A DNA stretch of 40,000 bases from an uncultured Acidobacteriota bacterium (lineage in GTDB: Bacteria > Acidobacteriota > Terriglobia > Terriglobales > Acidobacteriaceae). Positions 1 through 40,000 of the stretch are shown piece after piece (position 1 is the first letter of the stretch; the number at the start of each line of letters is the position of its first letter). The notes under the pieces are model-generated. The model was not told the origin of the DNA. It worked only from the letters and a program-made list of their open reading frames with translations, and ran no database searches. The position numbers were made by a program, and so were the translations under genes. Location of the stretch: NCBI GenBank assembly GCA_963755225.1, contig CAVWJE010000001.1, positions 324,005-364,004 on the forward strand. Direction: 5' to 3'.

Positions 1-91
1 CCTTGTCGTAGAGCACCGCGAAATTACCTCGCGCCAAGTAGAGATCGAAGCGAATCAGCATCAAGTACGCTTTCAAAATAAGAAACGACAT
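1..91 (-). CDS. partial CDS (first 30 codons; continues past window start), possible lasso-peptide B2 (transglutaminase-like) maturation protein
   Basis: ATG at 91 (complement), 50 nt downstream of the PqqD-like stop. Translates MSFLILKAYLMLIRFDLYLARGNFAVLYDK. The call rests on the expected PqqD(B1)-B2 gene order and an amphipathic N-terminal helix; catalytic residues would lie outside the window. Confidence 0.3.
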   Translation of the reverse strand, partial: MSFLILKAYLMLIRFDLYLARGNFAVLYDK

Positions 92-141
92 GGTACGCCC
101 CTCATTCACACCGCCGACTGCAACTGGTGAGCAGCTCAATC

Positions 142-525
142 CTAGGCTGCCCCAGCACAATGGCGCGATAGGTGTCTGGGTCGGACTGTTGCATCGATTC
201 CATGATCCTGGTTCCAGTTCAGGCCGCCACGCCCGGCTTCCCGCTCTTCGACGAGGTGACATTTCTTCAAGGCCTGGAGGAATTGCCGCACATCGCTCTC
301 CGCTAGCTCGCGGCCAATGCCGAACTCACGGCTGATTTGGTCGGTGATCGCTGATTCAGTGGACCCGTTCTTGAGAAGTTCGAGGATTCGTGATCCAACG
401 AAGTTCACGTTGAACATCTGGCCTTGTCGGATGTCCAACAGAATTGCCCCGTCCTGGTTGTGGGTGCTGCGTACCCTGTTAGAAACTCTGTACACTGATG
501 CCCCGTTCCTTGCTTCTCGTGACAA
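142..525 (-). CDS. PqqD-family RiPP recognition element / peptide chaperone
   Basis: 127-aa ORF. The core AILLDIRQGQMFNVNFVGSRILELLKNGSTESAITDQISREFGIGRELAESDVRQFLQALKKCHLVEE fits the PqqD pattern: beta strands followed by a helical bundle ending in ...Dv..Fl..L...glv. Confidence 0.8.
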   Translation of the reverse strand: MSREARNGASVYRVSNRVRSTHNQDGAILLDIRQGQMFNVNFVGSRILELLKNGSTESAITDQISREFGIGRELAESDVRQFLQALKKCHLVEEREAGRGGLNWNQDHGIDATVRPRHLSRHCAGAA

Positions 526-755
526 ATCGGACGCCTAGAGCGCACTGTGCCACCCTTCGCCACCTGAAAGCGAGTAAAAGGTGAAAAGGTTCGGTAAACC
601 AACATGGGCGAAGAGAAGTTGCTTAATGACTACAAGATGCGTTGCAGACTTTTTGTGTGGAGAGAATCAACGTGTCCGCTTTTTATTCAGCATTGCCGTT
701 CCTGAAGTGTCCTACGACAGGGCGGCAAGGAACTAAAGTCCACTGCAGCTTGTAT

Positions 756-2638
756 TTACAGAGAAGTTTCCCGGAGATCTTTGTTGATGGTGGAGGTTGT
801 GGAAAAAGACTGGTTGGACGGGCGACTCGCAGCAAAGTTGAGGGAATGGGGATTGCCGTCTTCAACGATCTCTCCACGGAAAAGAACAAGAAGTCTGCCG
901 AATGTAGAGAATGTTGAAGGGCGGTGCGAGATGACAATCAGTGTTGACGTTCTGAAGCTACGGCGAATGTTCCCAAGAACGACTCTCTCTGAAGAGGGAT
1001 CAAGACAGGAAGTTGCCTCATCCAATATCAAAATCCGAGGTTGCTGCAGAATCGCTCTTGCGAGGGCAAGTCGTTGGCGCTGACCACCGGAAAGTTGGCA
1101 GCCTCCGGGTCCGATCCGTTGGCGTAAGCCGTCGGGCAAGACTGCAACAAATTGCGAGAGCCCGACGCTGCGAAGGGCTTCTTGTACCTGACTGTCAGGC
1201 GCTGCCGGCCGCACAAAGCGAAGGTTGAAGCCCAATGTTCCATCAAACAGAACAGGGTCGCGCGGCAGATAGCAGACGTACTGGTGCAGATCCTTGAGTT
1301 GAATGTTCCGAATATCTACGTTTCCGATGCGAATCGATCCGGAATCGGGGTCGTAGAGTCGTGCTATGAGTTTTGCAAGAGTGCTCTTTCCGGCACCGTT
1401 CTCCCCAGCGATGGCAACCTGTTCGCCCGGCAAGATTCTGAAGGGAGGGGATGTGGAGCATGTGTTTTTGCCTTCGATACCCGAACTCGACCTCGGCAAA
1501 ATCAATCTGGGAGGGATGCTCCCGCGAGAGACAAAGGGCAGCAGGGGCATCGCTTACGCTCGGGCGTAACTCAAGCCCGGACTGCAACTGCCGGACGCTG
1601 GCGAAGGCTTTTTGTGCTTTCGCGTAGAGATCGGCGGCGCCACTGAGAGGATCAAAGAGTTGCGTAACTAAGCCATAGAAGGCCACCAACCCGCCGATAC
1701 TTAAGGTTCCTGACAGCGCCATCTCACCGCCGTAGCCAATGACAGCGCACATGGCCAAAACAACTGCCATGGAACCCCATACCGTAAACCAAACGCTGGT
1801 AGTGAATAACTTTTGCTGTGACCTGACTCCACGAGCCAGGAGACCGGAAGGCCCTTCGCTCCTGGCGTTTTTCTTGTCCCAACAGTTGTATGGGAATCAC
1901 CGAGGAAAGATGTTCCTCAAGGAACGTGCTCCAGGCCAACCGATTGCTCTGTAGAGTGTCCGCGTTGGCCGCGAGCCTTCGGCGGAAGTGCTGCCGCGCG
2001 ATCAGAAAGACTGGGATGAGAGGGAGAACGGCCAGCGTAAGCACAGGACTGAGCACGAACATAGTCACCAGCGTGAAGCTGACCGTCAGGAACATGCGCA
2101 AGATTGCCGGCAGAAGGTCGGACCCAAAATATGAAACCTCTTCGATTGGCTCTTTGAGCGGGTACATCACGCTACCTACCGGGGTGTCTTCGTAATATTC
2201 GGCCGAGAGCGTGTCGAGGCGTCCAAGTAGGCTCATTCTCAACGTGAGCGTGAGCCTTTGAGCGGCAGTCAGCATCAAGTAACTGCCCAAGCTCGTGAGT
2301 GCCATCCTGCCCTGGTAGCCGAGAAAGATCAGACCGACCGCGAATAGGAGCAATCCCATCTTTCTCTGCGGGATAATCTGATCGATGAGCCACTTGAGCA
2401 CAAGTGGCGTGAGGAGCGCCAGAAGACTACCGGCCGTGATGCAGAGGAAGCTAGCCAGGTGCCAGTGCAGAAGCGGTCGAATCTGTCTCGAAAGCCAATG
2501 GAGTTCGCTTGGTAGCCAGGGCGGCCAACCGCGTCGTTCCTGAGAGAGAGCGGACAACAGTCCCACCTGAGAACCGAGGTTAGTCAGATACGGAAAGCTT
2601 GTCCATAAAAATGAGTGAAGCGTTCGCTTTTCGCTCAA
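756..2638 (-). pseudogene. ABC exporter (fused permease + ATPase, type used for peptide/RiPP export), broken by two frameshifts as given
   Basis: One protein is carried by three overlapping minus-strand ORFs in three frames. 2638-1724 is the multi-TM ABC membrane domain; 1770-1243 holds the last TM helices and the start of the NBD. 1550-756 is the NBD, with Walker A GENGAGKST, signature LSGGQRQR, Walker B ILILDEATS and H-loop SHR. Junctions are at about 1840-1850 and 1441-1452 (C/G-rich runs). Confidence 0.85.
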
Positions 2639-2714
2639 CTACGTAGATTTTCTCTGCAAGCAGAAGGATTCGCCGACGGAACAGCGATTCCATTTGTCCG
2701 GCAAACCGACAAGA

Positions 2715-4313
2715 TCACCCAATCTTTCTCGCTACCGCGACAATTCGGCCGACGACCTCGGCATCGTGGTGGTAGCGCATATGTTCGGAACGATGGAACT
2801 GTTGGGAATACGGATGGATGACTAGATTGCCATTCTCGATGCCACAACATGCACACAAGTGTGTCCCGTCGCGCCTTAGGATCACATACACCGGCTGTTG
2901 CCATGGCGGTTTCGACGTGAAATGGATTGGCCTCTTCTCACGACGGTTCACGAGGGCGAGCAACCCGTTTGTCAGGCAAGGATGGAGGACACTATATTCG
3001 CCGCCGATCCAGAAAAAGTCGTCTAGAGAAGCGTCTTCCAGGCCAGACAATGGACCGATGGATTCCCGCAGGAAGAACGGAACTTCCTCGCATCGTTCAA
3101 GCATCTGTTCAAGGAATCCGCTCCGACTTGGCATGTCATTGTCGTCGGAGTTGTGGACTGACTCCATGTCTAAAACTCTGTGAACGAGATGATCGGGAAT
3201 CGGTTCTGTACCGGCTTCTGCCAAGACAATTCCAACCGCCTTCAGAAACACGTGAAATTGCAGGCCGTACACCGAGCAGAGAGTAATAGCCTTGTGAAGG
3301 TGGCGCGGTGGCGCGTTGAAAAGCTCGTAGTCGCAGAGTGAACTGGGAGAAACAAAATATCTTTCATCCCCAAGCAGACCTGCGATGTTGTGGCTCATTC
3401 CCGCAGCCTCCCGCAGAGACAGATGCAGCTTGGTACGTGAGGTGCGGAGGAGTTGGCCAAATTCTTTGTCCGTGACAAGCGGTCGTGGTTTCCAACGTTT
3501 TCCGAGGTCCCTTGGAACTTCCGGCTGCTCGGCCCGAAGCATAGGCCGAATTTCGAGATCCACAATGCCTAGAATCCGCGCTTCGCGCGGAACTTTCAGT
3601 TCGACTTGGGCATAAGAGAGCGACGTGCCGATCGGGACGATAACGCCCCTTTCTACAACACGCAAGCGGCAACAAAAGAGGCCCCTGTTATGTTCGATCA
3701 GAAATACTTGGGAGGAGGTTGCGCCATTTGGGTTGGGGATGCGACCGTTCGAGAACTTTGGATTCACTCGGACAATACTTCCGGGAATCAGATCGGGGAA
3801 CGCCAGGGCATCTTGGCGTCCAATCCTTGCGTACAAGAAGCCTCTATTGCCGATTTCGGACAGGAAACGAAGTCGCCTGGGGGCAGTGACTTCGAGAAGG
3901 TGGCCTAGTGGCGCGATCGGAGGCGCCGAAGCGCCGCGGGGGCGGTTTCGGAACCAAGGAATCCACCCATCAGCATCGACCAGAGAGGAATCGAGCAGCA
4001 TCGTGCGCTTTGAAGGCAGAAGGACCTGCAGTCGGGGAATGTCTTCGAGGTCACATCCGAACACGCGCAGCCAATCAAAGAACCGGTAGCCGGAGACCTG
4101 GCTGAGCGCAAAGACCTGATGAAGACTTGGGCTGAAGGTTCCCAGTCGGAGTTCATGGTACAGAGTGTGAGGAAGGAAGTAACGCGAAGAACGCCCGAAC
4201 GGCGCCGCAGATAGTAGGGAAACTTTAGAGAGGGTGAGGTGTTTGCTCCTGAGGATGGACCGGACTCGCTCTGCGAGGTCGGCGCCTCTGGCGGAATTTG
4301 GCTTGGTGCCCAC
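2715..4313 (-). CDS. 532-aa putative regulator: tandem duplication of an HTH + LexA/CI-like C-terminal beta-domain unit
   Basis: There are two HTH-like segments (ILRSKHLTLSKVS; LLRTSRTKLHLSLREAAGMSHNIA). Each is followed by a beta-rich segment ending ARILGIVDLEIR or AEVVGRIVAVARKIG. The architecture repeats that of the 263-aa neighbour at 4753-5541. Confidence 0.55.
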   Translation of the reverse strand: MGTKPNSARGADLAERVRSILRSKHLTLSKVSLLSAAPFGRSSRYFLPHTLYHELRLGTFSPSLHQVFALSQVSGYRFFDWLRVFGCDLEDIPRLQVLLPSKRTMLLDSSLVDADGWIPWFRNRPRGASAPPIAPLGHLLEVTAPRRLRFLSEIGNRGFLYARIGRQDALAFPDLIPGSIVRVNPKFSNGRIPNPNGATSSQVFLIEHNRGLFCCRLRVVERGVIVPIGTSLSYAQVELKVPREARILGIVDLEIRPMLRAEQPEVPRDLGKRWKPRPLVTDKEFGQLLRTSRTKLHLSLREAAGMSHNIAGLLGDERYFVSPSSLCDYELFNAPPRHLHKAITLCSVYGLQFHVFLKAVGIVLAEAGTEPIPDHLVHRVLDMESVHNSDDNDMPSRSGFLEQMLERCEEVPFFLRESIGPLSGLEDASLDDFFWIGGEYSVLHPCLTNGLLALVNRREKRPIHFTSKPPWQQPVYVILRRDGTHLCACCGIENGNLVIHPYSQQFHRSEHMRYHHDAEVVGRIVAVARKIG

Positions 4314-4752
4314 GGGTAAGCCTCTGGCTATGTCTTTCCCGCGAGCGTGCGTGTTTGCCCGTCAGGTGTTCCGGCAGAAATGCTCGTACGCAGACGGGTT
4401 GTCTGAAAACACACGAATTCAGGTCACGTCCAAACTGCAAGCCCGCAGAGATTTGTTCGGTATAAATGCGAGTTCGCAAACCGTCGTAAACATTGTGTAA
4501 CCTGTCCCAGATTGGGGACAGTAGGGCCCGAACCGCTGAGAAACAGGATGGGTCTGATGACCTTGGTGAGAATGCGTCGGTTTGACAGATGGCCAGAATT
4601 GAGGGCAGACCCGATGAATCCCGTCAACTACGGCCAGCAGCAAGGACTTCGACGCCAACGACGGAAATTCCGTTTTTCGCAAATGGTCTATTAAACTTGT
4701 GGATAAGGCTGAAAGTTGCGGTAACATAGCGCAACTCAAAGGTTGTAGTGCG
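4314..4752. promoter_or_regulatory. divergent intergenic/promoter region between the two HTH regulator genes
   Basis: 439 bp lie between divergently oriented starts. Inverted repeats: CTGTCCC-N6-GGGACAG at 4502-4521, and AGTTGCG-N9-CGCAACT at 4714-4736, 17 nt upstream of the ATG at 4753. No -35/-10 assignment was attempted. Confidence 0.4.
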
Positions 4753-5541
4753 ATGTTGCCCCCGACATCGGCCACGGATGCTGGTAAGCGGCTTAGAGCT
4801 GTACGGACACTCTTGCGCCTCTCGATGCGCGAAGTGGAACACCTCAGCAGGGAGATCGCCCTCAAGAAAAACGCTCCGGACTACTTCATCTCTCGTAATT
4901 GGCTAGGCGATATCGAAGCCGGAAAATTAAAACCTAATATCTACAGACTTAAGAGCTTGAATCTGATTTACAGGCTGGGTCTCGACGAAATTTTGTCGTT
5001 CTTCGGCGTTGATATAGCCGACGCCGTCACGGAACAAAAACTCGTGGGACTGCCACACACCTACTTAGTGACCCCCACGCTTGGAGGCGCGCAGAGCACA
5101 CTCATGGCCCCACTGGAACTCCGAGAAAAAGTCGACTTTGGGAGTACCAACTTGGTCTCGCGGATGTTTGAGAGTTGGGGCGAGATTCCGGTCGCGCTGC
5201 TCCAACACATGGACTGGCGGAATTCCCTTTACGGATATATCGGGATCGAAGACCGCACGCTTTACCCAATGCTGAGGCCCGGTTCGTTTGTGCAGATCGA
5301 CTCCCAGCAAACGAAGGTCCAACGTGACGGCTGGCACGACGAATTCGAGCGACCAATCTATTTTGTGGAGCTTCGAGATACGTATATGTGCAGTTGGTGC
5401 GAGGTGGACGGCAGCCAGTTGGTGCTTCTCCCCTCGGCCCAATCCGGAAAGAAGGCTAGCCATGTTCGCTACCCAGGGGACGCGGACATCGTGGGTCGTG
5501 TCACAGCAGTCACGATGTGCATTGCAGAGGTGCGCGGGTAA
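4753..5541 (+). CDS. XRE-type HTH regulator with LexA/CI-like (S24-like, apparently non-catalytic) C-terminal domain
   Basis: N-terminal GKRLRAVRTLLRLSMREVEHLSREIA...ISRNWLGDIEAGKLKPNIYRLKSLNLIYRLGLDEILSFFG is an XRE HTH pattern. The C-terminus (LRPGSFVQID...PIYFVELRDTYMCSWCEVDGSQLVLLP...DADIVGRVTAVTMCI) has LexA-like beta-domain topology. The ORF track starts at 4699 (GTG); I prefer the ATG at 4753. Confidence 0.6.
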   Translation: MLPPTSATDAGKRLRAVRTLLRLSMREVEHLSREIALKKNAPDYFISRNWLGDIEAGKLKPNIYRLKSLNLIYRLGLDEILSFFGVDIADAVTEQKLVGLPHTYLVTPTLGGAQSTLMAPLELREKVDFGSTNLVSRMFESWGEIPVALLQHMDWRNSLYGYIGIEDRTLYPMLRPGSFVQIDSQQTKVQRDGWHDEFERPIYFVELRDTYMCSWCEVDGSQLVLLPSAQSGKKASHVRYPGDADIVGRVTAVTMCIAEVRG

Positions 5542-5573
5542 TCAACCGTATAGGTCATACGTCGGTCGCGGGT

Positions 5574-5900
5574 CTAGTGCGTGGTCGCCGTTTGATCAAC
5601 AGTTCGCCTGTTCGTTCCGATGATGTGAATTTCTTTGCCGCAGATACCAGCGAACTTGATCGCCATTCCGAGGAGTCGATATTCCTCTTCCTGATAATCG
5701 GCTGCAAAGGAATCCTGATGCATGTTGACAACCGTATTGTCATGTCCCCGGCACGCCCTGGCGAAGTCTGGAAGGACCTTTTCGACAACGGCGACGAGTT
5801 TGGCTTCCTTCCTCGCAAGTTCCGTTACGTTCCCGTTCAACATAGTCAGTCCCTCGTTGCCTTTCAAATGAAAGCCGCCATCCTCAGTCGGAGCCATCAA
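5574..5900 (-). CDS. hypothetical protein (about 90-108 aa)
   Basis: The minus-strand ORF looks more protein-like than the overlapping + ORF 5517-5969. An internal start at MLNGNVTELARKEAKL (5843) is possible. No family recognised. Confidence 0.35.
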   Translation of the reverse strand: MMAPTEDGGFHLKGNEGLTMLNGNVTELARKEAKLVAVVEKVLPDFARACRGHDNTVVNMHQDSFAADYQEEEYRLLGMAIKFAGICGKEIHIIGTNRRTVDQTATTH

Positions 5901-5940
5901 GCTGGGGATGGCGGTTTCACCCCCTCAAACGCAATGGTAT

Positions 5941-6198
5941 TCAAGAAGCTGTTTTCAATTCGTATTTGATACGGCGTCTCCGGATTTGGTCAAGCTCCCT
6001 GTACAGCGCCGTGATTCTTTGGGACCGTGAGTGGTATTCCCAAAGCTGGGAAGAGGTCAGGGACGATTCGAGACGTAGGGTGTCAATCTGCAGGCGAATC
6101 AACTGTTGAACTTCGTGCCTGATGCCAGAGGCTGGGTCTGTCACCATAAAACTCTCCATACGAAATAGGCCGCGAGTCTCCTGTTGCCAGTCAGTCAC
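5941..6198 (-). CDS. hypothetical small protein (85 aa), helical/coiled-coil-like
   Basis: ORF MTDWQQETRGLFRMESFMVTDP...LYRELDQIRRRRIKYELKTAS, co-oriented with 5574-5900. No family recognised. Confidence 0.35.
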   Translation of the reverse strand: MTDWQQETRGLFRMESFMVTDPASGIRHEVQQLIRLQIDTLRLESSLTSSQLWEYHSRSQRITALYRELDQIRRRRIKYELKTAS

Positions 6199-6447
6199 GC
6201 AGCCTAAGACAACCGTACAACAGAGTTGTCGGGGGCATCATACACGACTCAATGTTGTGAAAAACCGTTCTTTCCTGCGCTTCGGTATTTTTAATCCTCC
6301 CGTCACATTCACTTGCTTTACCGTGCTTCGCTGCGTTCTGAAGTCCTGCGGTCCAACCTGGGAAGGTCGTCCGCTTGACTGGTGCGAAACTCACAGGTGT
6401 TAATGATGGCGGTTCTGAGCGACATTCTTTGCGTCAGGAGCGCATTG

Positions 6448-6861
6448 TTAGGCCCGTGATAGCGCGATGCTGGCAACATAGCAGGCCAAAGAAATACTGA
6501 TGCCTATGAAAGGCGCACCGAAAAAATAAACCTTGCAGAGCACAACAAAACCACCCAGCATTGCTAGCCCGACAACGAGCAGGAACGGTGACCGAAAGAG
6601 GAGTTGGCCGTGAGCCAATGCGAGAAAACCGAAAACCAAGCCGAACAAAATCAGTCCCATGCTGTGGCTGGCATTAAAGCCCACCCAACACCTCCACATT
6701 GTTGTTTCTTTCGTAATGACAGGTGAAATCTGGCTCATGCTGATTTGCAGCGCGGGGTCACGGGGCGTGAGCTTTGGCCCCCAGAACGTATAGACGAGGT
6801 GGACGACTCCGAGCGTGAAGATAATGCTCGCACTAAGAACCATGAGAGTTTTTGCGGCCAA
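6448..6861 (-). CDS. small integral membrane protein (about 4 TM helices)
   Basis: 137-aa ORF with four long hydrophobic segments: LMVLSASIIFTLGVVHLVY, GLILFGLVFGFLALA, FLLVVGLAMLGGFVVL and FIGISISLACYVASIAL. Confidence 0.7.
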   Translation of the reverse strand: MAAKTLMVLSASIIFTLGVVHLVYTFWGPKLTPRDPALQISMSQISPVITKETTMWRCWVGFNASHSMGLILFGLVFGFLALAHGQLLFRSPFLLVVGLAMLGGFVVLCKVYFFGAPFIGISISLACYVASIALSRA

Positions 6862-7351
6862 GGTGCTCTCCCTATTTTGTGCGCCTAACGCCCAGGTTAG
6901 GCCGCTGGACTGCGCCGAAGGCGTGACCGGTCGGCTTGAACCGTGTCTTAGAGTGGCGCATTGCTGATCCCTTTCAGTTTTGTAGCGATTTCTCTACTTG
7001 CTCGTGACGCTCCACATTGTATTCCGCATCGTTCTTTTGACGAAATACAAAGCCCGACTGGCCCTGAGGCTCTGCGTTCACCGTTTTGACGGGATAGTTG
7101 GCGATGAATCGCCTCACTCGTTGACCCTTGAAGAGGGTTTTGAGTGTAATCGCCCGCTAACGTCAACTATCTGCAAAAAGCTTTTGGAAAACCCCTTGTC
7201 ATGTGTTGTGGCACCCCGGAATGGTCATCCGGTGTTCTCCGCTGTGAATCAGTATCTATGCGGGTTTCAGAATCGCCATGCCCAAAAATGTGCCCGAAGC
7301 ACGCCTCCGGATGTACCCTGTAAGGCGTCGGAGACATTCAAGGAGGAAACA

Positions 7352-8785
7352 GTGACTCTCGCGGCGCTTCTGACGTTGTTCAGTATTCTCTTCGCCGTCT
7401 TGTCACTCGCTCGCCCTGTTGGGCGTCGATCTCTGATTTTGTTTGTTTCTGCATGGCGACTCGTCGCTGCGATTCTCCTCTCGATAGCCTTTATTGTCTG
7501 TCGCGATGCTCCGTTTGGCGTGCGTCCGCCTTTTGGCTGGCCGCTTTCCACTGTAATGTTCGGTCTCACCTTCGGGGCTTTCCTGATCCCGGTTCTGGCA
7601 GGACTGTCGGTCCTTGCTTCTTGGTATCGGGCAAAGCTAACAGGTGGAAGGCTCTTACGTGTAGATGATGTCTTCAGGGCAGCACTTCGGGAGTGTGAAT
7701 TTGACGAGGTGGAAAGAATTGTTAGAAAAAATGAGAAACGGCTCAACCGGTTGCCCGCCACTGCCGCCTCTGTGCTGTTCGATCCGGCGATGGTCGCGGC
7801 CCTAGTCGCCTCGCACTCATTGATTCACCTCGAATTGCTGGCGAACATGCAGTTTCTCAAGTCGCTTGAAAACCGTCACGGCGCGGTAGACGTGGTTGTT
7901 CGCGAGTTGCTCCGCTCAGACGCGTCGCCTCTGCGGTCGGCTGTCGTCTCAAGATATGGCGGATTGGAACACTTGAGGTACCTTGGGCCAGAACGGACGT
8001 TAATGGATAAGACTTTCCAGAACCCTGAGTGGTATTTCGAGGCGAACGCTCACTACCCGCTCGTTATATCGGCTGTGGAAACCTTGCGCAGTGGCAAACT
8101 TGATGCCGACTACAACGACGTGGGTACGGACTACGAAGCAAGCCAAGGAACGAGCCAACGGGCGCATTGCCCTATTTATCTCGCGGTTAAGACCGAAGTG
8201 CTTGCGATCGAGGCCGCTCTTGAAGCGCGGGTCGAGAAGGATTTTTATGTCAGCGATCTATTCCACATATTCCGCGCTGTGCAGCAACGGTCACGGTTCA
8301 ACAAGAGCATTTGGCAAAGCCAGTTCAGCAGCCCTGCGTTTCCTACGCCCTACGCCTATCTGTTGTACGCGATTACAGGGGACCTTGAGCATTTGTCATC
8401 GAAGGCTATCCAAAAAACACCCCAAGCTGAAGCTCCCGGCGAGGTTGCAACGGTTCTGGCGAGGATGTGGTCATTCTGCGTCTGGAGCATTGCTGACTCA
8501 CAAAGCCAGGTGGGGACCGAGTTCCGCGATGACATCATTGAGCAGTACTTGGTGTTCATTCTAAAACTAGGTTGGGAGCCGACGGAGATCCATTTTGATC
8601 TAGGATCAAACGTTCCGGGTCTGAATGTCTGGCGTGACCTATTCTTGAAGCAACTAAAAGCTAGGTTCTTGATGAGCGATTCTGCCCGACTGACGGTACT
8701 TAAAGAGGCCATGAAATCCCTGGATCACGGAAAGGGCTACGTCTTCAAAGGTTCCACATGGCTTGAGGAAAAACTCTTCGTGTGA
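7352..8785 (+). CDS. membrane-anchored hypothetical protein (477 aa)
   Basis: The in-frame GTG at 7352 is preceded by AGGAGG (7341-7346); the ORF-track start at 6998 has no RBS. N-terminal TM helices (LAALLTLFSILFAVLSLA, LVAAILLSIAFIV, VMFGLTFGAFLIPVLAGLSVLA) precede a large, apparently helical soluble domain. No family recognised. Confidence 0.55.
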   Translation: MTLAALLTLFSILFAVLSLARPVGRRSLILFVSAWRLVAAILLSIAFIVCRDAPFGVRPPFGWPLSTVMFGLTFGAFLIPVLAGLSVLASWYRAKLTGGRLLRVDDVFRAALRECEFDEVERIVRKNEKRLNRLPATAASVLFDPAMVAALVASHSLIHLELLANMQFLKSLENRHGAVDVVVRELLRSDASPLRSAVVSRYGGLEHLRYLGPERTLMDKTFQNPEWYFEANAHYPLVISAVETLRSGKLDADYNDVGTDYEASQGTSQRAHCPIYLAVKTEVLAIEAALEARVEKDFYVSDLFHIFRAVQQRSRFNKSIWQSQFSSPAFPTPYAYLLYAITGDLEHLSSKAIQKTPQAEAPGEVATVLARMWSFCVWSIADSQSQVGTEFRDDIIEQYLVFILKLGWEPTEIHFDLGSNVPGLNVWRDLFLKQLKARFLMSDSARLTVLKEAMKSLDHGKGYVFKGSTWLEEKLFV

Positions 8786-8991
8786 GTCAAATTGGTGCGT
8801 CGGACTGCTGATCCGCCGTGCTTTAGTTGCTGGACAGTCGAAAGGGTGGTTCTCGCGTGGCGTCTCCAGCGGTGTTCGAAGAATAGCTGTCGTAACATCC
8901 CCATGTCACTCAGCGACGGAGGTTCTGAGCGCTAATGCCTGGTCGCGACATCCCTGAGTGTTCTGAACACAATGACACCGAAGGAGTCAAG

Positions 8992-9294
8992 ATGATCACC
9001 CGAATCTGGCACGGCGCAACCACCGCAGTCAAAAGCGATGAGTACCTAAACCTGATGCGAACCGTCGCCATCCCCGATTACCGCTCAATTCCTGGCAACA
9101 AGGGTGCTTATGCGCTACGTCGTATCGAGGGCGATACCGCACATTTTTGGATGGTCACGTTCTGGGAATCTGAGGTGTCGATCCGCGCCTTCGCCGGAGA
9201 CGACATCAGCGTGGCGAAATACTACGACTTCGACAAGGATTTCCTGCTCGAACTGGAGCCGTGCTCCATACATTACGAGATGTACGAACGGTAA
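8992..9294 (+). CDS. ABM/Dabb-fold (antibiotic biosynthesis monooxygenase-like) small protein
   Basis: The ATG at 8992 is preceded by AAGGAG (8981-8986). The 100-aa product MITRIWHGATTAVKSDEYLNLMRTVAIPDYRSIPGNKGAYALRRIEGDTAHFWMVTFWESEVSIRAFAG fits the ferredoxin-like ABM pattern. Confidence 0.55.
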   Translation: MITRIWHGATTAVKSDEYLNLMRTVAIPDYRSIPGNKGAYALRRIEGDTAHFWMVTFWESEVSIRAFAGDDISVAKYYDFDKDFLLELEPCSIHYEMYER

Positions 9295-9397
9295 ACCCAC
9301 ATGCAGAATTCGGGGTTCTGAACGCTAACTGATTTTGACAGCCAGTCGTATAAGCTGAAACGTTTTCATTCGGACTACGGTCGAGAAGCGACATAGG

Positions 9398-10363
9398 ATG
9401 AGGCATGCACAGCGGATATCACGGATGCTAAAGCACAAACACCATTACGTGAACCGGTTCTACCTGCAGCCGTGGACGAGAGATGGGAAGATCGCATGTT
9501 GGCTGCGGGGCAAGATCGTCCAACCTTCCCTTGAGGGCGTAGCGAACCAACGGGACTTTTACGAAGTGCCGGACTTGCAGCCCGAAGATGTGATGGTGAT
9601 TCGAAAGGCTGTCATTGACAGGGCATCGCCAGGGCTCAAGCCAATCTTTGAGGACTTGCTTGAGAAGTACACATCTGTTGGGTTGGCCCACAGGTTGCTC
9701 GTAGGCAATGAGAACGTCCCAGATCGGATACAGGATGCCGCCCGAACTGACAAAGCTAACTTAGACGAAAACTACCACGCGGCAATCGAGAGCGATTTGC
9801 ATTTCCCATTGCGAGAGATGCGCGAGGGTCGTGCTGATTTCTTCCGAGACAATGAGATCGTGGGCCCATTCTTTCGGGCCATCAGCCTGCAATATCTTCG
9901 GACGAAGAACATGCGTGTTGCGATGAATCATCGCGTGGGAGTGCCAGTAGAGGGCGCGGATATGGATCGAATCTGGATACCTATGATTCACATGCTCGCG
10001 ATGAAAGTCGGAGAGAGTTTCTTCCGTGAACGGAGCAAGCTGCGGTTGCTGCTCCTGGAGAGCCCGCCGGAGGTCACGTTCATCACAGGAGACCAGTCGG
10101 TCGTCAACATTGTTGAAGACCGTGACGAGATGGATATCCCGAAGGATCTCGAACTCTACTATCCCGTGTCTCCTTCGAGAGCTATGGTCATGGTTCACGA
10201 GTGGAGTCCATTGATATCGGAAACTGTACGTCTGACGGTCTCGCAGGTTCACGCATACAACAGGCGGATCGTGGAGAATTATCACGAGCAGTTCTATGGA
10301 AAATCGGTTGAGGCGTTGGAAGAGTGGACAAGCCTTGCGCTCTTGGCCGGTGACTGGAGCTGA
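9398..10363 (+). CDS. DUF4238-family protein
   Basis: N-terminal KHKHHYVNRFYLQPW matches the HHYVP.FYL signature I associate with DUF4238. It also has ITGDQSVV and is about 320 aa, typical for the family. Confidence 0.7.
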   Translation: MRHAQRISRMLKHKHHYVNRFYLQPWTRDGKIACWLRGKIVQPSLEGVANQRDFYEVPDLQPEDVMVIRKAVIDRASPGLKPIFEDLLEKYTSVGLAHRLLVGNENVPDRIQDAARTDKANLDENYHAAIESDLHFPLREMREGRADFFRDNEIVGPFFRAISLQYLRTKNMRVAMNHRVGVPVEGADMDRIWIPMIHMLAMKVGESFFRERSKLRLLLLESPPEVTFITGDQSVVNIVEDRDEMDIPKDLELYYPVSPSRAMVMVHEWSPLISETVRLTVSQVHAYNRRIVENYHEQFYGKSVEALEEWTSLALLAGDWS

Positions 10364-10377
10364 TCGAATCGAGGCGC

Positions 10378-11064
10378 CTAAAACAACAATGTTGGAATGA
10401 ATTCCTCGGCGCAGGCGGGATCGTCGTTCTTCACCGAGTTCACGCGAGTCCCGACACGATGGTGGCGCATGGCGTCGGAGGGAAATGGCTTGAGCAAGTC
10501 GAGAAGATCATCCGCTTTCTTGAAGCCTGGATCGAGCCAGAGGTCGTAGCTTTCACGCTTCATGATCACAGGCATTCGGTCGTGAATTCCGGACAGAAGA
10601 GTATTCGCCGAAGTGGTGATGATGGAACAGGTCTCAATCCATTCCTTGTCTGGGTTCCTCCATCGGTCCCAGACTCCGGCGAAGGCAAAGAGTGAATCAT
10701 CGGCCATCGAAAAGCAGAAGGGGGATTTCTGTTTGCCTTGCTTCGACCATTCATAAAACGCGTCGGCAGGGATCAAGCAACGGCGAGATCGGAAGGGATC
10801 ACGGAACGCGGGCGTGCGGGCGACTGTCTCCGCTCTAGCGTTGATCATTTTGTATCTGGCCTTCGCATCCTTCGCCCAGAACGGGATCAATCCCCACCGC
10901 GCCAGGGAAAGCGAGCGCAACGACTGCGCCGCATCTTGGCGAATCACTGGTACATTTTGGCTGGGCGCAATGTTGTAACGAGGACTCCAGTCAACGTGGT
11001 CCCCCACATCGAAGACCTCGGCCAGAATCTCCTTCTTCCGCGCGAGGCGATAGCGACCGCACAT
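10378..11064 (-). CDS. SOS response-associated peptidase (SRAP; YedK/HMCES family)
   Basis: I place the start at the ATG complement 11064-11062, giving MCGRYRL with the family-defining Cys2 nucleophile; the ORF-track start at 11127 is upstream of it. Also present: PRYNIAPSQ, FYEW and IHDRMPVI. Confidence 0.9.
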   Translation of the reverse strand: MCGRYRLARKKEILAEVFDVGDHVDWSPRYNIAPSQNVPVIRQDAAQSLRSLSLARWGLIPFWAKDAKARYKMINARAETVARTPAFRDPFRSRRCLIPADAFYEWSKQGKQKSPFCFSMADDSLFAFAGVWDRWRNPDKEWIETCSIITTSANTLLSGIHDRMPVIMKRESYDLWLDPGFKKADDLLDLLKPFPSDAMRHHRVGTRVNSVKNDDPACAEEFIPTLLF

Positions 11065-11133
11065 GGGGACAGTATAGGACGGAAAAAGGGCGGAGTGCAT
11101 GGAGTCACTCCGCCCGAATCGTCGCAACCGCCG

Positions 11134-12657
11134 TTAACCCGCGGATTTTGTTTTTAGCTTGGTCTTAGGTTTGGCCTCCTTACTGCGTTTCGCCGCAAAC
11201 TCAGCAACTACAGCCTTCTCCAGCTTTTCGACATCCACGCGATAGCGCTTGGCAGCATCCGTGAGTAGATCGTCGGATGCGCCGGAACGCATGTAAGCAG
11301 AGTCGAGCAGGCTGATTTCGAGCAGTATCCGGCAGAGCGCAGCTTCGTCATACGTGCTGACGCGCTTTGCCAGAAGCTCCTGCGGAGTCTTCGTGCTCTT
11401 GCCTTCCTCGATCTTGTGCCGCTTCGCCAGAGTGGGCACTTGGTTGTAGGGCAGTTGGCCGATGACGTGATGGACCACGGTCAAAAGATCGGCCTTCTTC
11501 AATGGCGCAGACACCCGCTCCAACACTGCCGCCAAAGCGCGGTGCCGAGTGGTGATTGCCAGCTTGGTTTTTTCGATGCGTTTGCGCTCCTCGATCCGTT
11601 CCCGAGCGACCTGCTCGGGAGAGGGAGTGTTGGCGTGATGCACGCGGCAAGCCGGGTCAGCGCAGACTTTGACAATCTGGCCGCGCTTACCGCCATCCAT
11701 CACGATGGCTTCGGTCATCTTCTCGCAAGGCTTCTGGACCGGCGACAACTTTGTCGCGGTTCCGTTGGTCTTGGCCTTCTTGATTTGGAGTTCCACGTAG
11801 TGGTTGCGCCCCAAGGGAGCGCCCTCACGCGAATTCCACGCCGAAGAAATCTGCACCAGTTTCGGCTTGCTTTCGAGCGTCTTCGATATGTGAACGTCGA
11901 GCTTTTGACGAAAACACGTGGGATCGATGCAGCTATCGTTAACTACAGCAGCAAAAAGTAGCTTGTTAAAGCCAGTCCGTTTCGGGCAATTGGCGCACGA
12001 ACCTGCCTCGGGCACCAGCGTTTCATCCTGTTTATCGAACGGCACGGATGCCAGTTGCAGCAGGATGTTGGACTCGATCCATGCCGCCAGTTCGCGGACG
12101 GGGATGAGGACTTGCGTGTTGCCCTCGCTCGTCCACATGCCGCGAAAAGCGGCGGTGAACGCTTCCTGCTGCTGCGAAGCAGGAAGCTTGGCGATCAGCA
12201 AAGCGTGGCCGATGGTGATCTGATCTTTCAGGAATGCGTCCGCCACGGGCGGGATGAGGTCGGCGAGCCTGATCCTGCCGTAAATGTAAGCCTCGCTTTT
12301 CGCCGTCCTGGCTGCAATGCTGGCAATGCTGTAGTTGGGTTGTCCGAGTTCAAGTAATGCCCGGAAACCCAGAGCTTCCTCAAGCGGGTGGATGTCCTGA
12401 CGTTGAAGATTCTCAACGCACTGGGCTTCGATGGCCTCCGCGTCCGTGAGTTTGACGATGCGGACGGGAAGGTTTTCGAGTTCCGCGATGCGTGCGGCCC
12501 GCAGACGACGCGCTCCGGCTACGACTTCGTATTTGCTTTCCTCCAGTTCGCGCACCAACAGGGGCGCGAGAACGCCCTGCGTTTTGAAACTCGCGGCGAG
12601 TTCTTCCAACGCAATCTGATCGAACCGTTTGCGTGGATTCGTGCCCGACTCGACCAA
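11134..12657 (-). CDS. large ParB/Srx N-terminal domain protein (mobile-element type, Cys-rich C-terminal region)
   Basis: Motifs include NPRKRFD, YEVVAGARRLRAA (ParB GxRRxxA box), HPLEEA, and Cys clusters CANCPKRTG...CIDPTC and CADPACRVHH. The ParB-frame sequence continues upstream of the TTG at 12657 (CKLRKEQLPINEYRNISIAAL) with no canonical start; see findings. Confidence 0.85.
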   Translation of the reverse strand: MVESGTNPRKRFDQIALEELAASFKTQGVLAPLLVRELEESKYEVVAGARRLRAARIAELENLPVRIVKLTDAEAIEAQCVENLQRQDIHPLEEALGFRALLELGQPNYSIASIAARTAKSEAYIYGRIRLADLIPPVADAFLKDQITIGHALLIAKLPASQQQEAFTAAFRGMWTSEGNTQVLIPVRELAAWIESNILLQLASVPFDKQDETLVPEAGSCANCPKRTGFNKLLFAAVVNDSCIDPTCFRQKLDVHISKTLESKPKLVQISSAWNSREGAPLGRNHYVELQIKKAKTNGTATKLSPVQKPCEKMTEAIVMDGGKRGQIVKVCADPACRVHHANTPSPEQVARERIEERKRIEKTKLAITTRHRALAAVLERVSAPLKKADLLTVVHHVIGQLPYNQVPTLAKRHKIEEGKSTKTPQELLAKRVSTYDEAALCRILLEISLLDSAYMRSGASDDLLTDAAKRYRVDVEKLEKAVVAEFAAKRSKEAKPKTKLKTKSAG

Positions 12658-12810
12658 TGCGGCGATTGAGATGTTGCGATATTCGTTGATTGGTAACTGC
12701 TCTTTGCGTAACTTGCATGACTTCTTCTCCTCTCATTCGGTTGTATTTCTGGTTGGTGGTGAGCGGCGCACACGTTGTGCGTATGCGCCGGAATCTCTGG
12801 TTGTTTGCGG

Positions 12811-13652
12811 TTATGCGGCTGCGGTCGTCGCCGGAGGCTCGGGGGCGATGCCCCCGAGAATCACGGCAGCGGTATGCTGAACGGCTTCCAAGCTCTCGCG
12901 CAGGAGACTGGCGTCTCCATGCCAGAGCGCTATGTAATCCGCCGATGAACTTCCGGTCTCAAGCCCGATGGCTTGGCAGACGACAAAGGCCACAGCTTCG
13001 GCCTCGGTTTCGCGGACTTGTTTGGTGGTCAGGGTGCGGCGCTCACCCCGGTGTAAGAGTTCGTGGCCGATTTCGTGCGCCAGCGTGGAAAATTCCTCGG
13101 CGGGTTGCATCCCGGAAAGCAGCGTGATTTTCCCGCCATATGACAGACCCTTGGCGGGTCCGATCTTGTCGGAATAATTCAGCGTGATGCCGTGGGCTTC
13201 CACGAATTTGACCAGTCGTTCGCGGTAGCCGCTGACATCGCCCTGCACTTCGGTGAGCGTGGGAAGTTCTTTGCCTTCGGTTTGGCTGATGTCAAACACA
13301 TACACGGCCCGAAAACCGTACAACGTGGACTGAGTCTCCTTGGCATCCGCGTCCTCTGTCCGCATTCGTCATTCTTCTTGCGCTTGTTGCCGACCATGGG
13401 AGCGAGAATGAAAATGCCTTTTTCGCCACGCCGGACGAAGCGGCCAAGCGAGTTCCAAGTGCGAAGTCCTGCAACGTTGGTGGCATCCGGTTTCTGCCTT
13501 GCAATCAGCATGATGTTGCCGAAGCTGTAGTTGCGAAACTTGGCCATCGCTCCGAGGTATGCGGTGAGGACTTCACTGTGACCGGACTCCAGAGCTGCCA
13601 CGAGGAAATCCACGGCTTCTTTGGTTTTGTGGTTGACTTCTTCTAATTTCAT
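12811..13652 (-). pseudogene. ardC: ArdC-type antirestriction protein (ssDNA-binding N-domain + HExxH metalloprotease domain), one frameshift as given
   Basis: The N-terminal part starts at the ATG complement 13652 (MKLEEVNHKTKEAVDFLVAALESGHSEVLTAYLGAMAKFRNYSFGNIMLIARQ...GIFILAPM). It continues in another frame as ORF 13365-12811 (YGFRAVYVFDISQTEG...LAHEIGHELLH). The junction is at about 13360-13372. Confidence 0.8.
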
Positions 13653-13990
13653 GTTTTTTCCCTTCTGCCGGTGTCGGCTTGTTTTTTCTTTCACTAGAGC
13701 GGCAGCGAGGAAAAACAAGGCGACACGGGCGAAGGGACCGAACGGAGGCCGGAGGGAGGGTGGCAGGGCGTGAGGGAAAGCGCGGTTAGTGCCAAACGCG
13801 GTTGGGTTCAGTTTGGCGCGAAACCGGCGCAGTCCGAAACGCCCGTCCGAGCCGCGGCCAAGCGGCGGTCCACCCGGAAGAGGGCGAAGTGGAAGAAAAG
13901 GGGCGGAGCCTCGAAGGACCGATATGGAGGGCTTTACTAAGTCGGCACTTGTGCAATTAGGATTCTTGGATCAAGATGTAACGCAAGGCA

Positions 13991-14030
13991 ACGTGATGGA
14001 ACATGCCGTTACGTAATGAAACATGTCGGT
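13991..14030. repeat. tandem 20-bp direct repeat (2 units, 16/20 identical)
   Basis: ACGTGATGGAACATGCCGTT (13991-14010) and ACGTAATGAAACATGTCGGT (14011-14030), read directly from the sequence. It lies just upstream of the HTH gene start at 14052. Confidence 0.6.
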
Positions 14031-14051
14031 ATGCCCGTGCTAATAGGCCAA

Positions 14052-14279
14052 ATGCGTTATTTTTCTGCCGCCGAGATCGCAAATGAGCTTGGAGTGTCTC
14101 GCACAACGTTCTGGCGTTGGAGGTCAGATGGGAGCATTCCGGGTGGGCGTCGATATCGGGGTGGGAGGGTTGTGTTCACGGAGGAAGAGGTCGAAGAGAT
14201 CCGGGCATTTGCAAACCGACTCGAACCGATCGAGGGTCCGAACCGAAATCAAATGAAGTTGTTCAATGGTGTTCGTTGA
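14052..14279 (+). CDS. excisionase/AlpA-type (MerR-superfamily) helix-turn-helix DNA-binding protein
   Basis: MRYFSAAEIANELGVSRTTFWRWRSDGSIPGGRRYRGGRVVFTEEEVEEIRAF fits the HTH_17/excisionase pattern (...GVSR.T.YRW...G..P......G....F..eev..w). The ORF track starts at 14016; the start choice is uncertain. Confidence 0.6.
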   Translation: MRYFSAAEIANELGVSRTTFWRWRSDGSIPGGRRYRGGRVVFTEEEVEEIRAFANRLEPIEGPNRNQMKLFNGVR

Positions 14280-14288
14280 GGAGGCGTT

Positions 14289-14993
14289 ATGAACAAGCGC
14301 GGGGTCGTATTGTTAAGTGGCGGGCTAGATTCGTCAACTACGTTAGCGATTGCAAAAGATGAGGGTTTCAGTGCGTATGCCCTGAGTTTCAGGTATGGCC
14401 AGAGACACGAGGTGGAACTGGCAGCCGCTCAGCGGATCGTGGAGGCACTTGGGGCGAAGGAGCACATTGTCCTGAACATCGATCTACGGCCCTTTGGGGG
14501 TTCGGCGTTGACAGCCGACATAGAGGTACCCAAAGGTCGATCAGAACTCGAGATGGGTTCTGAGATTCCAATTACATACGTACCCGCAAGGAACACCATC
14601 TTTCTTGCCTTTGCACTGGCTTGGGCAGAGGTACTCGAATCGCAGGACATTTTCATTGGGGTGAATGCGGTCGACTACAGCGGATATCCGGATTGCCGAC
14701 CTGAGTTCATCAACGAATTTGAGTGCCTGGCGAATTTGGCAACCAAGGCGGGAGTAGAAGGCAAATCGAAGGTCAGGATACATGCCCCGCTGATCAAACT
14801 GTCCAAGGCGGAAATCATACGCAGAGGAATTAACCTGGGTGTCGATTACTCCTTGACCACCAGTTGCTACGATCCCTCGCCCGTTGGAGAAGCTTGCGGA
14901 GATTGCGACTCATGCAAGCTGCGAAGAAAGGGATTTAGGGAGGCGGGTGTGGCGGATCCAACCCGCTACCAGACACTCCGCGTTAGTGCATGA
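14289..14993 (+). CDS. queC: 7-cyano-7-deazaguanine (preQ0) synthase
   Basis: PP-loop [17 protein letters not shown], and the C-terminal Zn cluster [24 protein letters not shown] at 14278-14284. Confidence 0.95.
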
Positions 14994-15622
14994 GATACGC
15001 AGTCAAGGAGATTTTTTACTCGCTCCAAGGGGAGGGGGCCAATGTTGGCCGCGCAGCGGTATTTTGCCGTTTTGCAGGGTGCAATCTTTGGTCAGGGCGT
15101 GAGCAGGATCGGACAGCGGCGGCCTGTCAGTTCTGCGATACGGATTTCGTCGGAACTGACGGAAACGGTGGTGGTCATTTCGCGTCAGCAGATGAACTTG
15201 CAGGGGCCGTTAAGGCGAAATGGCCTTCTGGCGGGGTTAAACCCTTTGTCATCTGCACCGGTGGTGAACCCTTGTTGCAACTGGATCGAGGTTTGGTGGA
15301 AGCATTGCACGCGGCGGGTTTTGAGATCGCCATTGAGACAAATGGTACTCGAATCCCGCCCGCGGGTGTCGATTGGATCTGTGTAAGTCCTAAAGCGGAT
15401 GCGCGACTGGAACTTCGATACGGCCAGGAACTGAAACTGGTGTTCCCGCAAGAAAATGCCATGCCCAAGTCATTTGACGATCTTGATTTTCGCCACTTTT
15501 TTCTACAGCCAATGGATGGATCCAAATTGGCTGAGAATACACGGTTGGCTTTGCAATACTGTTTGGAACATCCGCAGTGGAGGCTGAGTTTGCAAACGCA
15601 CAAGTTTCTAAGTATTCCGTAG
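14990..15622 (+). CDS. queE: 7-carboxy-7-deazaguanine synthase (radical SAM)
   Basis: N-terminal [28 protein letters not shown]...CQFCDT carries the CX14CX2C cluster spacing. The start overlaps the queC stop (ATGA, 14990-14993). Confidence 0.95.
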
Positions 15623-15644
15623 TCGAGAGGGTGCGTGCTTGCTA

Positions 15645-16004
15645 ATGGAGATATTTAAGGAGTTCACGATCGAGGCGGCCCACCGACTGCCCCATGTACC
15701 GCCAGGCCATCGGTGTGGCAGGCTTCACGGTCACTCGTTCCGCATTGAGATTTATGTTAAGGGGGATGTGGACTCGGTGACAGGTTGGGTGGTGGACTTT
15801 GGAGAGATCAAGCGGGCATTCGGCTCAATACACGACGTCCTAGATCACAACTACCTAAACGAGATAGATGGCCTTGCGAATCCGACGAGCGAAAATCTGT
15901 CTCGGTGGATTTGGATGCGGCTACGACCAATGTTGCCTTTGTTGAGCAAGATTATTGTGCGTGAGACCTGTACGAGCGGGTCCATCTACCAAGGAGAGGA
16001 TTAG
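15645..16004 (+). CDS. queD: 6-carboxy-5,6,7,8-tetrahydropterin synthase
   Basis: MEIFKEFTIEAAHRLP...CGRLHGHSF...LDHNYLNE with the typical QueD/PTPS Zn-binding His residues. About 120 aa. Confidence 0.95.
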   Translation: MEIFKEFTIEAAHRLPHVPPGHRCGRLHGHSFRIEIYVKGDVDSVTGWVVDFGEIKRAFGSIHDVLDHNYLNEIDGLANPTSENLSRWIWMRLRPMLPLLSKIIVRETCTSGSIYQGED

Positions 16005-16010
16005 AACCGC

Positions 16011-16848
16011 ATGGAAGATGTCCAGAATCGACCTGACGAGCGCCAAATACCAATCGATAGAGTTGGCGTCAGCGACTTGCGCTACCCGATCACGGTTCTC
16101 GATCGGGAACATCAGAAGCAGCAGACCGTTGCGCGTTTATCAATATCGGTCGCACTGCCACATGATTTCAAAGGCACGCACATGAGTCGGTTTATCGAGG
16201 TGTTGAATGAGCACCACGGTGAGATCACGATGCGAACACTCCCAGGATTTCTCGTGGACATCAAGAAGCGACTCGCTGCTGAGAGCGCCCACATCGAAGT
16301 GAGATTCCCTTATTTCCTTGAGCGTACAGCGCCGGTGAGTGGTTCGAAAGCTCATGGACTACGACTGCTTCTTCTCGGCGGAGGCGAACGGAGGCAAACA
16401 GGATTTTGTTCTCGGAGTGCGGGTACCCGTTACTACGCTTTGTCCGTGCAGCAAGGAAATCAGCGACTACGGGGCTCACAACCAACGGGGATATGTGGAT
16501 ACCCGAGTGCGGAGTATTCTGCAAGCCGACGGCACCCGTGCGCTGATCTGGATTGAGGAGTTGGTCGAGTTGGTGGAGCGTTCCGCCTCTGCGCCGGTCT
16601 ATCCGTTGTTGAAGCGGGCTGACGAGCGGTATGTCACCATGCAGGCATACGACAAACCAATGTTTGTGGAGGACGTTGTCAGGGACGTTGCACAATCTTT
16701 GCAGAGGGACCCACGGGTGGCGTGGTTCCGGGCACATGCCAAGAACGACGAGAGTATTCATAATCACAGTGCGTTTGCGCAAATTGAGTGGGCCCGAAGC
16801 GCGTCGCGGGCTGTTGCGGAACTGGTTGAAGCGGAAGCCGTAAGCTGA
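16011..16848 (+). pseudogene. folE2: GTP cyclohydrolase I type 2 (FolE2/MptA family), one frameshift as given
   Basis: ORF 16011-16556 reads RVGVSDLRYPITV...GTHMSRFIEVL...YFLERTAPVSGSKA as real protein, then nonsense. ORF 16339-16848 continues LMDYDCFF...TTLCPCSKEIS...HNQRG...ESIHNHSAFA. The frame switch must lie within 16339-16355 (A3 run at 16347-16349). Confidence 0.85.
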
Positions 16849-16885
16849 GAATCGACAAACAGATGTCTGGCTTTCTGCTACAAAG

Positions 16886-16934
16886 TGTGTAATTATCTTG
16901 AACTGTCAGTCGTGGCAATTACATAGACAGTTCA
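16886..16934 (+). promoter_or_regulatory. two interleaved 9-bp inverted repeats (pseudoknot-type topology) abutting the dpdC-like start codon
   Basis: a=16886-16894 TGTGTAATT pairs with a'=16917-16925 AATTACATA (8 Watson-Crick pairs + 1 G-T). b=16899-16907 TGAACTGTC pairs with b'=16926-16934 GACAGTTCA (9/9). The order is a-b-a'-b'. Function unknown. Confidence 0.3.
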
Positions 16935-16937
16935 TTG

Positions 16938-17898
16938 ATGGAACGCGCAATTAACATCGTTGTCACCTGCACGAAAAGAAAGTCCCAACCGGCTACATCC
17001 AATCTCCGACTTCGCAGCGTCAGAGCCAAGACAGTTGCCGAAAAACTGGACATATGGCTAAACAGACTTGGCGCAGCTTCCAGCGAGCTTTTGCCCGGGC
17101 GTGAACTCTATGCGGGCGATCATTGGAGCATAGTCAAGTCTCTAGCCGACACGGCCGCGAAATCAGGTCTTGTTGCGAGGGTCTGGGTTTGTTCGGCAGG
17201 CTACGGGCTTATCTCGCTAGACTCCAAGGTGCGTCCGTATGCTGCGACGTTCACTCCGGGCCTGCCCGACTCGGTCGCACGCGGTATTCGAAAGCCACCA
17301 GCGGCCCAAGTTGGGAAGGAGTGGTGGGGACTGTTAACGAAATGGTCAGGCCCAAATCCCCGAGTTTCCACGTAGCATTGCGGCCCTGGCTGAGCGCAAC
17401 CCGAATTGCCCACTTCTGATTGCTGCTTCACGGGACTACTTGACTGCGATCGAAGAGGATATTGCGTCGGCAGCGACCTTGCTAGTTCGGCGCGGGAATC
17501 TGATGATTTTTTCTGGTGCTGGCCACAACAGTTCAAGAATGGCGGGCGGCTACCTTCCGTGCAGCGCGGTGTTGCAGCGGGCGGTCGGGGGAGCAAGAAC
17601 TTCGCTTAACGTTCGTATTATTCGGAGAGTGCTTGAGGTCGCTGGTCCGGGCCGGTTAAATCACACGGCGGTACGCCGGACTTTGGAGCGCCTGATTGGT
17701 CAACAATCGCGGACGAGACGAGTTGTGCGACAACCGGCAAGCGATACCAAAATCCGGAAGTTTATCATGCTGGAACTGAACCGGAACCCCGCGGCGAGAC
17801 TTGGACCGTTACTGCGAAAATTTCGCGATCGAGGCTATGCGTGTGAGTATTCTCGCTTCGGGACGGCGTTGAAGGATCTTCAGCGGCGAGGTTGGTAA
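16938..17898 (+). pseudogene. dpdC: DpdC-like protein (candidate by position and fold pattern), one frameshift as given
   Basis: ORF 16935-17375 reads ELYAGDHWSIVKSL...VWVCSAGYGLISLDSKVRPYAATF, a pattern I associate with DUF6884-type proteins. It continues in the +1 frame, open from 17338 (PEFPRSIAALAERNPNCPLLIAASRDYLTAIEEDI..., ORF 17440-17898). Removing one C from the C4 run at 17358-17361 restores a single ~320-aa ORF. The DpdC assignment is contextual. Confidence 0.5.
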
Positions 17899-19034
17899 TG
17901 GCGCGTAGAACGAGGTCGGTAATTCAGCGAAGGGCTCTGCGACTGCGACAGAATCCAGCCCATCCTCTGTACTTGTTCTGTCTGACGGGAGATGAAATTC
18001 TGCGGATTGCTGACATCTCTCGATTGTCCCGCGACGATGCAGGCAAACTGATCGGGTACCAGCGGCCCGAGGTGCGGCGACACATCCAGGAGATCGCGGA
18101 CTATCTGAACACCGATGACATCCTGTTTCCGAATTCGCTCATTCTGGCTTTATCCTCAAGTGTGAAGTTCCGAGGTAGTCGTGGCCCGCATGTGGCGGAT
18201 GGTTTGGCGGAGGCGGGTATACTCGAGATCCGGGTACCAGGTCCTAAAGAATCCAAGCCCGCTTGGATTGTGGACGGACAGCAGCGGGCCCTGGCGATTG
18301 CCAAGTCGAAGCGGGCTGACTTGCCTATTCCGATCAACGCGTTTGTTGCTGATGATGTTGCGCTCCAACGTGATCAATTCTTTCGAGTCAACAACACCAG
18401 ACCGCTGCCGCGCGGATTGATTACGGAATTACTCCCGGAAGTCTCCACGCCCCTTCCTGCGAATCTCGAAGCCCGTAAGATCCCCTCGGCGCTATGTAAT
18501 CTGCTCAGCCAAGATAAACACTCGCCGTTCCGGGACTTGATTGCCCGCGCGTCCACCGCCGTTGCTAAGAGGAAGAAAGCAGTGGTTGCGGACGCGTCGA
18601 TAATTAAGATGCTGCAGGAGAGTCTGTCGTCGCCATCGGGATGTCTGTTTCCGTACCGCAATATTGCCACAGGTGAGACCGACTTCGACGCGATTTGGGC
18701 GACGATGGTGACTTATTGGACTGCTGTCCAGAAGACATTTCCAGAGGCTTGGGGCAAGCCTCCCCAAAAGAGTCGCCTCATGCATGGTGCGGGGCTTCGC
18801 GCGATGGGACGGTTGATGGATCGGGTTATGGCCCAAGTCATTCCGGGCAGTCCTGGGGCGGTAGATCATGCGCGCCACGAACTAAAGGTGATTGTGCCAA
18901 TCTGCCATTGGACCAGCGGTCGGTGGGCAGAGTTGGGGCTTGAGTGGAATGAAATACAGAACGTTCCTCGACATATCCGTATCCTGTCCAACCTTTTGGT
19001 CCGGGCTTATGTTCAGGGAAGGAGGGCGGCGTGA
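17898..19034 (+). CDS. dpdB: DndB/DpdB-type DGQHR-domain protein (here DGQQR), copy 1
   Basis: PAWIVDGQQRALAI (DGQQR at 18273-18287), FFRVNNTRPLPRGLITELLP and SRLMHGAGLRAMG. The ATG at 17898 overlaps the upstream stop (TAATG). Confidence 0.8.
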   Translation: MARRTRSVIQRRALRLRQNPAHPLYLFCLTGDEILRIADISRLSRDDAGKLIGYQRPEVRRHIQEIADYLNTDDILFPNSLILALSSSVKFRGSRGPHVADGLAEAGILEIRVPGPKESKPAWIVDGQQRALAIAKSKRADLPIPINAFVADDVALQRDQFFRVNNTRPLPRGLITELLPEVSTPLPANLEARKIPSALCNLLSQDKHSPFRDLIARASTAVAKRKKAVVADASIIKMLQESLSSPSGCLFPYRNIATGETDFDAIWATMVTYWTAVQKTFPEAWGKPPQKSRLMHGAGLRAMGRLMDRVMAQVIPGSPGAVDHARHELKVIVPICHWTSGRWAELGLEWNEIQNVPRHIRILSNLLVRAYVQGRRAA

Positions 19035-20275
19035 AGTTCTTTTTCCCAGACAGTCAGGATTTTGTCGATCCTAGTTTCAATTTTGAAACAGAAGTACGGT
19101 CCACTCTGAGAATCCGTCAGAGGGATGACCGGTACGCCCATGAAGAATTCGCAACACCGCCCTTTGACGGATTGTTGGTGTCGCGGGCTGTCTTGGACAG
19201 CGGGCGCTACACCTTAGCGCAGAAGCACCGTTTGTTGCGGGTCGGCTTGCAAGACTTCTTTAGGATAGCGGGTAAGAATCTGGAGACCATGGGAGACTGT
19301 GGTGCGTTTTCTTACGTTAGAGAAGAGTACCCTCCATACTCTGTTGACGAAATTATCCGCTTTTATGACGAAGTCGGTTTCGATTACGGAATCTCGGTGG
19401 ACCATGTGATTCTGGGTTTTGATGCGACAGAAAAGGGGGTCGGCCCTGACTGGAAGAGGCGCCGAGAGATCACCCTGCAGCTTGCCACTGAGTTCATTCG
19501 TGAGCACAGACGGCAGGATTGCCGCTTCATCCCCCTGGGGGTTGCGCAGGGGTGGAGTCCTGCTTCGTACGCTGATTCGGTTGAGCAACTGCAGAAGATG
19601 GGATACAGCTACTTGGCTTTAGGAGGCATGGTGCCACTCAAGACACCAGATATACTTGCTTGCCTAGAGGCAGTAGAGTCTTGCCGACGACGTGAAACAC
19701 GGTTACATCTTCTTGGTATTACGCGGTGCGAGCAAGTTCGGCAGTTCGGCAAGTATGGAGTCGCAAGTTTTGACAGTACTTCACCATTGCGACAGGCGTT
19801 CAAGGATATGAAAGACAATTATTGGGCAATGGACCGTACGTATTCGGCGATCAGGGTTCCACAAGTTGAAGCCAATCCTGAGTTGTCACGCCGTATATTG
19901 GCGGGCAAGGTGGACCAAAGTGAAGCTCGGCGACTGGAAAGGGCATGTTTACAAGCGCTTGCGGCATACGATTCGGATGCAGCATCGATCGAAGATATAT
20001 TGCCGCTTCTGCGGGCTTACGAACAACTGCATGACGGCTCTCGGGATCGAACGGAGATCTATCGAGAGGTACTGACCGATAAACCGTGGAAGAAGTGCCC
20101 ATGTGACGTCTGCAGGAGAATAGGGATTCACGTGATCCTGTTTCGTGGTGCTGAACGAAACCGGAGGCGAGGATTTCACAATCTATTTGTGTTTTACCAG
20201 CGACTGCATCGTGAACTGGGACAGGACGAGAATCGAGGCACTCCCGTTCTGGCGATCGAATGCATACAGAAGTAG
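19031..20275 (+). CDS. dpdA: DNA-guanine transglycosylase-like protein (TGT-fold, DpdA family)
   Basis: The GTG start overlaps the dpdB stop (GTGA, 19031-19034) and follows GGAGGG. Motifs include GDCGAFSY, GISVDH, LALGGMVPL and LHLLGITR. The TGT-type Zn motif is CPCDVC (20096-20113) followed by HVILFRGAERNRRRGFHN. Confidence 0.88.
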   Translation: MKFFFPDSQDFVDPSFNFETEVRSTLRIRQRDDRYAHEEFATPPFDGLLVSRAVLDSGRYTLAQKHRLLRVGLQDFFRIAGKNLETMGDCGAFSYVREEYPPYSVDEIIRFYDEVGFDYGISVDHVILGFDATEKGVGPDWKRRREITLQLATEFIREHRRQDCRFIPLGVAQGWSPASYADSVEQLQKMGYSYLALGGMVPLKTPDILACLEAVESCRRRETRLHLLGITRCEQVRQFGKYGVASFDSTSPLRQAFKDMKDNYWAMDRTYSAIRVPQVEANPELSRRILAGKVDQSEARRLERACLQALAAYDSDAASIEDILPLLRAYEQLHDGSRDRTEIYREVLTDKPWKKCPCDVCRRIGIHVILFRGAERNRRRGFHNLFVFYQRLHRELGQDENRGTPVLAIECIQK

Positions 20276-20286
20276 GGAGCAAGGCC

Positions 20287-21447
20287 ATGCCCGATATCAG
20301 TGTTCTCCGCCTGCCGGCTCTGGAGATTATCCAGGGGCCAAATCGTACTCTTTACAGCTTTGCGGTTGACGGTAAGCAACTCACAATGTTTGCCACGGTT
20401 TCCAGGATTCGTCGGCAGAGTGATGAGGTGTTATGCGGTTACCAGAGACCGGAAGTGCTGTCCCACATTGCCGAGATTCGCCGGTATCTGGAGTCACCGG
20501 ACCCCATGATTCCGAACGCAATTGTGGTCGCTTTTGACGAACGGGTGGAGTTTGAGCCTGCAGAAAGACAAGAAGGAGTGTCTCCCTACAGTCGCTCGGG
20601 GACTATCGTTATACCGATCGACTCAGGTCTGAGTGATCAGGAAAAGCCCGGTTGGATTGTCGATGGCCAACAGCGGATGGCTGCCATTCGCGAAGCGTCT
20701 ATCCACAACTTTCCGATCTGTGTGACCGCGTTCATCGCAAAGAACGATCAGGAACAAAAAGAGCAGTTCATTTTGGTGAACTCGACAAAGCCACTTCCGA
20801 AGGGACTAATTTACGAGTTGCTGCCCACTACGCAGATGACGCTGCCTTCTCTTCTGCAGCGGCGACGGTTCCCGGCCAAACTGGCCAACCGACTGAATTA
20901 TGATTTGGACTCCCCGTTTAAGGGCAAAATACGGACTGCAACTAATTCAAATGGTGCCGTGCAGGATAACTCCTTGCTGAAAATGCTGGAGAATAGCTTG
21001 AGTGATGGCGTCCTATATCGATTTCGCGACGCCGATACGGGAACCGGTGACGTGGAGTCGATGCTAAGAGTGGTTAAGGCTTTCTGGGGCGCGACGGCCA
21101 AAACATTTAAAGAAGCTTGGGAATTACCGCCTGTGCGTTCGCGATTGGTTCATGGGGCTGGCATCGTCAGCATGGGGTTCTTGATGGACGCCATTTCTGA
21201 TCGGTACTACGACAACCAGGAACTGACTGAGGAGCAATTTTTAGGAGATTTGCAACCTTTTCAACGGGTCTGCCGCTGGACACAGGGCTATTGGGACTTC
21301 GGACCGGGTGCCCAACGGAAGTGGAATGAGATTCAAAACACGTCGAAAGATATCAAGTTGCTTGCGAACTACCTTCTACTCCAATACCGCGCAATGATCA
21401 CAACTCGCCCGCGTGAGGAATCTGCGTACCGATCGCTGAATTCCTGA
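20287..21447 (+). CDS. dpdB: DndB/DpdB-type DGQHR-domain protein (DGQQR), copy 2 (diverged paralog)
   Basis: PGWIVDGQQRMAAI (DGQQR at 20662-20676), FILVNSTKPLPKGLIYELLP, SRLVHGAGIVSMG and WNEIQNTSKDIKLLANYL. The ATG at 20287 follows AGGGAG. Confidence 0.8.
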   Translation: MPDISVLRLPALEIIQGPNRTLYSFAVDGKQLTMFATVSRIRRQSDEVLCGYQRPEVLSHIAEIRRYLESPDPMIPNAIVVAFDERVEFEPAERQEGVSPYSRSGTIVIPIDSGLSDQEKPGWIVDGQQRMAAIREASIHNFPICVTAFIAKNDQEQKEQFILVNSTKPLPKGLIYELLPTTQMTLPSLLQRRRFPAKLANRLNYDLDSPFKGKIRTATNSNGAVQDNSLLKMLENSLSDGVLYRFRDADTGTGDVESMLRVVKAFWGATAKTFKEAWELPPVRSRLVHGAGIVSMGFLMDAISDRYYDNQELTEEQFLGDLQPFQRVCRWTQGYWDFGPGAQRKWNEIQNTSKDIKLLANYLLLQYRAMITTRPREESAYRSLNS

Positions 21448-21504
21448 GAAAACTCTTGAGTCGTCGGAGTTTGAAGTGTTCGTTTGTAGAATATTTTGGT
21501 GCAT

Positions 21505-21526
21505 CCGACCGAAGAGTCTCGGTCGG
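21505..21526 (+). terminator. GC-rich hairpin downstream of dpdB copy 2 (weak candidate intrinsic terminator)
   Basis: CCGACCGA-AGAGTC-TCGGTCGG: 8-bp perfect stem with a 6-nt loop, followed by TCGTTGTTCG (T-containing but not a clean U-tract). It lies 58 nt after the stop at 21447. Confidence 0.3.
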
Positions 21527-21658
21527 TCGTTGTTCGCAAGATTAAGGCTACCGTTTCCTCACTCAACAGGTTATTCTTTGGTCGGATAGCGCAGCGACTA
21601 GACGTTTTGGTCCTCCCCCTGCGCCAAGAAAATGAACATGAAGTAGTGACGGCGGAGT

Positions 21659-21672
21659 TGGGATTAATCCCA
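21659..21672. promoter_or_regulatory. perfect 14-bp palindrome TGGGATTAATCCCA upstream of dpdE (candidate operator)
   Basis: Read directly from the sequence. It lies 26-39 bp upstream of the first possible dpdE start (TTG at 21698). Confidence 0.3.
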
Positions 21673-21697
21673 GGGGAAAGTCTCCGGTTCGTGTGGT

Positions 21698-24600
21698 TTG
21701 AGACGAACTCGGAGGGTGACCAAACAAGACGTGTGCCCACATCTTCAAGCTGCCGGCTTTGTAAAGTCGCGCTCAAATCGTCTCGGTTCAGGCAAACTCG
21801 TCGGCGTGTCCGGTGGCACTGCAACCGTAGAGTATTTTCGTTCCATAGCGAATAGGTTTCGAGAGCAGTTACGGGTTGAGTCGCTGTCGATCGTTCGCCT
21901 TCCTGCGCAGACTCGCTGCTACTTCGTGGATGGCGAAGGCTCCTGGTTAATGGGACGGACGGGTGCATTTTTCGACGGGGAATACGAAGTCAATCTTCCT
22001 GGGAGGCAGGCTCGCTACGTCCCTGAAACATCGTTATTCGTCCGGTGTGGCTTACCCATAGAGGATCCAACAGATGTGCTCGCGTTGAAGGCTCATGAAA
22101 CAGCGTTCTTTCATCAGCATCGATTGGAGTTCTACAGGTGTCTGGTAGATCAACGGGCAGCTTTTCGAGGAATGACGGGGTTAGTTTCATCACGCGTGGA
22201 ACTGTTTCCTCACCAGTTCGATGTAGTGCGGCGAGTTTTGCAGGATCCAGTGCAACGGTACCTGTTAGCAGACGAGGTAGGACTGGGTAAGACCGTAGAA
22301 GCGGGAATCATTCTGAGGCAATTGTTGCTTGATCAACCTAATGCTACCGCCCTGGTTCTAGTTCCACCGTTAATTATCGATCAGTGGAAGCAAGAATTGG
22401 AAGAGAAGTTCACTTTTGGGCTGGCCGGAGAAGTCGAGGTTTACGGCACAAATCGCTTGTTGCATTTGTGCGCGTCTGAGAGATCTCGTTATCTTGGACG
22501 AGGCTCAACTGGTTGCGTCTTTGGCATGGGGGTCGGGCAAAGATAGGGCAGCCTTCGACAACTTTATGGAGTTCTCGCGTCGCGCGAAAAGACTGTTGCT
22601 GTTGTCTGCCACACCAGTGCTGAACAATGAGCGAGACTTTCTGGCAATGTTGCACATGCTTGATCCTGCCGTGTTTCGTTTGGAAGATTTCCATGAGTTT
22701 CGGGTCCGCATAGGCAAACGGCAGGAAGTGGGCAGGGCACTGCTGGCGCTACGAGAAGGAATGTCCATAGTTCCGCTGAAAGCTGCCCTGAGAGCATTGC
22801 GTCGAAATTTTCAGGAAGACAAGATGCTCGATGGCCTTGCTTCGCGGTTGGAGAACCTGCTTAATGGTGATTCTAGCTCAGAGGAGCGTGACAAAATAAT
22901 TCGTGACATCCGGATCCACATTAGTGAGACGTATCGCTTGCATCGACGTATGCTGCGAAACCGCCGACAAAACGTTGGAAATGTGCTCTGGTCAGTTCGT
23001 AATGGCAAAACTGAATTTAACAAAATGGTGCAGGAGATCGACACTGATGAGCGCCTTCAGTCGGCTCTGGAACAATTGGAGAACTGGCGAGCGGCGGCCA
23101 TCAACGAGGCCAAAGGGTTTGAAAATGGTTCGTGGATGCTGGGGTTGAAGGAAGTCTATTTCTTGTTGTTGGAAGCACTTGATGGTTCATTGTGCATACT
23201 TCATGAAGCGGCAATAGCACGCCGCCAACGAACATCGTCGGTTTCTCTCGCGCGTGATTTCGGCTCTAGGGCGAATGTGTTGTGGGAGTGTCCGGAATTC
23301 GACGGTGAAGATGTCTGGCTTAAGGAGTTGCAACACCTCACAGAACGCCCGGCGGAAGACGGTGACCGACTCCATGTCTTGAGGGACATAATCAGAAGGC
23401 GTCGAGGTGGGCGCGGCGCGTCAAATAGCAAGTTCGTAGTGTTTGCGACGCTTCCGAGCGTTTGCCGACGAGCTTACGAGTTTCTGCAAACAGCGTTCGG
23501 AGAGCATTCTGTGGCGTCCTATTACGGTGGGCAAAGTACGGAAGAGGCTGAAGACAGTACAGAATCGTTTCGCGATGCGAATTCCCATTGCGACATTCTT
23601 GTCTGTGATCGATCTGGCGAAGTTGGCCGAAATTTGCAGTTTGCTAATGTCTTAATTCATCTGGATCTTCCCTGGAATCCCAACCGCATTGAACAGCGAA
23701 TCGGTCGACTCGACCGAATCGGTCGCAAGGAGCGCCTGACTTCTCATGTATTTATTGGTCCCGATACAGAGGGATCTGTTGTTGAGGCGTGGTATCGGAT
23801 GCTTTCCGACGGTTTCGGCGTCTTCGGCGAATCGATAGCCTCCCTTCAACTCTTCGTGGATGCTGTTATGCCGCGAGTCCGCGAAGCAAGTTGGATGTAT
23901 GGTTCGACTGGACTCGAAACTCTTCTACCTTCTCTACGTGAAGAACGGGAGATCGAACGCGTGCGAATAGCCGAGCAGGACGCGCTTGATCTGATTGAAT
24001 CGACCACCGGTGATGATCGAGATGTTTTCCAGCGGTTGGACGAGTTGGACGGCGAACATTTGCGCTTGCAGAGCCAGATGGAGTCATGGGTGGTAAATGC
24101 ATTGAACTTCAATAAGAAAGAAGTACCGGCCGTGGCAGGGGCTTGGTACTACAAAACTGCTCACAATACGCTTGTGCCGCTGAACCTGTTGGCCGGAACT
24201 GAAGAGGACGAATCTATAGCCGTTTCCATAATTGAGCCGAAGACATTCCGGCGGGAAACCGCTGTCGCGAATCCTGAGGTCGGGCTATTGCGGATTGGTG
24301 ATCCATTCGTGGACGCGATGGCTTCTTACCTGGATTGGGATGATCGAGGAAAGGGATGCGCACTTTGGAGGTGCGTTTCCGGATGGAACGGTTCAGAATC
24401 CGCAGATTGGATTGGTTTTCGATTTATTTTCTTAGTGACTGCTGATTGCAGCAAGGCAGTCGCTAGCGCAAAACGACTTCTGCCGGCAGACTTGACGAAT
24501 CTGCAATGGTCAAGCGTGGCGATGCCTTGCTTGCTCCTTTCCTGGTTGACCGTATTCTTGATGCTGATGGGAAGCACGTCTCTGAAGCGCGGATTGTGGA

Positions 24601-25015
24601 AGCGATAAAACTGCCATACAACTTGAAGGAACGTACGATTGATACAAATCTGGCAAAGGAGCACCTGTCAGTCCTTGATCGTCTGGTCGATTCGAGTCGG
24701 TGGCCCGATCTGTGTCGCCGACTGCGGTTTCTAGCTGAAACTCAATTACGGGAGGACCCGGAATTCAAGATGATCACGGAAGGTGCAGCCGAAGATGCGG
24801 CCAAGAGACTATCAGTGCAAACGGAATCTCTCCGCCTTCGGGTTGCAGAACTTGCTCGTAAAGGGGGTCAGGACCTGCAGTTCGAGCAGGATCACTTGCG
24901 TGTTGAGCAGCAACTCGCCGACGATCTCCTCGCTGGAATTGGCGAGCCTCACGTCAGGCTCGACTCGATTGCATTCTATGTGTTGTCCGGGCGTCCGTGC
25001 CCACGCGAAAAATGA
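21698..25015 (+). pseudogene. dpdE: SNF2-family helicase (DpdE-like), two frameshifts as given
   Basis: Fragment 21698-22546 carries motif I LLADEVGLGKTVEAG and LVLVPPLIIDQW. Fragment 22416-24608 carries DExQ LVILDEAQ, LLLSATPV and DLPWNPNRIEQRIGRLDRIGR. Fragment 24506-25015 is the C-terminal tail. Junctions are at about 22440-22480 and 24495-24510. The start codon is uncertain (TTG at 21698 or downstream GTGs). Confidence 0.8.
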
Positions 25016-27606
25016 GAGACTCGTTTCACATGATCGGAGAGTGGCTCCGCTCTGGGGCGGGGTCCGAGATTGACCTGTCAGGCGTTACCAGAAACGAACG
25101 CCGCCTTGTTGTCGTAGTGCAGGAATTGTTGTCGGGGGCGGTCACGACAGGTCGTGGTGACATGGTAGTCGCCGCAAGACAACTGTTGCGCGTGGAGGAA
25201 GAGCGACAGTCTGGTGTTTCTCAGCGGTTTGTAGTTCCCCAGGGAAGTCCCTGGCCCACTGTTGAGGAATGGGAGGCGGCAGGATGCCAGGTTGAAGACT
25301 ACGGCACTCGGCTTCATGTGGCAGCTCAACCTTGGGTGCCTTCTTGGTTAGTACGTGGAGTCGAAGGAAGTGTTGATGGTCCCTCGTATGCAGAATCATT
25401 ACGCCGGTTACCATGCGAGGTGTTGGGTGATCCTTTCTTAAAGCGACTCGGCTACAAGAGTTACAGAAACGCTGGTCAACGTGAAGCGGTAAGGGGAGCT
25501 CTTACGGCACCGCCGTCGTCAACCTTGATTGTGGTATTACCCACTGGTGCTGGGAAGAGTCTTTGCGCGCATCTGCCAGCGGCATTGAGTACAAAAAAGC
25601 TCGGGACGACGGTTGTGATAGTACCGACTACTGCTCTCGCGCTTGACCAAGAACAGGCTGTGCGGGCTGTATTCCCCGATCCGACCGCCTTCGTGAGCGG
25701 CAGAAGCGACCATGAAAAACTCCGCAATCGAGAGATTTGGCGTCGTGTCCAGGATGGAACCCAAAAGATTGTTTTTACTTCTCCGGAGAGTGCTATTCAG
25801 TCGCTGGCCGGTGCGATTTACAGCGCCGCGTCAAAGGGCCTGATAGACACACTGGTAATAGACGAGGCCCACATGGTCGATGCTTGGGGCGACGACTTTC
25901 GGTCGGCCTTCCAGGAACTTGCCGGCTTTCGCTCAGATTTGCTTCGTTACAGTGCAAAACCGTTTCCTACGCTGCTGTTGACAGCCACCCTCACCGAGCC
26001 ATGCCTAGATTCGCTTGAGACTCTATTTGGCCAACCTGGCCCTTTTAAGCTGTTGGCGAGCGTGCAACTCCGGCCCGAACCTTCGTACTGGTTTGCGCGC
26101 TGCGTGGATTCTAGCCAGAAGCAGGAGCGTGTTATCGAGGCAGTTCAAAACCTCCCGCGGCCTTTGATTTTGTACGTCACCAGGAGAGCAGATGCGGAGA
26201 ATTGGTTGGCAACGCTAATTTCCGCGGGATTTCGAAGGTCCGCGATTGTCACGGGTGAAACTCCCAACGATCAGCGGTTGAGGGTTCTCAACAGGTGGCG
26301 GGAGGAGTCCATTGATATAGTCGTTGCAACGTCAGCTTTCGGACTAGGCGTAGACAAGGACAATGTACGCACGGTCATACATGCTTGTGTTCCAGAAAGC
26401 GTCGACCGGTTTTATCAAGAAGTCGGGCGGAGTGGTCGCGATGGCAATGCGAGCGTTTCGTTAGTAGCGTACACAAATGCTGATTGGTCGCAAGCTCGGC
26501 AACTCTCGAAAAAAAGGCTTATTTCACTTGATCGTGGGAGGGAGCGGTGGCTGAGTATGTTTCACCGGGCTGAACTGCTCGCAGATGGCCGTTTCCGCAT
26601 ACCGGTTGATGCTGTGCCGAGTTTCTCTGAAGGTGACATCGACATGCGCAATAGCTACAACGTAGCTTGGAACCTGCGTACGCTGACGTTGATGGCGCGG
26701 GCAGGCTTGTTGCGTTTAGATGGAGAACCGCCGCCTACTTACAGAAAGACGACTGATACAGCTGACGACAAGGCGGAGTCTACCGAAAAAGAGTCCCAGC
26801 AGACACTTGATATCGAGCGATACCGCAACCGTCGAATCGTCAAGATTCTCGACCAACATCACTTGACTGAGGATGTTTGGGCCGAAAAAGTTGGACCACT
26901 GAGAAAGTCGGCACACCGCTTTTCTCAGCGGAATCTCGGATTGCTGAAGGACGCGCTATCTGGGCAGGAATGTATATCAGCGGTTTTGTCAGAGACCTAC
27001 TCGATACCGGCGAAGCCCGGTCGGAGCGGAGTTGCGGTCGAAATATCTTGCGGCGGTTGTCCGTTTTGTCGAAGTATGGGGAGCAAGCCATATTGCGGTT
27101 CTATACATGCGCCTTGGCCTGTGTGGCGGAGGACGTTTCCAGTCGGTGATGTGCTCCGTTCGATGCTTTCACGACATAACATGTTGGCAATCTTCTATGA
27201 AGCTGGTCGAGGAAGAGAGTGGAATCGCCACAGGAATGCTGTCGTCCTTTGGTTGGCTGCGCAAGGAATCCGGAGTGTAGTGGCGCCGAGAGAGTTGTTG
27301 GAGGAGTGGCTAACGCTGGACTGGAAGTCGTATCTGGTTTGTTTCACCGCTATTGATGAACTCGTCATGCCGCGACTTCCGTGGCTTCCGACCATGGTTT
27401 TTCATCCCACGAACCTGCCCGCCCCTGCAGGACTTTATCGACGCGACCACGGTGGAACAAAGGACGATGGCGATTTGTCCCAGACTACGGTAGTGCTATT
27501 CCCACGTACAACCGTTGATCCTGCGGCGCCGCACCGAATGTTGATGGACGTCTGGCCGGAACGAGGTGTCAACTTCCAGGAATTGCGAAGCAAGGAAGCC
27601 ATATGA
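25012..27606 (+). CDS. dpdF: RecQ-like DEAD/DEAH-box SF2 helicase (DpdF-like)
   Basis: Motif I VLPTGAGKS, motif II LVIDEAHMV, LLLTATLT, VVATSAFGLGVDK and QEVGRSGRDG, plus a C-terminal Cys cluster CGGCPFC. The ATG at 25012 overlaps the dpdE stop (ATGA). Confidence 0.8.
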   Translation: MRDSFHMIGEWLRSGAGSEIDLSGVTRNERRLVVVVQELLSGAVTTGRGDMVVAARQLLRVEEERQSGVSQRFVVPQGSPWPTVEEWEAAGCQVEDYGTRLHVAAQPWVPSWLVRGVEGSVDGPSYAESLRRLPCEVLGDPFLKRLGYKSYRNAGQREAVRGALTAPPSSTLIVVLPTGAGKSLCAHLPAALSTKKLGTTVVIVPTTALALDQEQAVRAVFPDPTAFVSGRSDHEKLRNREIWRRVQDGTQKIVFTSPESAIQSLAGAIYSAASKGLIDTLVIDEAHMVDAWGDDFRSAFQELAGFRSDLLRYSAKPFPTLLLTATLTEPCLDSLETLFGQPGPFKLLASVQLRPEPSYWFARCVDSSQKQERVIEAVQNLPRPLILYVTRRADAENWLATLISAGFRRSAIVTGETPNDQRLRVLNRWREESIDIVVATSAFGLGVDKDNVRTVIHACVPESVDRFYQEVGRSGRDGNASVSLVAYTNADWSQARQLSKKRLISLDRGRERWLSMFHRAELLADGRFRIPVDAVPSFSEGDIDMRNSYNVAWNLRTLTLMARAGLLRLDGEPPPTYRKTTDTADDKAESTEKESQQTLDIERYRNRRIVKILDQHHLTEDVWAEKVGPLRKSAHRFSQRNLGLLKDALSGQECISAVLSETYSIPAKPGRSGVAVEISCGGCPFCRSMGSKPYCGSIHAPWPVWRRTFPVGDVLRSMLSRHNMLAIFYEAGRGREWNRHRNAVVLWLAAQGIRSVVAPRELLEEWLTLDWKSYLVCFTAIDELVMPRLPWLPTMVFHPTNLPAPAGLYRRDHGGTKDDGDLSQTTVVLFPRTTVDPAAPHRMLMDVWPERGVNFQELRSKEAI

Positions 27607-28487
27607 GTCTTTATAAGGAGGGCACGTACTCTGTTCCCGGAAGGATTCTGGCGCTCCATGAGTTACTCCTCACGCGGACACAGATGAAAGAACGGCGGGA
27701 GGTGTGCGAATCGTTGTTGATGCCGGAGTCTCTTCTTGAGGCAGAGAAAAAGCGTCCGATGGTTCGAGCAGTTGTTAACGAAGCGTTAAAGTTGGGCCTG
27801 ATTGTTAAGGAAGAGGACGAGATTCTCATAGATAAGGGAGTACCAAGAATCCTCCTCGACGGGAAGGCCAATCGCCGGTATTGGCCTCTGGCTTACATGG
27901 AGTTGATCGCCAGCAGTGAGGAGAATCGCGATCTCGCTTTGGCTTTCGCCTGGTGGTTGAGCTTACCTGTCTTTGGAGCACCGGGAGACTGGACAACGAT
28001 TGACCGGAATCAAGGATTTGCGATTCAAGTAAAGCAGTTAAACATGAATGATGTTCGCTACTCGATGCTCGCGTCGTGGGCGATTTATCTGGGTTTGGCT
28101 TGGCGACATCTCAAACAGGCATTGGTGCCTGACCCCACAAGCCACATACGCTGGCGTTTAGAACAGGAGTTTGGTCGCAAAGAGCAGATTCTTGAAATGA
28201 CAGACTTCGTTCGGAAACTCTCTGTCTGGTGCCCAGTGCTAGATTCAGGGAGTTTCCGACTTCAACTCGAGAAGCAAGGTGTCTTGGAGAGGTTGCCAGC
28301 AAAGCACTTGTCTTCCACGCTTTCCTTTGCTCTCGTGAGACTGACTGAAGAGGCTCAACTGGAGTTGAGCCACGCTGCGGACGGTGAGGCATTGCTCTTG
28401 GACGAAACAGTAGTTGCTGACAGACCCGAATTGCAACGTGTCTCACGAGTTCGGTGGTTAGGAAGGGTGCGCGAGGGAATCGCATGA
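27603..28487 (+). CDS. dpdG: hypothetical protein in the DpdG position (294 aa)
   Basis: Intact ORF, with ATGA overlaps to both neighbours (27603-27606 and 28484-28487). No motif recognised; the symbol is assigned only from its position between the F-like and H-like genes. Confidence 0.4.
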   Translation: MSLYKEGTYSVPGRILALHELLLTRTQMKERREVCESLLMPESLLEAEKKRPMVRAVVNEALKLGLIVKEEDEILIDKGVPRILLDGKANRRYWPLAYMELIASSEENRDLALAFAWWLSLPVFGAPGDWTTIDRNQGFAIQVKQLNMNDVRYSMLASWAIYLGLAWRHLKQALVPDPTSHIRWRLEQEFGRKEQILEMTDFVRKLSVWCPVLDSGSFRLQLEKQGVLERLPAKHLSSTLSFALVRLTEEAQLELSHAADGEALLLDETVVADRPELQRVSRVRWLGRVREGIA

Positions 28488-31400
28488 AGTTCAGCAAATA
28501 CATCTGCTGGCAACCTGACAAGATCGAACATGTGATGGAGACTGAAGCGCTCCAAAGTTCGGATGCCATTTTCTTAGCGACCCATCATCCTCTGGCCATG
28601 ACGCGGTCGACCGTCGGAAGTCACGATCGCGCACACTACACAGAAGAGCAGTTTCTGAGGGATTTCAGTACACCGAGTGACTATGTTCTTGTGCCGGTAC
28701 TGGGAGAGGCAGGAACCGGGAAATCGCATCTGATCCGGTGGTTAAGCCTCAAGATTCCTCCGGCTAAGAACCGTCATGTGATTCTCATCCCTAAGGTAGG
28801 CACGAACCTTCGAGGTGTTATTCGGCTGATCTTGGGTCGCTTTAACGGTCCAGAATTTGATGACTATCGACGGCAACTTAAGGAATCGACCGATAGCCTA
28901 AGCGTCGAACAAGCAGCGCAGAAGTTGCTTGATAATCTCGCCTTTGAGGCAGGTGTTAACCGTAGTGGAGGCACCCAGACCCTGAACGAAGAGGAACGGT
29001 TCTTAGCTAACTCACTGCCCGACCTTCTTTACGACCCTTTTTTTCGTACGAAGTTCTTAGGACAGGACGGCCTATTGAATCGGTTGGCGCAACATGTCTT
29101 GGGGAAAGTCGAGGAGGTCGAGAGACTCGAAGAGCATCGACGATTCAGTTCTCAAGACCTACCATTGAACCTTCGGGACTGGGCGCAGGCAGGGCAGCGC
29201 GCCCGACACGTGTATTCAGATTTGCTCGGAAGCGACGAACTTCAGCAGCAAGCCGTCGAATGGCTGAATAGAAATCTTGACTTTGCAATAGCGTCGCTGC
29301 TTGAACTTCGTGGCGACAAACTATCCCGCTTGATGCTTGAGATCAGGCGTCAATTGGCGGAGCAAGGTGCGGAGTTGATTCTCCTGATCGAAGATTTTGC
29401 TCGATTGCAAGGAATTGAAAACCAGTTACTCGAAGCTCTCCTTGTTCAACCGCATCAGGGAGAAATTGGTGAACTTTGTGCGCTTCGGACCGCGATTGCG
29501 TGCACAGCGGGATATTTTCGACCATTGGCCGAGACGGTGCAGCAACGGACGAGTTTCGTGGTGAGTTTAGACCAACTCTCTGAACCGACCAGTGGTTGGG
29601 AGCGCGGGACTGTGGATCTCGCAAGCTTCGCCGCACGGTACCTGAACGCGATCCGGGTTCCCGAGGAAGATCTTGAACGGTGGTATCAAGGTGTACGCGA
29701 AGGTCGAGAGCCAGACTTGGGTGCGATCCCGAACCGTTGTCAGGCTTGCGAGTTTGAAAAGAAGTGCCATCAGGGTTTTGGGAGTTCGTTGGATATGGGT
29801 CTTTATCCATTTACTGAACTGGCGTTGCAACGGATGAGCGAGCGCCTGACCTCAGGCTCATTCAACCCTCGGAAGCTAGTCAAGGACGTCTTGCGGCACA
29901 CTCTCGAGAACTACGGTGATGAGATCCGAAGAGGGCAGTTTCCGTCTGGGGCGCTGAACCAATATTTCGGGAGACAACTGGAACCGCGTTTTCAACAGAT
30001 GCTCCAGGTGGGTAACAATCCTAATGCTGAACGATACGAAGCGCTTCTCGATCTCTGGACAGACGGCCAGGCAGTCAGAAACTTGGATCCGGCGATTCAC
30101 GAAGCATTCGATCTCCCGGAACTCAAGATTAGTAAGATTGACTCAGCCACGTTGCCTTCTTCCCAGTCCTCACATCAAGTCTCCAAACCCCCGAGTGTGG
30201 CTCCGCCCGGAGATGTGCAAATAATTCAGCAATGGGCCAACGGCAATCGCAAATTACCGCAAGATGTCGTCACGAAACTTAGGGACAAACTCCACAAAGC
30301 CATCGACAACCATATCGATTGGGATTCAGAGAGACTGTCACGTGATTTCTTCACAAGAAAGTGGTTCGTAACCGGAAGCATCAACTTCCGAGAACAGGCT
30401 ACCCAAGCGACTCAAATTGCTCTGCGCTTATTCATCCCCGATGAACCGACGAAAGAAAGCATGCGAACGGTGGGATTGGCTTTGGAAGGGATGATTCGAT
30501 TCGAGCATGAGGGGGGATGGGACTTTCCTGGGGGCTCACAATACCTTCGCCACTATGTCTCATTGCTCGACAGTTGCGCCGAGAGAATACTGGCGCGGAT
30601 ACGGCGGCCTGTGCAGACGGATCCAAGTTGGGATCCGATTCCGCTGACCGTGCAGGTTTTAGCGCTGACGGCGCGGTTGAATGGCCTGTCCTTGGATGGA
30701 GAGCGGAGTACCACCGAGATATTCAGTTCCAGTCGGACTCCAGACAATCGCAGGACCAAGAAATGGCGTGAACTTCTAGAATCGCTTTGCAAGTATCGGG
30801 TCGATTTGAGGGAACTGCTCGTTGCCTACGCTGCCTGTACCAAAGGTTCAATTGAGCTGAAAAAGGTGCAGTACATCGATGCGTCAAGATTGCTTGGTCC
30901 TTTACGGGATCTCGAACGAGCAGGCTGGAGTCTAGCGCCTGACATTCCGCAAGCGGTTGACAATCGCTTCGACACGCTAAGACGTGCTTGCGACAAACTT
31001 CAGGGCTTGACGGAAGTGCTAGATCTGGAACGGACCGATTGGTGCAAGTGGTTGGAGCGCGTCATGGCAGAGTTAGGGCGGACGTTTGAATGCCAGAATG
31101 CGGTTCAGACAGTTCGAGCGACCCGCGATCAAATTGCAAAAGTTGGAATGCTCCCCCAGTTCTACAACCAACTGGACTTTGACAAGGCTCTGTCCGACTT
31201 GCAGAACATTGATGTCGCCAAGACGCTCGAAATGGTTGGATTTGCGGTAAATGCCAAGAATCGTCCAGAGTTGCTTAGCAGGCTAAGCATAGATCTGGAA
31301 GCTGCCATGGGTGCGCTGGATCGTTTCAATGAAGTGGTTCTTGCTGTTGTGAATGGTGCAATCAAGAGAATGGACACGGAACTGACTAGTGTCACCGGGT

Positions 31401-31495
31401 CGGGCAATGCAAATATCGGACAAATGTACAAGGACATGATAGAAGCGCTGGAGTCCATTCGGTCCGATGTTAAGAAACTTGCAGGAGGAGCGTGA
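28484..31495 (+). CDS. dpdH: large P-loop NTPase (1003 aa) in the DpdH position
   Basis: Walker A GEAGTGKS (28703-28726) and a candidate Walker B in ELILLIEDFARL. Intact ~3-kb ORF whose ATG at 28484 overlaps the upstream stop. The symbol is assigned by position and size only. Confidence 0.5.
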   Translation: MKFSKYICWQPDKIEHVMETEALQSSDAIFLATHHPLAMTRSTVGSHDRAHYTEEQFLRDFSTPSDYVLVPVLGEAGTGKSHLIRWLSLKIPPAKNRHVILIPKVGTNLRGVIRLILGRFNGPEFDDYRRQLKESTDSLSVEQAAQKLLDNLAFEAGVNRSGGTQTLNEEERFLANSLPDLLYDPFFRTKFLGQDGLLNRLAQHVLGKVEEVERLEEHRRFSSQDLPLNLRDWAQAGQRARHVYSDLLGSDELQQQAVEWLNRNLDFAIASLLELRGDKLSRLMLEIRRQLAEQGAELILLIEDFARLQGIENQLLEALLVQPHQGEIGELCALRTAIACTAGYFRPLAETVQQRTSFVVSLDQLSEPTSGWERGTVDLASFAARYLNAIRVPEEDLERWYQGVREGREPDLGAIPNRCQACEFEKKCHQGFGSSLDMGLYPFTELALQRMSERLTSGSFNPRKLVKDVLRHTLENYGDEIRRGQFPSGALNQYFGRQLEPRFQQMLQVGNNPNAERYEALLDLWTDGQAVRNLDPAIHEAFDLPELKISKIDSATLPSSQSSHQVSKPPSVAPPGDVQIIQQWANGNRKLPQDVVTKLRDKLHKAIDNHIDWDSERLSRDFFTRKWFVTGSINFREQATQATQIALRLFIPDEPTKESMRTVGLALEGMIRFEHEGGWDFPGGSQYLRHYVSLLDSCAERILARIRRPVQTDPSWDPIPLTVQVLALTARLNGLSLDGERSTTEIFSSSRTPDNRRTKKWRELLESLCKYRVDLRELLVAYAACTKGSIELKKVQYIDASRLLGPLRDLERAGWSLAPDIPQAVDNRFDTLRRACDKLQGLTEVLDLERTDWCKWLERVMAELGRTFECQNAVQTVRATRDQIAKVGMLPQFYNQLDFDKALSDLQNIDVAKTLEMVGFAVNAKNRPELLSRLSIDLEAAMGALDRFNEVVLAVVNGAIKRMDTELTSVTGSGNANIGQMYKDMIEALESIRSDVKKLAGGA

Positions 31496-32210
31496 TGCTG
31501 GTTGAGCGATGCGCAACGGCGCAGTCTCTTGCGACAGAACTCAATAAAGCAAGGGAACTGAAGAATCAAGCAAAAGGCATAAGACAACGTTTGGAACAAT
31601 TGCGAGTCTTACAAAGACGATTCTCAGGCCTGACGACCTCTTCGACAGAATTGAGAAAACACAAAGTGCAAGTGCCGGAGAAGAGGCGCCCTCTGCCGCG
31701 CTGATACAGAACGTCGTAGACATATGCGACATCGTGGTAAATTCGCCGACGCAGTTTGTGGATTCCCCAAGAGTTACCGAGTTCGCCACCGATCGTGGGC
31801 CAGACTATCTCCAGCGACTCGAAAAGACCCTCAAGAAAGCATGGGAGCAACACATCGACAAAGTTGCTCCGGCAACGAATCTAGACTTTCTGTCGGTCCT
31901 CAGCAAGATCCATGCCTTCACCGCGACTGTAAAGAAGATCGAGAGATTCGAGGCCTCACTAAAGCGTCGACGTGACACCTTACCTAATCAAGTCGCGGAC
32001 TTCGATGAATTGAAGGGTATCGTCGCTGAATTGGCTACGGCCTGGGAAACAATCGGAGGTGACAAGGTGCCACCTGCAGTGCGGGAATTTCTCCGACAGG
32101 CTGTGTCTCCGGTCGGAGTGTTGTTGTCTCGTTATGATGAGGAAGTGTCTGATTGGCTCGAAGATCACAACATTGCTGATCAATTTGTGATTCGTAATCG
32201 CGTGAGCTAA
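31495..32210 (+). pseudogene. dpdI: hypothetical protein in the DpdI position (~238 aa if joined), one frameshift as given
   Basis: The ATG at 31495 follows GGAGGAG (31484-31490) and reads MLVERCATAQSLATELNKARELKNQAKGIRQRLEQLRV. The second frame is open from 31548 and continues plausibly as ...TKTILRPDDLFDRIEKTQ...VVNSPTQFVDSPRV into ORF 31734-32210. The junction is at about 31600-31615; the join is my inference. Confidence 0.35.
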
Positions 32211-32226
32211 TGAAGGTGTCAAGCAA

Positions 32227-35200
32227 ATGACGGAGTTCAGCCGAGAACAACTCGGGCAGTTTCTCAGTGAATTGGAAACCTTGGAGACTCGTTTGTTGTA
32301 TTGGGGCGTAGTCGATGGCAGCTTCACGCGGGACGAGATTGTTGAAGCCGCCGCCAAAGCTGTCGGCGAGACAGATGTTGATCCGGAAGAACTTCTTGAA
32401 GAGATGATTGCGCAACAGTTGGTGTTCGAGGTGGTCGACGGTACTCGATATCGTACTAGGATGGCCGAAACAATGCGTCTCTTGGTTCGACTGCGACAAC
32501 TGTTTCCAGGGCGTCCGTGGCAAGCAGGCGCAACCTTAGTGGCAGACTATCGCTTCAGCATGCGGAGTCGACGATATCCCGATCGTAACCGTGCCCCGGA
32601 ATGGGTACTACAAGAGGTTGGGGCTTCCTGTGAGCTTGAGTCCACACGGCGGAGGGCTTTGGAACAGATGTTGCGAGGGGATGGCGAACCGCTAACGCTC
32701 GCGGATTTCCAAGTTGACGCGACGCGTCAGATCTTATCGGATCTGAGGGGACGAACGTCACGGGGGATCATAGTTTCCACAGGAACTGGTACAGGCAAGA
32801 CCCTCGCCTTTTACTTGCCAGGCCTTACGTTTCTTGCAGGCGCACTGAGAAAGAACAAATACAGTGTTAAAATCCTCGCCCTTTATCCCCGCAAGGAATT
32901 GCTTAAGGATCAGATTACGGAAACACTTCGCCAAGTGCGAGCGCTTCACCGGGGAATTGAGAAGTTCTTACCTCGCAAGATTCTCGTCGGAGCGTTTTAT
33001 GGGGATACGCCGTTATATGGGAACGTCTTGTCCCTGAGGGAGTACGCAAAATGGCCAGAGCGCAGCGGCGGTTTTGTATGTCCTTATTTGCATTGCCCTG
33101 AAAACGAGTGTGGCGGTGACCTTCTCTGGACTAGGGAGGATGCTGAAAGAGGCAAGGAACGATTGCATTGTATTGAAGATGCGAGCCACATTGTTGACGA
33201 ATCGGAGGTCGTCCTGACTCGAAGAAGGCTGGCCAGTTCTCCAGTCGATGTCCTTTTTACCACGAGTGAAATGCTCAATCAGGAGATGAGTAATTCTGAA
33301 ACGCGCCACGTGTTTGGTCTTGGCTGCGCAGACCCGCCTCGACTCATGTTGTTAGACGAAGTTCATACTTATGAGGGCACGCACGGTGCGCAAGTAGCTC
33401 TACTGGTTCGTCGTTGGCGCCACGCTCTGGGAAGAGGTACACCGATTGAATTTGTGGGACTGTCGGCCACTTTGCGTAACGCAGCAGATTTCTTCGCCAC
33501 ATTAGTTGGCTTAAACTCAGGACAGGTTGTTGAAGTGTTTCCCGGTCGCAACATGGTTGAGAAAAGCATGGAATATCAAGTTGCGCTTCGGGGAGACCCA
33601 GTATCCGGTGCCAGTTTGCTCGCGACGACGATTCAGGCAGCTATGCTGCTTCGTCGCATGCTCAATGTGCAAAATGCTGGCGGGACTTCCGACTTGTATG
33701 GTTCGACCGTCTACGCCTTCACTGACAATCTTGATGTAACAAACCGTCTGTACAACAATCTCCAGGATGCTGAAGCACTGGATTTTCGTGGAGCGCGGAT
33801 CAGGGGACGCCAACCGCTGGCTGCACTTCGTGCGAGTGCGCTGCCGAACAATGCAGAGCGAATGCGAGAAGGGCAATCCTGGCGGTCAGCGGAGCAGATC
33901 GGATACAACTTGTCTGATTCGCTCAGAATTACGCGGACAAGTTCCCAGGATTCGGGGGTCGATCGCACCAGTGATGTGGTGGTAGCGACCGCATCCCTCG
34001 AAGTTGGCTATAACGATCCGACCGTGGGTGCGGTGATGCAGCACAAGGCGCCCATTGAGTCCGCAGCGTTCTTGCAGCGACGCGGGCGCGCAGGGCGTAT
34101 TCGTCAGATGCGGCCTTGGACTGTGGTAGTCCTCTCCGACTATGGGAGGGATCGACTTGCATATCAAGGTTACGACCTGCTTTTTGATCCGGAATTACCG
34201 CCCCGTTATTTGCCGGTGCACAATCGTTACGTGCTCAGAATGCAGGCACTCTTCGCTTGTATGGAATGGTTGGAGCAACGCCTTGCGGGCGCGTCTTTGC
34301 CAAAGGGAAGCGTATATCGCGATTGGTCTGGTCCATCGGACAAGAGCATTCAACGAGACCGACAACGGTGGATGGCGAAGTTCTTACGCGAGTTTGTCAC
34401 GGGCACTGCTCAACAATCCATACGGGCCGAGTTCGACATTTACTTAGCGCAGGCGCTCCAGATCTCGGCGGAAGAGGTACAGGCTATTCTTTGGGACCCG
34501 CCTCGCTCGGTTATGAGGGCAGCTCTGCCTACTCTCTTGCGCCGACTGGAATTCAATTGGAAACGCTGGCAATTCCGGCAGACTGATCCACAATGGGACT
34601 TCTTTCAACGGAACAATCCGCTGCCGGATTTTCTTCCGCCCAGTCTTTTTAGTGATCTTAATCTCCCGGAAGTCATTCTCCATTTTCACACTCCACGAGA
34701 AAAAGAAGAGCGTATGGGCGTGGCTCAAGCAATGAAGGAGTTTGCGGTGGGCAATGTCACGCGCCGGTTCTCTCCTGAGAGGTCTGATGTGAGTCACTGG
34801 ATTGCTCCGCGAGAGATCAGAGACGGTGATCAGGAAATACCGATTCGTTCTGTTTGTCAGGATTTCGAGGCATTAGGAGCGTTCCAGATCTCTGGAGGGG
34901 GCTGAAATCCGAGATGTTAATTGCTATCGTCCATGGACCATCTTGCCTTCTGAGTGTCCGCGGCGCATTAAGCCGACGTCGAAAGGCGTGCTTGATTGGA
35001 GGACCCAGATATTTCCTGACGGGCCATCTCAGATATTTGAGACACCGTCGAAGTCGCCCTGGGCGAGACTTGTTGAGGCGCTGGAATTCTTCACTCATAA
35101 CACGCATGGGCATGTTGTGGTTAGACGATTCGCCCTGGGTTCGCAGGCAGAACTGTTAGTCCGGCAGCAAGGTGTATCGGAAATATCAAGTTACGTGCGA

Positions 35201-36850
35201 TTTGTAGATCGTGATTCAGCGACGGGAGATTCTGCGAGTGAGTCAGAAACGAGGGGTAATAGCCAAGCGGCAATTGGGTTTAGTCAGGATGTTGATGGGA
35301 TATGTGTTAGGGGGGTTCGAGTTGTTGATGCACATGTGGACCCCGGTGTTGAAGGCAATACGGAAAAGATTCGGTGCCTGCGTACGGCTTACTTCGTGCA
35401 TTGCGTCATAAACGATCAGGCGCTGCGTCTGTCAGCGAACTATTTTCTGCTGGAATGGCTCGCTCAAATTTACCTTTCTACGCTCACGTCGTACGCGATG
35501 GAGTGCAACAAGAGCCTCGTCGAAGCACACGATGACCTACAATCCCTTGTTCTAGGAAGACGGATGGGTGAAGTGCTTGACGTGATTTTTCAAACACTTA
35601 ATGTCGAAGAACCCGCTGTTGACAGAGAGTCGGAGGAAGGGGCCGGAAATAGTGAAAATGGTCCGGAGGAGACCCGAATTCGTCAAAAGGTACATCGCCG
35701 ATTGTTGGATCTGTGTGGGCAGGTTGGTGTCACAGAACGGTTGAGGCATTGTGCGTCAGTTCTCTGGTCAGAACCAACACCAGAGTGGCACACGTGGGTA
35801 GAGAGTAGATTTCGTGCGACTCTTGGAGCGGCGATTCTGGAGGGCTGCCAGCGGATATGCCCACAGTTTGATGCAGATTCCCTCATCCTGGACATCGAGC
35901 CAGGACCACCACCCGGCGATTCTGCTGGGAGGCGTGAGACTCCGTCCGGTAGGTACGAAATCTGGATAACGGAAAATTCACCGGGAGGCGCTGGGGTCAT
36001 CGAAGAGATCCTACGACGAGTTGCTGAAGACCCCCTCCATTTTTTCCGATTGGTTGAAAGTGCTCTAGCTTCCTCAGAGTTTGAATTGGTAGATTCAGAA
36101 ATTAGCCGACTCCTGAACTGTCTCGATGATGACGAACAACTACGGCAGAAATTCAGAGACTTTCGGGATGCTGTTGGAAATAGTGCAACTCACGCCGCTC
36201 TCGCCAGGCTGCGAGCGTTAATGAGACAAAGAGGGTATCGAATATCGCATTCGGTGATGAGTGCTCTCAATTCTCGCCTTCTTCGGCCGGGCAGTGACGC
36301 GGAAACGGACCGAGTTGTGCGAGATCTAATCAATGATTGGAAGGCGGCAGAAGAGCGTCTCGGAGTAGAGATTGATGCGCGGGTGTTCGCTTACGTTGCC
36401 AGTCGTCAACCTCGATTTGAACACGCTCTAAATCATATTGATGCTGACTTACGCAGTGATGCGCGATGGAATTTCCAGGCGATCTACGGATTGCTCTGGC
36501 CGAGGGGAAATGTCGTTCGGAAACTGTCGCTCTCGATACGAAATCCTTACGCTTCAATCCCCCCAGCGGATCGGCAACTCTTGCGTGACTGTTTGGAAGA
36601 CCCGACCACGGCGGTCGCTGTCACGGAGGCGAACTGGCGCGAACGTCTCGCAACCTTACTAGAGGAATATGGCGCAGCACGCATCGTGGCACCTGCGGCA
36701 TTGGCGGAAGAGTTGAAGAAGGCGTTGCTGTCGATAGCGAGTCAACCCCTGGACCTTGGTTTTCTGAGTGTGTATCCAATCGTGGAGCGAATCGAATCGC
36801 AAAGTGGCTCGCTCGAAGCACTCCTGGTTTGTCGGGAGGCGATACAGTGA
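32227..36850 (+). pseudogene. dpdJ: very large DEAD/DEAH-box helicase (DpdJ-like, ~1540 aa), one frameshift as given
   Basis: Motif I STGTGTGKT, motif II LLDEVHTY, GLSATL and LQRRGRAGR. A Cys cluster is inserted in the helicase core (CPYLHCPENEC...HC, 33079-33171). ORF 32227-34905 ends ...FQISGGG*. Deleting one G from the G5 run at 34897-34901 reads on as ...SGGAEIRDVNCYRPWTILPSECPRRIKPTSKG into ORF 34943-36850. Confidence 0.78.
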
Positions 36851-37359
36851 CTGCGTCCGCGAACCGTCAGGTCTTATCGTCTCCGCGACTTCGACAAATT
36901 CCAGATCTTCTACAGTCCATAGTGGCGGCTGAACTGTTAGTGCCGAGTAAACATTTCTGGCTGGTGAGTCCGTGGATCTCTGATATCCCCTTGCTCGACA
37001 ATGACGCAGGTTCATTCTCCACGTTCGAACCGGAATGGCCTTTTGCTCGCATCCGTCTTTCGCAGATCCTGCATTATTTGGCAGAAAGTGGAACACAGAT
37101 CACGGTAGTGACTCGAGATGTTGAGCACAATCGGCAGTTCCATAATGCTGTTGCGAGTTTAGCCTCAGCCGAGCGACTGCGGTTTCTCTTCTCCGATGAA
37201 CTTCACGCAAAGGGAATTCTAGCTGATCAATTCTACTTGAGTGGATCAATGAACTTCACCTACAACGGGATTTACGCAAACACGGAGGTTCTTCATCTGA
37301 TCACCGATTCCAGACTTATTGCGGAAGCACATCTATCGATGCGAGAGTGCTGGGGTTGA
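36847..37359 (+). CDS. dpdK: phospholipase D-family (single HKD) nuclease (DpdK-like)
   Basis: HKD motif HAKGILADQFYLSGSMN (37204-37254). About 170 aa, Nuc-like in size. The GTG at 36847 overlaps the dpdJ stop (GTGA) and follows GGGAGG; the ORF-track start is the TTG at 36829. Confidence 0.8.
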   Translation: MTASANRQVLSSPRLRQIPDLLQSIVAAELLVPSKHFWLVSPWISDIPLLDNDAGSFSTFEPEWPFARIRLSQILHYLAESGTQITVVTRDVEHNRQFHNAVASLASAERLRFLFSDELHAKGILADQFYLSGSMNFTYNGIYANTEVLHLITDSRLIAEAHLSMRECWG

Positions 37360-37366
37360 TCGCGCC

Positions 37367-39640
37367 ATGGTGAATATCGCCGCCAATGAGGTAGACGAGT
37401 TTTTGCGGGTGTTCTTTGCCCCGCCCAATCAAGTCAGTTGGCAGCAAATCGAGAGTTCTCCTGCGCACGCATGGGTGCGAAGATGGGTGGACCGGTTGAG
37501 AGAACAACCTCGACGGGCGACTGTTCTGCCGTTTATCCATGAAGATCACCGTGGGAAGCTTTGGCACTTGAATTACGGCATAGCCTTTTCGGAAACCGAG
37601 TTTCGGCAGTTGGGCAGCGACCTCGAAGCTTTCGTTGGCCCGACGTTCTCAAATTTTCGACTCCACCGTGCTCGTCTTAGTCCGGATAGGACCATGCAGC
37701 AGGCTGTTCTGCAACTATCATCTGGATTCGCATATCGTTTTTTCAGCCCGGCGGATCCCGCAGGAGCTGAAAACTTCCGCAACGCGCTTGAGTTCATGGA
37801 TCAAGTGACCTCAAGAGAACAACCTCGACGACGGGAACTCCAACAGTCAACGGGGCGGATGCTGCGCGACTTTTACACATCGTTGGAGACTGGACAAAGG
37901 GATATCGCGCAAGGGCGAATTAACGACCTGCGAGAGCTAAACAGACTTGACGCACTGAATCTCAAGTTTCTTCAGATCCAGTTGCTTTCTCGATTGGGCA
38001 CGGCAAAAGAACTGTTAATGCTGTCTGGGTTGCCTGACGTGTTAGGGGCACGGCGACCTCTTCTCGTTACCCAAGTTCTGGTCCAAGCCGTTTACGCTTC
38101 GTTTATAGAAGAGTTCGAGAAACAAGGCGATGCTGCGGGGGCACTACAGGTATTTCGAGATAAGGTCCTGCCAACTTTCGGAACGTTGTACGCGACCCAA
38201 GCGGGTTTGTCAGCGCCCGAAGTGGCAAAGAGCGGAATGCTTCTGGCGGTTGCTTCGGACCCCCCTCGCAAAGAATTGTCGCGTCGTATTCTGAGCCAAG
38301 GCGTGTCTGATCCAGTTGGTCAGCAATGGCTGCAGAAGTTGTATGCCTTGTCGGAGGTTCCTCCGACCTCAGTCGAGAAGGTTGCGGACTTATTGCAGGC
38401 TGCGGAAAGTGCGTTGGCGGTAGAGGATTACGATGGCGCATTTATGTTGCTCCGGGATTGTCCGATTTCACTGGGAGTGGCCCAAAAGCTGATCTCAGTC
38501 GCTATTGAGTTACAAACTCTAGAAGCTTACGAAATTGCCCGAAGAGCGTATTCACAACTTAGTTCGAGGGAGAAGGAGGTGTTGCAGTCCAGTCGGGCAC
38601 GCCGCATTATTCTTCAGGAAGTTTTGCAAGCTGGGTTGCCAGTCACCGAGGTAACTGAGCGACTTCCTCAGAACTGGTTTGACTGGGCCATTCTGCTGCA
38701 GCGGCACGCAGACAGGAAGGGTTGGTACAAGGTAGGTCAGCGGGGCAGTATGGAATGGGCTGGATTTGAGACTCTAGAAGACCCTGAGAAGTTGTTAGGA
38801 CTGACAAGCATGCTGCTGGAACTGCAGAGAAATTCTGAAGTTCATATGGCGGTGCCACACTTAGTCTTTTCGCTCCGCTCACGCGAGCGCCAGGTATCGC
38901 CTGAGTTGACGGCTCTTTTTTCAGCTCTGATGACGATCCTGGCGATCAACAAAGATTGCTCGGTTATGGATCTCAGGCTCTGGGCTGACCTGGCCGACAC
39001 CGTCCTTGAAGCGGGCCCCGCCCCCAACGACTATCGCGATCTTATTGAACAGGCGACGCTCCTCTGGCAAATGTACAATGCGCCGGAGGCAATTGATTGG
39101 GCACTGGATGTTCTGGATACTTTGTCGATCCATCCGTGCCGCGATTCCAAGGCACGTTCCGATTTTATTTCTGCTATCGTTGCAAGCTTCGGTTCCTTTC
39201 CTCAACGTCTTTCATCGGAGCAATTGCATTTCTTTCAGCAACTGTGCTCGGAGTGTGGGGAACTCAGCGCAGCGAATGCCTTCGCGGGTCGACCGGGTGA
39301 ACCGGTCGAGCGTTCTTCGATCTATTCTCAATTGAGGAATAGGACTCTTGCCGTTTATAGTCTCACGGAACACGCGAGCAGGCGATTCAAGGGTCTGGTG
39401 GAGAGTTGGTTCCCGGGAGCCAGGGTTGTGCTGAGCCACGATAAGGTAGGTAACCCAGCGCTGCAAAAGATGGCTGAAAACGCCGACATCTTCTTGGTTG
39501 TTCCAAGCAGCGCAAAACATGCCGCTACTACCTTTATTGAAGAGCACCGCCCAAAGCAAAAACCCACGCTTTTTGCTCAAGGAAGAGGAACAACGGGGAT
39601 GCTGAATACCTTGTTGGAGTATTTGAGGGAAGCAGCTTAA
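37367..39640 (+). CDS. 758-aa protein of unknown function closing the operon (possible DpdD equivalent)
   Basis: Intact ORF with its ATG at 37367, 8 nt after the dpdK stop. It looks long and mostly helical, and ends in a short alpha/beta-like segment (RTLAVYSLTEHASRRFKGLVESWFPGARVVLSHDKVGNPALQKMAENADIFLVVPSSAKHAATTFIEEH). The DpdD suggestion is by elimination only. Confidence 0.35.
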   Translation: MVNIAANEVDEFLRVFFAPPNQVSWQQIESSPAHAWVRRWVDRLREQPRRATVLPFIHEDHRGKLWHLNYGIAFSETEFRQLGSDLEAFVGPTFSNFRLHRARLSPDRTMQQAVLQLSSGFAYRFFSPADPAGAENFRNALEFMDQVTSREQPRRRELQQSTGRMLRDFYTSLETGQRDIAQGRINDLRELNRLDALNLKFLQIQLLSRLGTAKELLMLSGLPDVLGARRPLLVTQVLVQAVYASFIEEFEKQGDAAGALQVFRDKVLPTFGTLYATQAGLSAPEVAKSGMLLAVASDPPRKELSRRILSQGVSDPVGQQWLQKLYALSEVPPTSVEKVADLLQAAESALAVEDYDGAFMLLRDCPISLGVAQKLISVAIELQTLEAYEIARRAYSQLSSREKEVLQSSRARRIILQEVLQAGLPVTEVTERLPQNWFDWAILLQRHADRKGWYKVGQRGSMEWAGFETLEDPEKLLGLTSMLLELQRNSEVHMAVPHLVFSLRSRERQVSPELTALFSALMTILAINKDCSVMDLRLWADLADTVLEAGPAPNDYRDLIEQATLLWQMYNAPEAIDWALDVLDTLSIHPCRDSKARSDFISAIVASFGSFPQRLSSEQLHFFQQLCSECGELSAANAFAGRPGEPVERSSIYSQLRNRTLAVYSLTEHASRRFKGLVESWFPGARVVLSHDKVGNPALQKMAENADIFLVVPSSAKHAATTFIEEHRPKQKPTLFAQGRGTTGMLNTLLEYLREAA

Positions 39641-39802
39641 CTTACCGAAACCGCAAATCGGACGAGTCTTTGGGGTTAGAGATTGTGCACCGGCAGATCA
39701 AGTCAAATTGAGTTATTTGTTTTCAGATTGGCTCACATTGAGGGCAGATTCTCATGGCACTTGATAGCTTGTCCCAAGTCGATAATAGGGGAGTTCAAGA
39801 GT

Positions 39803-40000
39803 TCAAGGTGTCGGCTCAATACTTGCAGCATCGATAAGTTCGACGTCCTCATACCAGGGGACGCCTGCTCGAATGTTCCTCGCTATCTGAACCAGCGCGG
39901 CTACAATCAGAGAGCGGCCCACCTTCGTGTCGTAACTGGTGGACGTCCACGCGACCTTCCAAAACTTGCGCTCCTGATTCGAGAGCACTTCATCCACCAA
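39803..40000 (-). CDS. partial CDS (C-terminal 65 aa; start beyond window end), hypothetical
   Basis: Minus-strand ORF open to the window edge and convergent with the dpd operon: ...SNQERKFWKVAWTSTSYDTKVGRSLIVAALVQIARNIRAGVPWYEDVELIDAASIEPTP*. No family recognised. Confidence 0.4.
   Translation of the reverse strand: MVDEVLSNQERKFWKVAWTSTSYDTKVGRSLIVAALVQIARNIRAGVPWYEDVELIDAASIEPTP

Follow-up and report, generated by a model that had tools for sequence, protein, structure and literature searches.

Results

Gene content of the locus

The Dpd island occupies positions 14031–39640 on the forward strand of the window, by which we mean the whole 40,000-nucleotide stretch of DNA that was analysed. 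It is 25.6 kb long and contains 17 co-oriented genes, in the order HTH_17 gene, queC-queE-queD-folE2, dpdC, dpdB1, dpdA, dpdB2, and dpdE-F-G-H-I-J-K-D. The use of a single strand for all 17 genes and the 4-nt overlaps between many neighbours are signs of an operon. The features are as follows.

14031..14276 (alternative ATG 14052), +, HTH_17 gene, small AlpA/MerR-like DNA-binding protein (Pfam HTH_17, E = 1.7e-10)
14289..14993, +, queC, 7-cyano-7-deazaguanine (preQ0) synthase (TIGR00364, 197.9 bits, cut-off 150.3)
14990..15622, +, queE, radical-SAM 7-carboxy-7-deazaguanine synthase of the Cx14CxxC type (TIGR04508, 356.1 bits, cut-off 240)
15639..16004, +, queD, 6-carboxytetrahydropterin synthase (TIGR03367, 104 bits, cut-off 89.25)
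16011..16848, +, folE2, GTP cyclohydrolase IB, with one extra base near 16343–16354 that splits the gene
16935..17898, +, dpdC, for conversion of DNA-borne preQ0 to the amide dADG, interrupted at 17363–17367 by an extra base in CCCC
17892..19034, +, dpdB1, extra DGQQR/ParB-like paralogue upstream of dpdA (NF041060, 424.7 bits, cut-off 300)
19031..20275, +, dpdA, predicted DNA-guanine transglycosylase inserting preQ0 into DNA (NF041059, 567 bits, cut-off 200)
20260..21447 (likely start 20287), +, dpdB2, orthologous to the canonical DpdB ATPase (NF041060, 498.4 bits)
21505..21526, +, GC-rich hairpin (8-bp stem, 6 GC pairs) within the one intergenic gap of any size
21698..25015, +, dpdE, SNF2/BrxHII-like helicase, with two frameshifts (extra base at 22477–22481, missing base at 24485–24494)
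24997..27606, +, dpdF, RecQ-like SF2 helicase, DEAH (NF041063, 861.8 bits, cut-off 550)
27603..28487, +, dpdG (NF041064, 125.8 bits, cut-off 80)
28454..31495, +, dpdH, BrxC-like P-loop NTPase, 1013 aa (NF041065, 772 bits, cut-off 450)
31495..32210, +, dpdI, divergent, with one missing base at about 31626–31665 by frame analysis
32227..36850, +, dpdJ, YprA-like DExH helicase (DEVH), with one extra base at 34890–34903, beside GGGGG
36829..37359, +, dpdK, single-HKD phospholipase-D-family nuclease (NF041068, 186.7 bits, cut-off 100)
37319..39640, +, dpdD, 758 aa (NF041061, 470 bits, cut-off 300)
39807..40000, −, third DGQHR-domain gene, 3' end only (77 bits for the DGQHR domain, cut-off 58.9)

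All eleven Dpd families were found in the island. Every family except DpdC is matched by the NCBIfam Dpd equivalog models, and DpdC is matched by the PADLOC DpdC models. QueC, QueE, QueD, DpdA, DpdB (twice), DpdD, DpdF, DpdG, DpdH, and DpdK score above the NCBIfam cut-offs, as do DpdE and DpdJ in their larger fragments, and FolE2 and DpdE pass their models end to end once the frameshifts are repaired. DpdI is the sole family with a weak score, below the cut-off. A preliminary description, made without database searches, had proposed a self-contained Dpd-type 7-deazaguanine modification/restriction island, and these curated models, which cover the Dpd families as well as the four preQ0 enzymes, support it. 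The genes that it described lie on the forward strand where it had placed them, and the downstream open reading frames, for which it had named a lack of Dpd-family matches as grounds for rejection, gave such matches in the HMM and PADLOC searches. Its start at 14052 arises because the alternative ATG of the small HTH_17 gene is there. Its count of 17 co-oriented genes holds, but five of these are not intact open reading frames in the sequence as given, and the frameshifts had gone unmentioned.

The third DGQHR-domain gene is convergent with dpdD; its remainder and an upstream HNH nuclease gene lie beyond the window, on the Logan contig L084, which covers window positions 36013–40000 and continues past the window end. 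The HNH and DGQHR gene pair recurs beside dpd islands.

Regulator, preQ0 synthesis, and DNA modification genes

For comparison, we used 82 related loci of the same DpdA clade, from many phyla. An ortholog of the HTH_17 gene stands directly upstream of queC in 19 of the 82, and likewise in loci L002 and L003. Judging from its position, the small HTH_17 protein is probably the operon regulator. The four genes that had been read as leading from GTP to preQ0 are all identified by equivalog models. The two pieces of folE2 correspond to profile positions 1–117 and 118–270, and with one base removed the protein matches end to end with 283 bits (cut-off 215) and no internal stop. The pieces of dpdC cover positions 2–124 and 154–288 of the 299 in the PADLOC DpdC profile PDLC02817, with a weak match to DUF6884, and the repaired gene encodes 320 aa with no stop.

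The TGT-fold protein with a CxCxxC zinc motif, described as bracketed by DGQQR proteins, is DpdA between two DpdB proteins, and its CPCDVC is encoded at exactly 20096–20113. It had been suggested that the assignment would fail if this protein grouped with the tRNA-modifying TGTs; it matches DpdA, and its score with the generic tRNA-TGT model is 21.9 bits, below the cut-off of 47.6. The sole match of known structure is DpdA from Salmonella Montevideo (7ui4, E = 2.5e-130). Asp-89, Asp-124, and Asp-248 align with Asp-95, Asp-130, and Asp-256 of the Salmonella enzyme, of which Asp-95 and Asp-256 were shown to be essential there and are both kept here. The zinc ligands Cys-356, Cys-358, Cys-361, and His-383 are present as well. 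Gln-173 replaces His-181 of Salmonella DpdA, and this Gln is invariant across the DpdA clade. Among database sequences, the closest DpdA has 82% identity.

DpdB1 and DpdB2 carry DGQQR at aa 128 and aa 135, respectively, and are about 38% identical; they are an old paralogue pair. DpdB2 is closer to the single DpdB of Enterobacter cloacae (49% identity, against 37% for DpdB1), and its gene is found downstream of dpdA in all 82 related loci. The hairpin at 21505–21526 might possibly act as a terminator or attenuator separating modification from restriction genes; overall, terminator-like sites are no more numerous in the region than in shuffled sequence.

Restriction genes

The SNF2, RecQ-like, and DEAD/DEAH helicases of the preliminary description are DpdE, DpdF, and DpdJ by the Dpd models. 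The three pieces of DpdE match profile positions 3–226, 251–885, and 893–1048, and the repaired protein matches 3–1048 of 1048 with 956.6 bits (cut-off 500). The P-loop NTPase of about 1000 aa is DpdH, which is called BrxC-like in the literature and has the Walker A motif GEAGTGKS at aa 84. The start codon of dpdI overlaps the dpdH stop codon. DpdI gives 26.5–29 bits with NF041066, far below the cut-off of 150, although the repaired protein aligns over 14–239 of 239, and it is 36% identical to the product of the same-position gene in related locus L019. The N-terminal piece of DpdJ scores 1201 bits with NF041067 (profile 1–878) and the C-terminal piece 511 bits (897–1482). Elsewhere dpdJ is one open reading frame of about 1520–1550 aa, and repair here gives 1540 aa with no stop. 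The single-HKD nuclease is DpdK, with one HxKxxxxD motif, HAKGILAD, at aa 126.

The 758-aa open reading frame that closes the operon had been left unassigned, but it is DpdD, both by NF041061 and by matches to 14 PADLOC DpdD profiles, and its homologs carry PF28109 DpdD. A structural model of DpdD predicts an alpha/beta domain at the N terminus, a TPR-like helical solenoid, and a flavodoxin-like domain at the C terminus.

Comparison with known Dpd systems

The island shares all eleven Dpd families with dpdA-K of S. Montevideo and with the annotated near-equivalent on E. cloacae plasmid pPOL9A (NZ_CP086409.1). Identities to the pPOL9A proteins are modest, at 50% for DpdA, 49% for DpdB2, 34% for DpdJ, 33% for DpdF, and 31% for DpdK, and lower for DpdE (27%), DpdH (24%), and DpdD (23%). 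Relative to these systems the island adds the DpdB paralogue, in-cluster queC-queE-queD-folE2, and the HTH_17 gene. The gene order had been thought to deviate from the reference, but the PGAP-annotated pPOL9A restriction genes share its transcription order, E-F-G-H-I-J-K-D; what differs is only how they are oriented with respect to the modification genes, all genes being co-oriented in the island and not convergent.

Fusion of the preQ0 operon to the island and duplication of dpdB had also been put forward as distinctive. However, preQ0 genes lie nearby in 69 of the 82 related loci, and dpdB1-dpdA-dpdB2 is found in 67. Additional copies of dpdB, and also linkage to preQ0 genes, have already been reported (NAR 2025), the additional copies 801 times in a published survey. 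The full queC-queE-queD-folE2-dpdC-dpdB1-dpdA-dpdB2 string occurs in 30 of the 82 and continues into dpdE-dpdF in five, which are of the same two-DpdB, preQ0-linked type: JGI metagenome contig L003, a Terracidiphilus MAG (L006), Sorangium sp. So ce375 (L031), a Polyangiaceae MAG (L053), and an Acidimicrobiaceae MAG (L063). These come from different organisms and their reading frames are intact; contig L003 is collinear, with 72–90% protein identity and all genes intact. The claimed differences are thus the norm in this DpdA clade, and the implied distinctiveness does not hold.

Frameshifts

Six single-base frameshifts interrupt five genes: folE2, dpdC, dpdE (twice), dpdI, and dpdJ. One single-base edit per site restores each gene, and there is no other lesion. 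Only two of the six sites are at homopolymers of four or more bases. Frameshifts are also found in the flanking genes, two in an ABC exporter and one in an ArdC-like gene, so that the flanks have 3 in 14 kb and the island 6 in 25.6 kb. When the window is compared with an independent (Logan) assembly of this sample, two further single-base indels appear over 9.8 kb; one, at GGG/GGGG, breaks dpdD. Among the related loci, putative frameshifts occur in seven of 10 MAGs of the 'MFD' metagenome assembly series and in one of the 72 others. Because the flank density is equal, the assemblies disagree, and the frameshifts are confined almost only to one assembly series, the six are most likely assembly indel errors, and the organism probably carries an intact island. 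The dpdE frameshift at 22477–22481 could be real, since it is seen in both assemblies.

We consider it unlikely that the island, though real, is dead or dying, with six genuine mutations having inactivated folE2, dpdC, dpdE, dpdI, and dpdJ. This would leave at most preQ0 insertion by DpdA and DpdB, given preQ0 supplied by the host. The frameshifts do stand in the sequence as given, the one at 22477–22481 recurs in the Logan assembly, and costly restriction genes are commonly lost in defence islands. However, six single-base events would have to have arisen independently, the genes show neither in-frame stops nor deletions nor any other decay, and all the fragments are still 54–90% identical to intact orthologs. 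Furthermore, the unrelated flanking genes are equally dense in frameshifts, the two assemblies conflict at other indel sites, and frameshifts cluster in one assembly series and not in Dpd islands generally.

Discussion

Parts of the island are homologous to those of other defence systems. The SNF2/BrxHII-like DpdE, the BrxC-like NTPase DpdH/I, the YprA-like helicase DpdJ, and the PLD nuclease DpdK have counterparts in DISARM and BREX, but there the self-mark is a methyl group, whereas here it would be a 7-deazaguanine inserted by a transglycosylase. Dnd/Ssp phosphorothioation (DndB, SspE) likewise has DGQHR/ParB-like NTPase proteins, and the neighbouring HNH and DGQHR pair resembles a split SspE; that chemistry places sulphur in the backbone, while the island is equipped for base exchange, and both DpdB1 and DpdB2 are without the EHxxP nicking motif. 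One could also suppose a TGT-like enzyme with preQ0 genes serving tRNA modification (queuosine/archaeosine), next to unrelated DISARM/BREX-like helicases and nuclease: the Pfam TGT domain is common to both, DpdE, DpdJ, and DpdK weakly match the DISARM DrmD, DrmA, and DrmC models, and the literature notes the homology to BREX and DISARM parts. This reading has almost no probability and is effectively refuted by the model scores, 567 bits for DpdA against 21.9 for tRNA-TGT. The DISARM models are all far below cut-off on the island (e.g., DrmD, 76–173 against 610), unlike the Dpd models, which pass, and the entire gene set shows synteny with annotated Dpd clusters.

Phage DpdA, preQ0, and archaeosine modules also combine a DpdA-family transglycosylase with preQ0 synthesis genes, and serve anti-restriction. 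A modification-only use by a mobile element, protecting transferred DNA instead of defending the host, could be imagined here, as ParB-like, ArdC-like, and SRAP genes of conjugative-element type lie directly upstream. We regard it as very improbable, since the phage systems are without DpdD-K, whereas the island has the full set, in synteny with the Salmonella-type system, whose restriction phenotype has been demonstrated genetically.

The favoured interpretation is then that the region is, very probably, a complete Dpd restriction-modification island, organised as an operon and belonging to the widespread two-DpdB, preQ0-linked type, with frameshifts that are most likely assembly indel errors. 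FolE2, QueD, QueE, and QueC would convert GTP to preQ0 by the established pathway. DpdA would then exchange guanine for preQ0 in double-stranded DNA, with ATP hydrolysed by DpdB, as in vitro work with the Salmonella proteins showed; we infer this activity here from orthology and the conserved catalytic residues. DpdC would hydrolyse the nitrile to give dADG, as shown for Salmonella DpdC. DpdE, DpdF, DpdG, DpdH/I, DpdJ, DpdK, and DpdD would restrict unmarked DNA, with the helicases and translocases perhaps responsible for sensing and DpdK the likely cutter. By its gene content, then, the island is a copy of the known Dpd defence system, in which 7-deazaguanine bases would mark the organism's own DNA and unmarked DNA would be attacked.

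Gene content of the island

The plus-strand reading frames run from about 14.0 to 39.6 kb in the ORF listing and its translation, and the 4-nt overlaps between many neighboring frames fit one or two operons. Curated equivalog models in the NCBIfam scan matched nearly all of the island frames, with the scores listed here. In the sequence as given, the FolE2 match is in two pieces, that of DpdE in three, and that of DpdJ in two.

Scores of the island proteins against family models (bits, with the model cut-off in brackets)
QueC: 198 (NCBIfam, 150)
QueE, Cx14CxxC type: 356 (NCBIfam, 240)
QueD: 104 (NCBIfam, 89)
FolE2, frame-repaired: 283 (215)
DpdB copy 1 (dpdB1), DGQQR present: 424.7 (300)
DpdA, model NF041059: 567 (200)
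DpdB copy 2 (dpdB2), DGQQR present: 498.4 (300)
DpdE, frame-repaired: 957 (500)
DpdF: 862 (550)
DpdG: 126 (80)
DpdH: 772 (450)
DpdJ, N-terminal part: 1201 (800)
DpdK: 187 (100)
DpdD: 470 (300)

The preQ0 pathway is complete, with FolE2 (repaired), QueD, QueE, and QueC all above their equivalog cut-offs, and the restriction proteins DpdD, E, F, G, H, J, and K form one cluster, each above its NCBIfam cut-off (DpdE after repair). NCBIfam has no model for the DpdC family, and PADLOC profiles were used instead; the two halves of DpdC, with one frameshift between them, matched the PADLOC DpdC profiles with E = 1.5e-38 and 7.4e-25. The gene sits adjacent to dpdA/B, and its product is collinear with the DpdC of L003, a JGI metagenome contig. 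The candidate DpdI, in the interval between dpdH and dpdJ, scored 29 bits where the model requires 150; its alignment covers model positions 14-239 of 239, and it shares 36% identity with the protein encoded at the corresponding place in comparison locus L019. A small HTH_17 gene (14031/14052-14276) lies directly before queC, and it is because this gene begins there that the preliminary description started the island at 14052.

The island is thus a member of the known Dpd family, as had been correctly recognized from the sequence alone, and the ORF listing with the NCBIfam and PADLOC matches bears out the count of 17 co-oriented genes. The motifs described earlier are also in place: CPCDVC at 20096-20113, DGQQR in both DpdB copies, a single HxKxxxxD in DpdK, a Walker A motif in DpdH, and DEAH/DEVH in DpdF/DpdJ. 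Assignment to DISARM was rejected, since all of the Drm-family scores are far below the model cut-offs (DrmD, 76-173 bits against 610; DrmC, 21 against 133; DrmA, 18 against 999).

DpdA and its catalytic residues

The TGT-like protein could in principle be a tRNA-guanine transglycosylase of queuosine or archaeosine synthesis. We rejected this because the score on the tRNA-TGT model (tgt_general) is only 21.9 bits, short of the cut-off at 47.6, while the DpdA model gives 567 bits. Among solved structures, its sequence matches only S. Montevideo DpdA (7ui4, E = 2.5e-130). The model scores and the structure match thus uphold the earlier identification of this ORF as DpdA rather than a tRNA-type TGT.

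Residue roles were taken from the published Salmonella work and mapped through the 7ui4 alignment. The general acid/base Asp95 of the Salmonella enzyme corresponds to Asp89, and the nucleophile Asp256 to Asp248; Asp124 (Asp130 in Salmonella), Phe93, Leu228, and Phe257 are also retained, as are the zinc site residues Cys356, Cys358, Cys361, and His383. However, His181 of Salmonella DpdA is replaced by Gln173 (codon 19547-19549), which is invariant in a 17-sequence alignment of the clade. An identical DpdA protein is already public, on a contig of 413,551 bp, and its nearest relatives are 77-82% identical. These belong to MAGs of Acidobacteriota, so the window probably comes from an uncultured bacterium of soil.

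Architecture of the clade and the two DpdB copies

With one genome scanned per species, 397 DpdA relatives were obtained. The best 80, together with two nearest-relative contigs, were annotated with the window's own proteins as reference, giving 82 comparison loci. They come from Acidobacteriota, Planctomycetota, Myxococcota, Actinomycetota, Gemmatimonadota, Chloroflexota, and other phyla.

Gene arrangements in the 82 comparison loci (best 80 of 397 relatives plus two contigs)
dpdB1-dpdA-dpdB2: 67
dpdA-dpdB2, downstream copy only: 15
upstream copy (dpdB1) only: 0
one or more preQ0 genes within 10 kb: 69
all eight genes from queC to dpdB2 in one string: 30
eight-gene string with co-oriented dpdE-dpdF: 5

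The nearest-relative contigs share the order HTH_17, queC, queE, queD, folE2, dpdC, dpdB, dpdA, dpdB, which in L003 runs on through dpdE, dpdF, dpdG, and dpdH, with intact genes that are 72-90% identical. The complete genome of Sorangium sp. So ce375 is among the five loci in which the string extends through dpdE-dpdF. Linkage of the preQ0 genes to the island and the duplication of dpdB had been put forward as departures from the Salmonella Montevideo cluster; given their frequency in the related loci, neither is unusual, and the two-DpdB, preQ0-linked arrangement is the most common layout in this DpdA clade. Both features are already in the literature, where the preQ0 cluster is described as "sometimes duplicated" in dpd islands, and where a survey of 2335 unique islands counted 801 additional dpdB copies; QueD was present in 78% of the islands, and for QueC and QueE the figure was above 20%. 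The gene order does not set the island apart either. The PGAP-annotated E. cloacae plasmid pPOL9A has the same transcription order, dpdE-F-G-H-(I)-J-K-D, so the difference is limited to the orientation relative to dpdA/B.

Within each DpdB class, the median identity to the window counterpart is about 61%, compared with about 38% between DpdB1 and DpdB2 across the classes, and DGQQR is retained by nearly all members of both. As judged by sequence, dpdB1 and dpdB2 are old paralogs. The single DpdB of pPOL9A is 49% identical to dpdB2 and 37% to dpdB1, so the canonical copy has its ortholog in dpdB2.

Just one intergenic gap in the island is sizeable, the roughly 300 bp between dpdB2 and dpdE, and it contains a strong, GC-rich hairpin (21505-21526, plus strand) followed by a T-rich stretch. 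The hairpin may separate the modification and restriction halves. Counts of promoters and terminators were at or below the shuffled expectation. The halves recombine between islands. L002 has the modification half in common (DpdA 80% identical) but a different downstream module (12018-20663), whose two products are a protein of 764 aa and a helicase that exceeds 2140 aa and has AAA_11, AAA_12, and DEAD domains; L004 and L005 share the modification half at 67-70%, while their restriction proteins are only 25-48% identical.

Frameshifts in the island

Six single-base frame changes relative to intact orthologs, which the preliminary description had not mentioned, were found in folE2 (16343-16354), dpdC (17363-17367), dpdE (22477-22481 and 24485-24494), dpdI (about 31626-31665), and dpdJ (34890-34903). 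When every single-base indel was tried near each junction, a full-length protein with no internal stop was recovered in each case, and the repaired FolE2 and DpdE match their models from end to end.

We think that the six frameshifts are assembly errors, and four observations lead to this reading. Genes outside the island are broken likewise: the ABC exporter gene (756-2638) has two frame changes (near 1420-1440 and 1724-1770) and the ArdC-like gene (12811-13718) has one (about 13180-13365), so that the density is equal in the flanks (3 in 14 kb) and in the island (6 in 25.6 kb). Second, two assemblies of the same sample disagree. The Logan contigs L001 and L084 of run ERR10755945 overlap the window at 17367-23218 and 36013-40000 (9.8 kb), and differ from it there by two single-base indels, at sites other than the six, and two mismatches. 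An extra A at 20317 shortens dpdB2 in the Logan assembly, and GGGG for GGG at about 39415 splits dpdD, which is intact in the window; the mismatches are at 23202 and, in a GATC context, at 38968. The CCCC tract with the dpdC frameshift is also exactly where one Logan contig begins. Putative frameshifts in dpd/que genes are also concentrated in loci from one metagenome series, the "MFD" MAGs (L005, L013, L017, L020, L024, L030, L045, L063, L075, and L076), which we take to have been assembled from nanopore reads: 7 of these 10 are affected, compared with 1 of the other 72 (best 80 of 397 plus two contigs). Finally, the island has no sign of decay besides the frameshifts.

Against this, the dpdE site at 22477-22481 is identical in both assemblies, and homopolymers of at least four bases are present at only two of the six sites. 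Nevertheless, with the flanks equally affected and the MFD loci so enriched, we regard genuine pseudogenization of the island as improbable. Phase variation was rejected, as the tracts have no more than 4-5 bases and the frameshifts extend to unrelated genes in the flanks. We therefore return to assembly error as the most likely cause, and the island is probably intact in the organism. The MFD pattern is a signature of assembly quality that could mislead pseudogene calls in defense islands, and where such islands are ridden with frameshifts in assemblies of this kind, flanking genes should be checked before pseudogenes are called.

Surroundings of the island

The genes directly upstream of the island suggest part of a conjugative element, and the island may therefore ride on or adjoin a mobile element.

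Genes flanking the island
10378-11127, minus strand, SRAP peptidase
11134-12657, minus strand, ParB-like protein of the PRTRC ParB family
12811-13718, minus strand, ArdC-like anti-restriction protein with one frameshift
39807-40000, minus strand, third DGQHR-domain gene, 375 aa, with a true DGQHR motif

A megablast search of the island against the PLSDB plasmids gave no match, the window contains no tRNA or tmRNA gene that would mark an insertion site, and the repeat scan gave only short, chance-level repeats, with no flanking att-like direct repeats. No Rfam family reached its gathering threshold when the whole window was scanned, and thus there is no preQ1 riboswitch ahead of queC.

The third DGQHR-domain protein scores well below the DpdB cut-off. 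Its gene is preceded by one for an HNH endonuclease (269 aa), and both converge on dpdD, lying mostly past the window and continuing in L084 (3795-5745, minus strand). At least six other loci (L085, L004, L032, L050, L021, and L058) have the pair next to their dpd islands, with 57-87% identity, a higher conservation than that of DpdD. The two genes may form an accessory similar to a split SspE.

Farther upstream, a PqqD-like protein (142-525, minus strand), the ABC exporter gene with its two frameshifts (756-2638, minus strand), and a 532-aa ORF without a family match (2715-4313, minus strand) could form a peptide (RiPP) export cluster. The ORFs at 4699-5969 and 6998-8785 match no Pfam, NCBIfam, or PADLOC family, and a DUF4238 protein (9398-10363, plus strand) is encoded between them and the SRAP, ParB-like, and ArdC-like genes.

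DpdD

The 758-aa ORF that closes the operon, previously left unassigned, is DpdD according to NCBIfam, 14 PADLOC profiles, and the Pfam DpdD family (PF28109) in its homologs. A homolog search gave six proteins, and rerunning it from their alignment returned the same six. In the full-length model, from this shallow alignment (pLDDT 73.7), alpha/beta domains are predicted at both termini, the C-terminal one with an invariant Lys733-His734, and a long helical solenoid spans about residues 178-655 between them. A fold search with the full-length model found only generic TPR/PPR solenoids (TM about 0.13), and one with the model of the C-terminal domain (pLDDT 81.7) only generic flavodoxin-like folds with E > 1e-3, including ATCase subdomains and CheY-like receivers. 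A match to DUF2325 was not significant (E = 0.049). Our guess is that DpdD has a scaffold or regulatory role.

Proposed mechanism

The conversion of GTP to preQ0 by FolE2, QueD, QueE, and QueC is an established pathway, and the four enzymes identified here would carry it out for the island. In published in vitro work with the Salmonella proteins, DpdA exchanges guanine in duplex DNA for preQ0 through a covalent Asp intermediate, in a reaction that depends on the ParB-like DpdB hydrolyzing ATP, and DpdC independently turns dPreQ0 into dADG. The island proteins would act likewise, with insertion of preQ0 by DpdA and DpdB followed by conversion to dADG by DpdC.

Salmonella genetics has shown that DpdD-K confer restriction of unmodified DNA. 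From their domains and the comparative literature, DpdE would be an SNF2/BrxHII-like motor, DpdF a RecQ-like helicase, DpdH/I a BrxC-like NTPase, DpdJ a YprA-like helicase with DNA-binding additions, and DpdK a PLD nuclease and the likely cutter. No mechanism of restriction by DpdD-K was found in the literature searched, and the island brings us no nearer to how they sense and destroy unmarked DNA.

What is the function of the second DpdB? Salmonella DpdB is a homodimer. Here, the identity of about 38% between the copies, the DGQQR motif in both, and the occurrence of DpdB1 never without DpdB2 led us to consider a DpdB1/DpdB2 heterodimer as the ATPase partner of DpdA, with the HNH and DGQHR pair as an extra, split-SspE-like effector. 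This proposal is tentative, and we consider it somewhat unlikely. If true, such a heterodimer could alter how target sites are chosen. The usual layout in this DpdA clade differs from that of the Salmonella cluster, and experiments with one of the clade's members would reveal the role of the second DpdB.

What the first reader, a model, noticed from the sequence alone, without database searches (positions are those of the whole stretch)
17898..21447. DpdA is bracketed by two diverged DGQQR (DndB/DpdB-type) paralogs
ORFs 17898-19034 (378 aa) and 20287-21447 (386 aa) are collinear by eye. Shared blocks include P(A/G)WIVDGQQR, F(F/I)xVN(N/S)T(R/K)PLP(R/K)GLIxELLP, SRL(M/V)HGAG and WNEIQN...(I/L)LxN(L/Y)L; elsewhere they are clearly diverged. 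Both carry DGQQR (18273-18287; 20662-20676) rather than the DGQHR signature that names the family. The characterised system, as I recall it, has a single DpdB ATPase working with DpdA. Copy 1 is translationally coupled to dpdA (GTGA overlap), and copy 2 is the last gene before the gap that precedes the effector arm. Two untested possibilities are a B1/B2 heteromer and a division of labour, with one copy driving preQ0 insertion and the other serving the restriction arm.
Basis: partly seen in the sequence, partly recalled or inferred. Interest (0 to 1): 0.65.

Follow-up and report, generated by a model that had tools for sequence, protein, structure and literature searches.

The report
Second conserved DpdB beside DpdA
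The DNA-modifying enzyme DpdA in this window is flanked by two anciently diverged copies of its ATPase partner DpdB, an arrangement common in many bacterial phyla but missing from the Salmonella model system, so the job of the extra copy has never been studied.

Summary
ORFs 17898-19034 (B1) and 20287-21447 (B2) are collinear paralogs, 37% identical (E 2e-84). Both pass the NCBIfam DpdB equivalog cut-off, and both carry DGQQR. DGQQR is not unusual: it is the canonical DpdB motif.

The arrangement is not peculiar to this window. dpdC-B1-dpdA-B2 recurs in about 60 of the 80 closest DpdA loci among GTDB species genomes, across at least seven phyla, and on 9 of 16 DpdB-bearing plasmids. A 2025 survey counted 801 extra dpdB copies but did not analyse them.

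A rooted tree splits the family by position:
- B2 is downstream of dpdA and groups with the single enterobacterial DpdB, so it is the canonical ortholog.
- B1 lies between dpdC and dpdA and forms a separate orthogroup.

B1 and B2 are equally conserved (about 58% within each clade, dN/dS 0.01-0.19), so neither is a decaying duplicate. B1 is markedly basic (mean net charge +10.5 against +0.7). It never occurs without B2, has been lost many times, and is unrelated to whether restriction genes are nearby.

My best reading, which is inferred and not shown, is that B1 is an accessory DNA-binding ParB-like NTPase of the modification module, probably working with B2 and DpdA. It is a widespread but uncharacterised variant of a known system, of moderate interest.

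The parts
14289..16004 (+). preQ0 synthesis genes queC (14289-14993), queE (14990-15622) and queD (15639-16004), at the head of the modification operon
   Evidence: ORF list and translations. The same gene order with Pfam QueC and PTPS hits is seen in the close relative L086. phmmer hits to these proteins occur across the related loci.
16011..16848 (+). GTP cyclohydrolase FolE2, split into two ORFs (16011-16556 and 16339-16848) by a frameshift near 16345-16352
   Evidence: NF010200 model positions 1-117 fall in the first ORF and 118-270 in the second. tblastn of the intact L001 FolE2 switches frame at 16345-16352. There is a 2-nt gap relative to L086.
16935..17898 (+). dpdC (DUF6884 family), split into two ORFs (16935-17375 and 17440-17898). 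Its TAA stop overlaps the B1 ATG.
   Evidence: tblastn of the L001, L002 and Enterobacter DpdC proteins switches frame at about 17354-17368. The L001 ortholog hits PADLOC DpdC PDLC02817 at 4.6e-57. There is a weak DUF6884 hit. The junction TAATG was read.
17898..19034 (+). dpdB1: the extra, basic DpdB paralog (378 aa, net charge +18). DGQQR is at 18273-18287.
   Evidence: NF041060 424.8 bits. It belongs to the 'upstream' clade. It keeps 86 of 86 clade positions that are at least 95% conserved. AF2 pLDDT is 80.9 and the best Foldseek hits are ParB CTPases.
19031..20275 (+). dpdA: DNA guanine transglycosylase (414 aa). Its GTG start overlaps the B1 stop as GTGA.
   Evidence: NF041059 567.2 bits. 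Junction read. The same 4-nt overlap occurs in 51 of 58 related loci.
20287..21447 (+). dpdB2: ortholog of canonical DpdB (386 aa, net charge +1). DGQQR is at 20662-20676. A GGGAG ribosome-binding site lies 7-11 nt upstream.
   Evidence: NF041060 498.5 bits. It is 49% identical to the single Enterobacter DpdB. It belongs to the 'downstream' clade that contains all single-copy DpdB. It keeps 96 of 96 conserved clade positions. AF2 pLDDT is 83.9.
21505..21526 (+). Terminator-like hairpin (8 pairs, 6 of them G-C) about 60 nt after the B2 stop. It is a plausible end of the modification operon.
   Evidence: The pattern scan as a whole is no richer than shuffled sequence, so only the position is suggestive.
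21698..39640 (+). Restriction arm: dpdE (21698-25015, three ORFs, two frame breaks), dpdF 24997-27606, dpdG 27603-28487, dpdH 28454-31495, partial dpdI 31734-32210, dpdJ (32227-34905 plus 34943-36850, one break), dpdK 36829-37359, dpdD 37319-39640
   Evidence: NCBIfam equivalog hits for DpdE, F, G, H, I, J, K and D, with model coordinates showing the splits.

Best explanation
**What it is (shown).** The window carries a complete dpd island for 7-deazaguanine DNA modification and restriction. Its modification operon reads queC-queE-queD-folE2-dpdC-dpdB1-dpdA-dpdB2.

- The two DpdB genes come from one ancient duplication and form two orthogroups.
- B2 lies downstream of dpdA. It is the ortholog of the characterised ParB-like ATPase that DpdA needs to insert preQ0 into DNA.
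- B1 lies between dpdC and dpdA. It is a second full-length ParB-like NTPase.
  - It keeps DGQQR and the other family motifs.
  - It evolves as slowly as DpdA and B2.
  - It is consistently much more basic than B2.
  - It is found only where B2 is also present.

The four-gene block C-B1-A-B2, with overlapping stop and start codons, looks ancestral for the sampled dpd systems. B1 has been deleted repeatedly, including on the line leading to the enterobacterial model system.

**How it most likely works (inferred).**
- B1 belongs to the modification module, not the restriction arm.
- It acts at the DpdA/B2 step as a DNA-binding-specialised partner.
- This could be as a B1-B2 heterodimeric clamp built on the same nucleotide-gated ParB-type interface that makes canonical DpdB a homodimer. 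It could instead be a second clamp that loads or positions DpdA on DNA.
- B2 alone is sufficient, as in Salmonella. B1 would therefore raise efficiency or change site choice without being essential.
For: **Paralogy and family.**

**Recurrence.**
- Occallatibacter and Rubinisphaera carry DndB-TGT-DndB.
- Sinorhizobium and Skermanella plasmids are annotated dpdB-dpdA-dpdB.
- 60 of 80 GTDB loci have full B1, A and B2. One more locus, cut downstream, also has B1.
- 9 of 16 DpdB-bearing plasmids have two copies.

**Two orthogroups.**
- Mean identity is 58% among upstream copies, 57% among downstream copies and 38% between the groups, with a maximum of 45%.
- The NJ tree, rooted on DndB-like proteins, separates the copies by position. 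The single Enterobacter DpdB and all single-copy DpdB fall in the B2 clade.
- Bootstrap support is 89.5% for the B2 clade and 67% for the B1 clade.

**Constraint.**
- 104 (B1) and 122 (B2) of 376 columns are at least 90% conserved. These include GYQRP, VDGQQR and PLPxGL..ELLP.
- dN/dS is 0.006-0.19 for B1, 0.04-0.15 for A and 0.02-0.14 for B2.
- The window's copies match every position that is at least 95% conserved in their clade.

**Fold.** B1 and B2 AF2 models have the same order of secondary-structure elements. The best PDB neighbours of B1 are ParB CTPases.

**Module membership.**
- The B1 stop overlaps the A start by 4 nt in 51 of 58 loci.
- The dpdC stop overlaps the B1 start by 1 or 4 nt in 42 of 65 loci.
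- B-A-B occurs with and without restriction genes.

**Repeated loss.**
- A-B loci are scattered through the DpdA tree.
- B1 remnants remain in L047 and L037.

**Divergence.**
- Mean pI is 9.5 for B1 and 7.7 for B2. Mean net charge is +10.5 against +0.7.
- B1 is the more basic copy in 60 of 65 loci (p about 1e-11).
- Four of the six clade-fixed differences put an Arg in B1.

**Link to A and B2 more than to C.** Partial correlations of distance matrices are 0.31 for B1-A, 0.29 for B1-B2 and 0.15 for B1-C.

**Literature.** Canonical DpdB is a homodimer with a DGQQR motif, and its ATPase is stimulated by DpdA-DNA (PMC10164549).
Against: - Nothing here shows a B1-B2 contact. The structure tool folds single chains only.
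- B1 has been lost at least 8-10 times. B2 shows no acceleration afterwards: dB2/dA is about 1.0 with or without B1. B2 also shows no charge compensation. Both results argue against an obligate heterodimer.
- In Salmonella, DpdB and DpdA form no stable complex on SEC, so stable partnerships may not be the rule in this system.
- One DpdC-B1 fusion protein exists (P0126), and B1 always co-occurs with DpdC in 50 of 50 loci. This fits a DpdC-linked role equally well.
- Mirror-tree correlations are weak and confounded by shared operon history.
- The 80 loci are the best matches to a DpdA alignment anchored on this window, so the 80% frequency is not an unbiased estimate.
- Trees are NJ only, and support for B1 monophyly is moderate.
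- Several other genes of this window's island are frameshifted, so the system may not be functional in this genome if those breaks are real.
Confidence: 0.5

Rival explanations
1. The operon is two enzyme-plus-NTPase cassettes in tandem. B1 serves DpdC, helping it reach or flip dPreQ0 in duplex DNA for conversion to dADG. B2 serves DpdA.
For: - The gene order reads C-B1 | A-B2. The dpdC stop overlaps the B1 start in most loci.
- B1 was never seen without DpdC (50 of 50 well-flanked loci).
- The fusion proteins match the proposed pairs. DpdC-B1 is P0126, seen on 2 contigs. DpdA-B2 occurs in at least 6 diverged representatives. B1-A fusions mostly involve truncated B1.
Against: - In vitro, Salmonella DpdC converts dPreQ0-DNA to dADG-DNA independently of DpdA and DpdB (PMC10164549).
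- DpdC is kept in 11 of 13 loci that lost B1, and its rate does not change: dC/dA is 2.09 against 2.15.
- The B1-C partial correlation (0.15) is lower than B1-A (0.31) and B1-B2 (0.29).
- The DpdC-B1 fusion is a single cluster. One indel at an overlapping stop/start junction could produce it.
- DpdC is so common (about 85-88% of loci) that full co-occurrence within an inherited block is weak evidence.
Confidence: 0.2
2. B1 is a regulator, not part of the catalytic machinery. Like DndB in phosphorothioation systems, it would be a basic ParB-like protein that binds DNA, either the operon promoter or the genome. It would limit or tune modification in response to ATP.
For: - B1 belongs to the DndB/DGQHR superfamily (PF14072, 63 bits).
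- It is strongly basic.
- It is dispensable in many lineages.
- DndB is described as a DNA-binding negative regulator modulated by ATP (PMC5699537; references).
Against: - B1 scores as DpdB, not DndB. It gives no TIGR03233 hit.
- It sits inside the operon and is translationally coupled on both sides. It is not at a divergent promoter.
- It evolves at the same rate as DpdA and B2 and co-diverges with them. That pattern is typical of a machine subunit.
- No HTH or other specific DNA-reading domain was detected.
Confidence: 0.12
3. Division of labour between the arms. One DpdB drives preQ0 insertion and the other works with the DpdD-K restriction machinery.
For: - B2 is the last gene before the gap that precedes dpdE.
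- SspE, a relative, couples a ParB-like NTPase to DNA nicking (PMC10164549).
Against: - B-A-B is found on plasmids and chromosomes with no dpdD-K gene within about 10 kb. This holds for 13 of 50 loci and for L004 and L005.
- Restriction genes are about as frequent without B1 (9 of 13) as with it (37 of 50).
- The enterobacterial system restricts with a single DpdB.
- The literature reports that DpdB lacks the SspE nuclease motif.
Confidence: 0.05
4. A simple decaying duplicate: one copy is a pseudogene in the making.
For: - B1 has been lost in several lineages, and remnants exist in L047 and L037.
- Other genes of this window's island carry frame breaks.
Against: - Both copies are full length in 60 of 80 genomes from many phyla.
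- dN/dS is far below 1 for both copies.
- All conserved motifs are kept.
- The window's copies match 86 of 86 and 96 of 96 conserved clade positions.
- Identity between clades is only 38%, so the duplication is ancient and both copies have persisted.
Confidence: 0.02

Closest known systems
DpdB of the Salmonella enterica serovar Montevideo Dpd system (ParB-like ATPase required by DpdA for preQ0 insertion; PMC10164549)
   Same: - B2 is its ortholog by three measures. It is 49% identical to the near-identical enterobacterial DpdB. It has the same position immediately downstream of dpdA. It falls in the same clade.
- Both B1 and B2 share its length, the DGQQR motif, the NCBIfam and PADLOC family assignment, and a predicted ParB-like N-terminal part followed by a helical C-terminal part.
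   Different: - The model system has one DpdB that forms a homodimer. This window has two paralogs that are 37% identical.
- B1 is a separate orthogroup. It is encoded between dpdC and dpdA and has a net charge about 10 units more positive. Clade-fixed arginines sit at B1 positions 12, 163, 172 and 217.
- No biochemistry exists for any B1-type protein.
Two-DpdB dpd islands already present in databases (e.g. Sinorhizobium americanum CCGM7 plasmid B, Skermanella rosea pSR-1, Occallatibacter savannae, Rubinisphaera margarita)
   Same: They have the same dpdC-B1-dpdA-B2 block with overlapping junctions. PGAP names both genes DpdB. A published survey counted dpdB as the dpd gene with the most additional copies, 801 among 2335 unique islands (PMC12235509).
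   Different: - This window also carries the full dpdD-K restriction arm and all four preQ0 genes in one co-oriented array. The plasmid examples are modification-only.
- I found no paper that separates the two copies into orthogroups or assigns them roles.
DndB (DGQHR protein of the dnd phosphorothioation system) and SspE
   Same: They belong to the same ParB/Srx-like NTPase superfamily with a DGQ(H/Q)R nucleotide-binding motif. There is a Pfam DndB (PF14072) hit for both copies. SspE appears among the weak structural neighbours.
   Different: - The DndB equivalog model is not met: B2 scores 17.5 bits against a cut-off of 328, and B1 gives no hit.
- No dnd or ssp genes are nearby.
- DndB is a regulator and SspE carries a nuclease motif that DpdB lacks.
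ParB CTPase clamps (ParB, Noc, KorB)
   Same: These are the best structural matches of the B1 model: 6SDK ParB-CDP at probability 0.89, then 7BM8, 7OL9 and 8QA8/9. The literature proposes nucleotide-gated dimerisation of the N-terminal domain around DNA for DpdB by analogy.
   Different: - Matches are weak (E about 0.01, TM about 0.2-0.35, none at E <= 0.001).
- The motif is DGQQR instead of GxxRxxA.
- DpdB hydrolyses ATP, not CTP.
- No HTH centromere-binding domain was detected.

Membership tests
DpdB (NCBIfam NF041060 equivalog) | Whole-protein score above the curated cut-off of 300 bits | tested here: met
   B1 scores 424.8 bits and B2 scores 498.5 bits, each over the full model length. PADLOC DpdB PDLC02811 gives 2e-144 and 6.5e-150.
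DpdB | Conserved DGQQR nucleotide-binding motif in the N-terminal domain (PMC10164549) | tested here: met
   VDGQQR is present in both window proteins at residues 125-130. It is at least 90% conserved in both clades.
DpdB | [quoted passage not shown] | tested here: inconclusive
   AF2 models (pLDDT 80.9 and 83.9) show a mixed beta/alpha N-terminal half and a helical C-terminal half. The Foldseek top hits for B1 are ParB-family CTPases, Srx, PadC and SspE. This is the same set reported for Salmonella DpdB, but none reaches E <= 0.001.
DpdB | Encoded next to dpdA in a dpd cluster | tested here: met
   Both copies abut dpdA. DpdC through DpdK are all present in the window.
DpdB | Orthology to the characterised DpdB (same clade and same position downstream of dpdA) | tested here: met
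   This is met for B2 only. B2 is 49% identical to the enterobacterial DpdB, and the B2 clade has 89.5% bootstrap support. It is NOT met for B1, which falls in the separate upstream clade.
DpdB | ATPase activity required for DpdA-catalysed preQ0 insertion; homodimer in solution | not testable with these tools
   This needs biochemistry. The only data are for the Salmonella protein.
DndB (TIGR03233 equivalog, dnd system) | Score above the 328-bit cut-off and a dndCDE neighbourhood | tested here: not met
   B2 scores 17.5 bits and B1 gives no hit. The neighbours are que and dpd genes, not dnd genes. Only the superfamily-level Pfam PF14072 is met.
Dpd restriction-modification system | dpdA, dpdB and dpdC plus dpdD-K in one island | tested here: met
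   All of these are detected with equivalog models. However, dpdC, dpdE and dpdJ (and folE2) are interrupted by frame breaks, and dpdI matches only the C-terminal half of its model.

The most novel reading that the evidence does not exclude
The ancestral and still predominant Dpd modification machine uses an asymmetric ParB-like clamp made of two specialised paralogs. B1 is a basic, DNA-gripping subunit and B2 is a near-neutral subunit that couples ATP hydrolysis to DpdA. The homodimeric single-DpdB machine studied in Salmonella would then be a secondarily simplified form. The B1 subunit would set where and how densely 7-deazaguanine is written.
Probability: 0.25. Interest if true: 0.6.

Novelty: new variant of a known kind. 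Interest (0 to 1): 0.45.

Why it matters
All mechanistic knowledge of bacterial 7-deazaguanine DNA modification comes from the enterobacterial system, which has one DpdB. If most other dpd systems carry a second, equally constrained and strongly basic DpdB paralog, the model system is a reduced version. The open questions about DpdB then gain a natural experiment. Those questions are what ATP hydrolysis does, how DpdA is brought to its sites, and why no stable A-B complex is seen. The experiment is to compare A+B2 with A+B1+B2.

There is also a practical point. Annotation pipelines (PGAP, PADLOC) give both genes the same name, which hides the distinction. Splitting the family model into two orthogroups would improve dpd subtype calling. 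The finding does not reveal a new kind of system.

Tried and rejected
- **Heterodimer prediction.** I built a B1-linker-B2 query with B1 and B2 homologs (alignment A3). MAFFT stacked the B2 homologs on the B1 half, so the alignment was unusable. The structure tool folds one chain, reports no inter-chain measures and restricts input. I used the two jobs on B1 and B2 monomers instead.\n- **Solved structures.** A sequence search of the PDB found nothing for B1 or B2 at E <= 0.01.\n- **Founding dpd papers.** PMC4801273 and PMC6207457 are not held. I could not check whether two-DpdB clusters, for example in Kineococcus, were drawn there. The supplement table of the GATOR-GC paper is not held either.\n- **Mirror-tree and relative-rate tests**. 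They gave only weak discrimination between partners, and I treat them as hints.\n- **Fusion proteins as Rosetta stones**. DpdA-B2 fusions recur. DpdC-B1 and B1-A fusions are singletons at overlapping junctions and could be indel artefacts, so I did not rely on them.\n- **Decaying duplicate and restriction-arm readings.** Rejected, as set out under the rival explanations.\n- **Cause of the frame breaks.** I tried to tell real mutation from sequencing error by aligning to the closest relative, L086. At 68% DNA identity this only confirms the folE2 indel, not its cause.\n- **Integration site.** A tRNA scan of the window found none.

Full report
**1.

- The ORFs at 17898-19034 (B1, 378 aa) and 20287-21447 (B2, 386 aa) align end to end. 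BLASTP gives 37% identity, 56% positives and E 2e-84.
- Both exceed the curated cut-off of the NCBIfam DpdB equivalog model (424.8 and 498.5 bits against 300). The ORF between them is DpdA at 567 bits. PADLOC also assigns both to DpdB.
- DGQQR is at residues 126-130 of each protein, which is nt 18273-18287 and 20662-20676 as stated.
- I read the junctions directly from the sequence:
  - The dpdC TAA stop overlaps the B1 ATG (TAATG, 17896-17900).
  - The B1 TGA overlaps the dpdA GTG (GTGA, 19031-19034).
  - dpdA ends at 20275. A GGGAG follows, then the B2 ATG at 20287.
  - After the B2 stop (21447) there are about 250 nt of non-coding sequence before dpdE. It contains a terminator-like hairpin at 21505-21526.
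DGQQR is not a deviation. It is the motif described as conserved in characterised DpdB (PMC10164549).

**2. Context**

The window holds a complete dpd island on the + strand.

| Genes | Coordinates | Note |
|---|---|---|
| queC, queE, queD | 14289-16004 | intact |
| folE2 | 16011-16848 | one frame break |
| dpdC | 16935-17898 | one frame break |
| B1 | 17898-19034 | intact |
| dpdA | 19031-20275 | intact |
| B2 | 20287-21447 | intact |
| dpdE, F, G, H, (I), J, K, D | 21698-39640 | dpdE two breaks, dpdJ one break, dpdI partial |

The gene upstream of B1 is DpdC. It is homologous to the Enterobacter DpdC, and its L001 ortholog hits PADLOC DpdC at 4.6e-57.

**3. The arrangement recurs widely**

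- B1 has more than 100 relatives at 65-89% identity in metagenomes and genomes of several phyla. B2 has a similar set.
- Contigs encoding B1 orthologs in Occallatibacter savannae (Acidobacteriota) and Rubinisphaera margarita (Planctomycetota) carry the same DndB-TGT-DndB triplet after a DpdC-like gene.
- A tblastn of B2 against plasmids found 16 DpdB-bearing plasmids, 9 of them with two copies. On Sinorhizobium americanum plasmid B and Skermanella rosea pSR-1, PGAP annotates dpdB-dpdA-dpdB followed by que genes. No restriction genes lie within 9 kb.
- I scanned one genome per GTDB species with a six-sequence DpdA alignment. This gave 454 relatives, and the best 80 were retrieved. HMM scans of their six-frame ORFs gave the following:
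  - 60 loci have full-length B1, A and B2.
  - 1 locus has B1 and A but is cut downstream.
  - 1 locus (L037) has a displaced B1-type copy plus a B1 remnant fused to dpdA.
  - 1 locus (L047) has a short B1 remnant.
  - 13 loci have A-B only with adequate upstream flank.
  - 4 loci are too truncated to judge.
- The hosts span Acidobacteriota, Planctomycetota, Gemmatimonadota, Myxococcota, Actinomycetota, Bacillota, Bacteroidota, Chloroflexota and Pseudomonadota. No locus has B1 without B2.
- A published survey of 2335 unique dpd islands reported that dpdB had the most additional copies (n = 801), without further analysis (PMC12235509). Searches for any naming or study of a second DpdB found nothing else in the held library.

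**4. Two ancient orthogroups**

- Over 371 aligned columns, upstream copies average 58% identity to each other and downstream copies 57%. Upstream against downstream averages 38%, with a maximum of 45%.
- An NJ tree rooted on weakly matching DndB-like proteins from the same loci splits cleanly by gene position.
  - All 84 downstream copies form one clade. It includes the single DpdB of the Enterobacter cloacae plasmid and every single-copy DpdB.
  - All 66 upstream copies, plus the displaced L037 copy, form the other clade. The alphaproteobacterial plasmid copies sit at its base.
- Bootstrap support on a 44-taxon subset is 89.5% for the B2 clade and 67% for the B1 clade.
- B2 is 49% identical to the enterobacterial DpdB. 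The enterobacterial island has the order dpdC-dpdA-dpdB with one dpdB, on an Enterobacter plasmid and in 161 of 5426 complete E. coli genomes.
- B2 is therefore the canonical ortholog and B1 is the extra gene.
- Among 50%-identity representatives of about 15 billion proteins, 205 match B1 at E <= 1e-30. Of the best 150, 35 full-length sequences are B1-type and 69 are B2-type.

**5. Neither copy is decaying**

- The B1 and B2 clades keep 104 and 122 of 376 columns at 90% conservation or more. 69 of these are shared, including GYQRP, PN, VDGQQR, QFxxVN, PLP(R/K)GLxxELLP, SRLxHG, CxWTxGxW and WNExQN.
- Nei-Gojobori dN/dS in 37 close locus pairs is 0.006-0.19 for B1, 0.04-0.15 for DpdA and 0.02-0.14 for B2.
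- Mean pairwise distances are equal: A 0.646, B1 0.625, B2 0.644.
- The window's own B1 and B2 match all 86 and all 96 positions that are at least 95% conserved in their clades.
- AF2 models (pLDDT 80.9 and 83.9) have the same order of secondary-structure elements.
- The best PDB neighbours of B1 are ParB-family CTPases (6SDK, probability 0.89), Srx, PadC and SspE. This is the same set reported for Salmonella DpdB. All matches are weak, and none reaches E <= 0.001.
- No homolog has a solved structure detectable by sequence.

**6. What distinguishes B1**

- *Position and coupling.*
  - The B1 stop overlaps the dpdA start by 4 nt in 51 of 58 loci and by 1 nt in 5 more.
  - The dpdC stop overlaps a B1 start by 1 or 4 nt in 42 of 65 loci.
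  - The A-to-B2 junction is looser, with a 4-nt overlap in 27 loci and mostly 0-40 nt in the rest.
- *Charge.*
  - B1 averages pI 9.5 and net charge +10.5. B2 averages pI 7.7 and +0.7.
  - B1 is the more basic copy in 60 of 65 loci (Wilcoxon p about 1e-11).
  - In the window the values are +18 for B1 and +1 for B2.
- *Fixed differences.* Four of the six clade-fixed differences are arginines in B1 (R12, R163, R172, R217). Two of them lie in the most conserved loop. That loop is the only long low-confidence stretch of the B1 monomer model (residues 163-192).
- *Dispensability.*
  - A-B loci are scattered through the DpdA tree among B-A-B loci. This implies roughly ten independent losses.
  - After loss, B2 shows no acceleration (dB2/dA about 1.0 in every class) and no shift in charge.
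- *Independence from the restriction arm.* Among loci with good flanks, a dpdD-K gene lies within 10 kb in 37 of 50 B-A-B loci and in 9 of 13 A-B loci.
- *DpdC.* DpdC is present in 50 of 50 B-A-B loci and in 11 of 13 A-B loci.

**7. Mechanism**

Shown:
- B1 is a conserved, intact ParB-like NTPase-type protein.
- It belongs to the modification module.
- It depends on the presence of B2 and DpdA, and it is not essential to every dpd system.

Inferred:
- Canonical DpdB is a homodimer proposed to close around DNA through its nucleotide-binding domain. Its ATPase is stimulated by DpdA-DNA.
- The simplest model is therefore that B1 joins this step as a DNA-binding-specialised partner. It could form a B1-B2 heterodimer on the ancestral interface, or act as a second clamp.
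- Partial correlations of distance matrices lean slightly this way: B1-A 0.31, B1-B2 0.29, B1-C 0.15. DpdA-B2 fusions recur in at least six diverged clusters.

The main rival is that the operon is two enzyme-plus-NTPase cassettes, C-B1 and A-B2.
- In its favour are the gene order, the strict co-occurrence of B1 with DpdC, and one DpdC-B1 fusion (P0126).
- Against it, DpdC acts independently in vitro in Salmonella, DpdC persists unchanged after B1 loss, and the fusion is a single cluster at a junction where one indel would fuse the genes.

A DndB-like regulatory role is possible but fits the internal, coupled gene position poorly. The restriction-arm and pseudogene readings are effectively excluded.

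**8. Comparison and novelty**

The island is a Dpd system and B2 is a DpdB. B1 passes the family model but is not an ortholog of the characterised protein. The two-DpdB architecture is abundant in databases, annotated with identical names, and counted once in the literature. I found no analysis or experiment on it. I therefore rate it a new variant of a known kind. This window is an ordinary member of that variant.

**9. Caveats**

- The 80 loci are the best matches to a DpdA alignment seeded from this window, so frequencies are biased towards its relatives.
- Flanks are 10 kb, so 'no restriction genes' means none within that distance.
- Trees are distance-based.
- Structural matches are weak.
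- No inter-protein prediction could be run.
- Several genes in the window have frame breaks (section 10), so activity in this particular genome is uncertain.

**10. Seen in passing**

- folE2, dpdC and dpdJ each carry one frame break, dpdE carries two, and dpdI is partial.
- An ABC exporter outside the island (756-2638, minus strand) is also split between its membrane and ATPase domains.
- Breaks both inside and outside the island point to assembly indels more than to island decay. A 2026 preprint reports elevated nanopore assembly errors in dpd-positive genomes. The platform used here is unknown.
- The genes upstream of the island (ParB_N/HTH_ParB, SRAP, DUF4238, M78 peptidase) suggest a mobile-element setting. 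The close relative L086 has conjugation-type genes next to the same operon.

Noticed in passing
window 16011-16848, 16935-17898, 21698-25015, 32227-36850, 31734-32210: Five frame breaks interrupt genes of the island. folE2 breaks near 16345-16352 and dpdC near 17354-17368. dpdE is in three ORFs and dpdJ in two. dpdI matches only the C-terminal half of its model. queC/E/D, B1, dpdA, B2 and dpdF/G/H/K/D are intact. In the close relative L086, folE2 and dpdC are intact.
   Followed up: partly
window 756-2638 (- strand): An ABC exporter outside the island is also split. Its membrane domain (1724-2638) and ATPase domain (756-1550) are separate ORFs bridged by a third overlapping ORF (1243-1770). 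Frame breaks are therefore not confined to the dpd island, which points to assembly indel errors. A 2026 preprint reports raised nanopore error rates in dpd-positive genomes. The platform used for this contig is unknown.
   Followed up: partly
window 9398-13718: Just upstream of the island lie a DUF4238 protein (9398-10363), an SRAP/YedK-type protein (10378-11127, -), a 507-aa ParB_N plus HTH_ParB protein (11134-12657, -) and an M78/IrrE-like peptidase (12811-13365, -). This set is typical of integrative mobile elements. No tRNA gene is present in the window.
   Followed up: no
B1 residues 163-192 (window 18384-18473) and the equivalent B2 165-194: The most conserved stretch of the family is (R/L)VNxTxPLP(R/K)GLxxELLP. 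It is the only long region of the B1 monomer model with pLDDT below 50, and it is the weakest internal region of the B2 model (pLDDT 62-72). It also holds two of the six clade-fixed B1/B2 differences. It may become ordered only in a dimer or on DNA or a partner.
   Followed up: no
L037 9569-11224 and 13767-15014; L047 9103-9579: These look like intermediate stages of B1 loss. In L037 (Pirellulaceae MAG) a B1 C-terminal fragment is fused in frame to dpdA, and a full B1-type copy sits downstream of B2. In L047 (Polyangiaceae MAG) only a fragment of about 80 residues remains.
   Followed up: partly
proteins P0155, P0157, P0167, P0178, P0187, P0262 (DpdA-B2 fusions); P0126 (DpdC-B1 fusion): Natural single-chain DpdA-DpdB(B2-type) proteins of about 750-800 aa occur in at least six diverged 50%-identity clusters. 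This is of interest because Salmonella DpdA and DpdB form no stable complex on SEC. One DpdC-B1 fusion (689 aa) was seen on two contigs.
   Followed up: partly
L001 14605-18127; L002 13611-15410; several loci (weak 'B' hits): Some B-A-B loci lack dpdD-K and instead carry other candidate effectors next to B2. Occallatibacter has an HNH protein plus a distant DGQHR-like protein. Rubinisphaera has a TIR/ScoMcrA_N/kinase fusion. Distant DndB-like ORFs (40-70 bits) recur a few kb downstream in L006, L030, L033, L036, L040 and L052.
   Followed up: no
window 21505-21526: A G+C-rich hairpin (CCGACCGA-AGAGTC-TCGGTCGG) followed by a T-rich tail lies about 60 nt after the B2 stop, in the gap before dpdE. 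It is consistent with separate transcription of the modification and restriction arms. The scan as a whole is not enriched over shuffles.
   Followed up: no
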